Shown: piece after piece, positions 1 through 64,000 of the stretch
Layout: the number at the start of each line of letters is the position of its first letter
How positions within the stretch are numbered: position 1 is the stretch's first letter
Assembly (NCBI GenBank): GCA_027451985.1
Contig: DAIDHS010000010.1
Location: 196-64,195 of the forward strand
Direction: 5' to 3'
DNA length: 64,000 nucleotides
DNA from: Elusimicrobiota bacterium
Lineage (GTDB): Bacteria > Elusimicrobiota > Elusimicrobia > UBA1565 > UBA9628
The notes under the pieces: generated by a model
Seen by the model: the letters and a program-made list of their open reading frames with translations, nothing else
Told to the model about the DNA's origin: nothing
The model's database searches: none
Program-made: the position numbers and the translations under genes

Positions 1-382
1 GCTGGATGTTGTGCTGCGCGCAGACAGCGCGGCCGTCGCTATCAATGTCGCAGGATTTTTGCTCGAGGTAGATGAGGGATCCATCGTCCGGATAATCGGA
101 GGGCGCGGCGGGGGACTTCAGCGCCGCCTTGAGAATCGGATCGGCGATGTCCGCCGCGGTTTTTTCACCCGGGACGCCGAAGACGTGGACCAGCTTGACC
201 TTAAGCACCTGGGAGAGGGGGTAAGAGGTCTCGCGGCCGTCCGCCCTCAAGACGACGGCGGCCGAATCGATGCGGATCACGTCGCCGGAGATTTCTGCGC
301 CGGCATTGGTGAAGACGATGTCAGCATGTACCAGGCCTGGGGCGAGCGCGGCCAGAATTGCCGCGAGAGCGAGCTTTTTCAT
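1..382 (-). CDS. Exported DUF3857/transglutaminase-associated protein, N-terminal part (runs off window edge)
   Basis: Not in the ORF track. Manual translation from the ATG at 382 (ATGA overlap with the upstream stop) gives MKKLALAAILAALAPGLVHADIVFTNAG...DYPDDGSLIYLEQ. It has a signal peptide and a YPD..(S/A).(I/L)L motif like the neighbour's NYPGVDGAAL. Confidence 0.6.
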   Translation of the reverse strand, partial: MKKLALAAILAALAPGLVHADIVFTNAGAEISGDVIRIDSAAVVLRADGRETSYPLSQVLKVKLVHVFGVPGEKTAADIADPILKAALKSPAAPSDYPDDGSLIYLEQKSCDIDSDGRAVCAQHNIQ

Positions 383-2469
383 GCGCCCTCCTTCTTGAGA
401 AAGACGCGCTCGCGCGTCAAATGGGAGACCTGGTCGAGGAATTTCTTGTGGGCCTGGTACTCCGAGGCGGGGTAAATCAGCTGGGCGCGCTTGAAGTCGG
501 CCTCGCAGTTGAGGCGGCGGCCGCGCGCCTTGCAGTCCAGCGAAAAAGACTCGCCCGGGCCTTTGACCCGGACGGACTTGGGCGCGGATTCGACGCGAAA
601 GCCGGCGGGCAGGCTGATCGCGTAATGGTAGCGTTTTTCCTCAGGCTCATGGTATTCGATGGCGTAAAGGCGTTTGACCAGGGAAACTTCCGGGAAATCC
701 ATCTCGAAGTTCGGAAGCTTGAGGATGTAGAGGTCGCCCGCGCGGATGAGGTAGTCCGGAAGGCGGCAGCTCCAGCCGAGCAGGAAAGGTTTGGCGATGT
801 CCTCGGCGTTCTTCGCCTCGTAGGAGGTCAGGACGGCCGAGGGGCTGATGGCGGAGACCTGCTCCTCGAAGCTGGCCTTCAAATCGCTGGCCTTCAAGCT
901 CTTGTAGTAGCCGCGCAGTTCGGCCTCGTGCGTGCCGTCGTAACGGGCGGAGAAATCGACCGTCGCGTCGGCGTCCGAGCTCACGGCGACGCCGTACTCG
1001 TAGACGCTGGCGTTCTGCGAAGGCTTGGGCGTGGGCACGCGGATGATCTTGCGGCCGAAGACGTCTAACACCTTCACGCCGTAGTCCATGGCCGGAATCT
1101 GGGGGTAGCGGAAGTCCTCGCCCACGGAGTCGAGAAACATGCCGCGGCCGTCCAGCGTCACGTGGGTGATGGCATGCTCGAAATCGATGCCGGGAACCTG
1201 AAAATCATGGACGGCGCTGTAGTTGGTGTCGAGCAGGACAGGAGTCGAACGCACGCCGATGACGCGCAGCATCGTGGTCAGAAGCAGGGCTTTGTCGATG
1301 CAGCAGCCGTAACGCCGCTTCCACGTGAGGTTGGCGTCGTAGCCGCCCCAGCCGGAGGCGACGCCCATCTTGACCGCGATGTAGCGCACGCGCTTCTGGA
1401 CGTAGCGGTAGATCGCGGCGACCTTGGCCTGCTGGGTCGGTTCATCCTTGACGAGATTTAGGGTGAACTTCTTAAGCTCGGGGCTGGGCTTGGTCCGCGC
1501 ATCGTACATCTTGGCCAGCCAGGAATAGATGCGGCCCCAGCGGTCGAAGAGGGAGGCCTTGACGTATGGCGAGATGTCCTCGTATTGGACCATCCGCGGC
1601 TCGCTGATGATGGGCGGCAGGTTGCGCAGGCGCCATTCGTAGGTTGTGCGGCCGTGGGCCTTCGTAACGATGGGCTTGGCCAGGCTTTTCCATTTCCCGG
1701 AGAAATTGCGTGCAGAATAATACAAGGTGCGCCCCTGGGGCACGGAAATGCGCAGGGCCGACTCTTTGACCGGAACCCAGTCCTGGAATCCCCAGTTGGG
1801 GAAAAAGAAGTCCTTGCGGAACGGGTTGTAGGTTTCGGTTTCAACTTCCCATTCGATAATGGATCCGACCTCAAGCTGGGGGAGCTGGTAAGAGGCGACC
1901 CGGTAGTCCTGGAAAAACAACGATTCGGCTTGCGGGCTGGTGACTCGGATTTTGGAGCGATCCAAGGGATAAACTCGTCCGTCCGGCTCGTAGACCGTCG
2001 CCTTCAGGATGTTCACGCGGCTGCGGCCGTCTTCGAAAGAGCCCGAGACCTGCCCCCAGGAGCTTTCCAGCCCTTCCTTTAATATCTGGCCGATGAAGAG
2101 TTGGCGCTCCACGCGCGTGCCGTCGGGCCGGAGAACGATGTCGTCGTCCTCGGCCAGAGCCGCGCCGTCGACGCCGGGATAATTCTTCTCGAACGCCGCG
2201 GCTTGGCGGAAAAGTTCTGTTCCGCGCGCGGCCAGAGCCGGGTTCGCCGCCGCGGAAGCCTGTTCGGGGAGGGCGGCTTGGGCGAAGCGGATCTCCTCAA
2301 CGGCCTCGCGCGGCAGGACTTTGCCGTCCGGGAGGATGACGCCGGCTTTGTCAACGAGAACGGGGGAAGCGTTTTTTTCTCCGCCCGCGCGCAACTTCAA
2401 GACGGCCGCGGACGATACGGCAGAAAAACTCAAAATGACGGCGATGACGGCGGACAGGACTCGGGGCAT
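379..2469 (-). CDS. Exported DUF3857 + transglutaminase-like (papain-fold) domain protein
   Basis: Signal peptide; GSIIEWEVE, VRYIAV, RYGCCIDKALLL (Cys), FEHAITHV (His), FLDS (Asp). Start moved to the ATG at 2469 after GGAGG. Confidence 0.85.
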   Translation of the reverse strand: MPRVLSAVIAVILSFSAVSSAAVLKLRAGGEKNASPVLVDKAGVILPDGKVLPREAVEEIRFAQAALPEQASAAANPALAARGTELFRQAAAFEKNYPGVDGAALAEDDDIVLRPDGTRVERQLFIGQILKEGLESSWGQVSGSFEDGRSRVNILKATVYEPDGRVYPLDRSKIRVTSPQAESLFFQDYRVASYQLPQLEVGSIIEWEVETETYNPFRKDFFFPNWGFQDWVPVKESALRISVPQGRTLYYSARNFSGKWKSLAKPIVTKAHGRTTYEWRLRNLPPIISEPRMVQYEDISPYVKASLFDRWGRIYSWLAKMYDARTKPSPELKKFTLNLVKDEPTQQAKVAAIYRYVQKRVRYIAVKMGVASGWGGYDANLTWKRRYGCCIDKALLLTTMLRVIGVRSTPVLLDTNYSAVHDFQVPGIDFEHAITHVTLDGRGMFLDSVGEDFRYPQIPAMDYGVKVLDVFGRKIIRVPTPKPSQNASVYEYGVAVSSDADATVDFSARYDGTHEAELRGYYKSLKASDLKASFEEQVSAISPSAVLTSYEAKNAEDIAKPFLLGWSCRLPDYLIRAGDLYILKLPNFEMDFPEVSLVKRLYAIEYHEPEEKRYHYAISLPAGFRVESAPKSVRVKGPGESFSLDCKARGRRLNCEADFKRAQLIYPASEYQAHKKFLDQVSHLTRERVFLKKEGA

Positions 2470-2562
2470 CAAAACCTCCCGAAAAGTGTGCTGTCCGCAC
2501 GATAGCATACTCTTGCTTGAGGCGCAACCAAAGCGGCGCTGGACGCCGGGATTTTCGACACG

Positions 2563-2576
2563 GGCTAAAGCGTTGC
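2563..2576 (+). promoter_or_regulatory. Sigma-54-like -24/-12 element upstream of dsrE-tusA-sqr
   Basis: GG CTAAAGC GTTGC followed by an AT-rich tract, about 45 nt before the ATG at 2620; same motif recurs upstream of other units. Confidence 0.5.
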
Positions 2577-2619
2577 ATAAATAAAAAGGCGTATGCCGGA
2601 TTCCGAATGCGGAGGTGCT

Positions 2620-3024
2620 ATGGCGGAGAAATTCTCAGTCATCATGTTCAGCGGAACGGCCGATAAATTCATCCCGCTGGGAGTCTTGACGCAGGCAGCG
2701 GCGGCCATGGAGATGGAGGTCAGCGTCTTTGTAACGGGTTTCGCTTTGGGGGCTTTCGCAAAAAAACACATGGAGCCTCCGTTTCCCGCCGAATTCGCGG
2801 CCATGGCCCCGGCGTTGGCAAAAGGGCTCAAGGCGGCCAAGGTTCCTTCTTGGGAGGAAATGCTGCGCCAAGCGAAGGATCTGGGCGCCAAGGTTTATGC
2901 CTGCTCCATGATGAGCGAGGTCATGGGGCTGAAGAAGAGCGATTTCAGCGACTTGGTCGATGATGTGGTGGGGGCCGCCACATTTTTGGAGAAGGCTGAA
3001 AACGGGCAAACCATCTTTATCTGA
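2620..3024 (+). CDS. DsrE/DsrF/DrsH-like (DsrE2-type) sulfur-carrier protein
   Basis: FSGTADK, VYACSMMSEVMGL, DDVVGAATFL motifs; GGAGGT RBS before ATG 2620. Confidence 0.85.
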   Translation: MAEKFSVIMFSGTADKFIPLGVLTQAAAAMEMEVSVFVTGFALGAFAKKHMEPPFPAEFAAMAPALAKGLKAAKVPSWEEMLRQAKDLGAKVYACSMMSEVMGLKKSDFSDLVDDVVGAATFLEKAENGQTIFI

Positions 3025-3027
3025 GCT

Positions 3028-3273
3028 ATGGACGCCGGAGCAACGCGCCGCAGGGTGGTCGACGCCAGAGATAAGTCTTGCCCCGGGCCGATCACGGACT
3101 TGGCTTTGGCCTATAGGCGCTCCAAGATCGGCGACGTTATAGAGCTGTGGGCGACTGATCCGGGCGTGCGGGCCGACGTGCGCGCCTGGGCCGCCAAAAC
3201 GGGAAACGAACTTGTTTCCCTGGAAGACAAAAGCGGCGCCATCGTGAGCGTGTTGCGTATACTAAGGAGATGA
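3028..3273 (+). CDS. tusA: TusA-family sulfurtransferase
   Basis: 81 aa with DARDKSCPGP (CPxP) and ATDPG...DVRAWA motifs. Confidence 0.9.
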   Translation: MDAGATRRRVVDARDKSCPGPITDLALAYRRSKIGDVIELWATDPGVRADVRAWAAKTGNELVSLEDKSGAIVSVLRILRR

Positions 3274-3274
3274 T

Positions 3275-4474
3275 ATGGGCGGTGTGCTGATTCTGGGCGG
3301 CGGCACGGGCGGAACGTTGCTCGCCAACATGCTCGCGCGCCGCGGCATTGAGATTACCGTGGTCAGCGAGTCGCCGGAGCACCTCTTCCAGCCGGCCCTC
3401 CTCTACATCGCCCTGGCCGGCGCTGGCGCGGACATCGTCCGGGACGAGCGCGCTCTGCTCGCCAAGCGCGTTCGGTTCGCACGGGAGCGGATTGTGCGGG
3501 TGAATCTCGCCGCCCATCGGGCAGAGGCCGCCTCCGGGGCTCGTTTCGATTATGACTCCTTGGTTGTGGCTACCGGTGCGCGGGCGGAACCGGCGCAGAT
3601 CCCCGGCCTAGCAGAAATCGCGGAGCGCTACGGCAACTACCACTCCGGAATAACCGCGGCGCAAAAACTTTGGAAGGCCCTCGACTCCTTTCGCGGCGGC
3701 ACCGTGGCCGTGGGTCAGGCTTCTCCGATCTGCGTGTGCCCGCCGTCGCCGGTCGAGGGCGTTCTGCTCATCGACAAGCTTCTGCGCCGAAGGTGGCTTA
3801 GAAGCAAGTCTCGCCTGATTTTCTTCACACCTTTTCCGCGCACATATCCGGCCGAACCGATTAATGAAATTGTGGAACCGCTTCTCAAAGCCCGCGGCAT
3901 TGAAGTTAAGACTTTTTTCGACGTGGACCGCGTGGAACCGGCGTCCCGCACCATTTTTTCCATCGAGGGCGAGCGCATCGACTGCGACCTGCCCATCATC
4001 GTTCCGCCCGTTTGCGGCGCGGACGTCGCTTACGAGCCGGACGGCGCGCTCAACGCCGATCGTTTCATCGCAGTCGACAAGAAGACGCTGCGCATCAAGG
4101 ATACAGACTCCGCCTACGCCATCGGCGATGCCACGGATCTGCCGACCTCGAAGGCCGGCGCGGGCGCCCATCTTCAGGCGAAGACGGTTTTCAGGGAGCT
4201 GATGGGGGAGCCGGCGGAATTCAACGGCCGCACGCATTGCGCCTTCGATCTCGGAAACGGCACGGGAACTTTCGTCATCAGCTCCTACTCCGCTCCGGCC
4301 GTGCGGTACCCACCGACGCGCATCAAGCGCCTCATGAAGATGCTTATGGGCCGCGTTTACTGGCTGAGCCTCAGCGGGCTTTTCGAGACGATTTTCAACT
4401 GGTACTTTTCCTGGACCGCGCCTGAGCGTCTCGCGGCGCGTTGGCCTAGGTTTTGGAGGCGCGCAAATCGATGA
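3275..4474 (+). CDS. sqr: Sulfide:quinone oxidoreductase-like FAD disulfide oxidoreductase
   Basis: GGGTGG FAD motif, HLFQPALLY, YDSLVVATG, CPPSPVE (Cys1), AIGDATDLPTSKAG, GRTHC (Cys2). Confidence 0.75.
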   Translation: MGGVLILGGGTGGTLLANMLARRGIEITVVSESPEHLFQPALLYIALAGAGADIVRDERALLAKRVRFARERIVRVNLAAHRAEAASGARFDYDSLVVATGARAEPAQIPGLAEIAERYGNYHSGITAAQKLWKALDSFRGGTVAVGQASPICVCPPSPVEGVLLIDKLLRRRWLRSKSRLIFFTPFPRTYPAEPINEIVEPLLKARGIEVKTFFDVDRVEPASRTIFSIEGERIDCDLPIIVPPVCGADVAYEPDGALNADRFIAVDKKTLRIKDTDSAYAIGDATDLPTSKAGAGAHLQAKTVFRELMGEPAEFNGRTHCAFDLGNGTGTFVISSYSAPAVRYPPTRIKRLMKMLMGRVYWLSLSGLFETIFNWYFSWTAPERLAARWPRFWRRANR

Positions 4475-5726
4475 TGCGCCGCAGCTTGCCCGTGCGGGGG
4501 TTGGTTTCCAGTTCTCCGGGCGCGCGCCACTCCACCCGAAGCGGGTGGATTTTGTCTTCCCCAACGAAGCGCCGCAGCATGGGCTGGCGGATGTGGAGGG
4601 CTTGGACGATGCGGCGTTCGAGCGGTTTCCTTTCTTTCGGCGGGACGCGGGCGGCGACGCGCAGGGCTAATCCGTCTTTGCCGCCGCGGTGTTCCATGAC
4701 CATCTGCAGCTGGATGGGGCCTGACCGTGGCAGGGACTCCCTGACCGTCTTGAAGGCCTCATCGAAGCCCACGGACAGGGAGGCGACGCGGGCAGAGTCT
4801 TCCGAGCGTCCAAGAAGCCGGTACTTGCGGTTGGACGCTCCTTTAGGCTCAATCCACATCGCCCGATCGCCCACGGGATAGCGGATAATCGGCATCAACC
4901 GCCGCGTTAGGGAGGTGACGAACGCGAGCCCCTCGCGGCCGGGCTCGGCAAGGGGATCACCCGTCTTTTCGTCCAAGATTTCATAGACGGAATGCCCATC
5001 GCAAGAGCGAAACTCGTTGGGCCCGCAGCCGGGGTCCGCGTAACCCAGCATTCCCGCGTCGTTGCTCGCGTAGCCGATGGAGCGGATGCGGGCTTTAGGG
5101 AAGGCCGCATGGGCCTGAAGGCGCTGATCGGGTTGCATGGGTTCGCCCGCAAAAAGGATGAGCCTTATCTTGGGCAGGCAAAGCCCGCGAGTTTTGAGGA
5201 GTCCGGCCAGGGCCGAGATCGTGCTCGGCAGCCCCGCGAGCACGCTAGCTTCGTGCTCTTTGAGGAGGGAAATCGTGTCGGGCGGCGGCGTCGTGCCCGT
5301 GATGGGCAGTTGGAGCGTACGCACGGGGCATTCCTCAAGCACTTTGTGGGTGAAGAGGAACGAGCCGTAGAGGGCCCCTGAATAGAAGAGGTTTGCGACA
5401 CGATCGCCGTTCCGAAGACCGCTCAAGGCCAGCTTGCGGGCGAAGTAGGCGGAAAATTCGTTCCATTCGTCGCGGGAGAAGACGGAAAATTTCGGCTTTC
5501 CGGTCGTCCCGCCGCTGCGCAGCAGAATGCCGTCCCTGATGGGTCCGGTCAGGAGCCGGTTGCCGCGGTAGGAATTGGCCCGCCAGAAGTTTTCTTGGCG
5601 TACGGCGGGGAGGGACACAAGCGAATCGATTTTTTGCGGAAGGCCGCGGTAAAGTTGGCGGTAAAACGGGGAGCGCTTGCGCGCGAAGGCGATGAGCGCC
5701 GCAGCGGTCTTGCCTGGGTGTGCCAT
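4446..5726 (-). CDS. PaaK-like adenylate-forming ligase (leupeptin-type ligase candidate)
   Basis: SGGTTGKPK P-loop, AGEP, GYASNDAG, PIIRYPVGD, LLGRSED, TGKLRRIIDLR. Confidence 0.85.
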   Translation of the reverse strand: MAHPGKTAAALIAFARKRSPFYRQLYRGLPQKIDSLVSLPAVRQENFWRANSYRGNRLLTGPIRDGILLRSGGTTGKPKFSVFSRDEWNEFSAYFARKLALSGLRNGDRVANLFYSGALYGSFLFTHKVLEECPVRTLQLPITGTTPPPDTISLLKEHEASVLAGLPSTISALAGLLKTRGLCLPKIRLILFAGEPMQPDQRLQAHAAFPKARIRSIGYASNDAGMLGYADPGCGPNEFRSCDGHSVYEILDEKTGDPLAEPGREGLAFVTSLTRRLMPIIRYPVGDRAMWIEPKGASNRKYRLLGRSEDSARVASLSVGFDEAFKTVRESLPRSGPIQLQMVMEHRGGKDGLALRVAARVPPKERKPLERRIVQALHIRQPMLRRFVGEDKIHPLRVEWRAPGELETNPRTGKLRRIIDLRASKT

Positions 5727-8248
5727 CAGCGTTTGCGCTCGTCGATCACGCGCAGCAGTTTTCCGCTGGCGGCACTGCGCTTAAAGCCGGCGCCGGGCGT
5801 TTCTTCGGCGCCAAAAAGCAGGGTCTTATCATTCAAGACTACTTCCGCCAGATCTCTGTAATGCTCGAGGCAGGACTTCACGCACTGGGCGGCGCTCAGG
5901 CCGGCGCCCTTGGAGACGCGCAGCAGAATTTTTTCTCGGCGGTTTTCCTCGCGCAGACAGATTTGCAGCTCTCCCGCGTACCCGGCGTGGGTCGAAAGGA
6001 TTTGCGCGAATTTCTGGTAGTTGAAGAAGGCCGTCCCGATTCGAAAAATGTCACCGACGCGGCCCAGGAGCTTGAAGCGGGGGGAAAGCCGCCCGCAGGG
6101 ACAGGGTTCTCCGGGCTTGCCCAGCACCCAATGGCCCATGTCGCCGATGGCGTAGCGCGGAGGCTTGCCGGACCCGGGCTCGCGCGGCGAGAACACCAAG
6201 CGCCCGACTTCTTCGCCCGAGACCGGACGGTCCTCATCGAGTTTTAGGATCTCAAGATGATGGAGTCTTTGCTGCAAATGGTGCACGCCGTCGGCGCAGC
6301 GCCCGCACTGGAATCCCATTGGGCCGATGTCAACGCTGCCGTAGGCCGCGGAGCGGATGAGGCCTACGCCGAAGCGCTCCATCAGGCGCCGCCGCTGGGC
6401 TTCGGTGAAGTGCTCGCCGCCGTAGAAAATCTTCGCTACGCCGCGGTAGCGCCCGAGCAGCGCGGCGTTCTCCTCGAAGAGATTCATGAGGTAGGAAGGC
6501 ATGCCCAGAAGCGCGTTGACCTTGTAATCGACGATGGCCTGCGCGACCATCTTGAGATCTTGATGGGCGGCCATGGGAAACTGGGCAACGCGCAGCCGCT
6601 CCAAGGCGGAAAAGATGCTGATGAAGCCCCCATAAAGCCCGCCGCAAAAGAACAGGTTCATGACACGATCCTTCTCCGGGTCGAGTCCGGCGGCGTAGAG
6701 CCCTTGCGCCCCGAAGAGCATGTCATCGTCGTATTGGTCGTAGGTGAAGGTCGAAAGCTTGGGCTTGCCAGTGCTGCCTCCACTCTTGAAGAACAGTCGC
6801 GCTTGCGGATTCTCAGAGGAAAACTTTTCCTTGGCAGTAATCTTGGGGAGAGACGGCCAGGGCGGAGGCGGGTAAAGGGTCAGCTCGTCGAAAGCGGAAA
6901 TGCCTCGGCTCGGTACGGGCGTCTGCGCAGAGACGCGGCGGCAATAGCGCTGCAAGGCATAGAGCCCGTCGTGGGGCTCGCCGGAGTAGCTGCCAGTCAT
7001 CGTGCCTAAGCGGCGCACTCGAGTCGCGCCGGCCGAAATCAGCCGCTGATTCAGCTCATAGACGTCCGCGGCGCCGCAAGCGAGGCCGACGGTCTGCAAA
7101 TAGGCTTTCATCGGGCGCAGGACCCGGACGATGTCTTGCCGCGGCAATGGCTTGACCCAAACGGTGCGGTAAAGCGGCGAGGGCGTCAGCGCGGGCCGGG
7201 CATCGGCCAGGACGCGCCAAGCGCCGTCTTGAGCGGCAAGGACCCGGGCCTTTCCGAGGCAGGACTCCAGCTCCTGGCACTGCGCGACCATGCTGATTTC
7301 GGCCGCGGCCGCGTCGTCTGGCGCAAGGCGCGGCATGGTCTTGGAGACGCGGGCCAAAGTCCCGGCTAAATTCTCGGCCAACCGATTTGCGGCGCCCCAT
7401 TCTGCCGCATCGACATAGACGCATTGCGGACTGGAGCAGGAGAGCTGCTCCAGACGGCAGCACTCTCTCGCTACCTCGTCAAGCGTTTCGGAACGGGAAG
7501 CGGACTCTTTAGAAAGGTAGATGAAGGAAATGCGGTGTCCCCACTCGACGATGCGCGCGCTTGCGGGCGCCATTGTCCGGATGGAGGCGATGGCGCTCTC
7601 GCCGCCCCATGCCGCGATGCCGTCGGCGGCGGCAAAAACTTTGGACAGCAGGTCCCGCCGCTTCGACGGGATGCACGCGGCAATGAGATAGTTGTTGAGG
7701 GCGCCCGAGGAGTCGTTGCGCGCAAGAGCCTCCAGCAGGATTTGCGCGAAGCCGCAGTCGTCCGCTCCGGTTTTGACGAAATTGACGTTTCCCGACAGCA
7801 GCCCTTCGACCGCGCTCATGGCTCCGGTAGCGAAGGAGTTTTGCGGCGAGACGTGGACTAGGAGCCCCAGCGGCGCCCAGGCCTCGAAGAGATCGTCCTG
7901 GTAGGAGACGCGATTGAGCAGGAAAGGGCGCTTGGATCCCAGTTCGCGCTTCAGTTTGGCTTCGAGCGCCTCGCGTCCCAACATACCCGCGATTTCGGAC
8001 AAGGCTGGCGCGATGTCCGTCCGGCGCGCCGCGCCGGACATCAGGAGCGTTTCTTCCAGCCGCCGGCGCAGCGGGGAGCGTTTGTCTAAAAGGGCCAGCG
8101 CCGTTTTGCCGCACGCGTCTAAGACCGCGGCGGTCGCCGCGGGTTCCGAGGGGATTGAGAGCGCGCCCAGGGCGGCGACGCGCTTTTCCAGTTCCTCGTC
8201 GTTGATCCACTCGCCGCGCCAAAAGTGGGGCTTCATGCCGCGCGTCAT
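5726..8248 (-). CDS. Fusion of LuxC-type acyl-protein/acyl-CoA reductase and PaaK-like ligase
   Basis: N-half: WAPLGLLVHV, AWGGESA, EWGHRISF, EQLSCSSPQ (catalytic Cys), HDGLYALQR. C-half: SGGSTGKPK, YGGEH, YGSVD, RYAIGD, SGKLLRVIDER. Start at ATG 8248 overlapping the luxE-like stop. Confidence 0.85.
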   Translation of the reverse strand: MTRGMKPHFWRGEWINDEELEKRVAALGALSIPSEPAATAAVLDACGKTALALLDKRSPLRRRLEETLLMSGAARRTDIAPALSEIAGMLGREALEAKLKRELGSKRPFLLNRVSYQDDLFEAWAPLGLLVHVSPQNSFATGAMSAVEGLLSGNVNFVKTGADDCGFAQILLEALARNDSSGALNNYLIAACIPSKRRDLLSKVFAAADGIAAWGGESAIASIRTMAPASARIVEWGHRISFIYLSKESASRSETLDEVARECCRLEQLSCSSPQCVYVDAAEWGAANRLAENLAGTLARVSKTMPRLAPDDAAAAEISMVAQCQELESCLGKARVLAAQDGAWRVLADARPALTPSPLYRTVWVKPLPRQDIVRVLRPMKAYLQTVGLACGAADVYELNQRLISAGATRVRRLGTMTGSYSGEPHDGLYALQRYCRRVSAQTPVPSRGISAFDELTLYPPPPWPSLPKITAKEKFSSENPQARLFFKSGGSTGKPKLSTFTYDQYDDDMLFGAQGLYAAGLDPEKDRVMNLFFCGGLYGGFISIFSALERLRVAQFPMAAHQDLKMVAQAIVDYKVNALLGMPSYLMNLFEENAALLGRYRGVAKIFYGGEHFTEAQRRRLMERFGVGLIRSAAYGSVDIGPMGFQCGRCADGVHHLQQRLHHLEILKLDEDRPVSGEEVGRLVFSPREPGSGKPPRYAIGDMGHWVLGKPGEPCPCGRLSPRFKLLGRVGDIFRIGTAFFNYQKFAQILSTHAGYAGELQICLREENRREKILLRVSKGAGLSAAQCVKSCLEHYRDLAEVVLNDKTLLFGAEETPGAGFKRSAASGKLLRVIDERKR

Positions 8249-9414
8249 CGTCCGGATCCCAAAAGTTCGGCGGCCGCCAGCGCGCAGCTTTTGTTCTTGG
8301 ATGTGCCGGCGCGTCCATGCACGACGAAGTACGGGCTCGTGATGCCGCAGCCGCATCCGGCGCCGGGATGGAGGGAAGCCAAGTCGCCCATCAGGACGCT
8401 GTGCGCAGGGATGGAGGTGAGAAACGGGGTCAAGAATTGCAGGAAGCCCGGCTTGCCCATGCCCAAGGGCTCCAAGCTTCGCACGTCACGGATGACGGCC
8501 TGCGACCAGACGGGGACGTGAAAATGGTGTCGGGAGCATTCCGCGTAGGGGATTGGGTGCTCGACCGCGCCAAAGCTGTCGCGGATGCGGGCTTGCGGGA
8601 TACCTAAAAGCTCTTCCGTAAGGGCATAGAGCTCCTCCTTGGGCACGGCCTCATCGGCGTGGCCCTTCCATCCGCCGCCCAGGAACGCAAGAGACTTGGG
8701 AGAAAGGCGGAGGCCTTTGATTTTAAGATCGCGCATGCGCTTTAAGGTGAAGAACAGAAAAGCGGGAAATCCAAAAATGCGCACCGGTAGTCCTTGGGCC
8801 TCGTAGTGCTGCAGGCTGCGGATGCAGCCGAAGACGTCGAACTCGTGCGACCCCGTCCCGGTCCGACGCAGCGCGTGGAAGACGCCCTTGACCGGAGCGT
8901 ACTTGCAGAGATAGTTGTCGGTGTAGGCGGTGCCTAGGGATGATTCGAGCTCGGTTTCATAGCTGTAGAGCAGATAGTTCGTCTTGGTTTCAGGCGCCAC
9001 GAAGCCGAAATACTCGAAGACCCGGTCGACCATGCGCTGCCCTGCTGAGAACGACCAGCGGTCGAAGAATATCTGGGATTTCTGTCCGGTGGTACCCGAA
9101 GACGTGAAATGCGCGAAAACTTCGCCTCTTGGGATGGAAAGGAGCTCGTGCGTCTTGAAGATATTCGCGGGAATGAAGGGAAGGCGGGCGCAATCCGCAA
9201 GGGTTCGGACCGAGCCCGGAGCGAACCCGCGCAGCTTGAGGAGGCGGCGATAAAACTCGGAGCGCTTCGCGTGCCAGCGCGCGCACTCGCTCATGGCTTT
9301 GGCGAAAAGCTCTCCGTGGCCGGCCGCAAACGAATAGGGGTCGGCCAAGTCCGCGACGGCCTGCACCGCCGCGAGCGCTTTGGGATCGGGAACGCGGGGC
9401 TGCGCGGGTTTCAC
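8245..9414 (-). CDS. LuxE-type acyl-protein synthetase / ligase
   Basis: LPFIPANIFK, TSSGTTGQKS, FGFPAF, GGGWKGH, DSFGAVEH, VLMGD, GRAG...KSCA. GTG start at 9414 overlapping the MFS stop. Confidence 0.85.
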   Translation of the reverse strand: MKPAQPRVPDPKALAAVQAVADLADPYSFAAGHGELFAKAMSECARWHAKRSEFYRRLLKLRGFAPGSVRTLADCARLPFIPANIFKTHELLSIPRGEVFAHFTSSGTTGQKSQIFFDRWSFSAGQRMVDRVFEYFGFVAPETKTNYLLYSYETELESSLGTAYTDNYLCKYAPVKGVFHALRRTGTGSHEFDVFGCIRSLQHYEAQGLPVRIFGFPAFLFFTLKRMRDLKIKGLRLSPKSLAFLGGGWKGHADEAVPKEELYALTEELLGIPQARIRDSFGAVEHPIPYAECSRHHFHVPVWSQAVIRDVRSLEPLGMGKPGFLQFLTPFLTSIPAHSVLMGDLASLHPGAGCGCGITSPYFVVHGRAGTSKNKSCALAAAELLGSGR

Positions 9415-10613
9415 GCGGCGCGCACTCCGGGATAAAAAGAGGTCATGCCTGCCAACGCCAGCAGAACGCAGGCGCAAGCCAGAGCCAGCTTCCCTAAATT
9501 CGCACTTTCGATGAGGCCGCCCATGAAGGCCATGGAAACGGGAATGGCGCCGACGCTGATGAGATTGACCCAGCCCATGACCGCGGGTACGTCCTCTTCC
9601 AGCGGTCGGGCTTGGAACAAGGTCAGGAGAGTGACGTTTAAGACTGAAAGCGCGGCGCCCAGCGCCAAAAGCGCCATGCAGGCGAGGGCGGGGGTTCGGT
9701 TGAGGGCGAAAATCAGATACATGAGCGAAATGGAGAACAGGCTTGCGATAATCCGAGTTCCCGCTTTCCCATGCGCGCTCAGGAGCGAAAGGACGAGGCT
9801 GCCGCTGGCCATACCCAAGCCCAGCGAGGTTTCCATCGCGGAGAGAGTTCCGATGCCGCCGTTGAAGCGATATTTGGCGAAGAGCGGCAAGAACGCAAGG
9901 ATGGGAGTGAAGGCCATGTTCATGAGGGAAAAAGCGGCCAGAAGAAAGCGCACGAGCCCGTCTTCCTTAAACGGGATACGGGGTTTCACCTCATCGTCGG
10001 CCGCGGAGACGGGGGATTTCTTCGGGTTTGGGGCCGAAGCTGCCTTTATCCGCGACTCCAGAAACGCGGCCAGGAGGTAGCTTGCCGCGTTGGCGAGAAA
10101 AAGCCCACCCAAGCCGAGCCAGGGGTAGAGCGAGGCGGCTGCGATTGGTCCCGCGATATTGCCCATGGAAAAACAGGAGTCGACCATGGCGGTCAACTGG
10201 CCCAGAAGACCTTCTTTCGAGCGCGGTAGGCTCGCGGGCAAGGACATGATCGCGGGATTGAAGAGCGCGGAGGCGCAGTTCGCCAAGAAAGTGACGCAGA
10301 ATAGAACCGCCATTTTGGGCCAGAGAGCCCAGGCCGCCCCGGCGGCGGCGTAGACTAGGGCGCGCGCCACGTCCGTTGCGACTACGGTCTTGAGGGCACC
10401 CAGCTTTCCAATCCATTTTGCGGCTGGGCGGGAGAAAAGGAGATGGGGCAGCGCGCCCGCAGCCAAAAACCAGGGGACCAGGCGCAAGGAGCCCAGGCTC
10501 GCGATGACCCAGACTAAGCCTACCGTCATCATCTTGTCGCAGATTTGCGAGATGGCTTGTCCGGAAAATATTTTGGCGGCGTCGGCGTCCTGGAAGACTG
10601 TGAGGGAAAACAT
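9411..10613 (-). CDS. MFS transporter (macrolide/peptide efflux type)
   Basis: 400 aa with about 12 hydrophobic segments; GQAISQICDKM and ALFNPA motifs; lies inside the biosynthetic operon. Confidence 0.85.
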   Translation of the reverse strand: MFSLTVFQDADAAKIFSGQAISQICDKMMTVGLVWVIASLGSLRLVPWFLAAGALPHLLFSRPAAKWIGKLGALKTVVATDVARALVYAAAGAAWALWPKMAVLFCVTFLANCASALFNPAIMSLPASLPRSKEGLLGQLTAMVDSCFSMGNIAGPIAAASLYPWLGLGGLFLANAASYLLAAFLESRIKAASAPNPKKSPVSAADDEVKPRIPFKEDGLVRFLLAAFSLMNMAFTPILAFLPLFAKYRFNGGIGTLSAMETSLGLGMASGSLVLSLLSAHGKAGTRIIASLFSISLMYLIFALNRTPALACMALLALGAALSVLNVTLLTLFQARPLEEDVPAVMGWVNLISVGAIPVSMAFMGGLIESANLGKLALACACVLLALAGMTSFYPGVRAA

Positions 10614-10616
10614 CCG

Positions 10617-11774
10617 TCAATCCATCAAGTTTGGGCCTAGGAAGATGTCCCGCCAGTTTCGGTAGTACTCGCGAAGAAACTTCTTGTTTGTTCCGGCCAG
10701 CTGGGCGCCTTGGAAATCGAGGATTTCGAAGGTTTTGCTCAGGACCGCGTAGTCGTAGCGCATTTTATCATGAAGCTGGAAGGCGGGAAAATAAGCGCAG
10801 GGAACGAAGCGGGCCTGGAGGATGCCTTCGACGGTCTTGAGCTTGTCCGCACGCGCAATAGTCTCGATGTAGCGCACGCCGCGGCGGTGCAGGAGCTCGG
10901 AGGCCTTGGACAGTACCTGGGCGAAGAGGATGTCGTCCGGCTTGTGGATGCCGACCAAAGTGCAGTATTGATCGGCGGGCGCCAGGAAGGCGAAAATTTC
11001 GACCTTGCGGCACGGCGAGGCGATGATGATGTTGGGCTGATGAAAAGGGTAGAAATGAAAGGGGATTTTTCGATCCTCCTGAAGGTTGCGGAAACGGTGC
11101 AAAGTAAAGAGGGGCGCGTCGATGATTTCCAGCGCGGGGATTTTGGCCGGAGTTGTTTGGGAAACGGAATATTCGGAAGGTTTGGCGATGGGAATCTTGG
11201 GGATGCCGATTTCGCTTCGGACAATGTCGACTAAGCCCGCGAACTTGGGGTGCAACTTGAAGTCGGTGAAGCGCTGGGCAAGCGAGCCATCGAAGAAAAA
11301 GGCGGTCAGGCAGTGGGTTTCATAAGCGTCGGTGCGGTGGATGTTGGGAAAGATGCCCAACTTCTTGTAGCCCAGCTTTTCCGCGACAATTTGCGGCGCC
11401 TGACTCGTGGTTCTGGTGGTCGCGTAGATGACGTCCACGCCGCCTTTGCCGGCCCGCAGGCGTTGGGCACCGAACGTCATGGATTTTTCAAGGAGGTCGG
11501 CGCCGCGGTGCTCCGGAAGGACGACTCCGCCGAAGACCTTGGCGATCCGGTTACGCTCGTCTGTCTCCCACGCGACCGAACCGACGATGGAACCATTCCT
11601 CTCCGCGACCACCCAGACGTTGGCGGGTTCGGAGAGAAAGGCCGTGAGCAGTCCTACGTCCCGCATGAGGGGATCGGTATAGGTTCCGTTGTAGACCCGG
11701 TGGTAGAGGAGCGTAATTTCAAGCGCGTCCTCCGGCGTCGCCAGGCGGATGCGGTATTCCGTCGTCTTAGCCAT
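10617..11774 (-). CDS. GNAT-family N-acyltransferase with C-terminal extension
   Basis: IRLATPED, WVVAERNGSIVG, VVLPEHRG, KLGYKKLG motifs. Confidence 0.8.
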   Translation of the reverse strand: MAKTTEYRIRLATPEDALEITLLYHRVYNGTYTDPLMRDVGLLTAFLSEPANVWVVAERNGSIVGSVAWETDERNRIAKVFGGVVLPEHRGADLLEKSMTFGAQRLRAGKGGVDVIYATTRTTSQAPQIVAEKLGYKKLGIFPNIHRTDAYETHCLTAFFFDGSLAQRFTDFKLHPKFAGLVDIVRSEIGIPKIPIAKPSEYSVSQTTPAKIPALEIIDAPLFTLHRFRNLQEDRKIPFHFYPFHQPNIIIASPCRKVEIFAFLAPADQYCTLVGIHKPDDILFAQVLSKASELLHRRGVRYIETIARADKLKTVEGILQARFVPCAYFPAFQLHDKMRYDYAVLSKTFEILDFQGAQLAGTNKKFLREYYRNWRDIFLGPNLMD

Positions 11775-11812
11775 GCAAGTGCAATTGTAATAAATAAGGC
11801 GGGAAAGCGGCC

Positions 11813-11826
11813 TTGACGGGGATCAA
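11813..11826. promoter_or_regulatory. Crp/Fnr-family-like box TTGAC-N4-ATCAA
   Basis: One mismatch to TTGAT-N4-ATCAA, in the divergent intergenic region. A minus-strand TACAAT at 11789-11784 puts the box centre near -42. Confidence 0.45.
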
Positions 11827-11867
11827 CGCCCGCGAAATTTGCCAAAATCGAAAGCGATCGGCTGTTT

Positions 11868-12572
11868 ATGGAAAAAATGCTTGAAGTTCGGGATTTGCGC
11901 AAGACGTTTGGCGCCGTTGCGGCCGTGGACGGCATTTCCTTTGAGGTCTCTCCCGGGGAAATTGTGGGACTCTTGGGCCCCAACGGAGCCGGCAAAACCA
12001 CGACCATCAGCATGATTCTGGGCATTCTCGAGCCCAGCGGCGGGGAAATCCTTATTGAGGATCGCGGACATATGAATTTCGCGGCGGTCTACGCGCCCTT
12101 GCCCGGCAACCTGACCGTGGCGGAAAATCTTAGGGTATTCGGACTCATATACGGCGTGGAGAACTTCCGCGAGCGGCTAGAAGAACTTCTAAAGCAGTTC
12201 GATCTGGCCAAGTACCGGAATACGAAGGCGGGGCTTTTGTCCTCTGGCGAGCAGACGAGACTCTGCCTTGCCAAGGCGATGCTCAATAAACCCCAGTTGC
12301 TGCTTTTGGATGAGCCCACGGCCTCGTTGGATCCGTCCATCGCGCGCGAAATCCGCGCGGAAATAAAGGACTTCACGGTGCGGGGGCGCGGCGCTGTGCT
12401 TTGGACCTCGCACAACATGCACGAGGTCGAGGAGGTGTGCGACCGGGTGCTTTTCCTCTCGCACGGCAAGATCCTCCTAGAGGGCGACCCCAAGGTCTTG
12501 CCGCAGCGTCACGGCAAGAAGACGCTGGAAGATCTTTTCGTCGCCGTCGCGCGGGAGCCTCTGTCCTTGTGA
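11868..12572 (+). CDS. ABC-2 exporter ATP-binding subunit
   Basis: GPNGAGKTT Walker A, LSSGEQ signature, LLLLDEPT Walker B, SH switch. Confidence 0.93.
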   Translation: MEKMLEVRDLRKTFGAVAAVDGISFEVSPGEIVGLLGPNGAGKTTTISMILGILEPSGGEILIEDRGHMNFAAVYAPLPGNLTVAENLRVFGLIYGVENFRERLEELLKQFDLAKYRNTKAGLLSSGEQTRLCLAKAMLNKPQLLLLDEPTASLDPSIAREIRAEIKDFTVRGRGAVLWTSHNMHEVEEVCDRVLFLSHGKILLEGDPKVLPQRHGKKTLEDLFVAVAREPLSL

Positions 12573-13372
12573 ACCCGAAGCGCCTTTACGCCGTGGTGCT
12601 GAGGCAGTTCTACCTGATGCGGGGAAGCCTCTCGCGCGTCCTGCCGCTCTTCGCCTGGGTCACCGTCGACATCGCTCTTTGGGGTTTCCTGACGCGCTAC
12701 CTTAATTCCGTGGCGGACTCGGGCTTCAGCTTCGTCACCACACTTCTGGGCGCGGTGCTTTTGTGGGACTTTTTCATGCGCGTCATGCAGGGCGTGACCA
12801 TGGCATTCTTCGAGGACGTCTGGTCGCGCAATTTCCTTAATTTCTTCGCTTCGCCGCTGACCATCTGGGACTATTTGGGCGGCTTGGTCGCCAGCAGTAT
12901 TGCGACGAGTTCCATCGGTTTGGCGGCCATGCTGCTGCTGGCGGGTCTGGCCTTCGGGCTTTCCTTTGCGGCCTACGGGGTGATGTTCGTTCCCTTCCTG
13001 CTGATTCTTTTCATCTTCGGCATCGCTTTGGGCGTGATGGCGACGGCTTTGGTCTTGAGACTCGGCCCGGCCTCGGAGTGGTTCGTCTGGCCCATCCCGG
13101 CCCTTATCGCGCCCTTCGCCGGGGTCTTCTATCCGGTCGCGGTTCTTCCGCGCTGGATGCAGCTTTTCGCGCGTGTTCTTCCGCCGGCCTACGTGTTTGA
13201 GTCCATGCGCACCATCGTCCTGCACCGCTCGCCCGGCGCGTGGCCGGTCCTGGCCGGGGCCGGCTTGGCCGTGCTTTATCTTGCGGCCGGCTGCTGGATT
13301 TTCGCGCGCACCTACCGCTATGCGGTGCGCACAGGCCTCATCGCGCGCTACAGCGCCGAGAGCGTCAGCTGA
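12569..13372 (+). CDS. ABC-2 exporter permease
   Basis: About 6 TM segments, GVFYPVAVLP.W motif; GTG at 12569 overlaps the ATPase stop. Confidence 0.88.
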   Translation: MNPKRLYAVVLRQFYLMRGSLSRVLPLFAWVTVDIALWGFLTRYLNSVADSGFSFVTTLLGAVLLWDFFMRVMQGVTMAFFEDVWSRNFLNFFASPLTIWDYLGGLVASSIATSSIGLAAMLLLAGLAFGLSFAAYGVMFVPFLLILFIFGIALGVMATALVLRLGPASEWFVWPIPALIAPFAGVFYPVAVLPRWMQLFARVLPPAYVFESMRTIVLHRSPGAWPVLAGAGLAVLYLAAGCWIFARTYRYAVRTGLIARYSAESVS

Positions 13373-13412
13373 CGCCCCCGGCGCCTGTGTTGCGCGCTTA
13401 ATACTGCGCGGC

Positions 13413-14441
13413 CTAAGGCGTGACGACGATGCGTCCCGCGACGCCGCCCCGTTTAAGGCGCTCGCACACTTCGTTGATGCGGTCCAAAGGCGCGAATTCG
13501 GTTTCTTCGAGGCTTAGGGTCTCGTTTTCGGCCAGCGCCGTGACTTCCCGCAGTTCTTTAAGCGTTCCCCACAAGGTCGCTTCGAAGGCCACTTCGAACC
13601 GGCTGTTGGCCAGAACTTTAAGGTTCGCCGTCCCGCCACCCAATCCCACCTGGGTCACTTTACCCAAAGAACGGGTGACCGAGACGGCCGCGGCCAGGGT
13701 CTGATCGCTGCCCACGAAGTCAAAGGCGGCGCAGACGCCCTTGCCGTTGGTCAGGTCCATGACTTTTTCTCTTAGATCCGGATCACGGCCGTTGAGCGTG
13801 TGCTCGGCCCCGTCATTGCGCGCGATTTTCAGCTTTTCGTCGCTGATATCGACGGCGATGAGCTCGCAGCCGCTGAGAATCTTGAGGAACTTGACGCCGT
13901 ATTGCCCCAGACCGCCCAGACCGATGACCAAGGCTTTGTAATCGGGCTCAAGGAACGGCAGGGCCTTCTTCACCGCGCGGTAGGGCGTCAAGGCCGCGTC
14001 GGCCAGGGGCGCGGCGCGGCGCGGATCGAGCCGGCTGAGCTTCACGAGATAGCTTTCCTTGGGAACCAGAATGTCCTCGGCATAGCCGCCGTTCCACTTG
14101 GAAAGCCCCGCCCACTGGGGACTGTCGCAGAGTTGCTCGTGACCTGAGACGCAGGGGCCGCAGGCTTCGCAACCCCAGCCTCCGAAAATAACGACCGCGT
14201 CGCCTTCTCGGACCATGGTCACGCCCTTGCCGACGGCCGCAACGTAGCCGGCATTTTCGTGGCCGAGAGTCAGCGGCAGAGGTAGGGGCAGTTCGATTTC
14301 CTTGTCAATGACGTGCAGGTCGCTATGACAAAAGCCGGAGCCCGCGATTTTGACCAGAACCTGCCCGGGGCCGGGCGTCGGCGTAGGCACCTCCTCGACG
14401 GTCAGCGGCTTCTTGTACTCGTGCAGCCGTGCGGCTTTCAT
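13413..14441 (-). CDS. Zn-dependent NAD(P) alcohol dehydrogenase (MDR family)
   Basis: CHSDLH, GHENAG, CEACGPC..GHEQLC structural Zn, GLGGLG. Confidence 0.93.
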   Translation of the reverse strand: MKAARLHEYKKPLTVEEVPTPTPGPGQVLVKIAGSGFCHSDLHVIDKEIELPLPLPLTLGHENAGYVAAVGKGVTMVREGDAVVIFGGWGCEACGPCVSGHEQLCDSPQWAGLSKWNGGYAEDILVPKESYLVKLSRLDPRRAAPLADAALTPYRAVKKALPFLEPDYKALVIGLGGLGQYGVKFLKILSGCELIAVDISDEKLKIARNDGAEHTLNGRDPDLREKVMDLTNGKGVCAAFDFVGSDQTLAAAVSVTRSLGKVTQVGLGGGTANLKVLANSRFEVAFEATLWGTLKELREVTALAENETLSLEETEFAPLDRINEVCERLKRGGVAGRIVVTP

Positions 14442-14446
14442 AATGT

Positions 14447-14899
14447 TCACCTCGCGGACGAATTCTCTGGCGGCAAATGTCCTAGCGTGGGACTCGCAAC
14501 GTTTTTTCCGGCATCCGCGCCATTCTGCGCCCGATCGGCGGGGCCTTCCCGGCTGGAGTTAAAATCTTCGTGTCCCTGCAGCCGACGGTGCGAGAGATAT
14601 GCGGTCAAGCCGCCGATAAAAACAAGGCACGACGCCCAGGCGATAGGCCCCGCGCTCGCGATGACGACGGCATAAAGGATAACGCCCGCGCCCGAGGTCG
14701 CGGCCAGTCCTCCGATGTCCCGCGCCCGTTCAAGCCGTTTGGTTTCTTCCGGCGTAAGCCACGGAACCGTCACGACCAAGGGGGCGAGTTCGGTTTCCGT
14801 AGCCGTTGAGAGGGGAACTTCCGGAGCTGTTTTTGGATGGGTTTGGCTCCAAGAGGGCGAAACTAATGCGAGCGAGAGGGCGGCGGCTATAATATTCAT
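14447..14899 (-). CDS. Hypothetical exported/membrane protein
   Basis: Signal-like N-terminus MNIIAAALSLALV and two Gly/Ala-rich hydrophobic helices. Confidence 0.55.
   Translation of the reverse strand: MNIIAAALSLALVSPSWSQTHPKTAPEVPLSTATETELAPLVVTVPWLTPEETKRLERARDIGGLAATSGAGVILYAVVIASAGPIAWASCLVFIGGLTAYLSHRRLQGHEDFNSSREGPADRAQNGADAGKNVASPTLGHLPPENSSAR
14496..14509 (-). promoter_or_regulatory. Sigma-54-like element upstream of the ADH gene
   Basis: Minus strand GG AAAAAAC GTTGC about 55 nt before ATG 14441. Confidence 0.4.
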
Positions 14900-14924
14900 G
14901 GCCCGATTCTCGTTCTTAAATACC

Positions 14925-14955
14925 GCATCGTTTCGGCCATGGGCAGAAGCGTTGC
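14925..14955. promoter_or_regulatory. Back-to-back sigma-54-like elements
   Basis: Minus strand TGG CCGAAAC GATGC (14939-14925); plus strand GG CAGAAGC GTTGC (14942-14955) followed by TTTAAAAATA. Confidence 0.5.
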
Positions 14956-14989
14956 ATTTAAAAATATTTTGGAACGGCGGCAAACGGCC

Positions 14990-15616
14990 ATGCTGATTAG
15001 AGGTAAGGGCAAAGCAAGGGTTGGGGTGTGGATCGGAGTTCTTTGCGCAGTCTTGGCGGCCTTGGCCGTCGGTTGTCTTCCCCGCTGGCAGGGGTACCCG
15101 CCGCAGCCTTTGACACTCCCCAAAGGCTCCTTTAAGATTCAGCGCCAGGATACGAGCGAAGCGGCGTCCGGGCGGACGGAACTGCCGGTGGCCGATCCGG
15201 ATAGCCGGAACGCGCGCTACTACAGCGACCTAGGTCCTGACGTCGTTGACGTATCCAGTTATCCCGCGCAGCAGCGCTACAACTACCGGGTCTACGCCGA
15301 GGTCTGCTCCCGCTGCCATACCTTGGCCCGCTCGATCAACGCTCCGGTGGCCAGCCGAGAGTTTTGGGAGTTCTACATGCTGGGTATGCGCACCGCCAAC
15401 CGAATCGACGAAAAGCCTCCCATCACCGCGCAGGAGCGCAAGGCTATCTTGGATTTTCTCGAATATGACTCGCGCGTCCGAAAAGTCGAGCACGCGCGGC
15501 AATTCGAAGCACAAACTGAGGAGTTGAAGCGCCGCTACGGCGCTTATCTGCGTGATCGCTTGCGCCGGCTGCAGCAGGGTTCCCAGCCGGTGATTTTACA
15601 ACCCTCGGGGCATTAG
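14990..15616 (+). CDS. Monoheme c-type cytochrome lipoprotein
   Basis: Hydrophobic stretch ending LAVGC; single CSRCH heme motif; downstream W..YM..M could supply a distal Met. Confidence 0.7.
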   Translation: MLIRGKGKARVGVWIGVLCAVLAALAVGCLPRWQGYPPQPLTLPKGSFKIQRQDTSEAASGRTELPVADPDSRNARYYSDLGPDVVDVSSYPAQQRYNYRVYAEVCSRCHTLARSINAPVASREFWEFYMLGMRTANRIDEKPPITAQERKAILDFLEYDSRVRKVEHARQFEAQTEELKRRYGAYLRDRLRRLQQGSQPVILQPSGH

Positions 15617-15629
15617 GAAACTCGGCGCA

Positions 15630-16082
15630 TCATCGCCGCCGGGACCATTGCGGCAAACCATCCGCGTTTCTAAACTGCAGGACGCTTTTCCCAACGCGGA
15701 TTTCGCGCGCCACTAAAGCGGGTTTCCCGTTAAAGGCGATGCGGGAGCCCTTGACTTCAATCCGATCGTTCACGGCAAGCTTGGTTGCTTGCGCATCGAC
15801 GTACCACGAGGGTCCAAGATGGACGGGGATGGTCTCCTTATCCGTCTGAAGCGTTATAAGCACGCCGGTAGACATCCCGCGCTCCGGAATGAAATTTTCA
15901 ATGCCGCTAATGACGCCGGATGCCGTTTCAACCGTTTTGGGGTCGTACATCCGGCAATAGACGGACCGCGGTCCCCATCCGCGGCCGCCTCCCCGACCCC
16001 GTCCGTATCCGCGTTGAGCCCAGACTGTTCCAGCTGCCGCGAAAGCAATGAGAGAAAGTGCGACGGCGACTATTTTTTTCAT
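15630..16082 (-). CDS. Exported small OB-fold-like conserved protein
   Basis: Signal peptide, Gly/Arg-rich linker, YDPKTVET.SG, VHLGPSWY, IEVKGSR, R...G.P.W motifs; GGAGG RBS. Confidence 0.65.
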   Translation of the reverse strand: MKKIVAVALSLIAFAAAGTVWAQRGYGRGRGGGRGWGPRSVYCRMYDPKTVETASGVISGIENFIPERGMSTGVLITLQTDKETIPVHLGPSWYVDAQATKLAVNDRIEVKGSRIAFNGKPALVAREIRVGKSVLQFRNADGLPQWSRRR

Positions 16083-16122
16083 GTGTTCCTCCATAGGAGA
16101 AGTTTCATGCCTTGGGAATGGA

Positions 16123-16158
16123 GCAACGCGATTGCCAAACGGTGGGATTTTCTGTTGC
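16123..16158. promoter_or_regulatory. Back-to-back sigma-54-like elements
   Basis: Minus strand TTGGCAATCGCGTTGCT (best consensus match in the window); plus strand GG ATTTTCT GTTGC (16145-16158). Confidence 0.6.
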
Positions 16159-16207
16159 AAAGAGTGACGATGTCACTTAAATCGTCCTCTCTTGTTAAGG
16201 GGGAGCC

Positions 16208-16642
16208 ATGTCGAAACTGCAGGAGACTTTGTCTACGGTCGGTTCGGAACTGAGCGTGACGGAAGCCATTTACCGGCGGCGCGCCGTGCGCGAGGAACCC
16301 TGGGCCTTCGTCGTAGTGCAGGATCGCGCCGCGCTCAAGCGGCTCTCCGACGACGCGAGAAAAACCACTCACGATCAGGAACGGAACGTCCATCTGCCGG
16401 GAGAGGCGAAGCACCACTTCCGCATCCCGGAGAACTTCATGCTCGCGGCCTGCGCGATGGGGTTGGGCACCTGCGTCATCGGGCTGGCGGTCAAGGCTCT
16501 TAACGATCCCAAGTGGAAGAAGGAGTTCAATGTCCCGGCGGGCATGATCGCCTACGCGCCCATTATCGTGGGGATTCCGAAGGGGGAAGCGCCCGCCGTA
16601 GAGCGCCGGGAGCCGGAAATACTCGCGTGGAAGTCCGCTTGA
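16208..16642 (+). pseudogene. Nitroreductase-family gene with two apparent in-frame internal deletions
   Basis: RRRAVR is joined directly to EEPWAFVVVQD (the A..APs segment is missing) and HFRIP directly to ENFMLAACAMGLGTC (the strand and D...AA segment are missing). Confidence 0.6.
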
Positions 16643-16774
16643 ACGGGCGGAAGCGAGAGTGAAAAAACGCGCACTTAGGCTTGAAGGCGTTTACCGCCTG
16701 CTGGAGCCGGGCCCGGTCGTCCTAATTTCCACGGCGCGGGAGGAGAAAGCCAATATTATGAAGTGGGGGAACGG

Positions 16775-18157
16775 TCAAAGCGCGAAGGTTTGACCGATCG
16801 TCGGCGCCTTGCTTTCGGTGCGCGCCAAGCGCGGAGCCAGGGCGTTCATGGCTTTTTCCTCGCCGTGCACCAGAAAGGTGAGTTCCGCGCGGGTCCGGGC
16901 GTGCCAAGCCAATAGCTCGGCCCGATCGGCGTGGGCGGAAAAGCCGCCGATGGTGTGGATGTGCGCCCGGACCGGGATTTCCTCTCCGAATAAGCGGACG
17001 GTCTTGGCCCCATCGATGATGCGCCGCGCAGGAGTTCCCTGGGCGGCGTAACCCACGAAAACAACGCCGCACTCCGGCCTTGCGAGGTTGTTCCTGAGAT
17101 GATGGCGCACCCGTCCGCCCGTGCACATCCCGGAGCCCGCCATAATGACGGCTCCGCTGCGAATCTCGTTGATGGCCTTGGACTCGGCGGCTTCCCGGCA
17201 GAAGCGCAGGTGGGGGAGTTGGAACGGATCTTTGCCTTCCTTAAACATGGCGCGAGTCGCTTCCCCGTAGCATTCGGGGTGACTCTGGAAAATGCGCGTC
17301 GCGGAAATGGCCATGGGGGAGTCGAGAAATACGTGGCGCAACTCGGGCAAGCGGCCTTGTTCGACGCCCTCGCGGAGGAAATAGAGGAGCTCTTGCGCGC
17401 GCTCTAACGCGAACGTCGGAATGATGACGTTGCCGCCGCGACTAAATGTCGCGCTGATGGCTTCGTAGAGCTCGGCTACGGATGAATCGAGGGACCTGTG
17501 GCGCCGGTCTCCGTAGGTCGTCTCCATGACCACCGCGTCGGCTAGCCCAGCTTCGGGCGCGCGCAGGAGAGGTCGTCCAGCGTTGCCCAGATCGCCGGAG
17601 AACAAGACGCGCCGGGACTTTCCTTTCTCCTTTAGTTCCAGTAGGACGCAAGCCGAGCCCAGGATGTGGCCGGCGTCGATGAAGGTGGCCCTAATTCCGG
17701 GCGCCAGATCAAGCGCGCGGCCATAGGCCGCTACGCGGCCAAAATAATCGAGACTGTTGAGGGCATCAAGGGTTTGATAAAGCGGGAGCGGATGGCCGGG
17801 ACCACCGCTTTTTGCAGTTTTGCCCATGCGGTAAAGGGCCTCCTCTTCCTGCAAGTGGGCGGCGTCGAGCAGGACGATTTTAGCCAGCTCCCGGGAGGCT
17901 GCGGTGGTGATGACTTCCCCGCGGAAGCCCCTTTTGACCAGAAGCGGCAGGCGTCCGCAGTGATCAAGATGGCTGTGGGTGAGAAGGAGAAAATCAACGG
18001 CGGCCGGATCGAAGCCGAAAGGCTCGGCGTTCTCCTGCTCAAGCTCGCGGCTTCCTTGGTACATGCCGCAGTCCACGAGCACGCGTTTGCCCGCGCACTC
18101 GATCATATGGCAGGAGCCCGTGACTCCGCAGTCCGCGCCGTGAAAGGAGATGTTCAT
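16775..18157 (-). CDS. MBL-fold beta-CASP metallo-hydrolase (RNA-processing family)
   Basis: GADCGVTGSC, THSHLDHCG, AGHILGS, FSGDLG, METTYGDR, FSAHAD, LVHGE. Confidence 0.92.
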   Translation of the reverse strand: MNISFHGADCGVTGSCHMIECAGKRVLVDCGMYQGSRELEQENAEPFGFDPAAVDFLLLTHSHLDHCGRLPLLVKRGFRGEVITTAASRELAKIVLLDAAHLQEEEALYRMGKTAKSGGPGHPLPLYQTLDALNSLDYFGRVAAYGRALDLAPGIRATFIDAGHILGSACVLLELKEKGKSRRVLFSGDLGNAGRPLLRAPEAGLADAVVMETTYGDRRHRSLDSSVAELYEAISATFSRGGNVIIPTFALERAQELLYFLREGVEQGRLPELRHVFLDSPMAISATRIFQSHPECYGEATRAMFKEGKDPFQLPHLRFCREAAESKAINEIRSGAVIMAGSGMCTGGRVRHHLRNNLARPECGVVFVGYAAQGTPARRIIDGAKTVRLFGEEIPVRAHIHTIGGFSAHADRAELLAWHARTRAELTFLVHGEEKAMNALAPRLARTESKAPTIGQTFAL

Positions 18158-18189
18158 AGTGTTTGGCAACTCCGTTTCTTAAATGTACA

Positions 18190-18228
18190 GCAACGGTTAG
18201 GCCAAAATATAAACGGCAAAATTGTTGC
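18190..18228. promoter_or_regulatory. Back-to-back sigma-54-like elements for the MBL gene and cydAB
   Basis: Minus strand TTGG CCTAACC GTTGCT (18203-18190); plus strand GG CAAAATT GTTGC (18215-18228). Confidence 0.55.
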
Positions 18229-18286
18229 CCGGATGAACTAGAGCCGACTTTATCTAGGCTCGGCAGTTATATATATTGGAACGAGC

Positions 18287-19711
18287 ATGCACTTCAATGT
18301 CGTGGCGCTCTCCCGCCTGCAATTCGCGCTCACGGTCATGTTCCATTATCTGTTTCCGCCGCTCTCCATCGGTCTCGGCGCGCTCATGGTTATTATGGAG
18401 GGGGCTTACCACTGGACGGGGGACAAGGAGTGGGAAACGCTGGCGCGCTTCTGGACCAAGATTTTCGCGGCCAACTTCGCCATGGGCGTGGCCAGCGGCA
18501 TCGTCATGGAGTTCGAGTTCGGTACGAATTGGGCGACCTACTCGCGCTTCGTGGGCGACATTTTCGGCTCGGCTCTTGCCGCGGAGGGAATTTTCGCGTT
18601 CTTCCTGGAATCGGGATTTTTGTCCGTACTCGTCTTCGGCTGGGACCGGGTTTCCAAGCGCATGCACTTTGTGTCGACCTGCCTGGTCGCCTTGGGCGCC
18701 TTATTTTCGGCCGTCTGGATCATCGTAGCCAACTCCTGGCAGCAGACTCCTGCCGGCTACGTCCTAGTCTCGCACAATGGAATTATGCGAGCCCAAATCA
18801 CCAATTTTTGGGCCGTGGTGTTTAATCCCTCGAGCGTGCAGCGCTTGGTACACACTGTTTTGGGCGCCTATATGATGGGTGCTGCCTTCGTGGCCAGCGT
18901 GTCCGCCTATTACGTGCTCAAAGGACGGCACGGCTCTTTGGCGCGCAAGTCTTTGGCTTTGTCCGTCATTTTCGGCGCGCTCGCGGCTTTCGCAATACCT
19001 GTTTCTGGCGATTCCCAGGCGCGCGAGGTCGCGCGCTACCAGCCGGCCAAGCTGGCCGCCTTCGAAGGGCTTTATAAGACCCAAGCAGACGCCTCTCTGA
19101 CCCTCTTTGGAATTCCTGACGACGCCCGCCAGGAACTGCGCGCGGCCGTGGGCGTACCGGGCCTCTTGAGCTTTCTGGTGCATGGAAAGACGAGCGCGCC
19201 CGTGACAGGCCTTGACGCTTTCGCAGCCGACGACCGCCCTCCGGTCGCAGCCTGCTACATCCTGTTCCACGCGATGGTCGTGCTGGGAATTGTGTTGGCC
19301 GCATTATTCGGTTTTTCCTTGTGGCGCCTGCGCGGCGGCAAACTCTATGAGGATAAGTGGCTGCTTAAGGGGCTGATAGGCTCCGTCCTTCTCGCGCTCC
19401 TGGCCAACCAGATCGGCTGGTGCGCGGCGGAAGTCGGGCGCCAGCCCTGGATTGTTTACGGGTTGTTGCGCACCAAGGACGCCGTCTCGCAGGCGGTGCC
19501 GGCCAATGATGTGCTCACCTCCATTATTCTTTTCTCCATCATTTACGCTATGCTCGCCGCAGTCTGGCTCTACATCATCGATGAAAAAATAAAGAGAGGG
19601 CCGGAGGAAGAACCCGGGGCGCAGTCACATGAGCGCGGCTGGCTTCAAGCCGCGGGCCAGCTGGCCAACCCTTCCGGCGGGAAGCTCTCGGAGGGCGAGG
19701 AGCGGGCCTGA
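18287..19711 (+). CDS. cydA: Cytochrome bd ubiquinol oxidase subunit I
   Basis: [36 protein letters not shown]. Confidence 0.96.
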
Positions 19712-20727
19712 TGGATTTGCGCGTTCTGTGGTTCGTGCTGCTGGGCGTCCTGCTCTCAGGCTACGCCATTTTGGACGGCTTCGATTTGGGCGTAGGCATC
19801 CTTCATTTGGGGGCGCGCAATGATGAGGAGCGGCGCATCTTCCTCAACTCCATCGGCCCTTTGTGGGACGGCAACGAGGTCTGGCTGGTGACTTTCGGCG
19901 GTGCGCTTTTCGCCGCTTTTCCGGACGCCTACGCAACGGCGTTCTCGGCGTTCTATCTCGCCTTTATGCTTCTGCTCTTCGCGCTCATCTTTCGCGCGGT
20001 GTCCATGGAGTTCCGCAGCAAGCGCGAGTGGGCGTGGTGGCGCCGCGGCTGGGACGTCGCGTTTTCGGCCGCCAGCTTTGTCGCGGCGCTTCTTTTTGGG
20101 ATGGCCGTGGGCGACTCCATGCTGGGCATCCCAATCGGTGCCAACCATGAGTATGCCGGAGGTTTTTTCAACCTGCTTAGGCCCTACGCTCTCTTGGTCG
20201 GCGCACTCAACGTTTCTCTGTTCGCTCTTCACGGAGCCATCTACCTTAACATGAAGACCCACGGCGAACTGCAGCGCCGCGTGCGCCGCTGGATGTGGCA
20301 CGCCTTTGGGATTTTTCTGACGCTTTATATGTTCACGACCATCGTCACGCTCGCGGAGGTGCCGCGCGCGCTGGGGAATTTTCAGCGGATGCCCTGGCTT
20401 TGGGCGCTGGTCGGCGTTAACGTTCTTGCTTTGGCCAACATTCCACGCTCGCTATTTCTGCGCCGGCCGGGGCAGGCTTTCGCGTCCTCGGCCGCGGCCA
20501 TCGCGGCGCTTATCGCGCTTTTCGGCGCCGCGCTCTACCCCAATCTCATCGCTTCAAGCCTCAATCCGGCCTGGAGCCTGACGGTCGCCAATGCTTCCTC
20601 CTCGGCCAAGACGCTACGCATCATGGCGATCATCGCGGCCTGCGGCATGCCCTTCGTGCTGTCCTACACCGCGGTGATTTATTGGATTTTCCGCGGCAAA
20701 GTCGAATTGGGTAAGCTCAGCTACTAG
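19711..20727 (+). CDS. cydB: Cytochrome bd ubiquinol oxidase subunit II
   Basis: LDGFDLGVG, GPLWDGNEVWL; coupled to cydA. Confidence 0.96.
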   Translation: MDLRVLWFVLLGVLLSGYAILDGFDLGVGILHLGARNDEERRIFLNSIGPLWDGNEVWLVTFGGALFAAFPDAYATAFSAFYLAFMLLLFALIFRAVSMEFRSKREWAWWRRGWDVAFSAASFVAALLFGMAVGDSMLGIPIGANHEYAGGFFNLLRPYALLVGALNVSLFALHGAIYLNMKTHGELQRRVRRWMWHAFGIFLTLYMFTTIVTLAEVPRALGNFQRMPWLWALVGVNVLALANIPRSLFLRRPGQAFASSAAAIAALIALFGAALYPNLIASSLNPAWSLTVANASSSAKTLRIMAIIAACGMPFVLSYTAVIYWIFRGKVELGKLSY

Positions 20728-20819
20728 CCGGAAATCCGATTGTAGAGCCAAGCGAGGAGGGCGCCTCCCATGCCGGCATCGGCCAGCCCGTAGAGTGTGC
20801 CGATGAGCACGCCGGCGGC
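20724..20819 (-). pseudogene. 3' remnant of a small membrane protein (holin-like G..YG..D...GG...AWLYN type)
   Basis: Manual translation AAGVLIGTLYGLADAGMGGALLAWLYNRISG*, with no N-terminal part upstream. Confidence 0.5.
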
Positions 20820-20821
20820 GC

Positions 20822-21323
20822 ATCGCGGGCTTCTGCTACTTCAACAACCTCGCCGTCGCTTGCGAGAAGATGATTAAAGAGAAAAAGATCGGGCGCGCAG
20901 CCATTCTGGACGTCGACGTCCAGAATGGCGACGGGACCGAGGATATTTTTCCGGGCGGCCCGGAATTATTTACGCCTGCTGCACCAAGCGCCCCTTTATC
21001 GAGGTACGGGTCTCGTTTTTCGTGGCAACTGTCTTAATTTTCCTCTTCCGCAAGGAGCCAAGGAAGCGCGGGATTTGGAGATTTTAGAAGGCGTTATTGA
21101 GCATCTTTTAGACGCCAAACCCGATATCTTAGCGGTGTCGGCGGGCTTCGATACCTATAAAGAGTGTTCCATCGCGGGTCTGGAGCTTGAGAAAAAATCT
21201 TACCGACGCATCGGCACCCTGATCGGGCAAACCGGTCTTCGGCGTTTCGCGGTCCTTGAGGGGGGATATGCCGCTGATTCGCCGATTCTAATCGAGAATT
21301 TTTTAGACGGATTTCTGGTTTAA
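20822..21323 (+). pseudogene. Histone deacetylase-family remnant, 5'-truncated and frameshifted
   Basis: One frame reads IAGFCYFNNLAVA...AILDVDVQNGDGTEDIF; another reads LHQAPLYRGTG...VSAGFDTYK...VLEGGY. The N-terminus is missing and the Zn-binding DxHH is altered. Confidence 0.8.
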
Positions 21324-21349
21324 GTCCGCGAATCTTGCGCCGCCTGCGG

Positions 21350-21365
21350 TGGCGGCAGTGTTGCA
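21350..21365 (+). promoter_or_regulatory. Sigma-54-like element upstream of glgP
   Basis: TGGCGGCAGTGTTGCA followed by TTTATTAAAA. Confidence 0.55.
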
Positions 21366-21399
21366 TTTATTAAAAATGGAGGTCTCGGCGCCTCCGCTT

Positions 21400-23910
21400 A
21401 TGCGCAACAATCCCTTCCCCTGCGAACTTCCTCCGGAACTGAGCGGTCTCGACGAACTGTGGATCGACCTGCGTTGGATTTGGAATCACTCGGCGGACCG
21501 TCTCTGGCAGGCGATCGATGCGGACATGTGGCAAAGGACGGAAAATCCCTGGCTTATCCTCCAAAGCGTCTCCCAGCAGCGGCTTGAAGAATTGGGAAAA
21601 AATCGGGAATTCCGAGAGCAACTGGCGGAGGTCCTTCGGACACGCCACGAATATTATGGAGAAAAGACCTGGTTTAAGACCGCTTTCCCCGGATCCACGG
21701 GTCTGCGCGCCGCCTATTTCAGCATGGAGTACGGCATCGGAGAAGCTCTGCCCTTGTATTCCGGCGGCTTGGGAATTTTGGCGGGGGATCATCTCAAGGC
21801 GGCCAGCGATTTAGGCGTTCCTTTGACGGCGGTCGGAATCCTCTATCAAGAAGGCTACTTTAGGCAGATGGTCGACGCGGAAGGCCGGCAGATGGAGTTC
21901 TATCCCAACAACAACGCCGCGGATCTACCCATTTTGCCGGTCCGCGATGCGGCGGGCGCGTGGCTGCGCATTCCCGTGCGGCTGCCGGGCCGGGCCGTGT
22001 CGCTGCGCGTATGGCTGGCGAAAGTCGGACGCGTGAATCTTTATCTTTTGGACAGCAACGATCCTATGAACACCCCGGCTGACCGGGGCGTGCTCGCCAA
22101 GCTTTATCCCGAGGACCGGCAAACGCGGCTCATCCAGGAAATTCTTCTGGGCATCGGAGGCTGGCGCACGCTCGAGACGTTGGGCATCAAGGCGGAGGTC
22201 TGCCACATCAACGAAGGGCATGCCGCATTCGCCGTTTTGGAGCGCGCGCGGGAGCTTATGCAGGCAGGTAAGCTGAGCTTCGGCGAGGCGCTCTGGATTG
22301 GCCGCGCCGGCAATGTCTTCACAACGCATACGCCGGTTAAAGCAGGTTTCGAGGTTTATTCGGAGAATCTGCTGGCCAAATACATGAAGGATTACGTTGA
22401 GGAATTGGGCCTAACCTTGGACGAGTTTTTGGACTTGGGACGCCGTGATCGCAGAACGTCCAGGGAAGATTTCAACATGGCTTATTTCGCCATGCGGACC
22501 TGCGCGCGCGTCAACGCGGTCAGCGAGGCGCATGGGGAGCTGAGCCGCCGCATTTTCCAAGACCTTTATCCGCGCTGGCCCAATGATGAGGTGCCCGTGG
22601 CTCACGTGACCAACGGAGTGCACGTTCCGTCCTGGGATTCGCCCTTGGCCGATCGGATATGGACCGACGCCTGCGGCAAGGAGCGGTGGATGGGGCGGCA
22701 CAAACTTCTGCGCGAGGCCATTGAGAAAATCGACGACACCGCGTTCTGGGCGTTCGCCGGAGGGAAAAGGCGCATTCTCGTGGACTATGCCCGCGAGAGG
22801 CTGGCCAAGCAGCTGAGCCAACGCGGCGCCGATGCGGCTGTCGTGTTTCGCGCCGAGAGCGTCCTTGATCCCAATATCCTGACGCTGGGCTTCGCGCGGC
22901 GCTTCACCGATTACAAGCGTCCCGATCTCCTTTTGCGCGATGCGGAGCGATTTTCCCGGATTCTGACCAACCCGCGGATGCCCGCGCAGATCATCGTCGC
23001 GGGCAAGGCCCATCCTCAGGATGAGCCCGGAAAGGCCGCAGTGCGGGCCTGGATGGATTTTGTGCGTCGGCCCGAGGTTCGGGCGCACGCGGTGTTTCTG
23101 GAAGACTACGACATCGCGCTTGCCCAGAAACTGGTTCAGGGCGTGGACGTGTGGATTAACACCCCTCGCCATCCTTGGGAGGCCTGCGGAACCAGCGGCA
23201 TGAAGGTTCTGGTTAACGGCGGGATCAATTTGTCCGGCCGCGAAGGCTGGTGGGCCGAAGCTTATTCGCCTGAGCTCGGCTGGGTTCTGGGCGCTTCGGG
23301 AGACGGCGCCGTCAGCGACGAGCGGGATTCGGAGGAACTCTACGAAATCCTGGAAAAGCAGGTGGTTCCGCAGTTTTATGACAGGGACGCAGGGGGAATT
23401 CCGCGGCGCTGGGTCGGTCTCATGCGGGGCGTCATGGCGCGGCTTGCGCCGCAGTTCAGCAGCAGCCGCATGCTCACGGAATACGTTGAGGAGTTCTATC
23501 TCCCCGCGGCCGCGGAATTCGCGCGTCGCTTCGGAGCCGGAGGGAAAGCGGCCAAGCGCCTTTTGGACTGGGAAATCGCGCTGCGCCGGCGCTGGGGCGG
23601 CGTGCACATTGGAGGCACGGTGGCCAAAAACGAGAGCGAGCACCGAGTGCTGAGCGTTCCTGTTTATTTTGGGGATTTGGATCCGGACGCCGTGCGCGTG
23701 GAGATTTGCGCCGACGCCGTTCGCGGCGAAAATGCCCTGCGGCAGGAGATGGAGCGCGGCGAAAAGATCGCGGGAGCCGCTAACGGCTACATTTATCGTG
23801 CGCGCGTCCCAGCCACGCGGCCGATGAGCGACTATACCTCCCGAGCCGTTCCTTTTTTCCCGGGGGTACGCGTGCCTGCGGAGTTACCCTTGATTTTATG
23901 GCAGAAGTAG
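21400..23910 (+). CDS. glgP: Alpha-glucan phosphorylase
   Basis: AYFSMEYG, YSGGLGILAGD, NEGH, FTTHTPV, TNGVH, GFARRF..YKR, EACGTSGMK (PLP Lys). Start could be 21376. Confidence 0.95.
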   Translation: MRNNPFPCELPPELSGLDELWIDLRWIWNHSADRLWQAIDADMWQRTENPWLILQSVSQQRLEELGKNREFREQLAEVLRTRHEYYGEKTWFKTAFPGSTGLRAAYFSMEYGIGEALPLYSGGLGILAGDHLKAASDLGVPLTAVGILYQEGYFRQMVDAEGRQMEFYPNNNAADLPILPVRDAAGAWLRIPVRLPGRAVSLRVWLAKVGRVNLYLLDSNDPMNTPADRGVLAKLYPEDRQTRLIQEILLGIGGWRTLETLGIKAEVCHINEGHAAFAVLERARELMQAGKLSFGEALWIGRAGNVFTTHTPVKAGFEVYSENLLAKYMKDYVEELGLTLDEFLDLGRRDRRTSREDFNMAYFAMRTCARVNAVSEAHGELSRRIFQDLYPRWPNDEVPVAHVTNGVHVPSWDSPLADRIWTDACGKERWMGRHKLLREAIEKIDDTAFWAFAGGKRRILVDYARERLAKQLSQRGADAAVVFRAESVLDPNILTLGFARRFTDYKRPDLLLRDAERFSRILTNPRMPAQIIVAGKAHPQDEPGKAAVRAWMDFVRRPEVRAHAVFLEDYDIALAQKLVQGVDVWINTPRHPWEACGTSGMKVLVNGGINLSGREGWWAEAYSPELGWVLGASGDGAVSDERDSEELYEILEKQVVPQFYDRDAGGIPRRWVGLMRGVMARLAPQFSSSRMLTEYVEEFYLPAAAEFARRFGAGGKAAKRLLDWEIALRRRWGGVHIGGTVAKNESEHRVLSVPVYFGDLDPDAVRVEICADAVRGENALRQEMERGEKIAGAANGYIYRARVPATRPMSDYTSRAVPFFPGVRVPAELPLILWQK

Positions 23911-23930
23911 CGAGGTGCCGGCACACTTGA

Positions 23931-23945
23931 TGGACGCAGTGTTGC
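23931..23945 (+). promoter_or_regulatory. Sigma-54-like element upstream of hemerythrin-korAB unit
   Basis: TGG ACGCAGT GTTGC, about 30 nt before ATG 23976. Confidence 0.5.
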
Positions 23946-23975
23946 GCCATATACTTGAAGAGAGTTGAGGCGGCT

Positions 23976-24506
23976 ATGGACATGATTGACGGTTTCGTGG
24001 AAAAGCACGGAGAAATCCGCCGCCTGATGGAGGTGCTGGCCCGGTGCCTCCCTGCCGACTCCTCCGGAGAGGAGGAATTTCAGCCGGAAATGCTCCATAA
24101 ATTCAAGGAGACGGCGGAACTTCTCAGCGTCAAGCTGCAAGCGCACGAAGCTCTTGAGCGGCGATTTTTGGCCGTAGCCGCAAAAGAGATGGGACCGGAC
24201 GGAACGCCTTGCTTGTCCGTGGTCGATGAAGATCATGCGGCCATCAACGACATCATCCATATCCTGGAATCGATTTGCTGCTTGGCCGGGAATGCCCGCG
24301 CCTATTCTTTCCGCTTCTCCGTCTCCAGCCTTTCCTATCGGCTCGAGAGGCATCTGAACTATGAAGAGAAAGAGGTTTTTCCATGCGTGAGGCGTTTGCT
24401 CAACCCGGCGCGTATGGCGGAGGTGGAGCGGGCGGCGGGAGTCTCGCAGCGAATGGAGCCAAGGAGGGAACCATGGGCGAAATGGAAGATGCCGTCAGGA
24501 AAATAG
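23976..24506 (+). CDS. Hemerythrin/HHE cation-binding domain protein
   Basis: H...HEALE...DH...HLNYEEKEVFP pattern. Confidence 0.75.
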   Translation: MDMIDGFVEKHGEIRRLMEVLARCLPADSSGEEEFQPEMLHKFKETAELLSVKLQAHEALERRFLAVAAKEMGPDGTPCLSVVDEDHAAINDIIHILESICCLAGNARAYSFRFSVSSLSYRLERHLNYEEKEVFPCVRRLLNPARMAEVERAAGVSQRMEPRREPWAKWKMPSGK

Positions 24507-24811
24507 AGCAGTCCGTACGCCGAATCGACTCCCTAGACGCGGGCAAAAAAACGGAGCTGCTGCGGCGGCTCAAGGTCTTGAAGACGGAATTAGCCGGATT
24601 GTCCAAGACCCACAAAGAAGATTCCCGGAGCATCGCAGGCTTCGCTCAGGTGGCGGCCGAGGAAGCGGCACGGCGCGAAAAAGCGCCGCATCTTTTAAAA
24701 AGCGCCTTGGACGGGCTGGCCATGACAGTCAGAGGCTTTGAAGCCTCTCACCCAAAGCTGACGGAGACCATCAATGACATCTGCGCCATGCTGGCCCAGA
24801 TGGGCGTTTAG
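24473..24811 (+). CDS. DUF4404-like small helical protein
   Basis: C-terminal FEASHPKLT..IN.I...LAQMGV; AGGAGG RBS. Confidence 0.7.
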   Translation: MGEMEDAVRKIEQSVRRIDSLDAGKKTELLRRLKVLKTELAGLSKTHKEDSRSIAGFAQVAAEEAARREKAPHLLKSALDGLAMTVRGFEASHPKLTETINDICAMLAQMGV

Positions 24812-24819
24812 GGGGAATT

Positions 24820-26571
24820 ATGAGCGGGATTGCGGAAGCGGGCACGAAAGCGGCGTCATTCAGGCTTTGGATCGGAGGCGCGGCCGGCGACGGCATCGCG
24901 GCCGCCGGGCAAAGCTACATTAAAGCGTGCGCCCGCTCCGGCCTTCAGGTCTACGCCTATAATTCTTACGAGTCCGTCATTCGGGGCGGACATGTCCTGT
25001 TCATGGCAGAGGCCGGCACGCAAAAGCCCTGTCTCCAATCCTCCTCCTGCGACATCCTCATTGCCTTGAACCAGGAGACCATCGACCGAGAAGGACCGCG
25101 GGCGGGAAAAGGAGTGCTCTTCAACAGCGACAGGCTGCGCGTCGATTCGAGCCGGCTTCAATCGGGCGCGCGCGCCCTCGGCCTTCCCTGCGGCCAGCTT
25201 GCTCAAAATCCGCTCATGCAGAACTCCGCGGCCCTGGGGGCTGCGGCATTTCTTGCGGGTCTTGATATGGATGTCCTTGCGGAGTTGCTGCGCGAGACTT
25301 TCAAGAAAAAAACCACGGCCGTCATCGAAGGCAATATCTTGGCGGCACGCGCGGGACATGGCTACGCTGTGGCGCATTTCGGCGATTCTGCGGTCCCGGT
25401 ATCCGGAGACGGCAAGCGGCGCATGGTTTTGAGCGGCAACGAAGCGATGGCCTTCGGAGCCGTGGCCGCCGGCTGCAAGTTCTTCTCGGCCTACCCGATG
25501 ACGCCGGCGTCTTCCATCATGCATTGGCTGGCGCCCCGCGCTGCGGCCTACAGCATGGTCTTCAAGCAGACGGAAGACGAGATCGCGGCGATCAATATGG
25601 CCATTGGCGCTTCCGTGGCCGGCGTTCGAGCCATGACCGCGACTTCGGGCGGCGGCTTCGCCCTCATGACTGAAGGCTTGGGGCTTTCCGGTATGATCGA
25701 GGCGCCGCTCGTGGTGGTCGAGGTTCAGCGCGGCGGTCCCTCGACCGGACTTCCCACTCGTTCGGAGCAGGGTGATTTGTTCCAGATCCTGGGAGCGAGC
25801 CAGGGAGATTATCCGAAAATCATTTTGGCTCCCACCGGTGTGGAGGATGCTTTCTATACGATGGGCGAGGCCTTCAACTTGGCGGAGCGTTTCCAACTGC
25901 CGGTGGTGGTTCTCTCGGACCTCATTTTAGCCGAGCACCGCGAGACGGTCGATGATTTGAACGCCGCTTTGCCTATAGACCGCGGCGTGTGGGCTCAGAA
26001 TTCGGGGTCCGGGCAGGATGGTTTTAAGCGCTATGCCGTTACTTCCAATGGAGTTTCACCGCGCGCGGCGCCGGGGCAGGCGGGCTTCATCCACGTTGCC
26101 GCCTCGGACGAACATGATGAAGAGGGGCGGCTCATCTCGGACGTTCATCCGGACCCGGCGATGAGGAAAGCCATGATGGACAAACGCATGCGCAAACTCG
26201 ATTCTGCGGCCGAGGCCTTGAGGCCGGAGGTTCTGGAGGGCCCTGCGGACGCGGATTTGACCCTAGTTTCCTGGGGTTCATCGTGCGGCGCGGCTCGGCA
26301 TGTCATGCGTTGCTTGAACGAAGGCCGCAAGACGCGGGTCAATTTCCTGCCCATCCGCAACCTTCATCCCTTTCGGAGCGAAGAGGTGCTCGCGATACTC
26401 AAGCGCGCCAAGCGGGTTATGGCCATTGAAGAGAACTATACGGCGCAGCTTTGCCGCCTCATCCGGATGGAAACCGGCTTTGACATCGTTAGGCGCTGGC
26501 TCAAATACGACGGCGATCCTTTCGATCCGGAGGCGTCGGTGCGCCGCGCAGAGGAGGCCCTCCATGACTAG
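24820..26571 (+). CDS. korA: 2-oxoacid:ferredoxin oxidoreductase alpha subunit (gamma-alpha fusion)
   Basis: IGGAAGDG, YESVIRGG, AYPMTPAS, EDEIAA, TSGGGFALM, QRGGPSTGLPT. Confidence 0.92.
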   Translation: MSGIAEAGTKAASFRLWIGGAAGDGIAAAGQSYIKACARSGLQVYAYNSYESVIRGGHVLFMAEAGTQKPCLQSSSCDILIALNQETIDREGPRAGKGVLFNSDRLRVDSSRLQSGARALGLPCGQLAQNPLMQNSAALGAAAFLAGLDMDVLAELLRETFKKKTTAVIEGNILAARAGHGYAVAHFGDSAVPVSGDGKRRMVLSGNEAMAFGAVAAGCKFFSAYPMTPASSIMHWLAPRAAAYSMVFKQTEDEIAAINMAIGASVAGVRAMTATSGGGFALMTEGLGLSGMIEAPLVVVEVQRGGPSTGLPTRSEQGDLFQILGASQGDYPKIILAPTGVEDAFYTMGEAFNLAERFQLPVVVLSDLILAEHRETVDDLNAALPIDRGVWAQNSGSGQDGFKRYAVTSNGVSPRAAPGQAGFIHVAASDEHDEEGRLISDVHPDPAMRKAMMDKRMRKLDSAAEALRPEVLEGPADADLTLVSWGSSCGAARHVMRCLNEGRKTRVNFLPIRNLHPFRSEEVLAILKRAKRVMAIEENYTAQLCRLIRMETGFDIVRRWLKYDGDPFDPEASVRRAEEALHD

Positions 26572-27454
26572 TCCAAGCCCGGCCGCCGTGAAAGCGGAGG
26601 ATTTTCGCTCGGAGACCAAGCCGGATTGGTGCCCGTCTTGCGGGAACTTCGGCGTGCTCAACGCCGTGGAAAAGGCCTGTGCAGCCCTGGGTCTGGCCAA
26701 CAAGGACGTGCTCTGCGTCTCGGGCATCGGTTGCTCCTCGAATCTGCCGGGATTTCTCAAAGCTTACGGCCTCCACGGAATCCACGGCAGGGCGCTGCCG
26801 CTGGCGACCGGCGCCAAGTTGGCCAATCCGGCGCTGACGGTCATCGCGGTCGGGGGGGACGGGGACGGCTACGGCATCGGCATGGGGCATTTCATCCACG
26901 CCATGCGCCGCAACCTGAACTTGACTTATTTAGTGATGAATAACGAAATCTACGGTCTGACGACCGGCCAAGCATCTCCGACCACGATGAAGGGCACTAT
27001 GACCAAGTCCACACCCGAGGGTTGCATCGAAAATCCCATCAACCCCATCGCCCTGGCTCTGGCTGCGGGTGCGAGCTTCGTGGCGCGCGCCTTCTGCGGC
27101 GACATCGCGCACATGGCCTCTCTGGTGACCCAGGCGATTGAACATAAAGGATTTTCCCTGGTGGATTGCCTCTCCCCTTGCGTAACCTTCAACAAAGTGA
27201 ATACCTATCCGTGGTTCCGGCAACGGGTTTATAAGCTCGAAGATTCGGGCCACGACGCGTCGAACTTTTCCGCGGCCATGACCCGGGCGATGGAGAGCCC
27301 CGGGCGGTTTCCCATTGGAGTTTTCTATCGGTCCAGCGGCATCCGAGCCTACGAAGATCTGGATTCGACATTATCTCGCGGCACTACTCCGGCCGCGGCG
27401 AAGCTTTCTCTTAGCGGCAAAGCGAGCGAGGCGATTAAGGAATCTTTTCGGTAG
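26564..27454 (+). CDS. korB: 2-oxoacid:ferredoxin oxidoreductase beta subunit
   Basis: WCPSCGNFG, SGIGCSS, HGRALP, GDGDG...NN TPP motif, SPCVTFN. Confidence 0.92.
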   Translation: MTSPSPAAVKAEDFRSETKPDWCPSCGNFGVLNAVEKACAALGLANKDVLCVSGIGCSSNLPGFLKAYGLHGIHGRALPLATGAKLANPALTVIAVGGDGDGYGIGMGHFIHAMRRNLNLTYLVMNNEIYGLTTGQASPTTMKGTMTKSTPEGCIENPINPIALALAAGASFVARAFCGDIAHMASLVTQAIEHKGFSLVDCLSPCVTFNKVNTYPWFRQRVYKLEDSGHDASNFSAAMTRAMESPGRFPIGVFYRSSGIRAYEDLDSTLSRGTTPAAAKLSLSGKASEAIKESFR

Positions 27455-27465
27455 GCCTTAGGGCC

Positions 27466-27775
27466 ATGGCAGAAATCGGCTCCGCGATGCGGGAGATGGT
27501 TCTTGAGACTCCCGGGTGGCCTCTGCAAATGATGGGGATACCCGTGCCGGCAATCCGACCCGAGGACATCTTGATTCGCGTCGACGTCTGCGCCGTCTGC
27601 CGGAGCTGAGCTTCAGCTTATTTTCGGCCATCAGATCGTGAGTGTAGTGTTAGAGACGGGTAAAAGAGTCGCATGATTCAGAGTCGGAGATTGCGCGGGA
27701 GGTGCCTTGGTTGGGGAGGACCTGCGGAATGTGCGCTTATTGCTTGTTGGGCCGCGAGAATCTTTGGGATGCCTT
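27466..27775 (+). pseudogene. Degraded Zn-dependent alcohol dehydrogenase (AdhP-like)
   Basis: Manual translation: MREMVLETPG...ILIRVDVCAVCRS*, GHQIVSVV, FRVGD, VPWLGRTCGMCAYC..GRENL, with stops, frameshifts and no C-terminal domain. Confidence 0.8.
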
Positions 27776-27936
27776 AGGAATGGAAAAGTTTGAGGTGCGG
27801 CTAGAATCATGGCGGCGACGCCGGTCTCTTCGCGGGAAACGGACGTAGCCCTGCGACGCCTGGCCGTCGAGGCCGCCTGTGTTGAGGAGACTTCTGATTT
27901 TTCGCCATCGGATAATTCTGCGAAATTTTCGCTAAG

Positions 27937-27963
27937 GTGGCGGACGAAGAAGTCGTCCGCCAC
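27937..27963. repeat. Perfect 11-bp inverted repeat (hairpin)
   Basis: GTGGCGGACGA-AGAAG-TCGTCCGCCAC. Confidence 0.85.
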
Positions 27964-28140
27964 ATGGAGAAAAGCGCTTTACTAGGCGCGCGCAGCCACG
28001 CTGGCTGACATAGGGCGCCGTTTAATTATTTTCCAGCCATTCGTAGATTTGGAGTGGACGGGAATATCATGATAATAGCTCATGACGAAATCTCCATGGA
28101 CATTGCGTTTATCGCTATAAAATGCAACGTTCTGGTGCAA

Positions 28141-28166
28141 GGCAGTTTTGTTGCTATTGCTATAAT
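28141..28166 (+). promoter_or_regulatory. Adjacent sigma-54-like element and extended -10 upstream of the DUF2892-USP-OsmC-RND operon
   Basis: GG CAGTTTT GTTGC (28141-28154) and TG-C-TATAAT (28158-28166) in an AT-rich intergenic region. Confidence 0.55.
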
Positions 28167-28184
28167 CAATAGGGGATAAAGCCT

Positions 28185-28325
28185 GTGTGGGAATTCCATC
28201 ATTTTAAGTCTTCTGATATATGGAAAGTACTATTGGGTGTGTTAGTGGGCTTACTGATTGCCAGCGTCGCTTTTGGAATTTCCTATGGCGGCAGATGGGG
28301 CTGGCCTATGTTTTTGCGGCCGTGA
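28185..28325 (+). CDS. Putative 46-aa single-TM small protein
   Basis: GTG start after AGGGG; reads WEFHHFKSSDIWKVLLGVLVGLLIASVAFGISYGGRWGWPMFLRP*. Confidence 0.3.
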   Translation: MWEFHHFKSSDIWKVLLGVLVGLLIASVAFGISYGGRWGWPMFLRP

Positions 28326-28360
28326 CTGGAATTTGGGGCGTGGTGTAAGACTCTAGGAGG

Positions 28361-28561
28361 ATGAATATGTTCAAAGCAAACGTGGGTTCGTGGGATCGGT
28401 GGATTAGGATCGTCGGCGGCGCGCTCATCGTCTCCTTAGCTTTTTGGGGACCTAAAAGCGTATGGGCGTGGCTGGGCCTCGTGCCTTTGGCCACGGGAGT
28501 CGTCCGCTATTGCCCGGCCTACGACATCTGCGGCTTGTCGACCGCGAAAAAAGGGTCCTAA
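28361..28561 (+). CDS. DUF2892 (YgaP-like) membrane protein
   Basis: NVGSWDR.IR...GLVPLATG...YCPAY..CGLST; AGGAGG RBS. Confidence 0.85.
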   Translation: MNMFKANVGSWDRWIRIVGGALIVSLAFWGPKSVWAWLGLVPLATGVVRYCPAYDICGLSTAKKGS

Positions 28562-28588
28562 AGAGTGGCTGTCTCTTGGGAGTCCGCG

Positions 28589-29446
28589 ATGAGCTTGGAG
28601 GAGGGGTTTTCGCCACCTAAAAAAATTCTCGTGGCTGCGGATTTTAGCGCCGCGTCGGCCGCGGCCGCACGCTACGCCCGCCTTTGGGCGGACCTTTTCG
28701 GCGCGTCCCTGGCGTTGGTCCATGCGCAGCACTTCGAGTTTCCGCCCTATTTCACCCAGGTGCAGATGAAGTCCATCCTGCGCGAGACCGCCCGCGCCCA
28801 GCGCCGCGCCGAAAATCACGCCGCCGCCTGGATGCGCCGCTCGGGAGGCGGCCAAGCCAAAGTCCTCATCAGAGAGAAGCCTCCGGTCGAGGCCGTTTTG
28901 CGCGCGGCGCGGGATGAAAAGGTGGATTTGACCTTCATGGGAACCCACGGCCGCACCGGCGCGGGACGCTTGTGGATGGGCTCGGTGGCCGAGGGCGTGG
29001 TGCGCGCCGCCGCGGGACCCGTCATGATCGTGCGGCCGCAGGCGTCGGTTAAGCCACCGCGCCTGGTCTTGTGCGCCATCGGCGAGGACGGCGCGGGCCT
29101 GCGCGCCCTGGCCTACGCCGCGGGTTTGGCGCGCGCGGCCGGGGCTAAGCTTTTGTCTGCGCGATTGGGAAAGCCCGCGCGCGGCGGGAAAGCCGCGGGG
29201 CTGCAGTCCTTTCCCGAGCGCATCGAGAGCATCCCGGTCAAGGGCGATCCGGCGCGGGGCGTTTTGAAGCTGTGGGAGGAGCGCCAGGCCGACTTGATCG
29301 TCATGGAAACCGAGCGCCGCCCATCTTTCTTGAGGTCGGTCTTCGGCACCGCGGCCGAGAAGGTCATGCACGGCGCGCCGGTCCCTTTTTTGGCCGTTCC
29401 GGAGTTTCTGCCGGAGCGCGCAAAGGAAAGCCGAAGCGATGGCTGA
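28589..29446 (+). CDS. Tandem-domain universal stress protein
   Basis: KILVAADFS, MGTHGRTG...GSVAEGVVR, second DLIVM...FGTAAEKV. Confidence 0.88.
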   Translation: MSLEEGFSPPKKILVAADFSAASAAAARYARLWADLFGASLALVHAQHFEFPPYFTQVQMKSILRETARAQRRAENHAAAWMRRSGGGQAKVLIREKPPVEAVLRAARDEKVDLTFMGTHGRTGAGRLWMGSVAEGVVRAAAGPVMIVRPQASVKPPRLVLCAIGEDGAGLRALAYAAGLARAAGAKLLSARLGKPARGGKAAGLQSFPERIESIPVKGDPARGVLKLWEERQADLIVMETERRPSFLRSVFGTAAEKVMHGAPVPFLAVPEFLPERAKESRSDG

Positions 29447-29870
29447 ACTGCCCTACCGCTACGAGACGTGCCTCAAGTGGAAGGACGAGGCCCAAGCCGG
29501 GCTTTCGGCCCAAGGCAAGCCCGATCTCTTGGTGGGGCCGCCGCCCGAATTCGGGGGGCAGGACTCCTGGTGGAGCCCGGAGCACCTCTTCGTCGCCGCG
29601 GTAGAGGCCTGCCTCATGACCACCTTCTTCGCCGTGGCGCGCAAGTCCAAGCTCGCCGTGCTGGGCTATGAAAGCCGCGCCGAAGGCACACTCGACAAGA
29701 CGGCCGAGGGCTTGCTCTTTACCGCGGTCACGCTGCGGCCGGTCGTGAAGGTCGCGGCGCAGGACGCGGAGCGGGCCGGGCGCCTCATCGAACTCGCCAA
29801 GAAGCACTGTCTGGTGTCCGCGAGCTTGAAGACCCCGGTCGCGGTGGAAGCTTCCGTTTTGGGCGCTTGA
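29439..29870 (+). CDS. OsmC-family protein
   Basis: PPEFGG..WSPEHL, AVEACLMTTF, KHCLVSASL (two Cys). Confidence 0.88.
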   Translation: MAELPYRYETCLKWKDEAQAGLSAQGKPDLLVGPPPEFGGQDSWWSPEHLFVAAVEACLMTTFFAVARKSKLAVLGYESRAEGTLDKTAEGLLFTAVTLRPVVKVAAQDAERAGRLIELAKKHCLVSASLKTPVAVEASVLGA

Positions 29871-29872
29871 GC

Positions 29873-31261
29873 ATGAAAAGAGAAAAAAGAAGCGCCGCGC
29901 GGATTCTGACGGCGTCGGCCTTGGCCTTGGCGGCGCTTTTCTTCATCCGCTCCGCGACGGCCCAATCGTTCACGCCTTCGGAAGCCGTCGCCGCGGCTTT
30001 GGCGCACGACCCGGGGTTGCGCGCCGCGCGGGCGGACGTGCGCTCGGCCGACGCCGCGGTCGGCGCGGCTCTGACCCGTAGCCTGCCCCGGCTCTCCGCG
30101 GACGCCTCCGCGGTGCGGAGCGACAACCCGGTCTACGCCTTCGGTTCGCTTTTGGAGCAGGGGCGCTTTAGCGCGCAGGATTTCGCCGTCTCCAAGCTCA
30201 ACCAGCCGGGCTACCTCACCAACATCAACGGCTCGCTCAACCTCGATTTGCCCGTGTTCACGGGCTTTGACTTGGAGCACGGGCGGCAATTGGCCGGCCT
30301 GGGCCTGGCCGGGAGCGAGATGGCCGAACAGGGGCAGATGGAGGAAGTCCGCTACCAAGCGCTGGCGACCTGCCTGCGCGTGTTTTTGGACCAAGCTTTT
30401 ATTGGAACGCTGGACGAGCGCATCGCCTCGTCCGAAAAGGAAGTCGCGGACGCGCAGAAGCTCGAGGAAAAAGGCCTCATCCTGGGCTCGGACTACTACG
30501 CCGCGCAGGCCATTTTGGGCCAGATGCGCGCCCGCTTGGTGGGCGCGCAGGGCGACTTGTCCGCGGCGCGCGCGAGCCTTGCCGTCTTGATCGGCGCGGA
30601 CGCCAAGGCCCTGTCTCTCTCGGGCGGCTTGGGCCATGCCGGCTACGCGCCGGCTTCAGAACAGGACCTGGTGCAAGACGCCTTGTCCGTCCGGCCGATG
30701 ATTCGGGAAGCCGCGCTTGCGGCGCAGGCGGCCGAGATCAAGCGCCGCGGCGCGCAGGACAGCCTTTTGCCGCGCCTAGACGCCTTCGCGTCCCTGCAGA
30801 CCAACACCCCCGACTTTTCCAGCAGCCCGTCCAACCGCATGATCGGCGTCGAGGCGAGCCTGCCCTTCGGCGATCCGACCTACTTTTTCCGGCAAAACCA
30901 GGCCCGGGCCGAGGTGGAGTCGAGCCGCGCGCGGCAGGCGGCGGCCGAGGAAGCCGTGCGCGTCGAGGTGTCCCAGGCCTACGAGGCCTATCAAACCGCG
31001 TCGCAGAGCCTGCCGGTGCTAAGCAAGGCCGTGGCGCAGGCGCAAAAATCCTTGGAGCTCTTTAGGCCGCTCTATCACGAGGGCCGGCAGAGCATCATGG
31101 AGGTGCTGCGCGCGGAAAACGCCGCGGCCCAGGCGCAGGAGGGCTACGCGCAGGCGCTCTACGGCGCGCAGATGAGCTACGCGCGGCTCCTGCTCTCCGC
31201 GGGCAAGCTCAGCGGCTCGTCCGTCAACGCGATGAGCGCCGACCTGGAGGCCAAACCGTGA
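29873..31261 (+). CDS. TolC-family outer membrane efflux protein
   Basis: Signal peptide and two OEP repeats (LPRL...LPVFTG; LLPRLD...Y.EG....EVL.AE). Confidence 0.88.
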   Translation: MKREKRSAARILTASALALAALFFIRSATAQSFTPSEAVAAALAHDPGLRAARADVRSADAAVGAALTRSLPRLSADASAVRSDNPVYAFGSLLEQGRFSAQDFAVSKLNQPGYLTNINGSLNLDLPVFTGFDLEHGRQLAGLGLAGSEMAEQGQMEEVRYQALATCLRVFLDQAFIGTLDERIASSEKEVADAQKLEEKGLILGSDYYAAQAILGQMRARLVGAQGDLSAARASLAVLIGADAKALSLSGGLGHAGYAPASEQDLVQDALSVRPMIREAALAAQAAEIKRRGAQDSLLPRLDAFASLQTNTPDFSSSPSNRMIGVEASLPFGDPTYFFRQNQARAEVESSRARQAAAEEAVRVEVSQAYEAYQTASQSLPVLSKAVAQAQKSLELFRPLYHEGRQSIMEVLRAENAAAQAQEGYAQALYGAQMSYARLLLSAGKLSGSSVNAMSADLEAKP

Positions 31262-34200
31262 AGGATTCCGAGCGCTCCTTGGGCGTGGCTGGGCACTTGG
31301 CCCGGGGCTTCATCCATTCCAAAATCACCTTGCTTTTGGCCCTGGCCGCGATTCTGGCCGGAGTTTTCGCGATTTTAAAGCTCCCGCGCGAGGAAGACCC
31401 GCAGATCAACGTCCCCATGTTCGACGTGATGGTGCCTTTCCCGGGGGCGAGCGCACTGGAGACCGAGAAGCGCATCGTGGACGTGGGCGAGCGGAAGCTC
31501 TGGGAGATTCCCGGCGTCAAGTACATCTACTCGACCGCCAACCCCGGCTCGGCGCTCTTCATCGTGCGCTTCAAGGTGGGCACCGATCCGGAGCAGGCCA
31601 TGACCCGGGTCTACTCCAAGGTCTTCGCCAACCTGGACCTTCTGCCGCCGGGCGCGGGCCGGCCCTTGATTAAGCCGCGCTCCATCAACGACGTGCCCAT
31701 TTTGACCTTGACCTTGTGGGGCCAAGGCATGGACGGCCTGGCCCTGCGCCAAGACGCCGCGGACCTGCGCCAAGAAATTGCCGCGGTCGACGACGTCTCG
31801 GACGTGGGCATCATCGGCGGGCGGCGCCGGGAGTTCCTGGTCCATTTTAATCCGGCGGCGCTGGCGCGGCACCGCCTGACGCCGCTCGAGGTCCTGGGCA
31901 TCATCCAAGCCTCCAACGCGCGCCTGCCCGCGGGGCGCTACAACCAGGGCGGCAAGGCGACGCTGGTCGAGACCGACTCCTTCATCCGCACCGCGCAAGA
32001 GCTGGGAGACGTGGTGCTGGGCGTTTCGGGCGGGCGCGCGATTGAACTCAAGGACGTCGCCAAAGTGACGGACGGGCCGGACCAGGAAGAGCGCGACGTG
32101 CGCACCTGGGGGGCCGCGGGCAAGCTTCAAGATGTTCCCGCCGTCACTTTGGCCGTGTCCAAACGCCGGGGTTCGAACGCCACCGATGTGGCGCAAGCCG
32201 TCTTAAAGCGCGTCGCAGCCCTGCGCCCGACGCTCGACCCGGCCTTGAAGATTTCCATCACGCGCGACTACGGCAAGACAGCCAAGGATAAGTCGAACGA
32301 GCTGCTCTTCCACATGCTGCTGGCGACCATTTCAGTCGCCATCTTCATCGCGCTGGCTTTGGGCCTGCGCGAGGCCGCCGTGGTCCTGGTCGCCATCCCC
32401 GTCACCCTGTCCTTGACGCTCCTGGCCTATTTTCTCCTGGGCTACACGCTCAACCGCATCACGCTCTTCGCGCTCATCTTCTCTATCGGCATTTTGGTCG
32501 ACGACGCCATCGTGGTGGTGGAGAACATCCACCGGCACTATTCCATGAAGGACGGCCGCTCGATTTGGGTCCTGGCCGTGGAGGCCGTGGCCGAGGTGGG
32601 CAACCCCACCTTCCTGGCGACCTGGACGGTGGTCGCGGCGATTCTGCCCATGGCCTTCGTGGGCGGCTTGATGGGCCCCTACATGCGGCCCATTCCCGTG
32701 GGCGCGTCCTTCGCGATGCTTTTCTCCGTAGCCGTGGCCTTTATCGTTTCGCCTTGGGCCTTCGCGCGCATCATCGAGGCCTGGCCGCCCAAGGAGCATG
32801 AAAAGTCCGCCGGCGAGGGACGCTTGGACCGGCTCTACCGGAGCTTCATGCGTCCCCTGCTGGAGAACAAGCGCGCGCGCTGGTGGTATTTCGCCTCGAT
32901 GCTGGCGCTTCTGGGCGCGGCTGCGGCGCTCATTCCTCTGAAGATGGTCGCGGTCAAGATGCTGCCCTTCGACAACAAGGACAGCTTCGACGTGGTGCTG
33001 GACATGCCCGAGTGGAGCTCTTTGGCGCGCACTAACCAAGCGGCCGGGGACATGGCCCAGGCCTTGAAGGCCATCCCCGAGGTGCGGCGCGTGACCGCCT
33101 ACGTGGGCACGGCCGCGCCGTTTAACTTCAACGGCCTGGTGCGGCACTACTTCCTGCGCCACATGCCCTACCAAGCCGAGCTGACGGTCAATTTGACCGA
33201 TCACCGCGAGCGCTCGCGGCAGAGCCACGCCATCGCGACCCAGGCGCGCGAGATTTTAAAGCCCGTCGCGGAGAAATACGGCGCGCGCTTCCAGGTAGCC
33301 GAGGTGCCGCCCGGCCCGCCGGTGCTCTCCACCTTGGTCCTGGAAATTTACAGCTCCGACTTGAAGACCCAGGCCAAGCTCGCGCGCCGCATCGAGGCGC
33401 TGCTGCAAAAGTCCGAGGGCATAACGGATGTGGACACCTACGTGCCCGACCCCGAGCCCTTGGACCGCCTGGACGTCGACCGCCGCAAGGCGACCTTGAA
33501 CGCCATTCCCGCCGCGCGCATCGCCCAGACCGTGAGCCTGGCCTTAAATGGCGAGACGGCGGGCCTGGCGCACGTGGCCGAGCAAAAAGAGCCCGTGGAC
33601 ATCATACTGCGCCTGCCCAAGGCCGACCGGCATGGCTTGGCCGCGGTGAAAAGTATCGAGATGCCCTCGGCCAACGGCACCATGGTGCCTATCGGCGCCT
33701 TGACCCGCGTGGAGCCGCGGCTGGCCGACCCGCCTATCTACCACAAGAACTTGATGCGCGTGGCCTACGTCATCGCGGACGTATCGGGGCGTCTGGAAAG
33801 CCCGGTCTACGCGATTCTGGCCTTGCGGGGGAAAATCCAGGCGCTGGCCAAGTCCATGGGCGTGAACCTTGTGCAGTACTACGCGCACCTGCCGCCCGAT
33901 TCCCTGCAGACGGCGCTCAAGTGGGACGGCGAGTGGCAGATCACCTACGAGGTCTTCCGCGATCTGGGCGCGGCCTTTCTTTTGGCGCTCGTGCTGATTT
34001 ACGTGCTGGTGGTCTACTGGTTTGAGTCATTCAGCGTGCCCCTGGTCATCATGGCGCCCATTCCGCTCACCTTGGTCGGCATTTTGCCCGCGCACTGGCT
34101 CATGGGCGCGTTTTTCACCGCGACCTCCATGATCGGCTTCATCGCGGGCGCGGGCATCGTGGTGCGCAACTCCATCATCCTGGTCGACTTCATCCAGCTG

Positions 34201-34443
34201 CGCCTGCGCGAGGGCATGCCATTGGAGGAAGCCGTCATCGACGCGGGCGTGGTGCGCTTTCGGCCCATTTTGCTGACCGCCGCGGCCGTGGTGGTGGGCG
34301 CCTCGGTCATCCTGTTCGACCCCATCTTCCAGGGCCTGGCCTTGTCCCTGATGGCGGGCGAGCTGGCCTCGACGGCCTTGTCGCCCGTGCTGGTGCCCGT
34401 GCTGTACTACCTGCTAGCCAAAGGAGGCCGCCATGAACCTTGA
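31258..34443 (+). CDS. RND efflux permease (AcrB/AcrD/AcrF family)
   Basis: 1061 aa; PREEDPQI, GILVDDAIVVVENI, EVPPGPPVLST, GIVVRNSIILVDF, RFRPILLT. Confidence 0.95.
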   Translation: MKDSERSLGVAGHLARGFIHSKITLLLALAAILAGVFAILKLPREEDPQINVPMFDVMVPFPGASALETEKRIVDVGERKLWEIPGVKYIYSTANPGSALFIVRFKVGTDPEQAMTRVYSKVFANLDLLPPGAGRPLIKPRSINDVPILTLTLWGQGMDGLALRQDAADLRQEIAAVDDVSDVGIIGGRRREFLVHFNPAALARHRLTPLEVLGIIQASNARLPAGRYNQGGKATLVETDSFIRTAQELGDVVLGVSGGRAIELKDVAKVTDGPDQEERDVRTWGAAGKLQDVPAVTLAVSKRRGSNATDVAQAVLKRVAALRPTLDPALKISITRDYGKTAKDKSNELLFHMLLATISVAIFIALALGLREAAVVLVAIPVTLSLTLLAYFLLGYTLNRITLFALIFSIGILVDDAIVVVENIHRHYSMKDGRSIWVLAVEAVAEVGNPTFLATWTVVAAILPMAFVGGLMGPYMRPIPVGASFAMLFSVAVAFIVSPWAFARIIEAWPPKEHEKSAGEGRLDRLYRSFMRPLLENKRARWWYFASMLALLGAAAALIPLKMVAVKMLPFDNKDSFDVVLDMPEWSSLARTNQAAGDMAQALKAIPEVRRVTAYVGTAAPFNFNGLVRHYFLRHMPYQAELTVNLTDHRERSRQSHAIATQAREILKPVAEKYGARFQVAEVPPGPPVLSTLVLEIYSSDLKTQAKLARRIEALLQKSEGITDVDTYVPDPEPLDRLDVDRRKATLNAIPAARIAQTVSLALNGETAGLAHVAEQKEPVDIILRLPKADRHGLAAVKSIEMPSANGTMVPIGALTRVEPRLADPPIYHKNLMRVAYVIADVSGRLESPVYAILALRGKIQALAKSMGVNLVQYYAHLPPDSLQTALKWDGEWQITYEVFRDLGAAFLLALVLIYVLVVYWFESFSVPLVIMAPIPLTLVGILPAHWLMGAFFTATSMIGFIAGAGIVVRNSIILVDFIQLRLREGMPLEEAVIDAGVVRFRPILLTAAAVVVGASVILFDPIFQGLALSLMAGELASTALSPVLVPVLYYLLAKGGRHEP

Positions 34444-34633
34444 GCGCCGCATTCGCCTCATCGCCGGAAGCTTCATCCTGATTAGCTTGGCCTTGGCCTA
34501 CTGGATCAGCTGGCAGTTTCTGTGGTTTACTGCCTTCGTGGGCGCCAACCTGGTGCAGTCGTCCTTCACGCGCTGGTGCCTGATGGAGGACATATTAAGG
34601 AAGTTGGGATGGGACGGGAAAAACAGCCCGTAG
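34433..34633 (+). CDS. DUF2892 (YgaP-like) membrane protein
   Basis: ERRIRLIAG...FVGANLVQSSFTRWC motif. Confidence 0.85.
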   Translation: MNLERRIRLIAGSFILISLALAYWISWQFLWFTAFVGANLVQSSFTRWCLMEDILRKLGWDGKNSP

Positions 34634-35226
34634 AGGGCTCGCGGGCGGGGGCCAGGCAGCCGGAGCGCTTTAATCCCGCCAAGGCCGTGGCCCTAGACGA
34701 CGAGTCGCGCTTTGCCTACCTGCCGCCGAAAGACGCGCTTGAATTGCTCTCGCCCGGGCAAGGCGCGCTCGTGGTGGACTTCGGCACGGGCACCGGCGCC
34801 TACGCCCTGGCCTTGGGCCGTCTGCGGTCGGATCTTAAAATCGCGGCCTTGGACGAGCAGAAGGAAATGCTCGAAAAGCTCAAGGACAAGCTCAAGCGCC
34901 GGCCGCAACCAAACGTCGTCCCGGTTTTGTCGGGTACTGTGGAGGCGCGCGGCCTGGCCGGCCAAGCCGCGGGCGTCTTGGCCTTGAACGTCCTGCACGA
35001 GTTGGGCGACGAGGCCCTGCGGTCCCTCATGTCCCTGCTCGCTCCGGGCGGCCGCGCGGTGTTCATCGATTGGAACGCGGCGGTGGAGCGCCCGGTCGGC
35101 CCGCCCAAGGACCACGTCTACGCTCCGGATGAAGCCCGCCGGCGCTTGCGGAATTTCGGCTTCAGGCTTTTGCGCCGCCGTCTCTTCGCCTATCATTACG
35201 CTTTCGTGTGCGCTGGGCCGCGATAA
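34609..35226 (+). CDS. Class I SAM-dependent methyltransferase
   Basis: VVDFGTGTG, NVLHEL, LAPGGR..FIDW...GPP. Confidence 0.85.
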   Translation: MGREKQPVEGSRAGARQPERFNPAKAVALDDESRFAYLPPKDALELLSPGQGALVVDFGTGTGAYALALGRLRSDLKIAALDEQKEMLEKLKDKLKRRPQPNVVPVLSGTVEARGLAGQAAGVLALNVLHELGDEALRSLMSLLAPGGRAVFIDWNAAVERPVGPPKDHVYAPDEARRRLRNFGFRLLRRRLFAYHYAFVCAGPR

Positions 35227-35290
35227 TAGCCCTTCGTCCAGATCTCCTAAAACTCGTATAATAAGCGCCTATTCCGCGTGGGAGATGGCG

Positions 35291-36298
35291 ATGAAAAAGG
35301 CGTGCGGGACGACTCTTCCCTTCATAATGCTGCTCTTGCTCTGCGCCCAGGCGGCCCTGGCCGCGCCCTATGGCATGTTCCGGGTCGTCCATGGCGGCCT
35401 CCAGCCGGAGTTCCCGCCTCTTAATTTCGCGGCCGCGAGACCTCGTCTTGTGCGTTATTACGGCGGGCCGGTGATTTCCCAGGCCACGGTCTACGTGATC
35501 TTTTGGGGACAAAACGTCGACGCCCAAACCCGCGCCAAAATTGGTCCGTTCTACGCCAACATCCTCAACAGCGGCTACCTGGACTGGCTTTCGGAATACG
35601 ACACGAACGTCCCGGCGGTCGGCGGCCGGGCGGGCACCGGACAAATTATCAGCCGCGGGCGCTACGCCGGCGCGACGACGATTATCCCGGAGAACAAATC
35701 AAAAAGCCTCAGCGACGCGGCGATTGAGCGGGAACTCTCCGCGCAAATCGCGGACGGGCGCCTGCCGCCCGCGAATGCGGACGCTCTTTACATGATCTAT
35801 TTCCCGTCCGGCATCAGCGTTTCTCTGCCGGACGGCAGCCTGTCCTGCCAGGATTTCGAGGGCTATCATGAAGGGTTCGCCGCCAAGAGCGGAGTGCCCG
35901 TCTATTACGGCGTGTTTCCCGACTGCGCCACCGGCTTCGAGGACTTGAGCGTCACGTCCTCTCATGAAACTTTGGAAGCCATCACCGATCCGTTCCCGAC
36001 CAACGGCACTCACCCGGCGTACCCGCAGGCCTGGAATTCTGAAACTGGGGACGAAATTTCGGATCTCTGCGACGGAGTAGACACCTCCTATGTGACCGGC
36101 CCGGGGGGCTTGGTCAGCGAGGTGGAGCCGGGATGGAGCGACTTGGCCAATGCCTGCAACATGGGCCCCTGGACCACGGCGGGCTCGGCCGTTTTGCGTT
36201 CGTCTCTGGCGGCTTCGACGCGCCGGTCCGAATTGGGGCCCATCAGCGCTTTCCTTGCGCGGATAAAGCCCGCGTCAATTCTTTGGGACGGGCGCTAG
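35291..36298 (+). CDS. Secreted protein of unknown function (Phi-1/EXORDIUM-like motifs)
   Basis: Signal peptide; YYGGPVI..VYVIFWG, GYH, SHETLEAITDP, EISDLC; TATAAT at 35257. Confidence 0.6.
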   Translation: MKKACGTTLPFIMLLLLCAQAALAAPYGMFRVVHGGLQPEFPPLNFAAARPRLVRYYGGPVISQATVYVIFWGQNVDAQTRAKIGPFYANILNSGYLDWLSEYDTNVPAVGGRAGTGQIISRGRYAGATTIIPENKSKSLSDAAIERELSAQIADGRLPPANADALYMIYFPSGISVSLPDGSLSCQDFEGYHEGFAAKSGVPVYYGVFPDCATGFEDLSVTSSHETLEAITDPFPTNGTHPAYPQAWNSETGDEISDLCDGVDTSYVTGPGGLVSEVEPGWSDLANACNMGPWTTAGSAVLRSSLAASTRRSELGPISAFLARIKPASILWDGR

Positions 36299-36364
36299 CC
36301 TGGACGTGGCTCTTCTGATTTTCTCCGACTTCGCTTGCAATTCCATGCGTGAGGATCGCCGCCC

Positions 36365-38542
36365 ATGAAAAATCTTCGTCTTGTACTTGCCGCCGTCATT
36401 CTGGCGCTTCCCGCCGCCGCGCGGGCGCAGACGGCCGCAAAAGCTTCGGCCGCGGCGGCTCACAAAATTTCCGTGCCTCCGGACCCTTATTTGTGGCTGG
36501 AGCCTCTGCATTCGCCGCACGCTCTGGCCTGGGCCAAGGCGCAAAACGGGAAAACTTTGGCCGTGCTGGCCGGCGATCCGCGTTATGATGCGCTTAGGAA
36601 GGACATCGGCCGGATTCTAAAGTCCAAGAGCCGCATCCCGCAACCGACGCTGCGCGGCGATTGGGTCTACAATTTTTGGCAAGACGGCACGCATGTGCAT
36701 GGACTTTGGCGCCGCGTGCGTCTGGCCGATTACGCCAAACCCAACCCGCCCTGGCAGACGGTGCTGGATTTGGACGCCCTGGCGAAGAAGGAAAAACAGA
36801 ATTGGTTTTGGCAGGGCGCCGACTGCCTGCCGCCTAAGAACGACCGCTGCCTTCTTTCTCTTTCGCGCGGCGGCACGGACGCCTCGGTCGTGCGGGAGTT
36901 TGACGTCGCGACGGGGTCCTTCGTTAAGGGCGGCTTCGACGTACCCGAAGCCAAGTCCGACGTCGACTGGCTGGATCAAAACCATCTTCTGGTCGCGACC
37001 AATTTCGGGCCCGGATCGCTGACGACCTCCGGCTATCCGCGCGAAGTCAAAATCTGGACGCGCGGCACGCCCTTGTCTCAGGCGCGCCTGATCTTCTCCG
37101 GAAAACCAAGCGACGTGGAGGAGTCCGCCCAGACTTTCTTCTGGCCCGGAGGCCGGGCCAGCATCGTGACGCGTGGAATGACGTTTTTTACCTCGCGCGA
37201 GTACCTGCTCAAGCCGAGCGGGAGGCTTGAGCGCATCCCGCTGCCGCCCGGCGCCGAAGTCCAGGGTGTTTTCCACGGGCAAATAGTGGCTCTCCTGCAA
37301 AGCGCCTGGAAGACCGGCGGGCGCTTTTTCGCGCGCGGGGCTTTGGTCTCTCTGTCGCTGGATAAAATTTCCGCGCCTGATTTCGGCAAGCACGTCCGCC
37401 TGGTTTACCTGCCCGACCGCGCTTCGGCTTTCGTGGACCTGAGCGTCGCCAAGGACGTCCTCTACATGGATGTGCTGCACGATGTTTCCGGCCGCGTGCT
37501 CGCGATGCGCCTGGGGCCCAGGGGCTGGACCGCGCGCGTCATCCCGCTGCCGGACGAGGGCAGCACTTCCGTGGCGGGTTCCGATCCGTTCCAGAACCGC
37601 GCGCTTATCAGCTACGAGAGCTTCCTGGTGCCGCCCACGCTCTACGAGGTGGATGGCGACGCCCCAGGCCGAAAGCCGCGCGCCATCAAGCGCCAGTCGG
37701 CTATTTTCGACGCTTCCGGGATGGCGGTAGATCAACACTGGGCAAAGAGCGCCGACGGCACGATGATCCCCTATTTCCTTGTGCACCCGAAGAACATGAA
37801 GCGAGACGGAAAAAACCCGACGCTTCTCTACGCCTACGGCGGTTTCGGACTGCCCATGGTGCCGGCGTACATGCCCTATTATTCGCCCGTCATCGGCAAC
37901 GAGTGGTTCGCCAAGGGGGGCGTCTTCGCCATGGCCAACATCCGCGGCGGGGGCGAGTTTGGTCCCAGCTGGCACGAAGCCGCGCTCAAGACCCACCGGC
38001 AAAAGGCTTACGACGACTTCATTGCGGTGGCCGAACGGCTCATCAAGACCGGCGTCACCTCGCCGCGGCGCCTGGGCATCATGGGGCGCAGCAACGGGGG
38101 GCTTTTGGTCGGCGTGGCCTTCACCGAGCGGCCGGACCTATTCCATGCGGTCATCTGCGAAGTTCCGCTTCTGGACATGATGCGCTATATCCATATCGGC
38201 GCCGGAGCGTCATGGGAGGCCGAGTACGGCAATCCGGCCAATCCCAGAATGGCCGCGGCCATCCTGCGCTACTCTCCCTATCAAAATGTCAGGCCCGGCG
38301 TGCACTACCCCAAGGTCTTTTTCGTCACCTCTTCGGACGACGACCGCGTGGAGCCCGCGCACGCGCGCAAGATGGCGGCTAAGATGGAGGCCATGGGCGA
38401 CCCGGTCTATTTCTACGAAAGCCCTGAGGGCGGGCACGAGCGAGGCGAGGCCTCTCTCAACGGGACCACGAAGACGATGGCGCTGGAATACATCTACCTC
38501 TACCGCCGGCTTATGGACGGAGCCGCGGCCGGCGGACGCTGA
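36365..38542 (+). CDS. Secreted prolyl oligopeptidase (S9A)
   Basis: DPYLWLE, YAYGGF, NIRGGGEFG, GRSNGGLL (Ser), DDRV (Asp), GGH (His). Confidence 0.95.
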   Translation: MKNLRLVLAAVILALPAAARAQTAAKASAAAAHKISVPPDPYLWLEPLHSPHALAWAKAQNGKTLAVLAGDPRYDALRKDIGRILKSKSRIPQPTLRGDWVYNFWQDGTHVHGLWRRVRLADYAKPNPPWQTVLDLDALAKKEKQNWFWQGADCLPPKNDRCLLSLSRGGTDASVVREFDVATGSFVKGGFDVPEAKSDVDWLDQNHLLVATNFGPGSLTTSGYPREVKIWTRGTPLSQARLIFSGKPSDVEESAQTFFWPGGRASIVTRGMTFFTSREYLLKPSGRLERIPLPPGAEVQGVFHGQIVALLQSAWKTGGRFFARGALVSLSLDKISAPDFGKHVRLVYLPDRASAFVDLSVAKDVLYMDVLHDVSGRVLAMRLGPRGWTARVIPLPDEGSTSVAGSDPFQNRALISYESFLVPPTLYEVDGDAPGRKPRAIKRQSAIFDASGMAVDQHWAKSADGTMIPYFLVHPKNMKRDGKNPTLLYAYGGFGLPMVPAYMPYYSPVIGNEWFAKGGVFAMANIRGGGEFGPSWHEAALKTHRQKAYDDFIAVAERLIKTGVTSPRRLGIMGRSNGGLLVGVAFTERPDLFHAVICEVPLLDMMRYIHIGAGASWEAEYGNPANPRMAAAILRYSPYQNVRPGVHYPKVFFVTSSDDDRVEPAHARKMAAKMEAMGDPVYFYESPEGGHERGEASLNGTTKTMALEYIYLYRRLMDGAAAGGR

Positions 38543-38555
38543 CGGTCCGGACGTC

Positions 38556-39215
38556 GTGATTAAGCGGCTCATCAGGCGTTTTCTCGCTTTCGGCCAGCAC
38601 GCGGTCTACGCCTGGTTTTTCTCCGTGGAAGTTCAGGGGAAAGAGCACGTTCCTAGCCGGGGCGGACTCATTATTGCGGCTAACCATACCAGCCATTTGG
38701 ACATGGGGCTCGTTAAGCACGCCATGGGCCCAGCGGGATGCGGCTTGGTATCTTTGGCCGCGCAGGACTATTTCTTCAGCAATGCGCTCCATCGCTGGTA
38801 CTTTGGCAACTTCACCAACCTGCTACCCTTCAATCGTTCTAAAAGCTTGAAAGAATCTTTGCTTGCGGCCGGGCGCGTCCTCAAGGATGGGCGCAACCTG
38901 CTCATTTTCCCGGAGGGCACGCGCACGAAGGACGGCCGCATGGGCGCGTTCAAGCCCTCCCTGGGCTACATGGCGCTCAATTTTGACGCCGACGTCCTGC
39001 CGGTTTATATTTCCGGAGCTTTCGAAGCTCTGCCCAAGGGAAAGCTTGTGCCTCGCGCACGGCGGTTGAAGGCCGCCTTCGGCCCAATCATCGCTTCGAC
39101 GGCGCTCAAACACGCCGTAGAGGCCGCGGGCGGGGAAGATGCCAACCGAACCGCGACGAAAGTCGTGGAGGACGCGGTCCGGGAGCTTGAGCGCCAGAAC
39201 AGGGGGGAGCGCTAA
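38556..39215 (+). CDS. Lysophospholipid acyltransferase (PlsC family)
   Basis: NHTSHLD and FPEGTR motifs; start codon uncertain. Confidence 0.85.
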   Translation: MIKRLIRRFLAFGQHAVYAWFFSVEVQGKEHVPSRGGLIIAANHTSHLDMGLVKHAMGPAGCGLVSLAAQDYFFSNALHRWYFGNFTNLLPFNRSKSLKESLLAAGRVLKDGRNLLIFPEGTRTKDGRMGAFKPSLGYMALNFDADVLPVYISGAFEALPKGKLVPRARRLKAAFGPIIASTALKHAVEAAGGEDANRTATKVVEDAVRELERQNRGER

Positions 39216-39913
39216 TCTTCGCGCCGGCCCATGATCTGGAGGATGTCCAGAAAGAGGTTGATGAAATCAAGGTAGAGCGCCAAGGCGCCGGAGATGGCTT
39301 CTTTGGTCTCCTCATCGGTTCCCTCGTCCGAGGGATTCAAAAGTCCCTTGATCTTCTGCGTGTCGTAGGCGGTCAGGCCCGTAAAGATGAGAACTCCTGC
39401 GTAAGTCGTAATCCAATAGATTGTGGAGTTCCTGAAAAACAAATTGGCGAAGGAAGCGATCACCAGGCCGATGAGCGCCATAAAAAGAAAATTCCCCATC
39501 GACGTCAGGTCGGTTTTGGTGAGCCATCCGTAAAGGCTCATCGCCGCGAACGTCCCCGCCGTGACGAAGAAAGCGTTCGCGATGGACGATTGGGTGTAGA
39601 CCAGAAAAATGGAGGAGAGCGTCACGCCGTTTAGGGCCGCGTAGCCAAGAAAGACTAGAGACGCGGTTGTTGAGGACATGCGGCGCACAAAGGCCGCCAA
39701 ACCGAAAACCGCCAGCACTTCCGCGATAAGAAGGCCGTAGAAGAGAATCGGATTGGCCGTCAGGGCGCGGATGCTTTCGGGGTGCGCGGCCATGTAGAGG
39801 GCCACGCCGCCGGTTAGGGCCAGGCCGCCCGTCATCCAGCGGTAGACTTCAAGGATGAAGGCCCGCTCCTCGGCCTCGTCCGCCGAAATGGGAAAGCCGC
39901 CCGCGCCGGTCAT
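39212..39913 (-). CDS. Bax inhibitor-1/YccA family membrane protein
   Basis: VY.WM..GL, TKTDLT, LTAYDTQKIK, ALALYLDFINLF. Confidence 0.92.
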   Translation of the reverse strand: MTGAGGFPISADEAEERAFILEVYRWMTGGLALTGGVALYMAAHPESIRALTANPILFYGLLIAEVLAVFGLAAFVRRMSSTTASLVFLGYAALNGVTLSSIFLVYTQSSIANAFFVTAGTFAAMSLYGWLTKTDLTSMGNFLFMALIGLVIASFANLFFRNSTIYWITTYAGVLIFTGLTAYDTQKIKGLLNPSDEGTDEETKEAISGALALYLDFINLFLDILQIMGRRED

Positions 39914-41112
39914 CGGATGAACGCCAAGCTTGCGGTGTAGCCGTGGATGTGGTTTTTTCCGGCGATGGGCCCGAACTCGCCGTTGGCGAAGAACCCAGCT
40001 AGGGGCAGGGGGCCACGCAAGGACTGGATGAGGCCGATGTCATGGTCGGGCGCGCCGTAGAGCCCGCGGCCCCGGCCGCAGCAACTGAACAGGAGCGCCG
40101 CGTGGGCGGCGCTCTTGACCCCGGGATTGTGGAGAAGCGCTTCCAAATCTTCGGTGGAAGTCTTGGCGTCGCGCAGTTGGAACTGGAGAGTCTGTCCCGG
40201 GCGCAGGGGCGCGCCGATCATCAAAGCGCCTTTTTCAGGATCCGAACCCATGATGTTGCGGATAAGGAAATCGCCCCTCTTAAAACCCGATTGGTACTCG
40301 TTCATCACCAGGCCTGCGAGCAGAGAGTGCCGCGCGAGTTCCCGGTCGTGGGGGGAAAGATTCTCGATGGTCTCCAGGAGCACTTCGACGGCCGGGCGGC
40401 TGGCCAGGGCATAGAGCACGTGCCCGTCGGCTTTGGTGACGATGAAGGGTTCTCCGATGGGCCGGCAGCCCTGCGAGACCACGGTTTCAAAGGAAATTTC
40501 GCCGGAAAGGGCGAGGCCGCAGGCCGCCACGGGCTCGGCGTCGCCGCCCAAGGCCAGCCAGCTTCGCAGGCCCACGGCCGGTCCGCTGGCCATGCCGCCG
40601 ACCACGGGGCGCTCGGGATATCCTGTATTGAAGAGCCCTAGGAGCTTCTCCACGTCGCAGAGCATGGGATCGGCGAGGCAGAGAAAATTGGGTTTTTCCG
40701 TGGGATAGAGGTCCAGCGTCCGCACCAGATCCGGACCAGAGGCGAGCGACGCGATGTCGGCCTCGGAAAGGGAAAAGGGAGAGATTTTGACGTCCGGCAG
40801 GCTCATGGCCAAGAGGGAAATGGCCGGTTCCATTTCGATTTCACGGTCTTGCCCGATGACGCCGCTGGCGTTGCAGCCCAACAGGGCGGGAGTGCCCAAG
40901 GCTTTAGAGAGGAGAGACGAAAGCTCCGCGGGATCTAAGCCGGGATAAGGCTCGGAAACGAAGAAGAGCGCGCAATCGCAGGGACGGCCGGAGAGTCCCG
41001 CTTTGGCCTTCTCGGCGGCCTCTTGCGCGGCTTGGCGCCAATCCTTCTTTTTGGAAATCGCGGATGAAAAAACTTTGTCTTTTTGGGCCACCGGGGCGCT
41101 AGGCTTCTTCAT
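39910..41112 (-). CDS. FIST N/C domain protein
   Basis: GCNASGVIG, VVGGMASG, SQGCRPIG, FQLRDA, FSCCGRG, GFFANGEFGP. Confidence 0.9.
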   Translation of the reverse strand: MKKPSAPVAQKDKVFSSAISKKKDWRQAAQEAAEKAKAGLSGRPCDCALFFVSEPYPGLDPAELSSLLSKALGTPALLGCNASGVIGQDREIEMEPAISLLAMSLPDVKISPFSLSEADIASLASGPDLVRTLDLYPTEKPNFLCLADPMLCDVEKLLGLFNTGYPERPVVGGMASGPAVGLRSWLALGGDAEPVAACGLALSGEISFETVVSQGCRPIGEPFIVTKADGHVLYALASRPAVEVLLETIENLSPHDRELARHSLLAGLVMNEYQSGFKRGDFLIRNIMGSDPEKGALMIGAPLRPGQTLQFQLRDAKTSTEDLEALLHNPGVKSAAHAALLFSCCGRGRGLYGAPDHDIGLIQSLRGPLPLAGFFANGEFGPIAGKNHIHGYTASLAFIR

Positions 41113-41203
41113 GGCCTGATTTTACAACATCCGGGCTGATTTTTAGAGCGTGAGTTTTTTGCGGCCTAGGCCCGTCCCGGGCGATATCTGATAGGATATG
41201 CGC

Positions 41204-41677
41204 ATGAAAACAAAGCGGCCGCACTGCGTCGCAAATCTCCGCGATATCGCCCCCGAGCGATATGCAGACTTCGGATTCGCTGGAATCTCATGGGACCTGG
41301 GCCGGGCCACGGGAACGCGTCGCTTGGGTATAGACGTCACGGAAATTCCGCCGGGAAAAAGCGCGTCGCGGTTTCATTGTCACAGCCGCAAGGAGGAGTT
41401 TTTCTTCGTTCTCTCGGGGCGCTGCCGCCTGCGTTTGGGAGCGCGTACCCACGAACTGCGGGCGGGTGATGCCGTCAGCCGTCCCGCCGGCACGGGTGTC
41501 TGCCATCAGTTCCAGAACCCGTACAGCAAGCCCTGCAGGGTCCTGATGCTGGGGGTGCAGACGGGCCGGGGGCTTTCCGACAGGGTGGAGCGTCCGGAAG
41601 AGGGAGAGATTCTTGTCATTGGAGCCGACGGCTCACGGAAAATCATGCGGCACACGCCGCGGGCGCAAAGGCGCTGA
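41204..41677 (+). CDS. Cupin domain protein
   Basis: PPG..SRFHCHSRKEEFFFVLSG...PAGTGVCHQF. Confidence 0.85.
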   Translation: MKTKRPHCVANLRDIAPERYADFGFAGISWDLGRATGTRRLGIDVTEIPPGKSASRFHCHSRKEEFFFVLSGRCRLRLGARTHELRAGDAVSRPAGTGVCHQFQNPYSKPCRVLMLGVQTGRGLSDRVERPEEGEILVIGADGSRKIMRHTPRAQRR

Positions 41678-41682
41678 ATTCG

Positions 41683-42489
41683 ATGACTCCAGAGACTTCT
41701 CGGAGCCCCTCGCGGCCGCTTAAGCTCGCGCTGGTCCAGATGCAAGTGGGGGACGAGGAAAAATCCGTACGGCTTGAGCGCGCCGAGAGGCTGTTGGGAG
41801 AAGCCGCGGGAGCGGATCTCGTGATTCTGCCGGAATTGTGGAACGTGGGCTATTCCGCCTTCGACCGCTACGCCGAAGACGCCGAGCCCATTGACGGCGT
41901 GACCGTCCGGCTGCTTCGCGCCAAGGCTGCGGAACTAAAGGCCCTGGTAATGATGGGCAGTTTCCTTGAGAAAAGCGCCGAAGGGCTTCACAATACCTCG
42001 GTCCTGATCGACGAGCGCGGAGAAATCGCCGCCGCGTACAGGAAGATTCATCTTTTCGGTTATAAATCCCAGGAGCGAAGCCTGCTCGTTCCTGGAAAAG
42101 ACGTCGTCACGGCCGCGACGACGCGAGGCGTCTTCGGGCTTTCCACCTGTTTTGATTTGCGTTTCCCGGAGCTTTACCGTCGGCTCTTAGACGCGGGGGC
42201 TGAAATGTTCTTGGTCGCCTCGGCATGGCCGCTTTCCCGCTTGGAGCACTGGCGCGTGCTGACCCGCGCCCGAGCCATCGAGAATCTGTGCTTCCTCGCG
42301 GCGGCCAACTGCGCCGGCGCCAGCCGCGGCAGCCGTGCCGGGGGACACAGCGTCGTGCTCGATCCGTGGGGCAGGGTTCTTGCCGAGGCGAGCGAGAAAG
42401 AAGAAGTTCTCCGCGCGGAAATCGATTTGGGAGAAGTCGCTCGGACGCGGGCGGAGTTCCCCGCGATAGCGTCCCGCGTCCTTAAGTAG
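41683..42489 (+). CDS. Carbon-nitrogen hydrolase (nitrilase/Nit family)
   Basis: LPELW (Glu), YRKIHLF (Lys), TCFDLRFPE (Cys), RARAIEN. Confidence 0.92.
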   Translation: MTPETSRSPSRPLKLALVQMQVGDEEKSVRLERAERLLGEAAGADLVILPELWNVGYSAFDRYAEDAEPIDGVTVRLLRAKAAELKALVMMGSFLEKSAEGLHNTSVLIDERGEIAAAYRKIHLFGYKSQERSLLVPGKDVVTAATTRGVFGLSTCFDLRFPELYRRLLDAGAEMFLVASAWPLSRLEHWRVLTRARAIENLCFLAAANCAGASRGSRAGGHSVVLDPWGRVLAEASEKEEVLRAEIDLGEVARTRAEFPAIASRVLK

Positions 42490-43030
42490 CCGGCGCCGTC
42501 TCGGCGCGCCGCCACTGGCCGGGCGCGAGCGCTCCGAGAGAAAAGGGACCGTGGCTCGCGCGGATGAGGCGCAGCGTCGGATGTCCTACGGCGGCCGTCA
42601 TCCGGCGGACCTGCCGGTTTCGTCCCTCCGTCAAGGTAATCTCCAGCCACGCGGTCGGCACGTTTTTGCGAAAGCGCACGGGCGGCACGCGCGGAAAGCG
42701 CGTCGGTTCTTTCTCTAGGATGTGAACTTCGCAGGGGCGGGTTGGCCCGTCCTTTAGGACGAGCCCTTTACGGATACGGGAGATTGCCGCCGCGTCCAGA
42801 ACTCTCTCCACCTGAGCCCAGTAGGTCCGAGGGACCGCGAAGCGCGGTTCGCACAGCCGGCTTTGCAGGCGCCCATCGTCGCTTAAGATCAGAAGCCCTT
42901 CGCTGTCGTGATCGAGCCGTCCGCAGGGATAAATTCCTTTGGGCAGTCCGAACGCGGCCAGGGTCTTTTTGCCGCGCAGCGGCGTGAACTGAGAGACGAC
43001 GCCGTAAGGCTTGTAGAAAAGGACGTTCAT
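42482..43030 (-). CDS. RsuA/RluE-family pseudouridine synthase
   Basis: YKPYGV, GRLDHDSEGLL, EGRNRQVRRM. Confidence 0.9.
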   Translation of the reverse strand: MNVLFYKPYGVVSQFTPLRGKKTLAAFGLPKGIYPCGRLDHDSEGLLILSDDGRLQSRLCEPRFAVPRTYWAQVERVLDAAAISRIRKGLVLKDGPTRPCEVHILEKEPTRFPRVPPVRFRKNVPTAWLEITLTEGRNRQVRRMTAAVGHPTLRLIRASHGPFSLGALAPGQWRRAETAPAT

Positions 43031-43758
43031 GAGGCGGCGCCGCGGCCTTCGGCGCGCAGGAGGGAGAGCAGGCGGAGAAATTCATCGTCCGGCTCGGCGC
43101 GCAGGACCAAGGGCGGGCCATGATCCGCTCCCGGAAGCCGGAGTTCCAAGGCATGCAGCATGAGCCTGGGGAATCCCCCGACCGGGCGGGGCGGCCGGCC
43201 GTAAAGCGGATCGCCGAGGATGGGGGTTCCGAGACTAAAAAAGTGGATGCGCAATTGATGGCGGCGGCCCGTTAGGGGGAAGGCCTCCACCAGGGCCGCT
43301 CCTGCAAAACGCTCGAGCATCTTGTAGCGCGTGAGGCTCGGCTGGCCTTTTGAATCGGCGACGCCCATGCGTCCGGAGCCGAAAAGGCGCAGGGGCTTGT
43401 CGATGGTCCCCGTGGGAGCGGGCGAACCCAGAAGCACGGTCCAATAGGTTTTTTGCGCGCGGCGGGCTTCGAAATCCCGGCAGAGCCTCTGGTGGGTCCG
43501 CGGGTTCTTCGCGAAGATTACGAGTCCGCTGGCTTCGCGATCAATGCGGTGAACGGTGAAGATTTTTTCGCCGGTGTGCCGCTGCGCTTGAAGGCAGAGA
43601 GGTTCTTCGGAAAGGCCGCGCCCCGGAATGACGGCCTGTCCGGCGGGTTTGTCGACAGCGAGCATCTCGCCATCCTCAAGGATGACGCGCAAGGGGGAAC
43701 TCAAGAGCGGCCCGGGCGGGGGCTCGGCTAGGCGTGTTCCCCGGATCCGCCTCCGCAA
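43027..43758 (-). CDS. RluA-family pseudouridine synthase
   Basis: VDKPAG, HRIDREASG, TGRRHQLRIH, GDPLYG, LMLHA; start uncertain. Confidence 0.88.
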   Translation of the reverse strand: MRRRIRGTRLAEPPPGPLLSSPLRVILEDGEMLAVDKPAGQAVIPGRGLSEEPLCLQAQRHTGEKIFTVHRIDREASGLVIFAKNPRTHQRLCRDFEARRAQKTYWTVLLGSPAPTGTIDKPLRLFGSGRMGVADSKGQPSLTRYKMLERFAGAALVEAFPLTGRRHQLRIHFFSLGTPILGDPLYGRPPRPVGGFPRLMLHALELRLPGADHGPPLVLRAEPDDEFLRLLSLLRAEGRGAAS

Positions 43759-43841
43759 AGCTCGATGCCGATGACTGCGACCATAATGGCCGCGACGGCG
43801 CAGACCAGGCCGATGAATGCCGCGAAATATTCCATTCCCAT
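43728..43841 (-). CDS. Putative 37-aa single-TM small protein
   Basis: AAGGAG RBS then ATG; MGMEYFAAFIGLVCAVAAIMVAVIGIELCGGGSGEHA*. Confidence 0.45.
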   Translation of the reverse strand: MGMEYFAAFIGLVCAVAAIMVAVIGIELCGGGSGEHA

Positions 43842-43851
43842 ATAACGCTCC

Positions 43852-44616
43852 TTATGCGTCCGAAAGATTCGATCGGAGAAAATCAAGAACCATGGGCCAC
43901 GCCAGCTTGGAGGCTTCCGCGTTGTAGCTGGCGCGTTCGTCGCAGAAGAATCCGTGGTCCGCATAGGAGAACTCGACGCTGGCGAATTTCTTGCCAGCCT
44001 GGGCCAGCGCGTCGGCCACTTGGCGATGGTGGTCTCTGGTGATATTTTTGTCCTGCCCGCCCCAGAAAAGCAGCAGCGGCCCGGATATGCGAGGCGCGCG
44101 ATCCAGAAGCCCAGGGTTGGAGATCAGTGCGGTTTTGACCGGGGCGATGCCGCTGCCGTAAAAAGAGACCGCCGCGCGCAAGGGGCAAGCCGCCGCGGCC
44201 AAAAAGCTCGTGCGTCCGCCCATGCAGAAGCCGATGGCCCCCACACGGCCGGGGGCGACGCGGGAGTCCTTTGTCATGAAATTGAACGCGGCCTTGACGT
44301 CTGCCTCCAGCCCCTCGTTGGTCAAGGCGCGGACGTGCGGCATGACGGCGCTAAAATCGGTATAGGAGCCCTCGAATCCGGGAGCGCTTCGGTGAAACAA
44401 CTCCGGCGCCAGGGTGAAATAGCCTTCCCGTGCCAGACGATCGGCCATCCCGCGTATGTAGTGGTTGAGGCCGAAGGCTTCCTGAAACACGAGCAGCCCG
44501 GGGGAAGGCCCCGCGCCCGAGGGCCGCGAGGCGTAAGCGTTCATGGACGTGCCGTCGGCGACTTTGAGGGTAACCGTCTCAGTTTCGAGATTGGGCGAGG
44601 CTTCAAGTCTGGTCAT
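43852..44616 (-). CDS. Dienelactone hydrolase family protein
   Basis: QEAFGL, GFCMGG nucleophile, ADHGFFCD. Confidence 0.92.
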   Translation of the reverse strand: MTRLEASPNLETETVTLKVADGTSMNAYASRPSGAGPSPGLLVFQEAFGLNHYIRGMADRLAREGYFTLAPELFHRSAPGFEGSYTDFSAVMPHVRALTNEGLEADVKAAFNFMTKDSRVAPGRVGAIGFCMGGRTSFLAAAACPLRAAVSFYGSGIAPVKTALISNPGLLDRAPRISGPLLLFWGGQDKNITRDHHRQVADALAQAGKKFASVEFSYADHGFFCDERASYNAEASKLAWPMVLDFLRSNLSDA

Positions 44617-44656
44617 CGCGCGATATTCTGGATTTTACCAAAATTCGCGCGTCCGA

Positions 44657-45523
44657 TTAAAAGCGGCGGCAGGGCGCGCCGGCGCAGGGCAGGACGCGGG
44701 GCCGGTGAGCGCGAGGCCAATGAGACAGAAGCAGAAAATTATGCGTTGCGCCTTCGACGTTGGCTCCGGTTTTGCCGGCCAGCAGGCCGTCGGCGATCCA
44801 GCGCAGGACACGGTGCTTTTTACCCGCGCGGTGGAGCAGGATGGCCGCGGTCGTAACCACCGCTTGGCCGACGAGCATCGAGGTGATCACTCCTTTTTCG
44901 TTTTTGTTCCCAAATGCGGTGTAAAGGGGATCCATTTCGTAGCCGCCCTTGCCCAGCACCTTAGCCGTGCTGTACGCATCCAAAGCCGTCGCGGCCCAGC
45001 TGGCGGGAAGCAACGTGCGATAAAAATAGTCCGGCTTGGAATGGCGCTTAATATTGGGTTTGGGCGCATCAGGCAGAGAGGGCGCGGGCGGTATGGTCAG
45101 GGACGAGCTTTCCGCCGCTTTTTCGGGTTCAGGAGCCCGCAAAGCCGGCGTTTCAAGGGCGTTCTCGGCGCCGGCCGCGGCGGAGACTGGAGACGCCGCG
45201 CGGTTTCCGGATCCGGCGGACGAGGCGTCGAAAAAATCCTCCAGGCTGCTGGAAACGGCGGAACGGTCTTCTCCGGGCTTGGCCAGGGCGGCGTCTAATT
45301 TTTGCAGACGGGGCAGAACTCGGGCGCGTGTGGAGCGGCCTTTTTGCGCGTCGGCGCAGGCGCCGTATTGCGGCGAACCTTTCGGGAACATGGCAGAGCA
45401 AGAGCACTGCGGCGACCGGCTTTGAGGATTCGTACAAGGTGCCAGCGCCTTGGCGCGAGAGGGGAGCGCAAAAGCCGTTAGGGCGAAGGCGAAGAGCCAG
45501 CCGCACGAGGTTTTTTGTTCCAT
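44657..45523 (-). CDS. Hypothetical exported/membrane protein
   Basis: Signal-like start, 4-Cys N-terminal segment, Pro/Ala linker, and a C-terminal membrane domain with D..ST......G.E.DP (DUF5658-like). Confidence 0.55.
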   Translation of the reverse strand: MEQKTSCGWLFAFALTAFALPSRAKALAPCTNPQSRSPQCSCSAMFPKGSPQYGACADAQKGRSTRARVLPRLQKLDAALAKPGEDRSAVSSSLEDFFDASSAGSGNRAASPVSAAAGAENALETPALRAPEPEKAAESSSLTIPPAPSLPDAPKPNIKRHSKPDYFYRTLLPASWAATALDAYSTAKVLGKGGYEMDPLYTAFGNKNEKGVITSMLVGQAVVTTAAILLHRAGKKHRVLRWIADGLLAGKTGANVEGATHNFLLLSHWPRAHRPRVLPCAGAPCRRF

Positions 45524-45609
45524 GCTAGAAGGGTAAGGATATTCGGCGGTTTCCGCAGGGGTCCGGAGGCTCACCAAATAAGGGACTAAAGGCCCATGCG
45601 CACGATGCG

Positions 45610-46848
45610 CTATTTGGCGGGCAAATCCATCCGGCGCAGATCTCCCGACCATAGCGTCGCCGCGGCAGCCGTGACGAGCGTTACGGCGCCGCCCAAGAGG
45701 ACGCTGGGCACCGTGCCCATGAGCTGGGCTAGAAGCCCGGATTCGAAGGCGCCCAGCTCATTGGACACGCTGATGAAAATAGAGTTGACCGCCGAGATGC
45801 GGCCGCGCATGTCGTCAGGCGAGTGGATTTGAATCATAACCGAGCGGATGACCATGCTTATGGAATCGAGCGCGCCGCCGGCCGCCAAAAAAGCTGCGGA
45901 TAGAATGAAGCTTGTCGAAAGAGCGAAGCCGAGGATGGTCAGACCGAAGCCCGCGACGACGGCTAAAAGGACGGCTCCGGCGTTGCGCTGGATGGGCTTC
46001 TTGACGAGCCAAGCGCTGGCCGCGAGAGCTCCCACGGCAGGCGCGGCACGCAGCCATCCCAATCCCGCGGGACCGACATGGAGGATGTCCTTGGCAAAGA
46101 CGGGCAGGAGCGCGGTGACGCCTCCAAAGAGAACCGCGAACATGTCGAGTGAGAGGGCGGGCAACAGAAGCGTGTGCCCGAAAACGAAACGCAGGCCCGC
46201 CAGCGCGGCGCTGCCAGTGCTTTCCTTGTTAGCGGTCGCGTAGGAGGGAGCGGCGGCCGGAGCCGTGATGGGCGCGATGAGGACCAAGCCTGCGGCCAAG
46301 AGCGCCGCGTCCACCGCGTGCGGCGCTCGCCCGCCCAGCCAGGCAAAGAGCAGTCCGCCCGCTAGAGGGCCCGCGATGGCGGCCGTGTGGATGGCGGAGA
46401 CCGTCCAGGCCGAGGATTCGTGGTAGAGTTCGCGGCCGACCAGCCGCGCGATGAGGGTTCCGCGGGCTGGCATGGCGAATCCTGCGCCCACGCCGCTGAC
46501 GAAGCTGGCCGCGTAAATCCAGGCCACGCGCGCTCCGGTGGAGAGCCCGAAGCCCCCACCCGAAACGGCGGCGAGAATCAGGGCGGAGACGATGCTTAAG
46601 CGCAGGACCCAGCGGTAGATTCCCATGGGTTCGGTGCGGTCGACGATGTGTCCCGCGAAGAGCGCCAACACGATGGCCGGAACGGCCTGCACCAGCCCGA
46701 TGATGCCCAGGGCGAGCTTGGAGCCGGTCAGTACGTAAATCTGCCAGCCCACGACCAGGGCCTGGATTTGCTGGGAGAACTCGTAGAGCAGTCCGGCCTG
46801 GGTGAAGAGGAGGAAATTGCGGCGTCCGGCGGCAGCATTCGCGCTCAT
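45610..46848 (-). CDS. MFS transporter
   Basis: GWQIY.LTGS, AGHIVDR, LDMFAVLFGG, MRGRISAVNS. Confidence 0.9.
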   Translation of the reverse strand: MSANAAAGRRNFLLFTQAGLLYEFSQQIQALVVGWQIYVLTGSKLALGIIGLVQAVPAIVLALFAGHIVDRTEPMGIYRWVLRLSIVSALILAAVSGGGFGLSTGARVAWIYAASFVSGVGAGFAMPARGTLIARLVGRELYHESSAWTVSAIHTAAIAGPLAGGLLFAWLGGRAPHAVDAALLAAGLVLIAPITAPAAAPSYATANKESTGSAALAGLRFVFGHTLLLPALSLDMFAVLFGGVTALLPVFAKDILHVGPAGLGWLRAAPAVGALAASAWLVKKPIQRNAGAVLLAVVAGFGLTILGFALSTSFILSAAFLAAGGALDSISMVIRSVMIQIHSPDDMRGRISAVNSIFISVSNELGAFESGLLAQLMGTVPSVLLGGAVTLVTAAAATLWSGDLRRMDLPAK

Positions 46849-46962
46849 GCAACGGCGAGTTTAGCAAATCAGCCCGGAGGGGATTGGAGTAAAACGGGCT
46901 TAAATTGGTATAAGAGAAGCGAGATGCCCGCTAGGGCGCGACAACCACGGAGGAATTTTAAA

Positions 46963-48075
46963 ATGATCATCGGAGTTCCCAAAGAAATCAAGAACAGAGA
47001 GCATCGCGTCGGCCTCGTCCCGGGGGGCGTCAAGGCGCTCATCAAAGACGGGCACAAGGTTCTTATTGAGAAAAACGCCGGGGTCGGTTCCGGCATTACG
47101 GACGCCGAGTACAAGGATGCGGGGGCCAAGATCATCCCGGACAAGCAGGACCTGTTCGACCAATCCGAGATGATCATCAAGGTCAAGGAGCCCTTGGCCG
47201 AGGAGTTCGAATATTTTCACGAGGGCCAGGTCCTTTACACCTACCTGCACTTGGCCGCGGTGCCGGAACTGGTGCGCTTTTTGCAGAAGAAGAAAATCAA
47301 GGCGGTGGCCTATGAGACCATCCAGAAGGACGACGGCAGCCTGCCGCTCTTGACGCCCATGAGCGAGGTCGCCGGCAAAATGTCGGTGCAGCTGGGCGCT
47401 CAGTTTTTGGAGAAGCACTACGGCGGTCGCGGCATCCTTTTGGGTGGCGTGCCGGGCACCGTGCGCGGCGTAGTTACCATTATCGGCGGCGGCGTGGTCG
47501 GCATCAACGCGGCTAAAATCGCGGTGGGCATGGGCGCGCGTGTGAACATCCTCGATATTTCCGCCTCGCGGTTGGCTTATTTGGACGACGTTTTCGGCAA
47601 TGCGGTCACCACGCTCATGAGCCACGAAGAGAACATCACCGCCTCTGTGGTGGGCGCGGACTTGGTCATCGGCGGAGTCCTCATTCCTGGCGCCAAGGCC
47701 CCCAAGCTCGTCACCGAGGCCATGGTCAAGAAGATGCGCCCCGGCTCAGTTATCGTAGACGTGGCCGTGGACCAGGGCGGATGCGTCGAGACCTGCGAGG
47801 TCACCAGCCACGACAAGCCCGTGGTGGTCAAGCACGGCGTGCTGCACTACGCGGTACCCAATATCCCCGGCGCGGTGCCTTACACCTCTACCTACGCGCT
47901 GACCAACGTGACGCTCAAGTACGCGCGCGACATCGCGAAGCTGGGTCTTGAGGCCGCCATCCGGCGCGACCAATCCTTGGCGCGCGGCGTCAACATCTAC
48001 GGCGGCAACATCACCTGCGACGCGGTGGGCAAGGCCGTGGGAGAAAAGACCAAAGAACTCGCGGCGCTGCTTTAA
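46963..48075 (+). CDS. ald: Alanine dehydrogenase
   Basis: [40 protein letters not shown]; GGAGG RBS. Confidence 0.96.
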
Positions 48076-48080
48076 CGGCC

Positions 48081-48881
48081 TCAATCGCCGGAGCGGGGTT
48101 CAATCGGGGCGAGGTAAAAATCGACCTTTAGCGGGCGTGCCCCCAAACCTTGGAGCGGATAGGGCCCAAGGAGCGAACCGTTGAGGGAGCGGATGATGCG
48201 CCGCCGTTCATCGAGCGGCATGCCCATCACACCCTCGGTCTGGGGATCGAGATAAGACCGGGCGTATCCTTTGCTGAGGATGCGGACTGCGTAGGCGGCG
48301 CCTCCGCTTAAGAAGGGGACGCGCAGTCCGTAACGTCCGTTTGCGTCGGTCTTGGTTCGAAAGCTGTGTTTTATGTTCTGCGAGGAGAAGATGAGTTCCG
48401 CCGCGGGCACGGGTCTAAGGCTCTCCAAATTAAAAACCGTGCCTTCGAAAATCCACCCCGAGCGTTGCGTCGGTCCTCTCCTAGGCGTGATGACGGTCAC
48501 GGCGTCTCCCTCGTCGCCTCCGCTGTAGATGTCTTTGGGCTTGAGATACGTGGTCCGGGTGTGGACGCCATCCCATGGATAGGCTCCGGGCCTTGGCTGG
48601 CCGGCGCTGCTGGGCTGGGAGGCGCCGCCTGAAAGGCCGAAAAGATCGTTTCCCGCGACGGTGGCGCTGCCGTAGCGCAGCACGAAGCTCAAGGCGTTCC
48701 AGCCGCCCCAACCCAAGGCTAAAAGCGCCGCCAGCCACACCGCCAGCTTAACGAAAGAGGGGATTCGGGAAGCTCGTGCCCGCTCCGCGTCTTCGTCAGA
48801 TTCAAAAGACATGGGGCAATAAGGACAAACTGTGGTGCCCGGCGGCACCGGTTTTTTACAAGCGGGACAGCGTTCGGGCAT
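48081..48881 (-). CDS. Zinc-ribbon + single TM + carboxypeptidase-regulatory-like beta domain protein
   Basis: CPAC...CPYC, one TM helix, GTV..LE..PV..AE...TDANGRY. Confidence 0.65.
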   Translation of the reverse strand: MPERCPACKKPVPPGTTVCPYCPMSFESDEDAERARASRIPSFVKLAVWLAALLALGWGGWNALSFVLRYGSATVAGNDLFGLSGGASQPSSAGQPRPGAYPWDGVHTRTTYLKPKDIYSGGDEGDAVTVITPRRGPTQRSGWIFEGTVFNLESLRPVPAAELIFSSQNIKHSFRTKTDANGRYGLRVPFLSGGAAYAVRILSKGYARSYLDPQTEGVMGMPLDERRRIIRSLNGSLLGPYPLQGLGARPLKVDFYLAPIEPRSGD

Positions 48882-48891
48882 AGGTGTTCTT

Positions 48892-49566
48892 TCAGCGAGC
48901 GCCCAGCTTTTCGATCATGAGCTGCGCCAAGCGGCGGTAGCCGGCGTCGGTCGTGGTTGCGAGGATGTCGCGATAGAGGGCGACGGCTTCCCGTTTTTTT
49001 CCGATTTGCGCGTTGAGGAAGGCGGCCATGCTTTTGAGGAACGTGGGGCAATCCTTTGAGGCGAGAACCGGCGCGAGGAATTTGAGGATTTGCTCCGTGT
49101 CGGCGCGGTTCCTCCGGTTTTTGACGCCCACGGCCGCCAGGAGCGCATGGAAGCGGACGCTGCCCGGATTAAGCGCGATGGCCTCGTTCAAGAGTTCGAC
49201 GGCTTCATTGGTCCTCTTCAGATTGAAGGCCAACGAGCCCGCCGAATAAATCACGGCGTATTCAAAATGAGGATCCAGATTGAGGATTTGTCGGGCGCGG
49301 GGTAGGATTTCCGGATAATCGCCGCCGCCGTTCTCAACGACATTTTCCGGCAGACCCGCTTGAGGCGTCCCGTAGTAAAGCATAAGGTGTATGAAGCCCA
49401 GGTCCGCCGCATCGCGGCGCATGCCCAAGCTCAGGAATCCTGCGTCCGAGAGAACATCGTTTTCTGCGGAAACGATGCGGACATCAATGGGCGGAGGCGG
49501 GGGCAGAACTTGACGTGTGGCGCCGTTTAAGGCCGCGCAGGCGGCCAGGGCCCACAGGAGTTCCAT
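48892..49566 (-). CDS. TPR-like protein coupled to an ABC module (PilG/XapA-like)
   Basis: AADL.FI....YYG, LDPHF..A, helical repeats. Confidence 0.6.
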   Translation of the reverse strand: MELLWALAACAALNGATRQVLPPPPPIDVRIVSAENDVLSDAGFLSLGMRRDAADLGFIHLMLYYGTPQAGLPENVVENGGGDYPEILPRARQILNLDPHFEYAVIYSAGSLAFNLKRTNEAVELLNEAIALNPGSVRFHALLAAVGVKNRRNRADTEQILKFLAPVLASKDCPTFLKSMAAFLNAQIGKKREAVALYRDILATTTDAGYRRLAQLMIEKLGAR

Positions 49567-49567
49567 G

Positions 49568-50323
49568 CTAGAGTTCGCGGCGCGAGAAAAGCCTGGCCGC
49601 GCAGGTCAGCCAGATTCCTGAGTAAATGGCGCAGTAGGAGCCCCAGAGCGCCAGGGGCGGGACGGCCGTGGAGGCCAGGTTGTCGCGCCAGTTCAAGAGC
49701 CCGAGGTTGGGGATGACATAGGAAACGGCTTTCAAAAACCAGATCGCGGATCCGGGAGTCCGCCCAGCTAGGAATCGGATTTCCGGGATGAAGTGGCCGA
49801 GAGTCCATAGGATCCCGGAGATAAGCAATGCCGTCAGTGCCGAACTGAAGAACAAAGACAAAAACAATGCGACGCTCGTGGTGACGAAGATCGCCAGGAA
49901 GGATCCGAGCAGGGCCCAAAGATAGGCGCCGTTCCACGCCCAGCCTTTGCAGAGAAGGAGCGCGACGTGGAACGCCGCCATGAGGCACATGGCGGCCAGG
50001 ACCGAGGCCATCAGGCCGGCAAAACGGCCCAGAAGGTAGTGCGCTCTGGCGATGGGCCTGGTAAGAGCCAGGTAAACCGTTTTGCTTTCAATTTCGCCCA
50101 GCAAACCCGTGGCTGCGCCATAGACGGCCACCGCAAGGCCTGCGAGTTCTATGAGACTTAAGCCGAAATCCAGAAGGATGCGGACTTGCTGCTCCTGCGC
50201 AAGAATGCCCAAGAGCATTCCAGTGTAGACCAAGACCACGCCGAAGATGATGCAGATGGCGAAAAACCGGCTGCGGGCGTTTTCCCAAAAGGAATTCCAA
50301 GCGACCAGCGCCGTATTTTTCAT
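49568..50323 (-). CDS. ABC transporter permease (PilI-like)
   Basis: A.NSF.E..R.R, DFGL, EIE.KTVY..LTRPI.R..YLLG.F.G, F..REL. Confidence 0.85.
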   Translation of the reverse strand: MKNTALVAWNSFWENARSRFFAICIIFGVVLVYTGMLLGILAQEQQVRILLDFGLSLIELAGLAVAVYGAATGLLGEIESKTVYLALTRPIARAHYLLGRFAGLMASVLAAMCLMAAFHVALLLCKGWAWNGAYLWALLGSFLAIFVTTSVALFLSLFFSSALTALLISGILWTLGHFIPEIRFLAGRTPGSAIWFLKAVSYVIPNLGLLNWRDNLASTAVPPLALWGSYCAIYSGIWLTCAARLFSRREL

Positions 50324-51090
50324 GGCCGCACCGTTTCCACGAAGAGCCCTTCAAGGCCTCCGGGTGAATTGCGCCAATCCTTCTGTTCCAGCAGCCTGAT
50401 GAGCCGGCCTTCCTTCATGATGCCGACTCGGTCGCAGAGTTTTTCCACTTCCGAAATGCCGTGCGAGGAGATGAGCAGGGTCTTGCCCTGATCTCTGAGT
50501 CCAGCGAGCAAATCCCGTATGTCCTTAATGGCCAAGGGATCGAGCCCGCTGGAGGGCTCGTCTAGGATGAGCAGGTCGGGCTCGTGTAGGATGGCTTGGG
50601 CTAGGCCTAGGCGCTGAACCATGCCTTTGGACATTTCCTTGATGCGGGTTTTTCGGGCGGCTGCCAGCCCTACGTCAACTAAGGTGTCGGTGATTTTTTG
50701 TTCCAGGGCGCCGGACGCGAGTCCTGAGAGTAGTCCGTAAAAGCGGAGGCACTCCTCGGTCGTCGCGAAAGCGGGAAAGCACGGCAGTTCGGGCAGGTAA
50801 CCGACGCGCGCGCAGACGCCGAGACTGCCGGGAGTCTTCATAAAGACGGCGGCGTCCCCGTGCGTCGGCCGGATGAGACCCAGGATGAGCTTGAAGGTCG
50901 TGGTTTTCCCGCTGCCATTCAACCCCAGAAGGCCGAAGGCCTCGCCGGGGAATATCTCCAAGTTCAAGCCCTCGACGCCGCGCGACTCTCGGGAACGGAT
51001 AAAGCCGGGGCGGCGGTAAATCTTGGTCACCGCCCGCAGAACGACGGGCGCCGCTTTCCCGCCGGAGTCAACGCCGGAGCCGTGCTTCAT
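50320..51090 (-). CDS. ABC transporter ATP-binding protein (PilH-like)
   Basis: GLNGSGKTT, VGYLPE, SKGMVQRLGLAQA, LILDEP; TGCTACAAT upstream. Confidence 0.9.
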   Translation of the reverse strand: MKHGSGVDSGGKAAPVVLRAVTKIYRRPGFIRSRESRGVEGLNLEIFPGEAFGLLGLNGSGKTTTFKLILGLIRPTHGDAAVFMKTPGSLGVCARVGYLPELPCFPAFATTEECLRFYGLLSGLASGALEQKITDTLVDVGLAAARKTRIKEMSKGMVQRLGLAQAILHEPDLLILDEPSSGLDPLAIKDIRDLLAGLRDQGKTLLISSHGISEVEKLCDRVGIMKEGRLIRLLEQKDWRNSPGGLEGLFVETVRP

Positions 51091-51177
51091 TCTTTTTCCG
51101 GACCTATTGTAGCACAAGCGCCCGCAGGCTTTTCCCAGTAAATTGCCAAGAAGGAAAAAAACGGGTTTAATCGATGA

Positions 51178-52842
51178 ATGCTCAGGTATTTTAAGCGCAG
51201 CATCAAAGCACAAATCGGCGCGAGTTTCGGCCTTGCCGCCATTTTCCTGATCATCCTGGGAGCCCTGGCGGTCTGGAGTTCCTTTAAGCTTACAGATACA
51301 GAAAAATGGGTATCCCACACCCACAACGCCATGGGTGCCATTAACGATTTTAATGTCAGTTTGGAAGAAGCGATAGACGCTCAAAGGTACTACATCTTTA
51401 CGGGAAAGGATAAGTATTTCCGACGCTATCGCGCTTTGGCCCGGCTTATTCCAGGGCGCATCGACTTTTTAAGTATTCTGGCTTCGGACAATGCCGTTCA
51501 GCGTCATCGGATTGCCGCCCTAAGACGCGCGGTTTCCTTGCGGATCGCCGCAGCCGATAGGACCGTGGCACTTCGCCGGGCCAAGGGAGAGCAGGCTGCG
51601 GCCAGGCATATCGCTCGCGGCGCAGGCGAAAATAACATGGCGGAAATTCGGAGAATACTGGCGGCCATGGAACTGGAAGAAAGAGGCCTGCTCTTGATTC
51701 GGGGCCGCGACGCCGCCGAGTTCGGAACCGTCGCCGAGCTTGTCGCCCTTCTGGGAGGCTTCGCCGCCATCGCCATGCTGTTGGCCGCCGTTCTGGTCAT
51801 TCTGCGAAGCTTCGACCGGCTGAGGGAAATTCAGGAGGAACGGGACCGCTTCTTCAATACGTCTGCGGACATGCTCTGCATCTTGGGCGTGGACGGGAGG
51901 TTCCGTCAGCTCAACCCTTCCTGGGAAAAGACGCTGGGATTTCCTCCCGAGGCGCTGCGGGGCAAATCTTTGCTGGACATCGCTCATCCCGATGATCGCG
52001 ATGCCGCGGCCAAAGTGGTGGCGAAGCTGGCGCAGGGGCGCTCTCTCGACGGTTTTGAGAACCGCTGCCGGCGCAATGACGGCGGCGTGGTCTGGCTGCG
52101 CTGGAGTGCGGCCGAGGCGAAACAAGAACTTGTTTACGCAGGCGCGCGGGACGTTACGGCCCAAAAAAATGCCGAACGGATGCGGGACGAAGTCATCTCC
52201 ATGGTCAGCCATGAATTGCGGAACCCTCTGACCGTCATCCACAGCTCGTTCGTGCTCATCGAGCGCGCCGCGCAGAGCCTTCCGCAAGAGATTCGCGAGC
52301 TTTTGAGCATGGCGCAGATTAATACGAACCGGATGCTGCGGCTTATCGAAGATTTCTTGGACATGAAGAAAATGGAGTACGGCCAGCTGGAATTCGACAT
52401 GGAATCGGCGGCCATATCTGAATTGCTCCAAGAGGCCGTTTCCTCGCACCAAGCCTACGCGCAGAGCCGCAGCGTCGGCCTCTCTTTGTCCTCTCCCCAA
52501 AACGGAATCCGCGTGAAAGTCGATCGGGCCCGCGTTCATCAGGTTCTAGCCAACCTCATTTCCAACGCGATCAAGCATTCTCCCAAGGGCGCCGCGGTCG
52601 AAATCCTTGCAGAGCCTGCTGGGGCGTCCGTCAAAATTTCGATCCGGGATCGCGGGCCTGGAATTCCGGAAAATTTTAGGGATCGCGTGTTCCAAAAATT
52701 CGCCCAGGCGGGTTCTGCGGTGGGTGGCACGGGCTTGGGCCTGAGCGTGGCCAAAGCCATCGTGGAGCGCCTGGGAGGGAGCATCAGCTTTGAAACTTCT
52801 TCGGCCGGGACGACTTTTTATTTTACTCTGCCGACGGTTTGA
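51178..52842 (+). CDS. Sensor histidine kinase (CHASE3 - PAS - HisKA - HATPase)
   Basis: WVSHT...QRYYIFTG (CHASE3), NPSWEKTLG..HPDD (PAS), SHELRNPL, NLISNAIK, DRGPG, GTGLGL. Confidence 0.93.
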   Translation: MLRYFKRSIKAQIGASFGLAAIFLIILGALAVWSSFKLTDTEKWVSHTHNAMGAINDFNVSLEEAIDAQRYYIFTGKDKYFRRYRALARLIPGRIDFLSILASDNAVQRHRIAALRRAVSLRIAAADRTVALRRAKGEQAAARHIARGAGENNMAEIRRILAAMELEERGLLLIRGRDAAEFGTVAELVALLGGFAAIAMLLAAVLVILRSFDRLREIQEERDRFFNTSADMLCILGVDGRFRQLNPSWEKTLGFPPEALRGKSLLDIAHPDDRDAAAKVVAKLAQGRSLDGFENRCRRNDGGVVWLRWSAAEAKQELVYAGARDVTAQKNAERMRDEVISMVSHELRNPLTVIHSSFVLIERAAQSLPQEIRELLSMAQINTNRMLRLIEDFLDMKKMEYGQLEFDMESAAISELLQEAVSSHQAYAQSRSVGLSLSSPQNGIRVKVDRARVHQVLANLISNAIKHSPKGAAVEILAEPAGASVKISIRDRGPGIPENFRDRVFQKFAQAGSAVGGTGLGLSVAKAIVERLGGSISFETSSAGTTFYFTLPTV

Positions 52843-52875
52843 CTTCACTCGTTTCTTATGCTTGAATCGTCCCTC

Positions 52876-53715
52876 ATGAAGCGTTTCTTTCGGGCTTTTA
52901 CGCCGGCGGCCCTGATTCTTTTTGGCGCCGGGTGCACCTACTACAGCGTCAATCCTCAGGGTGTTCCCAGCGTGCCGCGCGAGGCTTCTGCCCTGCCGCT
53001 GAGCGTGGGCATCGCTTGGACTCCGCCGCAGAAATGGAAAGCGTATCCGTTCCTCGCGATGAGTCCCATGGCCGACGACGAGTACGGTAACTGCAAAGCA
53101 ACGGGAATCCCGAAAGACGTGTGTGATGAAAGATATAAGGAATGGATTGCAAACGAGCATTGGAATCCGAATCACCATCGCTTCGGAGAGATTTTCGCCA
53201 AAAAGCTCAAAGAGGCTCATTTATTCCAGAACGTCATTTTTCCCGTTTCCCCGAGCCTGGCGGCGAGAGCGCCGGTCGATTTGATGATTCGCGTGGAGCC
53301 GGTTCAAGAATCTTTCCTTTCCCAAGATTTGGGCATGGAGCTTTTTATTCCGCTGACGGTTCCTCTCTGCGATCCTTTTTTAATCGGTTGCCCATTGGTC
53401 ACCACCACCGACACCTTCGGCACCTCAGTTCGCGTGACGGTGACAGATCGCGCTGGGCGAGAGCTTAAGAGTTATACGGAACAGGAGAAAGTAGATACAG
53501 TTTTCCCTGACTTCAACGCTCCGCCGCTTCCCGGCGCGGCGGACAAGGACGCCTCGGGCGAATCGGACGAGCGCTTGGCCGCCGATTTGGTGGGAGCTTT
53601 GGCCGGGGATAAATCGTATTTCGCGGGACTTGGCGGCGGAGCGGTCTCTCACGCTACGCCCGAGTCCGCTCCGGCTGCGCCGGCGGGAGGGCCTGCGCCT
53701 TGGTGGCAGCAATGA
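52876..53715 (+). CDS. Lipoprotein of unknown function with Pro/Ala linker and PWWQQ tail
   Basis: MKRFF...LILFGAGC lipobox. Confidence 0.7.
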   Translation: MKRFFRAFTPAALILFGAGCTYYSVNPQGVPSVPREASALPLSVGIAWTPPQKWKAYPFLAMSPMADDEYGNCKATGIPKDVCDERYKEWIANEHWNPNHHRFGEIFAKKLKEAHLFQNVIFPVSPSLAARAPVDLMIRVEPVQESFLSQDLGMELFIPLTVPLCDPFLIGCPLVTTTDTFGTSVRVTVTDRAGRELKSYTEQEKVDTVFPDFNAPPLPGAADKDASGESDERLAADLVGALAGDKSYFAGLGGGAVSHATPESAPAAPAGGPAPWWQQ

Positions 53716-54455
53716 GGGGCTTGAGTTTGACGATTCCCCGCATCGCACTGGGAGCGGTCTGTTGTTGTGTGCTTTTTTCCGGCTGCACGACTCTCAGCCA
53801 TGACGTCCGGGTCGGTGATGAAGTGACGATCAAGCAGAAACTTGATTCGGGAGAAAACGTCAATTCACCCGATGAGGACGTTGGAACGCCGGGCGATTCC
53901 TCAATCCTCGCGATGGTGCCCAGCGCCGTGGCCCAGAATGACGGCAACGTGCCGCTGCATTGGGCCGCGCTTAACGGATACGCGGATATAGCCCAGCTTT
54001 TGATTAAACATGGCGCGCAGGTCAACGTGCAGAACGGGGGAAAAGACACGCCCTTGCATTGGGCGGCCTTGGGCGGGCATGCCGATCTCGCCCGAATCCT
54101 TATTAATGCCGGAGCGGACGTCAATGCCCAGGACGACTCTTTGGACACTCCGTTGCACTTCGCGTCCGATGTGGGCTCTCTTGACACGGTCAGCGCGCTT
54201 TTGTCCGCGGGCGCTGACCCCAACATGCGGGATGCTTACGGATTCTTGCCCTCCGATTATGCGTGCGCGGAATGGGATTTGTCGTCACCCTGTCCCAAGG
54301 CCAAAATTCTTGAGGCTCTTCAAAATGCTCCGGTCAGGCCGACATCTGGCAACGGTTCTGGGCTTCAAGGGGAAAACTCGATGGCTCCCGTCCCGGCGCC
54401 CGCCGCTGCTCCGGCGAATAACGCCCAGCCTCAGAGTCCGTGGTGGCAGCACTAA
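53712..54455 (+). CDS. Ankyrin-repeat lipoprotein with PWWQH tail
   Basis: LFSGC lipobox; three PLH.AA..G....LL..GA.VN repeats; ATGA overlap. Confidence 0.85.
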   Translation: MRGLSLTIPRIALGAVCCCVLFSGCTTLSHDVRVGDEVTIKQKLDSGENVNSPDEDVGTPGDSSILAMVPSAVAQNDGNVPLHWAALNGYADIAQLLIKHGAQVNVQNGGKDTPLHWAALGGHADLARILINAGADVNAQDDSLDTPLHFASDVGSLDTVSALLSAGADPNMRDAYGFLPSDYACAEWDLSSPCPKAKILEALQNAPVRPTSGNGSGLQGENSMAPVPAPAAAPANNAQPQSPWWQH

Positions 54456-54458
54456 GCC

Positions 54459-55766
54459 ATGAATAAAAGCGGTCCGCGAATTTTTCTGCCCGCGCTGCTT
54501 GCTGGCCTGCTTCTTTCCGGGTGTGCCCTCAACCAGGATTTCCAGAAAGCCCAGGTTGAAAACAGCCTGCAGGGCTGGGCTGAATTTACTCAGAAGTATC
54601 CCGTGGCGAACCATCCCAATTGCGACGAGTGCAAAATCGCGCAGCAAAACTACGAGGCGGCCTTGGCCTCGCAGAAGGCGCAATGGAGTCAGGTCAGCGA
54701 AGAAGACACCCCTGCCGCATACCTCCGTTTTTTAAACGCGAACTCTCCGGATAATTCTCATTACGCCGAGGCGCGGGAAAAAGCTCTTTCGGAGCTTGAG
54801 GAAGGCCGCGGAACCAGCCAGGACTATGCGAGATACTTGTCTCTTTATCCGGAAGAGCCTGCTGCATCCCAACTGCGGCGAGTTCTCTCCAAGTTGCGCT
54901 ATAAAAAAGCCCTGGACTCTGGATCTTCTGCGGCTGAAACTCTTTTTGTGGAGGAGTATCCGGGTACATCCCTGGGAAAGGAAATGGGGCGCCATCTGGA
55001 AAGCGCCGAATTTAAGAACGCACGCCAGTTGGACACGCGGCTCGCGTACGAATTTTTCCTCAAACGCTTTCCCTCGGCGCCCCAGCGCGCCGAGGCCGAA
55101 GCCGCCCTGTCCAGCCTGCCGGCGGCCGTCCGATTGGTCGATGACGGCGCGGATTTGAGCCTGCTTCCCAGGCTGCGTGAGGCATCGCCGGCTTTGCGCG
55201 GCCTTGAATGCTCGTCTCTCTTTAGGACGTTGATGGAACGCGCGGGCAATCCCTACGGCGCCATGGCCGAGGGTATCCGGAGCGAATTTTTTGCCGGAAA
55301 TCAATCGAGTGGTGGTCTTCCGGTAATTTGCGCGGATACCAAGATGATTGTCCCTGGAGAGAACCGTGTGCTGGTGTCCTCCGCGCTCAAGGCCTTGGCC
55401 CGACTGGCGCAGCGGGAACAGACTTTTTCCCAGAGCATCTCCAATCCGTCCGTCACGGTGGACAAGGCCAAGGAGATCGGGAAAAGCGCCGATATCCTCG
55501 CCCAACAGGCCGAATCTTTTGATCTAGAGATGCAGGCGTTTTACGGCTATATGCCGGCAGATCCGGACAAGCCCTCGGAAAAAGCCTCAAAAGACGCGAA
55601 GGAGGCAGAGCGGCGGGCCAAGCGGGCTTTCGAAATCGCCAGCCTTAATGAGAATAATTTTAAAAATACGGGGGCGGGCGCCGTGCTTTCCCTCATGGAG
55701 CGCCAAGCGGATCTGCTGACCCGAATCATCGCTTTTTACGAAAGACCTGAGAGGACGGCGCAGTGA
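54459..55766 (+). CDS. Lipoprotein with repeated helical (A)Y..(F/Y)L..(Y/F)P motifs
   Basis: LLLSGC lipobox; WAEFTQKYP, YLRFLNANSP, YARYLSLYP, FVEEYP, YEFFLKRFP. Confidence 0.7.
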   Translation: MNKSGPRIFLPALLAGLLLSGCALNQDFQKAQVENSLQGWAEFTQKYPVANHPNCDECKIAQQNYEAALASQKAQWSQVSEEDTPAAYLRFLNANSPDNSHYAEAREKALSELEEGRGTSQDYARYLSLYPEEPAASQLRRVLSKLRYKKALDSGSSAAETLFVEEYPGTSLGKEMGRHLESAEFKNARQLDTRLAYEFFLKRFPSAPQRAEAEAALSSLPAAVRLVDDGADLSLLPRLREASPALRGLECSSLFRTLMERAGNPYGAMAEGIRSEFFAGNQSSGGLPVICADTKMIVPGENRVLVSSALKALARLAQREQTFSQSISNPSVTVDKAKEIGKSADILAQQAESFDLEMQAFYGYMPADPDKPSEKASKDAKEAERRAKRAFEIASLNENNFKNTGAGAVLSLMERQADLLTRIIAFYERPERTAQ

Positions 55767-56461
55767 TGGTGCCCAAAGGACGGAAGGTTCTGCTCCTAGG
55801 CTGTCTGGCTCTTGGCTTCTGCGCCGGCGCGTGGGCGCAATCGGACTCCATGGATCCTTTGGACGTCAAGCAAATCCTAAGCGAAGCCGCGGACTATAGG
55901 CACCGGGCCGCTGTGCTTAGAAAGCTTATCGGCGTGCGCGAGCAGAAAATCAGCAGCATGCAGCAGCAGGCTAACGAATTGATTGCGCAGGCTCAAAATG
56001 CCGCGGCCGCACAGGAGCAGGCCGCGGCCCAGGCGCAATCACAAGCCCAGTCGGATAATGCCGCATTTGGTGGCGCCGCATCCTTCATCGGTAATTTCAT
56101 ACCCGGCGGCGACAGCTTCGTTGGGCAGGTGACCCAAAGCGCGCTGACGGGAATGGGCAGTGCGGAAGTGAGCAATGCCAATGCCCAGGCGCAGCAGGCT
56201 CAGACTGTGGGCGGTTCCGAGGAAAGCCAAGCGCAGAAGGACGCCGATTCCTTGATGGCGCAGGCGCAGAACTTCCAAGGTGAAAAAAAGAAATTGGCCT
56301 ACAAGGCCAGGCAATACGAGCAGCTGGCCGACGCCAAGGATTTGCTGGCTGCGGCTGAGATTTTGCGGTTGCAGGCCAGGAAAGAGTCGGACACGGTGGG
56401 ACAAACCGAGCAGGCCGCGGCCGAGCAGAAAAAATTCGTGCAAAGCATGGACATTTGGTAA
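55763..56461 (+). CDS. Exported Gln/Ala-rich coiled-coil protein with central Gly-rich hydrophobic segment
   Basis: Signal peptide ending AWA; AFGGAASFIGNFIPGG flanked by Q/A-rich helices. Confidence 0.65.
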   Translation: MMVPKGRKVLLLGCLALGFCAGAWAQSDSMDPLDVKQILSEAADYRHRAAVLRKLIGVREQKISSMQQQANELIAQAQNAAAAQEQAAAQAQSQAQSDNAAFGGAASFIGNFIPGGDSFVGQVTQSALTGMGSAEVSNANAQAQQAQTVGGSEESQAQKDADSLMAQAQNFQGEKKKLAYKARQYEQLADAKDLLAAAEILRLQARKESDTVGQTEQAAAEQKKFVQSMDIW

Positions 56462-56478
56462 ACCGGCGGCAGGCAGAC

Positions 56479-57567
56479 ATGAAAATCTGCGCTTTCGGTG
56501 TAGTGCTAAGTCTGATCGCCTTCTTGCCATCTGCCGTCCGTTCCCAACTATCTGCATCGGATATTCCGACTCCGCCATCCTCCTGCGCTGACGCTTACTG
56601 CAACTGCAACGGCCGTCAGGTTGAGGTCGGTTGCGCAAATCAGAATGCGGATTGTCGTTGCATTTGCGGCTACAGCAGTTGTCCGCAGAAGAGCGCAGGA
56701 GCGGAGTCCGGGAGCGGAACCGTTGCTCGCGATGCGGGAAACGCCGCCATGATGGGGAGCGTCGCCCACGGTCTTGGCGGCATGCTGGGCGCCGCGCTTG
56801 CGCCTGCGCCGCCGCCGCTGCCGTCGTATACTCCTCCGAAGGTCGTGATCCCTCAGAATATAGACGATAATCCGGCGGCCGACGCTTCTATCAATAGCGG
56901 CGTCGGCGCGGCTCAAGACATCATCAACGGGTATGCGGATTCGACTCCGGCCGCAGAAAAGCCTTCGGGTGAAGAGGGAGGCGTTCCGGCGCTTTTGCGC
57001 GGCGACCCGATGAAGGACTGCCAAGGAAAGAATCTCATTTATAACCCTGAATGCGCCGATATCAGCCTGGATACTCCAGCTTTGCGCGCTAACACGGCTG
57101 AGAATCAAAAGGCGCTCGCTGACGGCGCAGCCTTCCAAAGCGACATTGATGCCGACGCGCAGGCGCAGGAAGATGCCGATTCGATGCAAGACATGATTAC
57201 GGATTATTTGAAGGACAAGACGACGGATAATTTGGAGGACATCGGAAAGGAGCTTGGCCTCCCGGTCGATGCCATCAAAAGGGTCGAAGAAGGGGGCGGC
57301 ACCCTTAAAAATTATGCGACAAATACTCTAAATAATTTTGACGGTGAGTCTTCCAACGCCGCCTGTGCGCTGGGTGCGGGGAGCGCGGCCTGCATGGATG
57401 GCTATCATGACGCGGAAGCAAACCAGCAGGGGAGCACAAAGAAGCTGGATCAGGATACCTATAAGTTCGTCGGTGAGCAGTTCAATGTCAAACCGGCGGA
57501 GGGCGGCGAGGACAGCGGCGGAAGCAACGACTCTGGAGGCAATAATTTTTTCTCCATCTTCAAATAA
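56479..57567 (+). CDS. Exported protein with 8-Cys N-terminal module and acidic C-terminal region
   Basis: Signal peptide; CADAYCNCNGRQVEVGCANQNADCRCICGYSSC; GSVAHGLGGMLGAAL. Confidence 0.65.
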   Translation: MKICAFGVVLSLIAFLPSAVRSQLSASDIPTPPSSCADAYCNCNGRQVEVGCANQNADCRCICGYSSCPQKSAGAESGSGTVARDAGNAAMMGSVAHGLGGMLGAALAPAPPPLPSYTPPKVVIPQNIDDNPAADASINSGVGAAQDIINGYADSTPAAEKPSGEEGGVPALLRGDPMKDCQGKNLIYNPECADISLDTPALRANTAENQKALADGAAFQSDIDADAQAQEDADSMQDMITDYLKDKTTDNLEDIGKELGLPVDAIKRVEEGGGTLKNYATNTLNNFDGESSNAACALGAGSAACMDGYHDAEANQQGSTKKLDQDTYKFVGEQFNVKPAEGGEDSGGSNDSGGNNFFSIFK

Positions 57568-57571
57568 AGCC

Positions 57572-58468
57572 ATGCTGACACTCATGCTTTTTCTGTCGTT
57601 GGCGGTCCTTCCTGGCGCGGCCCTTCGGGCGCAGGCTGTCGCTTTGCCGCAAGGCGTTAAACTGGCGCTGCCTGAAAAGGGCATTCAGGTCCGGTGGCTT
57701 TTGCCTCCCTCGTTGGCTGGAACTTCCAAAATTCCCGTTGCCCTCTCTGTGGACCCGCGCGGGGAGGTATGGCTCGTTCGCGGACATCAAGTGATTTTTG
57801 TTCCTCGCGAAAATGCCTTCTTTAAGTCCGACCGACCTTTCCAGCAGATGGCGTGGCTACCTGCGGGGGCGAATCTGATCCGCTCCGGTGAAGTTCTGGG
57901 GACATTTACATTCGGCGGCAAGAAACCGGGAAGAGGTCTACCGGAGATTCATTTGAAGCCTTTGACTACAGTCGCCCTAAATCCTTGGGGAATGGCTCCA
58001 GCCGGCCGAGACGGCCTCTACATCATCGGCTACAATCCCCGGAAACAACTTTCCCAAATTTGTCTGTTGGCTCCTGCGGCGCAAGGCAAGAGGCTAGCGG
58101 TGCTCTTTCGCACGTCGGCGCAGATTTCGGACGTCGCGGGTGATGGTCGTGTCACCTACTTCTCTTCCGGACCGTCTATTTGGAAGCTGACGGCGAAGGG
58201 AGCCAAACTTGTCTATGCCCGCCGAAGGGGAGACATCCGCCGACTTATTTACGCCCCGGGAGTGGGCCTTTTCTTTGCAACGGATAAGTCTGTGGGCTTT
58301 GCTCGTGACGGCGATGGTTTTGACTTTGTCCAGGCGCCAAGGCCCCAAATTGCCCTCGCTCAGGGAGAGCTTTACGTAATGCTGGGAGGTCTCTCGCAGG
58401 GCGTACTGCGCATCGGCGGGCTTTCGCGCTTTTCCGGCGTCATTAGGGCTTGGCGCAGAAAAGGCTAG
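57572..58468 (+). CDS. Exported beta-propeller-like protein
   Basis: Signal peptide; repeated blade-like motifs (SVDPRGEVW, PAGRDGLYI, VAGDGRVTYF, YAPGVGLFF). Confidence 0.55.
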   Translation: MLTLMLFLSLAVLPGAALRAQAVALPQGVKLALPEKGIQVRWLLPPSLAGTSKIPVALSVDPRGEVWLVRGHQVIFVPRENAFFKSDRPFQQMAWLPAGANLIRSGEVLGTFTFGGKKPGRGLPEIHLKPLTTVALNPWGMAPAGRDGLYIIGYNPRKQLSQICLLAPAAQGKRLAVLFRTSAQISDVAGDGRVTYFSSGPSIWKLTAKGAKLVYARRRGDIRRLIYAPGVGLFFATDKSVGFARDGDGFDFVQAPRPQIALAQGELYVMLGGLSQGVLRIGGLSRFSGVIRAWRRKG

Positions 58469-59562
58469 GCTGCCTGAACCTCCGCCAGCCTTTTCTCCAG
58501 CGCCACGAATCCCGCGTCTAAATCAGCCCTTGAAATGTAGCCCATGTGCGCGATGCGAACGATTTTCCCTTTGAGGCTCAATTGTCCATCGGCGATGGAG
58601 ATGCCTTCCTCGCGCAGGATTTCGGCGAGCATGGCGCTGCCATCGACGCCCTCAGGCAACCTCACGCCGGTCAGGATGTGGGCCGGGTCCTTGGCGAAAA
58701 TGGCCAGCCCGTTTTTCCGTGCCCACGTCCGAGTGTAATCGGCTAATTCGGCGGTCCGCTTCCACATGCCCTCCAAGCCGATCTTTTCGATGAGCTTGAG
58801 GGCTTCCGCTTGCGCCGCGACCATGGCGACGGCCGGAGTATAAGGCGTTTCGCGCGCCTTGAGGGACCTGTCGTAAGTCTTCCAATCAAAATAAAACTTG
58901 GGCAACCGGGCGGATTGGACCAGGGTCCAGGCGCGCTCTGAAATGGCGGCGAAAGCCAGCCCCGGGGCGTTCATGAGCCCCTTCTGTGAGGCGGTCAGGG
59001 TCACGTCGACGCCCCATTCGTCCATTCTAAATTCCTCCGCAGCCAAGCTCGAGACCGCGTCCACCACGATGACGGCTTGCGAGTTGGCGTGCACTGCCGC
59101 GGCCAAGTCTTTGATGTCGTTCAAGACCCCTGTGGAGGTGTCGGTGTGCTGCAGAAAAACCACCTTGGTCTTCGGGTGCCGCTTCAAGGCATCGGATATC
59201 TTCTCCGCCTTGGCGGCGTGGCCCCATTCCTCCGAAATCACGACGGGAGAAAGCCCGTAAGCCTTTAGAATGGCGGCGAAGCGGTCCCCGAAAGCTCCCG
59301 TTGAGTAGACCAGCGCCTCGTCTCCCGGAGAAAGCAGATTAACGACGGCAGACTCCATGGCGCCGGTGCCGGAGGCCGAAGCCATGAGGACGCGATTTTT
59401 GGTCATGTACGCGCGTTGCATGGCGTCTAGGACGAACTGAAACATCTCCCCGAAGGCTTCGGTCCTGTGGTGCAGAATAGGCCGGGAAAGAGCGGCGAGA
59501 ACCTCCGGAGGCAATGGCGTCGGGCCCGGCGTGAGCATGATGTTTTGTTTCGTCTTGGTCAT
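58465..59562 (-). CDS. Class V PLP aminotransferase (serine-pyruvate/alanine-glyoxylate family)
   Basis: MLTPGPT, SGTGAME, TSTG, VDAVSS, ASQKGL (PLP Lys), RIAHMG. Confidence 0.92.
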   Translation of the reverse strand: MTKTKQNIMLTPGPTPLPPEVLAALSRPILHHRTEAFGEMFQFVLDAMQRAYMTKNRVLMASASGTGAMESAVVNLLSPGDEALVYSTGAFGDRFAAILKAYGLSPVVISEEWGHAAKAEKISDALKRHPKTKVVFLQHTDTSTGVLNDIKDLAAAVHANSQAVIVVDAVSSLAAEEFRMDEWGVDVTLTASQKGLMNAPGLAFAAISERAWTLVQSARLPKFYFDWKTYDRSLKARETPYTPAVAMVAAQAEALKLIEKIGLEGMWKRTAELADYTRTWARKNGLAIFAKDPAHILTGVRLPEGVDGSAMLAEILREEGISIADGQLSLKGKIVRIAHMGYISRADLDAGFVALEKRLAEVQAA

Positions 59563-62018
59563 GACAGGCCTCCGGGAGGATTCGGCGGAACAATGGAAGG
59601 TTTTTCGTCCATCCACTTGGCGCCTTTGGGACCGGCGGTGCGAGACGCCTTGGGCAAACGCTGGCCGGAGGAGGTTTCTTCCAGGGCCAGCGCCAGAACT
59701 TCGTTGAAATGCTTGACGGGCACCATTTTAATTTGAGCCAGCACTTCTTTGGGGATTTCTTCCAAATCCTTCTGGTTTTGATCAGGGTAAATCACGATTT
59801 TCAGGTTTTCGCGGTGCGCGGCGAGAATTTTCTCTTTCAATCCGCCGATGGGCAACACGCGTCCCCTGAGGGTGATTTCTCCGGTCATGGCGATGCCGGG
59901 GAGGACCGCGCGCCCGGTCATTAGGCTGGCCAAGGCCGTGGCGATGGCGATGCCGGCCGAGGGGCCGTCCTTGGGCGTAGCGGCTTCCGGCACATGGACA
60001 TGGTAGTCGTAGTTTTTAAATTTATCTGCGGTGACGCCCAGGGCGCCCGCGATGGACTTGATGTAAGACAAGGCGGCCTGAGCCGACTCGGACATGACGG
60101 AGCCGAGCTTTCCGGTGAGCTTTAAACCGCCCTTGCCGTGCACGGATACGGCCTCGATGGCCATGGTCACGCCGCCGACCTCGGTCCAGGCGAGGCCCGT
60201 CGAGACTCCAATGCCGTTGAACGAGTTCTTTTCCTGATGGAATTTGGGCACGCCCAGGAACCCGTGGACGTCCTCGGCATCCACGGAAACGATTTCCACG
60301 GATTTTTCAACCAGACGCATGACGGATTTCCGGCAGAGAGAAGCGAGTTCCCGGTCCAAATTGCGCACGCCCGCTTCGCGGGTATACTCCTCTATGATGC
60401 GGTCCATGGCGGAGTCGCTGACGGAAAGCTTGCCCGCTTTAATGCCGTGCTCCTTCATTTGTCGAGGGAGCAGGTGGGTCTGGGCGATGAGCCGCTTTTC
60501 CGCGTGGGTATAGCCGGAGTATCGCAGGATTTCCAAGCGGTCCTGGAGGCTCACCGGAATGCCTTCAAGGGTGTTGGCCGTGCAGATGAACATGACTTCT
60601 GAAAGATCGAACTCTGCGTCCAAATAGTGATCCAGAAACGTCGCGTTTTGCTCGGGATCGAGAACTTCCAAGAGCGCGGCGGCCGGGTCGCCGCGCCAGT
60701 CCATGCCCATCTTGTCGATTTCGTCGAGCAGGAACACGGGATTGCGGCTGCCGGCCTTGCGCAGGGACTGGATGATGCGTCCCGGCAGCGATCCGATGTA
60801 GGTGCGGCGATGGCCGCGGATTTCGGCCTCGTCTCTCACGCCGCCCAGGGACATGCGCACGAACTTGCGGCCTACCGCCTTGGCGATGGAGCGGCCCATG
60901 GAGGTCTTGCCGACTCCGGGAGGACCGACGAAGCAGAGAATGGGGCCTTTGAGGCCCTTGGTCAGCTTGCAAACCGCGAGATACTCTAAGACGCGGTCCT
61001 TGATTTTCTTCAAATCGTAGTGTTCGGCGTCCAGGATTTCTTGAGAACGTTTCAAATCGATGCGATCGCGCGTGCGCACGGACCAGGGCAGGTGCGTCAT
61101 CCAGTCGAGGTAGGTGCGCGCCACGGTCGACTCGGGAGAGTAGGGCATCATCTTCTCGAGCCGGGCGAGCTCCTTAAGGGCCGCTTCCTCCGCTGCCTTA
61201 GGCATCTTGGCCTCGGCCACGGATTTCTTAAGCGCGTCGATTTCCTGGTCGAAGTCGTCCTTCTGCCGGAGCTCTTTTTGGATGGCTTTCATCTGCTCCG
61301 TCAGGTAGTACTCTTTTTGGGTCTTTTCGATTTGGCTGCGCACCCGGCCATGGATTTTTTTCTCCAGGCCGATAATTTCGATTTCAGCGCCCAGGATTTC
61401 CGCCACACGCTCTAGGCGCGCCTTGGCGCTTAGAATTTCCAGCACGGACTGACGATCGGCGGGTTTGGAGAGAGCGTTGGCCGCGATGACGTCGGAGAGT
61501 TGGGAGAGGTCTTCCAATCGGGAAAGAAGCGCCGAAACTTCGGGAAGGGAGCGGCGGGAAAGCTTTAGGTGGTCGTTGAAGAGGTCCACGGCGTGGCGCA
61601 TGAGCGCCTTGGTTTCCGCGTCTTGGGCCGTTTCCGCCGGCTTTTCAGGGTACTGGCAGTCGGCCCGCCAGCATCCGGTCTGATCGTCGAGGCTGACGGT
61701 CTTAAGGCGCAGGCGGGCCGCGCCGCGCAGGAAAATCTTGAGCGTGCCATCCGGCATCTTGACGGACTGGGAGACCTCAGCTAATGTTCCCATCTGATGA
61801 AGATGTTCAGGCTTGGGGTCCTCAATTTGGGCGTCCTTTTGGGTCACGACGGCGAGAAGCTTGTCCGCGCTTTTGAGGGCCGCCTCAATGGCCGCGACCG
61901 ATTTGGGTCTCCCAACGGAGATGGGCAGGACCATGTGAGGGAAGAGGACGACGTCCCGAACCGCCAAAAGAGGAAGCTGTGCCGGCCGGTTTCGGGGGAG
62001 AGGAGGATCCGCGCTCAC
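59559..62018 (-). CDS. lon: Lon protease
   Basis: [44 protein letters not shown]. Confidence 0.97.
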
Positions 62019-62620
62019 GGTTTGAAGGGATCGATGATCGAGTCGACAATCCCGTAGTCTTTGGCTTCTTGAGCGCTCATGTAGTAGTTGCGCTCCATGT
62101 CCGCGGCGAGCTTTTCTTCGCTCTGCCCGGTGTGTAGGGATAAAATCGAGATGAGCTTCTTTTTCGTGTGGGCGATTTCCTTGGCGGAGATGATGATGTC
62201 CGTCGCCTGCCCCGAGACGCCTCGGGTGAGCGGCTGGTGGATCATAACGCGCGCGTGGGGCAGGATGCTGCGTTTACCCTTGGCGCCCGCGGCCAGCAGT
62301 ACCGCGCCGAAGGACATGGCCATGCCCATGCACATCGTTGAAACGGGGGCGCGGATGAACTGCATGGTGTCGTAGACTGCCAAGCCTGCGGAGACCATGC
62401 CGCCCGGAGAATTGATGTAGAGGCTGATTTCCTTGGTCGGATCCTCGGCATCTAGGTAGATGAGCTGCGAGATGATGAGGTTGGCCGAATCCGTGGTGAC
62501 GGCTCCCTCCGCACCGCCCGCGAAAATGATGCGCTCCTTGAGCATGCGCGAGAAAATGTCGTAGCCCACGGCCGCGCCCTGATTCCACTTCTCGAGGATG
62601 GTCGGGACGAAAAGCGCCAT
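62015..62620 (-). CDS. clpP: ATP-dependent Clp protease proteolytic subunit
   Basis: YDIFSR..KERII, YINSPGG, GMAMSFG (Ser), IHQP (His), ERN at the Asp position. Confidence 0.96.
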
Positions 62621-62635
62621 AATCGGGGCCGCGGC

Positions 62636-63910
62636 CTACGCGATGGCCGCCTTCTCGCGGATGAAAGCCAGGGTCTTGCGCTCGCGCAGCATGGCGGCGA
62701 TGTCCTCGCGGCGGTGTGCGTAAAATTTCTTGATCTCCTCGGCGTCCGCCGGCGTTTTAGCCTGTCCGAGGTCCTTGTCCAATTCGGACTTGATGTCCTC
62801 GTCCGTCGCCGCGATCTTCTCTTTTTCCGCGACGGCCGCGAGGATGTAGCCCATACGTAGTTCGCTTTCGACCAGCGGCCGGACTTTCGCCTCAAGTTCT
62901 TTGGCCATTTTCCCGGCCCACTGCTCTTCCGGAATTCTCATCTGGTTCTTGATGCGCTCAAGCCGATGCTCGAGCCGATGAGAGATCATGGACGGCGGGA
63001 GGGGGAACTTGTTGGCCTCCAAGAGAGATTTTTCGATTTGGGCCGAGATTTCCTCCTCGGTTTTTTTGCGGCCTTCCTCCTCGATAACTTCCTTAATCTT
63101 TGCCTTTAGCTCATCGAGGGAAGCGAATCCCATGTCCTTGGCGAACTCGGTGTCAAGTTCCGGCAGGACTTTTTTCTTGATTTCCCGTATCGTTGTGGAA
63201 AGAGACACGGCGCGGTCTTGGATTTTAACTGAAATCTCCTTGGTTTCGCCGCGCTTCATGCCTAGAAGCCCCTGCGCCAGCCCTTCGGTCAGCTGCTCCG
63301 AAGAGAGATCGACGAGCTCGGCCTCGCCCTTGATGTCCGGCGACGGTTTGCCGTTTTGGATGCCCTGGTAATCGATGACCGCGTAATGTCCCGCTCCAAC
63401 GATCTCTTCGTCCGCCTTTTCGAGGCGGGAGTGCGCTTCCCGGAGATCCGTCAGCCGCTTGACGATAGATTCCTCATCCGCGGGATGGGGGGTCTTCTTC
63501 ACGGAGATTTTGGCGTAATCCTTGGGGACGAAGCGCGGCGGAATCTCGATCTTGATTTCAGCCTTGAAAGGCTTGCCGTCCTCCAGGGAAATTGAGGTCG
63601 CGACCGGGGTGGCGACGGGCTCGAGCGAAAGCTCTTTGAGCGCGGACGGAAGATGCTTCTCCAAAAGGTCCTCGATGACTTCCTGGCGCAGGCGTCCTTC
63701 GAGATTTTTCTTGACGATATCGAGAGGGGCCTTGCCCGGCCTGAAACCTGGAAGACGCGCGCGCTGCTGCAGCCGCGCCAAGGCGCTGTGCTGGGCGTCC
63801 TGAGCCATGGCGGCGGGAATCGTCAGAGAGAGCGATACCTCGCAGCCGTTTTCCTTGAGCTTCTTGAACGTCGGCTTGTCCGAACTTCCGATTCCTGCGA
63901 ATAGGGCCAT
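62636..63910 (-). CDS. tig: Trigger factor
   Basis: PGFRPGKAP ribosome-binding motif, FKBP-like domain, LPELD.EFA; synteny with clpP and lon. Confidence 0.93.
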   Translation of the reverse strand: MALFAGIGSSDKPTFKKLKENGCEVSLSLTIPAAMAQDAQHSALARLQQRARLPGFRPGKAPLDIVKKNLEGRLRQEVIEDLLEKHLPSALKELSLEPVATPVATSISLEDGKPFKAEIKIEIPPRFVPKDYAKISVKKTPHPADEESIVKRLTDLREAHSRLEKADEEIVGAGHYAVIDYQGIQNGKPSPDIKGEAELVDLSSEQLTEGLAQGLLGMKRGETKEISVKIQDRAVSLSTTIREIKKKVLPELDTEFAKDMGFASLDELKAKIKEVIEEEGRKKTEEEISAQIEKSLLEANKFPLPPSMISHRLEHRLERIKNQMRIPEEQWAGKMAKELEAKVRPLVESELRMGYILAAVAEKEKIAATDEDIKSELDKDLGQAKTPADAEEIKKFYAHRREDIAAMLRERKTLAFIREKAAIA

Positions 63911-63927
63911 GTGAAATCTCCTAGATT

Positions 63928-64000
63928 TGGGCGGGGGGGGACTTGAACCCCCAAGCCTTGCGGCACACGGTCCTAAGCCGTGCGCGTCTGCCAGTTCCGC
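63928..64000 (-). tRNA. tRNA-Leu(UAG), 5' end cut by window edge, CCA not encoded
   Basis: Minus strand GCGGAACTGGCAGACGCG CACGG-CTTAGGA-CCGTG, long variable arm TGCCGCAAGGCT, GGGGG-TTCAAGT-CCCCC, CCCGCCC-A. Confidence 0.93.

Follow-up and report, generated by a model that had tools for sequence, protein, structure and literature searches.

The window analysed here, a 64,000-nucleotide stretch of an Elusimicrobiota genome, carries ten exact GG-N7-GTTGC sites and one GATGC variant, each lying upstream of a gene and aimed at its start codon. An earlier note had listed all eleven, and each was recovered in place. They are given below with the genes that follow them; distances run from the C of the GC to the likely start codon. 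Genes were called with our own dicodon caller, and several start codons were corrected by eye.

2563..2576, plus strand: GGCTAAAGCGTTGC, 44 nt to ATG 2620, which has a Shine-Dalgarno sequence; PWM 17.6; unit of dsrE (2620-3024), tusA (3055-3273) and an SQR-like gene (3275-4474)
14496..14509, minus strand: GGAAAAAACGTTGC, 55 nt to the start of a Zn-ADH gene (13413-14441, minus strand); PWM 15.9; falls within the 3' end of the weak ORF 14447-14899
14925..14938, minus strand: GGCCGAAACGATGC, GATGC variant, 25 nt to the ATG of a 150-aa ORF (14447-14899, minus strand)
14942..14955, plus strand: GGCAGAAGCGTTGC, 35 nt to ATG 14990 of a lipoprotein-like gene (to 15616); PWM 19.0
16123..16136, minus strand: GGCAATCGCGTTGC, 41 nt to ATG 16082 of a gene for a small secreted protein (15630-16082, minus strand); PWM 16.6
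16145..16158, plus strand: GGATTTTCTGTTGC, 50 nt to a nitroreductase-family gene (16208-16642); PWM 15.5
18190..18203, minus strand: GGCCTAACCGTTGC, 33 nt to a beta-CASP metallo-beta-lactamase gene (16775-18157, minus strand); PWM 19.2
18215..18228, plus strand: GGCAAAATTGTTGC, 59 nt to cydA (18287-19711), then cydB (19711-20727); PWM 13.7
21351..21364, plus strand: GGCGGCAGTGTTGC, 12 nt to ATG 21376 of a glucan phosphorylase gene (to 23910); PWM 16.0
23932..23945, plus strand: GGACGCAGTGTTGC, 31 nt to a hemerythrin gene (23976-24506), then DUF4404 and 2-oxoacid:ferredoxin oxidoreductase alpha/beta (24820-27454); PWM 18.1
28141..28154, plus strand: GGCAGTTTTGTTGC, 31 nt to GTG 28185 of a 46-aa membrane ORF, then YgaP-like (28367-28561), tandem USP (28589-29446), OsmC, OEP and an RND pump (to 34443); PWM 18.7

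The gene names proposed earlier were confirmed by Pfam, which recognized DsrE, TusA, the SQR-like flavoprotein, Zn-ADH, nitroreductase, beta-CASP MBL, CydA/B, glucan phosphorylase, hemerythrin, 2-oxoacid:ferredoxin oxidoreductase alpha/beta, YgaP-like (DUF2892), USP, OsmC, OEP and RND. Site-to-start distances had been put at about 25-60 nt and measured 12-59 nt; the 12 nt at 21351+ falls below that range, and the glucan phosphorylase gene is a candidate leaderless transcript. One start had to be moved: that given for cytochrome c, 14939, sits upstream of its own motif. Translation likely starts at ATG 14990 instead, giving a protein (14990-15616) with a lipoprotein-like signal peptide at its N-terminus and a single CxxCH. 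The 150-aa ORF 14447-14899 on the minus strand has a signal-peptide-like N-terminus and found no match in a Pfam scan. The variant in front of it is the weakest member of the set, scoring 15.3 with the first PWM, which included flanks and drifted toward AT-rich sequence, and below 10 with the second, which was trained on the same sites that it then scores. The three back-to-back divergent pairs are real, with 3 nt (14925-14938/14942-14955), 8 nt (16123-16136/16145-16158) and 11 nt (18190-18203/18215-18228) from GG-end to GG-end. An extra, weaker match lies near cydA (18165-18178, plus strand, PWM 12.9). Beyond 35 kb, intergenic DNA of the window holds no site with PWM of at least 10, in agreement with the absence reported before.

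Enrichment, orientation and extent of the motif

The genome is a 2.41 Mb, 107-contig assembly with 3% estimated contamination, and its 979 intergenic regions (143,577 nt, or 143.6 kb, 6% of the genome) were compared with 200 dinucleotide-preserving shuffles of that intergenic DNA. Counted over the whole window, the motif was not significant (20 matches against 13.08±3.70 expected, 3 of 100 shuffles reaching 20). The intergenic DNA of the genome held 46 matches against 20.1±5.0 (shuffle maximum 37 of 200), and the predicted enrichment over background was present by count as well as by orientation; the signal resides in the placement of sites, not in the window-wide count. Chance alone should supply about 20 of these 46 exact matches, so individual low scorers (18215+, 16145+, 14509- and above all 14938-) could be false sites.

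The excess was specific in form. GGC and TGG versions stood at 25 against 6.8 and 18 against 3.6 expected; spacing controls gave 12 against 20.7 for N6 and 31 against 19.9 for N8, permuted-core controls were flat, and generic GG-N8-TTGC was without intergenic enrichment (116 against 108.7). At PWM of at least 13, the intergenic 6% of the genome held 35 matches and the coding remainder 37. Within 35 sites the unfixed positions were informative as well, with C/A after GG in 31, a pyrimidine before GTTGC in 33, and W after GC and T before GG preferred. This gives t-GG-C/A-N5-Y-GTTGC-W and upholds the idea of a lineage-specific consensus. Intergenic matches aimed at a start within 250 nt in 35 of 48 cases (null 0.43, p=2.9e-5), and outside the window in 26 of 38 (p=0.0015); the same-strand start was the next gene boundary for 36 of the 37 listed sites with PWM of at least 13.7.

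The proposal of one sigma-54-like regulon is largely supported, with its scope widened from the window to the genome: it comprises about 35-40 promoters, and roughly a quarter lie in the window (10 of the best 37). The sites are clustered in a few islands, of which the window's 2.5-28.2 kb is the largest. Among the genes are all five tandem USP genes of the genome (5/5 with a site), Hsp20, DnaJ, nitroreductases, cydAB, glgP and PPDK; a CRP/FNR-type gene (C2:138019) and an OmpR-type gene (C8:59723) each carry a site. The likeness to DosR- or Fnr-type regulons suggested earlier also fits the genes outside the window (tandem USPs, Hsp20, nitroreductases, cydAB), and low oxygen or sulfide may be the inducing signal. 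Site-to-start distances are bimodal: eight fall at 10-16 nt, with an ATG lacking a Shine-Dalgarno sequence, and the rest at 23 nt or more, mostly with one. Such a split is expected of transcripts that begin about 12 nt past the GC, and gives an indirect hint that they do.

Two compact sigma-54-like proteins and a single activator

As for the rpoN and enhancer-binding protein (bEBP) sought in the genome, canonical rpoN is missing; two divergent, paralogous sigma-54-like genes (about 360 aa; G000:C17:29198-30310 and G000:C2:122097-123161, G000 being this genome) lie outside the window, and there is a single true bEBP. The sigma-54-like genes are labelled "hypothetical protein" wherever a source names them; the compact form is left without a name in databases and would be an overlooked, unusually small sigma factor. 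The activator, of 397 aa, comprises REC, Sigma54_activat (PF00158, 238 bits) with a GSFTGA loop (GAFTGA-type), and an AAA lid that ends at residue 395. It has no DNA-binding domain: the C-terminal Fis-type HTH is absent, and downstream of the gene no HTH remnant was found in any frame. The other four PF00158 matches in the genome were rejected as bEBPs, being Clp-type or Mg-chelatase ATPases. The activator gene adjoins a gene for a multi-PAS histidine kinase, and both stand next to the second sigma-54-like gene; the kinase may sense oxygen or redox state. Among the best 120 activator homologues, PF02954 is missing in 34, four of these at 90-99% identity, and the HTH-less 397-aa form recurs in independent assemblies at 90-99% identity. 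The bEBPs of seven relatives keep a tail of 136-171 aa, read by eye as a Fis-type HTH.

In both paralogues Pfam detects Sigma54_DBD (PF04552; 51 and 48 bits, cut-off 22.8), and in neither is there a match at E 0.01 or better to Sigma54_AID (PF00309) or Sigma54_CBD (PF04963). With the DNA-binding domain alone detected, and a length about 100 aa below that of E. coli sigma-54, the proteins might be former sigma factors turned stand-alone regulators, which bind the motif without core binding or activator dependence. A family profile matched PDB sigma-54 chains over the HTH and RpoN box (E 2.8e-6), with SRRTVNAVR aligned to ARRTVAKYR, and RRTVNA is invariant across 32 sequences. For an AF2 model (pLDDT 84), the first 30 Foldseek rows (28 chains; similar chains of one entry left out) were all sigma-54, with a best E of 2.2e-8 and a global TM of only about 0.3. 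In a VIA alignment the predicted fold follows sigma-54 all the way between region I and the RpoN box, residues 14-356 of the model pairing with 11-469 of the chain (Z 12.2; 224 residues at rmsd 7.3 A), which counts against stand-alone regulators, a reading that we regard as unlikely. The alignment covers the core-binding region, where PF04963 gave no match, and a conserved N-terminal helix (GRLRMADWIEMPE) aligns with sigma-54 chain residues 8-20, where PF00309 gave none. Solved Aquifex sigma-54 chains of 316-398 aa are also among the listed structural matches. Judged by the predicted fold, the proteins would bind core polymerase, and they would probably also bind the GG-N7-GTTGC motif.

Co-occurrence with bEBPs likewise counts against stand-alone regulators, because an activator without sigma-54 would have no role. 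Across 151 Elusimicrobiota genomes, which are related so that the counts are not independent, 39 hold both a sigma-54-like gene and a bEBP, four hold one of the two (3 the sigma-54-like gene, 1 the bEBP) and 108 neither; of the 63 sigma-54-like copies, 35 have a bEBP no more than 5 kb away.

A probable sigma-54-type promoter and its place among known regulons

Motif sites accompany these genes here and in other lineages. They stand upstream of the sigma-54-like gene, on the same strand, in G000, G150, G072, G148, G001 and G119, and are found next to the sigma/bEBP cassettes of G130, G119 and G150. G112 has eight sites no further than 45 kb from its sigma-54-like gene: six are intergenic and oriented (PWM 13-20), with the form TTGGCAAATTTGTTGCATAT, and two were placed in coding DNA by our own ORF map. 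Among the genes that follow are amtB, cbb3-type cytochrome genes and Rrf2 regulators. At the loci examined in relatives (cydA, USP), the targets proved not to be shared: no site scoring at least 10 was found at cydA in two same-order genomes or at the USP gene of a same-family genome. Metagenomic cydA loci had a site in 2 of 80 cases against about 0.9 expected, and counting the pattern over the phylum as a whole yielded no interpretable signal.

What the analysis shows directly is an enriched and oriented motif, proteins related to sigma-54 in sequence and predicted fold, the domains of the activator, the joint presence of the two kinds of gene across the phylum, and which genes lie behind the sites. 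We think it likely that the motif is the -24/-12 promoter of a sigma-54-type holoenzyme, read by a compact divergent sigma-54 and thrown as a single switch by its activator. The sigma factor would be one or both of the two paralogues; the one receiver-AAA+ activator of the genome would drive open-complex formation, and transcription from the motif presumably depends on it. The multi-PAS histidine kinase is the activator's probable partner. Lacking a DNA-binding domain, such an activator has no need of an enhancer upstream and could therefore fire every promoter of this kind from solution, as described for Chlamydia CtcC. Activation from solution would explain how back-to-back promoters can have only 3-11 nt between their -24 elements. 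About 35-40 transcription units of a stress, low-oxygen and energy-conservation programme would thus answer to one switch.

Could the motif instead be an operator, bound by a conventional regulator such as one of the CRP/FNR or OmpR family, that merely resembles a -24/-12 promoter? The CRP/FNR- and OmpR-type genes that carry a site could autoregulate, and the three window pairs resemble inverted repeats. However, gaps between paired sites range from 3 to 41 nt, a poor fit to a dimer, and each site is therefore a separate asymmetric unit rather than half of a palindrome. The sites are also strictly oriented, with 36 of 37 aimed at a start, their spacing is exactly GG-N10-GC with the N6 control depleted, and they track sigma-54-like/bEBP cassettes in distant lineages; we accordingly give an operator little chance. 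That the motif, picked by eye, reflects chance or the base composition of AT-rich intergenic DNA is scarcely credible: the window-wide count was not significant and the first PWM drifted toward AT-rich sequence, but no intergenic shuffle reached 46, the orientation bias persists outside the window, permuted cores were flat and all five tandem-USP genes carry a site.

A probable sigma-54-type promoter invites comparison with the canonical RpoN consensus, TGGCAC-N5-TTGCW. The form is also quoted as TGG-N9-TGC in the available part of PMC7482065. Common to both are the GG-N10-GC spacing, the preference for T ahead of GG, for C/A behind it and for W following GC, oriented sites just upstream of genes, and a sigma-54 homologue with an AAA+ activator. 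Here, in contrast, the two positions before TTGC are a nearly fixed Y and a fixed G, the CAC that follows GG is only loosely kept, generic GG-N8-TTGC shows no enrichment, and the sigma factor, at about 360 aa, escapes the AID and CBD models.

In Mycobacterium, DosS/DosT-DosR places a dormancy regulon under a sensor-kinase-driven switch, DosR being a NarL/LuxR-type DNA-binding regulator that has a palindromic box and acts at sigma-70-type promoters. The gene content is alike, with several USPs, alpha-crystallin Hsp20, nitroreductases, and respiratory and energy-sparing genes, whereas here the specificity would come from the sigma factor, with a regulator that lacks a DNA-binding domain. The Elusimicrobiota system would work like DosR but is no member of the DosR family.

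Closer in design is Chlamydia trachomatis, where the CtcB-CtcC-sigma-54 regulon has 28 promoters and 64 genes, as given in the available part of PMC7482065; CtcC and Helicobacter FlgR are without a DNA-binding domain, according to the portion of PMC3162934 at hand. In both systems one kinase and one HTH-less receiver-AAA+ activator go with one sigma-54 regulon (here about 35-40 promoters). As far as those sources extend, the chlamydial sigma-54 is canonical and serves developmental conversion and type III secretion, whereas the sigma factor here is divergent and duplicated, its targets concern stress, respiration and carbon storage, and many promoters are back-to-back. Cereibacter (Rhodobacter) sphaeroides has multiple RpoN paralogues with cognate activators, by the accessible part of PMC11999139, and resembles the phylum in that a single genome can carry multiple sigma-54 genes, many of them with an activator of their own; it differs in that G000 has one activator common to both paralogues, between which no difference in promoter specificity was resolved.

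The low-oxygen and stress gene set outlines a dormancy-like programme in a little-known bacterial phylum. More tentatively, we suggest the possibility that environmental Elusimicrobiota carry a compact sigma-54 clade, usually as a sigma/activator cassette, and that loss of the HTH produced an enhancer-free, global, dormancy-like switch over some 40 promoters, many of them back-to-back (-24 elements 3-11 nt apart) and about a fifth leaderless. If so, the polymerases at such closely set promoters must compete or fire together, and the loss of the HTH from the activator would have turned a local cassette into a global switch.

Placement of the motif in the window and the host genome

According to the earlier note, the window holds one sigma-54-like regulon for hypoxia, sulfide and dormancy, marked by the motif GG-N7-GTTGC, which is read as a -24/-12-type promoter. 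A pattern scan of the window, together with sequence inspection, recovered every site at the position it had been assigned:

2563, + strand, GG-N7-GTTGC site
14496-14509, - strand, GG-N7-GTTGC site
14925-14938, - strand, GATGC variant (sequence inspection)
14942, + strand, GG-N7-GTTGC site
16123-16136, - strand, GG-N7-GTTGC site
16145, + strand, GG-N7-GTTGC site
18190-18203, - strand, GG-N7-GTTGC site
18215, + strand, GG-N7-GTTGC site
21351, + strand, GG-N7-GTTGC site
23932, + strand, GG-N7-GTTGC site
28141, + strand, GG-N7-GTTGC site

The three back-to-back pairs that had been described are present, their GG ends separated by 3, 8 and 11 nt. Pfam bore out the gene names except for a "cytochrome c" that has no Pfam match; this putative protein carries a single CxxCH and a lipoprotein-like signal peptide (start ATG at 14990). 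The "small ORF" behind the 28141 site is a 46-aa membrane ORF at 28185. No Rfam family reached its gathering score in positions 1-36000.

Other features of the window were observed alongside. A near-match, GGCAACTCCGTTTC, lies at 18165-18178 (+; position weight matrix (PWM) score 12.9), 109 nt upstream of cydA and within the 5′ part of the divergently transcribed MBL gene, and may be a second start or a chance occurrence. The ORF at 20925-21323, immediately upstream of the glgP promoter, aligns to the histone-deacetylase model (298 positions) over positions 195-285 only and looks like a truncated remnant. At 27466-27990, between korB and the 28141 promoter, there are short ORFs in differing frames that we take, by eye, to resemble the N-terminus of a zinc alcohol dehydrogenase (27466-27609, ending ...VDVCAVCRS), and this is probably a decayed gene. 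A cluster of fatty-aldehyde/alcohol type at 4446-9414 (-), encoding a LuxC-type acyl-CoA reductase/AMP-binding fusion, a LuxE-type acyl-protein synthetase and a further AMP-binding protein, has no motif site.

Across the whole window the motif shows no excess over chance (20 matches compared with 13.08±3.70 in shuffles, 20 being reached by 3 of 100); the signal is where the sites sit, not their window-wide number. The earlier note had proposed weighing intergenic matches against background. In the host genome (2,407,815 nt in 107 contigs, 62.6% GC), where our own dicodon model called 2237 genes and 979 intergenic regions (143,577 nt), intergenic DNA held 46 pattern matches compared with 20.1±5.0, and never more than 37, in 200 shuffles that kept dinucleotide counts, figures that are subject to home-made gene calls and a fragmented genome. 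The enrichment was thus found, and with it an orientation bias: 35 of 48 intergenic matches have a start codon within 250 nt in the direction in which they point (null fraction 0.43, p=2.9e-5), as do 26 of the 38 outside the window (p=0.0015). The GGC and TGG forms were each enriched in intergenic DNA (25 versus 6.8 and 18 versus 3.6 expected), while spacers one nucleotide shorter or longer gave 12 versus 20.7 and 31 versus 19.9, permuted-core controls were flat and the generic GG-N8-TTGC was not enriched (116 versus 108.7).

The nominally free positions also carry information: among 35 sites, C or A follows GG in 31, W occupies position 7 in 29 and Y precedes GTTGC in 33. With a PWM derived from the 35 oriented sites against a non-coding background, a scoring that is partly circular, a padded intergenic scan gave 36 matches of at least 13 compared with 4.3±1.8 in shuffles; unpadded, there were 35 in intergenic DNA versus 37 in the coding 94% of the genome. 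(An earlier PWM with 6+8 flank columns was discarded when iteration pulled it toward AT-rich sequence.) For 36 of the best 37 listed sites the next boundary is a same-strand start, and 10 of these 37 fall at 2.5-28.2 kb of the window, a stretch that makes up 1.1% of the genome. Since chance alone should produce about 20 exact matches, single weak sites may be false.

Two other readings of the motif were rejected. A single palindromic operator at the divergent pairs does not accord with gaps that vary (3, 8, 11, 8, 19, 26, 30 and 41 nt), and a sigma-70 promoter with GTTGCA as its -35 element was dismissed as no -10-like hexamer was seen by eye 16-18 nt downstream.

Table. Proposed regulon of the host genome, as the first genes behind each site
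Window: dsrE-tusA-sqr; ADH; three small exported proteins; nitroreductase; beta-CASP nuclease; cydAB; glgP; hemerythrin-DUF4404-korAB; YgaP-USP-OsmC-OEP-RND
Outside, beside sigma-54-like genes: first sigma-54-like gene, in a divergent pair with an acetyl-CoA hydrolase/GNAT gene; YceI, directly downstream of the second sigma-54-like gene
Outside, further genes: PPDK/PEP synthase; Hsp20; DnaJ; second nitroreductase; ETF; CBM48 protein; NTP-transferase; three OEP genes; porin
Outside, regulators and others: CRP/FNR; OmpR; two PAS kinases; two radical-SAM proteins; ResB-like protein

All five tandem-USP genes of the host genome have a site, one of them via the window operon. Two stretches of the assembly, C35:3157-12200 and C46:1-9060, share about 80% identity across 9.1 kb, which points either to an extensive duplication that has diverged or to a second, related population within the assembly; both copies contain the motif with one change (GTTGC versus ATTGC), 15 nt before an OEP gene start.

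A compact sigma-54-like protein and a candidate activator

The earlier note had likened the motif to the RpoN signature and called for the gene to be sought. Pfam found two weak Sigma54_DBD matches in the host genome and none of canonical strength. The two ORFs, G000:C17:29198-30310 (first) and G000:C2:122097-123161 (second), are paralogues of about 360-370 aa that score 51 and 48 bits; neither has an AID or CBD match at E 0.01 or better, leaving the core-binding and activator-binding regions without sequence-level support from these models. Homologues of the two, among them relatives at 83% and 80% identity, all measure about 340-400 aa, and those named by source come from Elusimicrobia/Elusimicrobiota and are labelled "hypothetical protein" or with unrelated names. 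An alignment of 32 sequences revealed invariant blocks, including RRTVNA at the position of the sigma-54 RpoN box, and the family profile matched solved sigma-54 chains at E 2.8e-6 (profile positions 214-354, chain residues 318-465). An AlphaFold2 model (pLDDT 84, pTM 0.79) retrieved sigma-54 chains alone among the best 30 Foldseek rows (28 printed chains; best E 2.2e-8), and sigma-54 chains filled the top 27 rows of VIA-align (Z 12.2, rmsd 7.3 A over 224 aligned residues, model 14-356 against chain 11-469). The global TM with sigma-54 is low, about 0.3, as would be expected when a protein of several domains is modelled away from the polymerase.

Four of the five PF00158 matches in the host genome are Clp-type or Mg-chelatase ATPases. 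The fifth (238 bits) is a 397-aa protein consisting of a receiver, an AAA+ domain with the loop sequence GSFTGA and a lid, at which it ends; no HTH remnant was found downstream of the gene in any frame. It is encoded behind a PAS-PAS-PAS-HisKA-HATPase kinase, and its distance to the second sigma-54-like gene is 2 kb. The short form recurs in independent assemblies (99, 99, 92 and 90% identity) and is therefore no assembly artefact; PF02954 is absent from 34 of the best 120 activator homologues, and the activators of seven relatives retain a tail of 136-171 aa whose sequence looks by eye like a Fis-type HTH. Lineages in which the activator has kept the HTH include G150, G072 and G130. A weaker site, GGCACGATCGTTTC (G000:C2:123212-123225, +; PWM 11.3), lies 57 nt upstream of the PAS kinase-activator operon and suggests possible feedback on the activator.

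Association across the phylum

The sigma-54-like protein is present in 42 of 151 genomes of the phylum and 37 of 63 genera. Sigma54_DBD was detected in 45 of the 151 genomes, at canonical strength in G111 alone (171 bits), and a true enhancer-binding protein (bEBP; E 1e-30 or better) in 40. Both proteins occur in 39 genomes, the sigma-54-like protein alone in 3, the activator alone in 1 and neither in 108, counts that overstate independence because the genomes are related. An activator lies within 5 kb of 35 of 63 sigma-54-like copies, many being directly adjacent. Two large families of small genomes, f4 (1/45) and f12 (0/44), are without the sigma-54 domain and, save one exception, without a bEBP.

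Among 30 loci, same-strand motif sites precede the sigma-54-like gene in the host and in G150, G072, G148, G001 and G119, and sites also stand beside the sigma/activator cassettes of G130, G119 and G150. A distant relative, G112, whose sigma-54-like protein is 34% identical, shows a cluster of sites of its own close to the gene for this protein (G112:C5:60001-120000). Six of them are intergenic and oriented, score PWM 13-20 and fall no more than 45 kb from that gene, as do two more that our ORF map assigned to coding DNA; they are closer still to the canonical consensus (TTGGCAAATTTGTTGCATAT). They are followed by amtB, itself among the classical targets of sigma-54, and by cbb3-type cytochrome genes, moaA, a GDT1-type transporter and two Rrf2 regulators.

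Conservation of targets at cydA and USP was not borne out in the nearest available genomes or at distant cydA loci: sites of at least 10 were absent at cydA of G072 and G092 and at one USP gene of G150, and sites of at least 12 within 300 nt upstream occurred at 2 cydA loci among 80 from metagenomes, none above 61% identity, compared with about 0.9 expected. A phylum-wide count of GGM-N5-YGTTGCWW against a reversed-pattern control was uninformative. Whole-genome pattern counts are governed by codon periodicity, and the control was inadequate because f12 and f4, the families lacking sigma-54, show an equal or larger excess.

Proposed promoter mechanism and its meaning

Distances from the C of the GC to the start codon fall into two groups. 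Eight sites, including those of glgP, the CRP/FNR gene, a hybrid kinase, USP and OEP, lie 10-16 nt before an ATG, too close for a Shine-Dalgarno sequence to fit; the remainder lie at least 23 nt away, mostly with GGAG-type sites, and a single site falls at 17-22 nt (17 nt, with a Shine-Dalgarno sequence). We infer from this spacing that transcription begins some 12 nt past the GC, which would predict leaderless or properly leadered mRNAs, matching the two groups.

According to the model, the PAS kinase would phosphorylate the receiver-AAA+ activator, which, having no DNA-binding domain, would engage closed complexes of the sigma-54-like holoenzyme from solution. Such activation is described for Chlamydia CtcC (PMC7482065; PMC3162934). 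Because an activator of this kind acts from solution no enhancer would be needed, and promoters may therefore pack back to back. The site of the first sigma-54-like gene itself suggests positive feedback.

Neither the promoter class nor the activator type nor the logic is new. The literature searched on Elusimicrobia/Elusimicrobiota, supplements excepted, yielded no account of sigma-54; nor was any description found there of a compact unnamed sigma-54 clade with a lineage-specific consensus, of DosR-like gene content under sigma-54 or of dense divergent promoter architecture. Elusimicrobiota annotations name many "sigma-54-dependent" activators, whereas the sigma-54-like homologues, where named, are never so named. 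A 2011 survey records zero RpoN for the two phylum genomes available at the time (PMC3372290).

These proteins thus provide a putative missing sigma factor and a promoter model for the phylum, making its regulons predictable. The tight divergent -24/-12 promoters, together with an enhancer-free activator, offer a test case for how sigma-54 closed complexes share DNA. The host groups a dormancy-like set (tandem USPs, Hsp20, nitroreductases, cytochrome bd and glycogen breakdown) under the proposed sigma-54 switch, whereas in mycobacteria a similar set is under a DosR-type regulator, and the switch would represent a second route to a dormancy-like programme.

What the first reader, a model, noticed from the sequence alone, without database searches (positions are those of the whole stretch)
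4446..11774. NRPS-independent, leupeptin-type acyl-peptide-aldehyde biosynthetic cluster built from Lux/PaaK parts, with its own MFS exporter
Seen: five coupled genes (overlapping or 3-nt-spaced stops and starts) encoding a GNAT, an MFS, a LuxE-like ligase, a LuxC-reductase/PaaK-ligase fusion and a stand-alone PaaK-like ligase. There is no luxAB, luxD, ACP or NRPS. Established, from memory and not checked: the leup operon of Xenorhabdus/Photorhabdus/Klebsiella makes acyl-Leu-Leu-argininal using discrete ligases, a reductase-ligase and an acyltransferase. Inference: three adenylating domains, one aldehyde-releasing reductase and one N-capping acyltransferase predict a secreted N-acyl tripeptide aldehyde protease inhibitor. 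The residues cannot be predicted from sequence, and the host does not look enterobacterial, so the product may be new.
Basis: partly seen in the sequence, partly recalled or inferred. Interest (0 to 1): 0.85.

Follow-up and report, generated by a model that had tools for sequence, protein, structure and literature searches.

The report
Leupeptin-type peptide-aldehyde gene cluster
An uncultured Elusimicrobiota bacterium carries a complete five-gene relative of the leupeptin operon, which builds small protease-inhibiting peptide aldehydes without giant synthetase enzymes; it is a new host for a known kind of pathway.

Summary
Window 4446-11774 (minus strand) holds five translationally coupled genes: a tandem GNAT, an MFS, a LuxE-like ligase, a LuxC-reductase/PaaK-type ligase fusion and a stand-alone PaaK-type ligase.

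The leupeptin reading is supported by direct comparison. I recovered a Klebsiella-type leupABCD locus (L084) with the two published leupAB primers, which give the exact published 1,235-bp amplicon. It has the same domain set.
- LuxE-like to LeupA: 49% identity.
- Fusion to LeupB: 39%.
- Ligase to LeupC: 40%.
- These three are the only Leup matches in the window's genome.
- The GNAT matches LeupD only remotely (hhalign 97%).

All scores lie far below the curated LuxC, LuxE and PaaK cut-offs. The genome shows no NRPS condensation domain and no LuxD.

The cassette is widespread. At least 565 species genomes encode the fusion. Of the 80 best loci, 68 hold all four enzymes, including the leupeptin producer Streptomyces roseus ATCC 31245.

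Verdict: a new member of a known kind. The product's residues are unknown. Interest is moderate.

The parts
10617..11774 (-). Tandem-GNAT acyltransferase (385 aa), a remote LeupD relative. Inferred N-capping enzyme that acylates an amino acid.
   Evidence: Pfam Acetyltransf_1 over residues 23-136. BLASTP to Klebsiella LeupD: 25% over 138 aa, E 3.6e-4. Profile comparison to the LeupD family: 97.3% probability, E 2.4e-11, 296 columns. AlphaFold model pLDDT 89.5 with two alpha/beta domains. Best folds are the amino-acid N-acetyltransferases ArsN and phosphinothricin acetyltransferase; tandem-GNAT proteins match over the full length.
9411..10613 (-). MFS transporter (400 aa), drug:H+ antiporter-like. 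Inferred exporter.
   Evidence: Pfam MFS_1 1.3e-19 and MFS_3 1.5e-7. NCBIfam TIGR00900 'H+ antiporter protein' 2.5e-30 and weak Mef(A) hits. A homologue sits in the cassette in 14 of 80 loci. S. roseus has an MFS_1/MFS_3 gene inside its cassette. Direction of transport is not shown.
8245..9414 (-). LuxE-like acyl-protein synthetase (389 aa from the GTG at 9414; the ORF reaches 9477), a LeupA orthologue.
   Evidence: Pfam LuxE 7.1e-32. 49% identity to Klebsiella LeupA over 375 aa, E 6.5e-125, and the only LeupA match in the genome. Aligns to LuxE 7xc6_E, including the C-terminal acylated Cys and the Lys238 equivalent. Cys and Lys are conserved in 81 of 81 family members aligned.
6839..8248 (-). 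LuxC-type thioester reductase domain of the fusion protein (residues 1-470 of 840), the N-terminal half of the LeupB orthologue.
   Evidence: Pfam LuxC 4.7e-90. Aligns to LuxC 7xc6_A, with the window's Cys (in SCSSPQ) opposite the Cys of LuxC's ACFSTQ. I take that Cys to be the active-site Cys296 named in PMC9157457. Cys conserved in 83 of 83. Predicted to dock the LuxE-like protein.
5726..6838 (-). PaaK-type adenylate-forming (ANL) ligase domain of the fusion protein, the C-terminal half of the LeupB orthologue. Inferred amide-bond ligase.
   Evidence: Pfam AMP-binding 6.1e-8 and NCBIfam PaaK-type hits 1.5e-18. Whole fusion is 39% identical to Klebsiella LeupB over 756 aa, E 1e-163. Matches PaaK structures 4r1l and 2y4o. 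The Ser-Gly-Gly of the P-loop is 83 of 83 and the C-terminal GK lysine 82 of 83.
4446..5726 (-). Stand-alone PaaK-type ANL ligase (426 aa), a LeupC orthologue. Inferred second amide-bond ligase.
   Evidence: NCBIfam PaaK-type hits 3.3e-20 against a cut-off of 646 bits. 40% identity to Klebsiella LeupC over 416 aa, E 5.6e-91, against 28% to the LeupB ligase half. The two Gly of the P-loop are 79 of 79 and the GK lysine 78 of 79.
11775..11867 (.). 93-nt intergenic region between the GNAT start and a divergent ABC-transporter ATPase gene. The presumed operon promoter lies here.
   Evidence: Read. The sigma-70 consensus scan found no site here, so the promoter is inferred from position only.

Best explanation
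This is a leup-type, NRPS-independent operon for a small N-acyl peptide aldehyde, carried by an Elusimicrobiota genome.

Shown here:
- Three enzymes are orthologues of LeupA, LeupB and LeupC of the Klebsiella leupeptin operon.
- The fourth is a remote LeupD-family tandem GNAT.
- All catalytic motifs are intact.

Inferred mechanism:
1. The GNAT N-acylates the first amino acid from an acyl-CoA.
2. The two PaaK-type adenylate-forming units are the C-terminal half of the fusion and the stand-alone ligase. Each activates a carboxylate as an acyl-adenylate and couples it to the amine of the next amino acid. That gives two peptide bonds and an N-acyl tripeptide acid, with no carrier protein or condensation domain.
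3. The LuxE-like enzyme adenylates the C-terminal carboxylate, loads it onto its own conserved C-terminal cysteine and hands it to the active-site cysteine of the LuxC domain.
4. The LuxC domain reduces the thioester with NAD(P)H to the aldehyde warhead.
5. The MFS exports the product.

The likely function is inhibition of serine and cysteine proteases. The identity of the residues is not predictable from these data, so whether the product is leupeptin itself or an analogue is open.
For: - **Comparator locus.** L084 was found with the published primer leupA_f. It also holds leupB_r exactly 1,235 bp away, the published amplicon size (PMC8283571 passages).
- **Architecture of L084.** It encodes MFS, LuxE-like (378 aa), LuxC + AMP-binding fusion (803 aa), AMP-binding ligase (446 aa) and GNAT (305 aa).
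- **Orthology to the window proteins.** 49% to LeupA (E 6.5e-125), 39% to LeupB (E 1e-163), 40% to LeupC (E 5.6e-91). The cross-paralogue matches are only about 28%.
- **Reverse search.** Klebsiella LeupA, LeupB and LeupC against the whole genome hit only these genes.
- **GNAT.** hhalign against the LeupD family gives 97.3% probability, E 2.4e-11, over 296 columns. The modelled fold is closest to amino-acid N-acetyltransferases and tandem GNATs.
- **Not true Lux or PaaK.** NCBIfam scores are 68.5 of 750 for LuxC, 89 of 550 for LuxE and 72 of 646 for PaaK.
- **No NRPS or Lux partners.** No condensation domain and no LuxD were found in the 95.4%-complete genome.
- **Catalytic residues.** LuxE-type Cys and Lys 81 of 81; LuxC Cys 83 of 83; ligase GK lysines 82 of 83 and 78 of 79.
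- **LuxC-domain/LuxE-like docking.** Score 0.80 against a best control of 0.00. That mark was reached by 58 of 80 solved complexes and 2 of 110 mismatched pairs. The runs agree in at least 56% of contacts and the partner's pLDDT is at least 83. A LuxC-LuxE complex (7xc6) is already solved, so the pass may reflect likeness only.
- **Conserved synteny.** All four enzymes occur together in 68 of 80 loci.
- **Published chemistry.** PMC11212599 (passage read) summarises Li et al. 2020: leupeptin derives from a non-NRPS pathway that uses separate AMP-dependent ligases for amide bonds and a reductase for the aldehyde.
Against: - No chemistry was done. The product, its length and its residues are inferred.
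- The primary paper, Li et al. 2020, is not held. I could not check which Leup enzyme its authors assign to which step, so my wiring is my own inference from Lux biochemistry.
- The GNAT is only a remote LeupD relative. tblastn of LeupD against the genome found nothing at E 1e-3.
- The MFS is not orthologous to the Klebsiella transporter, and export is assumed.
- In the FastTree, Klebsiella LeupB sits on a long branch (1.47). It lies beside the actinomycete clade with support of only 89, not beside the window's clade. Functional equivalence across that distance is not guaranteed.
- No promoter-like site was found upstream.
Confidence: 0.8

Rival explanations
1. Same family, different wiring. 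The ligase domain fused to LuxC activates the final carboxylate for its own reductase domain, as the adenylation domain does in carboxylic acid reductases. The LuxE-like enzyme is then one of the two amide-bond formers.
For: Physical fusion of the LuxC and ANL domains is conserved in all 83 family members aligned and in Klebsiella LeupB. Fusion often marks consecutive steps. I could not read Li et al. 2020 to see the authors' assignment.
Against: The LuxE-like protein keeps the acyl-accepting C-terminal Cys and the Lys of true LuxE in 81 of 81 sequences. That Cys is needed for hand-over to LuxC and not for amide formation. The LuxC domain and the LuxE-like protein are predicted to dock: score 0.80 against a best control of 0.00, though this may come from memory of 7xc6.
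Confidence: 0.12
2. The pathway's working end product is not a secreted protease inhibitor. It is instead a shorter or rearranged molecule, such as a pyrazinone-type signal derived from a peptide aldehyde, or an N-acyl amino aldehyde.
For: In Klebsiella and Photorhabdus, leup products are converted to pyrazinones with signalling activity (PMC11480411 passages). In a sister family of Elusimicrobiota, two related cassettes (L097, L098) showed no stand-alone ligase in the DNA held, though both loci end at a contig end. If real, chain length varies within the superfamily.
Against: The window has the full set of three adenylating units, as leupABCD does. I did not look for a homologue of the leupeptin-cleaving protease, whose sequence I do not have.
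Confidence: 0.1
3. A Lux-type fatty-acid reductase that makes fatty aldehydes for lipids, waxes or light.
For: Pfam names the domains LuxC and LuxE. PDB's LuxC-LuxE complex is the top match for the LuxE-like protein and the only one for the LuxC domain searched alone.
Against: Scores are far below the curated LuxC and LuxE cut-offs. No LuxD was found, and only a marginal 30-bit luciferase-family fragment on another contig. Two extra PaaK-type ligases and a GNAT are strictly syntenic. Identity to LeupA and LeupB is 39-49%.
Confidence: 0.03
4. Phenylacetate or aryl-acid CoA ligases of a catabolic pathway.
For: NCBIfam and PDB list PaaK as the nearest named ligase.
Against: The score is 72 bits against a cut-off of 646. 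No paa-type genes are among the neighbours scanned. The ligases are orthologous to LeupB and LeupC.
Confidence: 0.02

Closest known systems
leupABCD leupeptin operon of Klebsiella, Photorhabdus and Xenorhabdus (Li et al. 2020, Angew Chem; not held, known to me through passages in PMC11212599, PMC8283571 and PMC11480411)
   Same: It has the same four enzyme types with the same domain architecture, and an adjacent MFS gene. Identity to LeupA, LeupB and LeupC is 39-49% over the full length, and these are the only matches in the genome. Catalytic residues are intact.
   Different: The host phylum is Elusimicrobiota. The gene order is GNAT-MFS-A-B-C instead of MFS-A-B-C-D. The GNAT is a 385-aa subfamily, related to the 305-aa LeupD only at profile level. 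The MFS is not orthologous. The product is untested.
The same five-gene set in the leupeptin producer Streptomyces roseus ATCC 31245 (L066) and many other actinomycetes
   Same: The S. roseus locus holds the ligase, an MFS_1/MFS_3 transporter, the 385-aa-type GNAT (28% identity over residues 9-379), the LuxE-like gene (54%) and the fusion (45%). The GNAT and MFS types therefore match the window better than the Klebsiella versions do.
   Different: The gene order is permuted, with the ligase and MFS first. Whether this locus makes S. roseus leupeptin is not established in anything I could read. A 2020 preprint attributed it to an NRPS cluster. The passages I read in the 2023 published version do not repeat that claim.
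LuxC-LuxE fatty acid reductase of bioluminescent bacteria (PDB 7xc6; PMC9157457)
   Same: The adenylate, then Cys thioester, then Cys thioester, then NAD(P)H reduction logic is shared. The LuxE C-terminal Cys motif, the Lys238 equivalent and the LuxC active-site Cys are conserved.
   Different: Scores are far below the curated family cut-offs. LuxC is fused to an extra ligase. No LuxD was found, and only one marginal luciferase-family fragment on another contig. The presumed substrate is an acyl-peptide and not a fatty acid.
NRPS-made peptide aldehydes (antipain, chymostatin, flavopeptins) and livipeptin (PMC10548850)
   Same: The product class is the same: a small N-capped peptide with a C-terminal aldehyde that inhibits proteases.
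   Different: Those pathways use NRPS modules with terminal reductase domains, or a condensation-minus NRPS plus an L/F-transferase. No condensation domain was found in this genome.

Membership tests
leup-type (LeupABCD) NRPS-independent peptide-aldehyde cluster | LeupA: a stand-alone LuxE-like adenylating enzyme | tested here: met
   49% identity over 375 aa, E 6.5e-125. It is the only LeupA match in the genome and the only LuxE-family match.
leup-type (LeupABCD) NRPS-independent peptide-aldehyde cluster | LeupB: an N-terminal LuxC-type reductase fused to a C-terminal PaaK-type ligase | tested here: met
   The domain order is the same in both proteins. 39% identity over 756 aa, E 1e-163. Reverse best hit.
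leup-type (LeupABCD) NRPS-independent peptide-aldehyde cluster | LeupC: a stand-alone PaaK-type ligase distinct from the fused one | tested here: met
   40% identity to LeupC (E 5.6e-91) against 28% to the LeupB ligase half. Reverse best hit.
leup-type (LeupABCD) NRPS-independent peptide-aldehyde cluster | LeupD: a GNAT acyltransferase | tested here: inconclusive
   A GNAT is present in the operon, but it belongs to another subfamily (385 aa against 305 aa). BLASTP gives 25% over 138 aa, E 3.6e-4. tblastn of LeupD against the genome gives no hit at 1e-3. hhalign of the two families gives 97.3% probability, E 2.4e-11, over 296 columns.
leup-type (LeupABCD) NRPS-independent peptide-aldehyde cluster | The genes are co-oriented in one operon with a transporter, with no NRPS or carrier protein | tested here: met
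   The junctions are coupled. An MFS gene lies inside the operon. There are 0 condensation-domain matches in the genome. The gene order differs from Klebsiella, and the MFS is not orthologous. I did not search the genome for carrier proteins.
leup-type (LeupABCD) NRPS-independent peptide-aldehyde cluster | The product is an N-acyl tripeptide aldehyde of the leupeptin family | not testable with these tools
   This needs expression and mass spectrometry.
LuxCDE fatty-acid reductase | Scores above the curated LuxC and LuxE equivalog cut-offs | tested here: not met
   LuxC 68.5 bits against 750. LuxE 89.2 bits against 550.
LuxCDE fatty-acid reductase | LuxD acyl-transferase and luciferase LuxAB present | tested here: not met
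   PF02273 gives 0 matches. PF00296 gives only a 30-bit, 53-position fragment on contig C104. The genome is 95.4% complete, so absence is not proven.
PaaK phenylacetate-CoA ligase | Score above the curated PaaK equivalog cut-off | tested here: not met
   The stand-alone ligase scores 72 bits and the fusion 51.6 bits, against a cut-off of 646.3 for TIGR02155.

The most novel reading that the evidence does not exclude
The window's clade (Elusimicrobiota, Massilia, Bdellovibrionota, Obscuribacterales) carries the 385-aa tandem GNAT and a DHA3/MFS_3-type exporter. It may make a structurally new acyl-peptide aldehyde with a different acyl cap or different residues from Leu-Leu-Arg. That would be the first natural product assigned to the uncultured phylum Elusimicrobiota. 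The leup-type logic would then be a broad, multi-phylum route to diverse protease inhibitors and not a gammaproteobacterial speciality.
Probability: 0.35. Interest if true: 0.55.

Novelty: new member of a known kind. Interest (0 to 1): 0.4.

Why it matters
Leupeptin is a standard laboratory protease inhibitor, and its non-NRPS route was described in 2020 for gammaproteobacteria.

This cluster shows the same enzyme logic, intact, in an uncultured Elusimicrobiota genome. The searches made for it show the cassette in at least 565 species-representative genomes across several phyla. These include predatory Bdellovibrionota, Obscuribacterales, Bacteroidales and many actinomycetes.

That makes the family a compact (about 7 kb), easily expressed source of possibly new peptide aldehydes.

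It also bears on an old question. The classical producer Streptomyces roseus ATCC 31245 carries a complete leup-type set. Its leupeptin may therefore come from this route and not from an NRPS.

For this window alone the finding is ordinary: a correct annotation of a known kind of cluster in a new host.

Tried and rejected
**Literature**
- Li et al. 2020 is not held, so the authors' step assignments and their reported taxonomic distribution could not be checked.
- Supplements were not consulted.
- Searches for Leup protein names, LuxC/LuxE with peptide aldehyde, antiSMASH rule text, leupeptin with Elusimicrobia and leup with S. roseus found no paper describing leup-type clusters outside Proteobacteria. 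That covers only the open library.

- The treekit mixture-model tree did not finish in 300 s. I used FastTree instead, so deep branch order and the placement of the long Klebsiella branch are weak.
- The first translation of LeupA from the primer position was out of frame (error; wrong-frame BLAST). It was corrected to ORF 2864-4000.
- The promoter and terminator consensus scan found nothing above the shuffle expectation and no promoter upstream of the GNAT.
- The look-up of sequencing runs: no RNA holder listed.

**Other negative results**
- Clustering of flanking ORFs found no further gene conserved across the 80 loci beyond the core four and an MFS. The best extra family was in 12 loci. The ORF calls in high-GC DNA are crude.
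- The neighbouring divergent ABC transporter (11868-13372) recurs next to the cassette only in the same-genus locus L003 and three unrelated loci. I did not count it as part of the cluster.
- Base composition of the cluster (GC 0.57-0.65) does not stand out from the flanks, so there is no sign of a recent island.
- I considered predicting substrate residues from ligase pockets and rejected it. No specificity code exists for this family.

Full report
**Observation**

Window 4446-11774 holds five minus-strand ORFs.
- A 385-aa GNAT (10617-11774).
- A 400-aa MFS (9411-10613).
- A LuxE-like protein (ORF 8245-9477).
- A LuxC + AMP-binding fusion (ORF 5726-8356).
- A PaaK-like ligase (4446-5726).

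Pfam and NCBIfam confirm each domain call.

Two starts are probably later than the longest ORF. The fusion begins at the ATG at 8248, giving 840 aa, identical to the database gene call P0001. The LuxE-like gene probably begins at the GTG at 9414. This fits the point where homologues begin to align and the GTGA overlap with the MFS stop codon.

With those starts every junction is coupled:
- TGA-cgg-ATG;
- GTGA;
- ATGA;
- TGATG.

The operon is divergent from an ABC-transporter pair and convergent with a pyridine-nucleotide-disulphide oxidoreductase-family gene (Pyr_redox_2). The rest of the window is housekeeping: cytochrome bd, a carbohydrate phosphorylase, pyruvate:ferredoxin oxidoreductase, an RND pump, Lon and trigger factor. 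The window has no tRNA genes, and the cluster's base composition does not stand out.

**Host**

The window is contig C10 of a 2.41-Mb, 107-contig assembly, 95.4% complete and 3.0% contaminated. The closest proteins and loci are labelled Elusimicrobiota, at 78-79% identity.

**Testing the leupeptin idea directly**

The primary paper, Li et al. 2020, is not held. I therefore recovered a reference locus from sequence.

PMC8283571 prints the leupA_f and leupB_r primers. It gives the amplicon as 1,235 bp, places the leup cluster on 5.8 kb of strain CAV1374, and shows a transporter beside leupABCD.
- The forward primer matched eight metagenome contigs.
- In L084 the reverse primer lies exactly 1,235 bp away.

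L084 encodes, in order:
- an MFS;
- a LuxE-family protein (378 aa);
- a LuxC + AMP-binding fusion (803 aa);
- an AMP-binding ligase (446 aa);
- a GNAT (305 aa).

BLASTP of the window proteins against these gave:

| Window protein | L084 protein | Identity | E-value |
|---|---|---|---|
| LuxE-like | LeupA | 49% over 375 aa | 6.5e-125 |
| Fusion | LeupB | 39% over 756 aa | 1e-163 |
| Ligase | LeupC | 40% over 416 aa | 5.6e-91 |
| GNAT | LeupD | 25% over the N-terminal 138 aa | 3.6e-4 |
| MFS | transporter | not significant | 0.13 |

The two ligase paralogues match crosswise at only about 28%. Their duplication therefore predates the split of the two lineages.

In the reverse direction, Klebsiella LeupA, LeupB and LeupC hit only the window genes in the whole genome. 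LeupD found nothing at 1e-3.

LeupD's nearest named database proteins come from Klebsiella, Photorhabdus, Yersinia, Erwinia, Pseudomonas entomophila and others. This confirms what L084 is.

They do not.
- NCBIfam scores are 68.5 against 750 for LuxC, 89 against 550 for LuxE and 72 against 646 for PaaK.
- The genome shows no condensation domain and no LuxD.
- It has only one LuxE-family gene.
- It has only a marginal luciferase-family fragment, on another contig.

**The acyltransferase**

The 385-aa GNAT belongs to a family of 108 database proteins of similar length.
- Profile-profile comparison with an 18-member LeupD alignment gave 97.3% probability, E 2.4e-11, over 296 columns spanning both proteins.
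- Against the single LeupD sequence it gave 94.8% over the N-terminal domain.
- The AlphaFold model is confident (pLDDT 89.5, pTM 0.88) and has two alpha/beta domains.
- Foldseek puts amino-acid N-acetyltransferases (ArsN, phosphinothricin acetyltransferases) first for the N-terminal domain.
- Tandem-GNAT proteins (histidine acetyltransferase, the clavulanate-pathway tandem GNAT) match over the full length.

This fits an enzyme that N-acylates a free amino acid. It is a distinct subfamily from enterobacterial LeupD.

**Mechanism**

*Shown.* The LuxE-like protein aligns to LuxE of PDB 7xc6. Its C-terminal Cys lies opposite LuxE Cys364, within the published TRxxKGCxLS motif. Its GGGWK lysine lies opposite Lys238. 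The LuxC domain aligns to LuxC with its Cys opposite the Cys of LuxC's ACFSTQ. I take that Cys to be the active-site Cys296 named in the paper.

Across the family these residues are invariant:
- LuxE-type Cys and Lys, 81 of 81;
- LuxC Cys, 83 of 83.

The two PaaK-type units keep the core of the phosphate-binding loop and the C-terminal GK lysine (82 of 83 and 78 of 79).

The LuxC domain and the LuxE-like protein are predicted to dock.
- Score 0.80; best of three controls 0.00.
- That mark was reached by 58 of 80 solved complexes and 2 of 110 mismatched pairs.
- The runs agree in at least 56% of contacts, and the partner's pLDDT is at least 83.
- A LuxC-LuxE complex is already solved, so this pass may only reflect likeness.

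*Inferred.*
1. The GNAT caps the first residue.
2. The two PaaK-type units each make one peptide bond through an acyl-adenylate.
3. The LuxE-like/LuxC pair converts the acyl-tripeptide acid to the aldehyde.
4. The MFS exports it. It is DHA3/MFS_3-like, with TIGR00900 at 2.5e-30.

This agrees with the one-sentence summary of Li et al. in PMC11212599: separate AMP-dependent ligases for amide bonds, and a reductase for the aldehyde. It also agrees with my recollection, unchecked, of the 1970s-80s S. roseus enzymology of a leupeptin acid synthetase and an ATP/NADPH-dependent leupeptin acid reductase.

The main mechanistic rival is that the fused ligase feeds the reductase. It is not excluded.

**Distribution**

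- The fusion protein has 494 database relatives at E ≤ 0.001 among 8,000 scored candidates.
- Of the 80 best loci, 78 have the LuxE-like gene, 77 the stand-alone ligase, 70 the 385-aa-type GNAT and 68 all four. Fourteen also have a window-type MFS.
- Some misses are contig ends (L017, L041, L063). The five Bacteroidota loci (L010, L011, L018, L022, L074; four labelled Bacteroidales) and three proteobacterial loci lack this GNAT within the DNA held.
- Hosts include Elusimicrobiota, Massilia, Bdellovibrionota, Obscuribacterales, Bacteroidales, Pseudonocardiaceae and many Streptomycetaceae.

In a FastTree of 83 fusion proteins (midpoint-rooted, SH-like supports) the window pairs with L003 (support 100). 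These two are sister to Massilia (support 99). Klebsiella LeupB sits on a long branch next to the actinomycete clade, with support of only 89.

Within the phylum, 31 of 301 sampled genomes have a match at E ≤ 1e-30.
- Only 5, including the window's genome, have a full-length match at 50% identity or more. All five are in the window's own family.
- The others, including 20 of 22 genomes in one sister family, carry a more diverged fusion at about 26-35% identity.

**Novelty and verdict**

The kind is known.
- An antiSMASH output table in PMC12542766 lists a region type 'Leupeptin'.
- PMC10548850 cites a MIBiG entry for it.

The window adds a new phylum-level host and a variant composition: a different GNAT subfamily, a different MFS and a different gene order. 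That composition is shared with the actinomycete version.

The product cannot be named. I rate this a new member of a known kind. Interest is moderate.

Noticed in passing
L066 (Streptomyces roseus ATCC 31245 contig, locus coordinates about 2854-10520): The classical leupeptin producer carries a complete leup-type set: ligase, MFS_1/MFS_3 transporter, 385-aa-type GNAT, LuxE-like gene and LuxC/ligase fusion, at 28-54% identity to the window proteins. A 2020 preprint attributed S. roseus leupeptin to an NRPS cluster. The passages I read in its 2023 published version do not repeat that claim. Whether Li et al. 2020 already noted this locus I could not check.
   Followed up: partly
L097, L098, L099 (G114, G060 and G086, Elusimicrobiota sister family f5): A more diverged version of the cassette, at 26-36% identity, occurs in 20 of 22 sampled genomes of one sister family. 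L097 and L098 show GNAT, LuxE-like and fusion with no stand-alone ligase in the DNA held. Both loci end at a contig end, so the ligase may lie beyond. If it is truly absent, the product would have one peptide bond fewer. L099 has a ligase, a LeupD-like GNAT, LuxE-like, the fusion and a second 385-aa-type GNAT.
   Followed up: partly
L010, L011, L018, L022, L074 (Bacteroidales and Bacteroidota MAGs): These cassettes have the order ligase, LuxE-like, fusion, and no 385-aa-type GNAT within the DNA held. Their product may have a different N-cap or none.
   Followed up: no
window 2593-4474 (+): DsrE-like, TusA-like and pyridine-nucleotide-disulphide oxidoreductase-family genes sit in a row. The last overlaps the 3' end of the cluster's final gene by 29 nt in convergent orientation. 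This looks like a sulfur-trafficking or sulfur-oxidation module.
   Followed up: no
window 379-2508 (-): A 709-aa protein with DUF3857 and a transglutaminase-like core domain. Transglutaminase-like proteins share a cysteine-protease-type fold (my recollection, not from a call), and this one lies near a presumed protease-inhibitor cluster. No link was tested.
   Followed up: no
window 36365-38542 (+) and 45610-46848 (-): A prolyl-oligopeptidase-family serine peptidase (S9), and a second MFS_1/MFS_3 transporter paralogous in family to the cluster's MFS.
   Followed up: no
window 4446-11774: Near-identical DNA is held by four runs of one coded study (P1) labelled mine drainage metagenome, with shares of 0.33-0.89 of the sampled words. 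Two further runs hold small shares, which is no evidence of habitat. None was laid, and the best holder may be the source sample.
   Followed up: no
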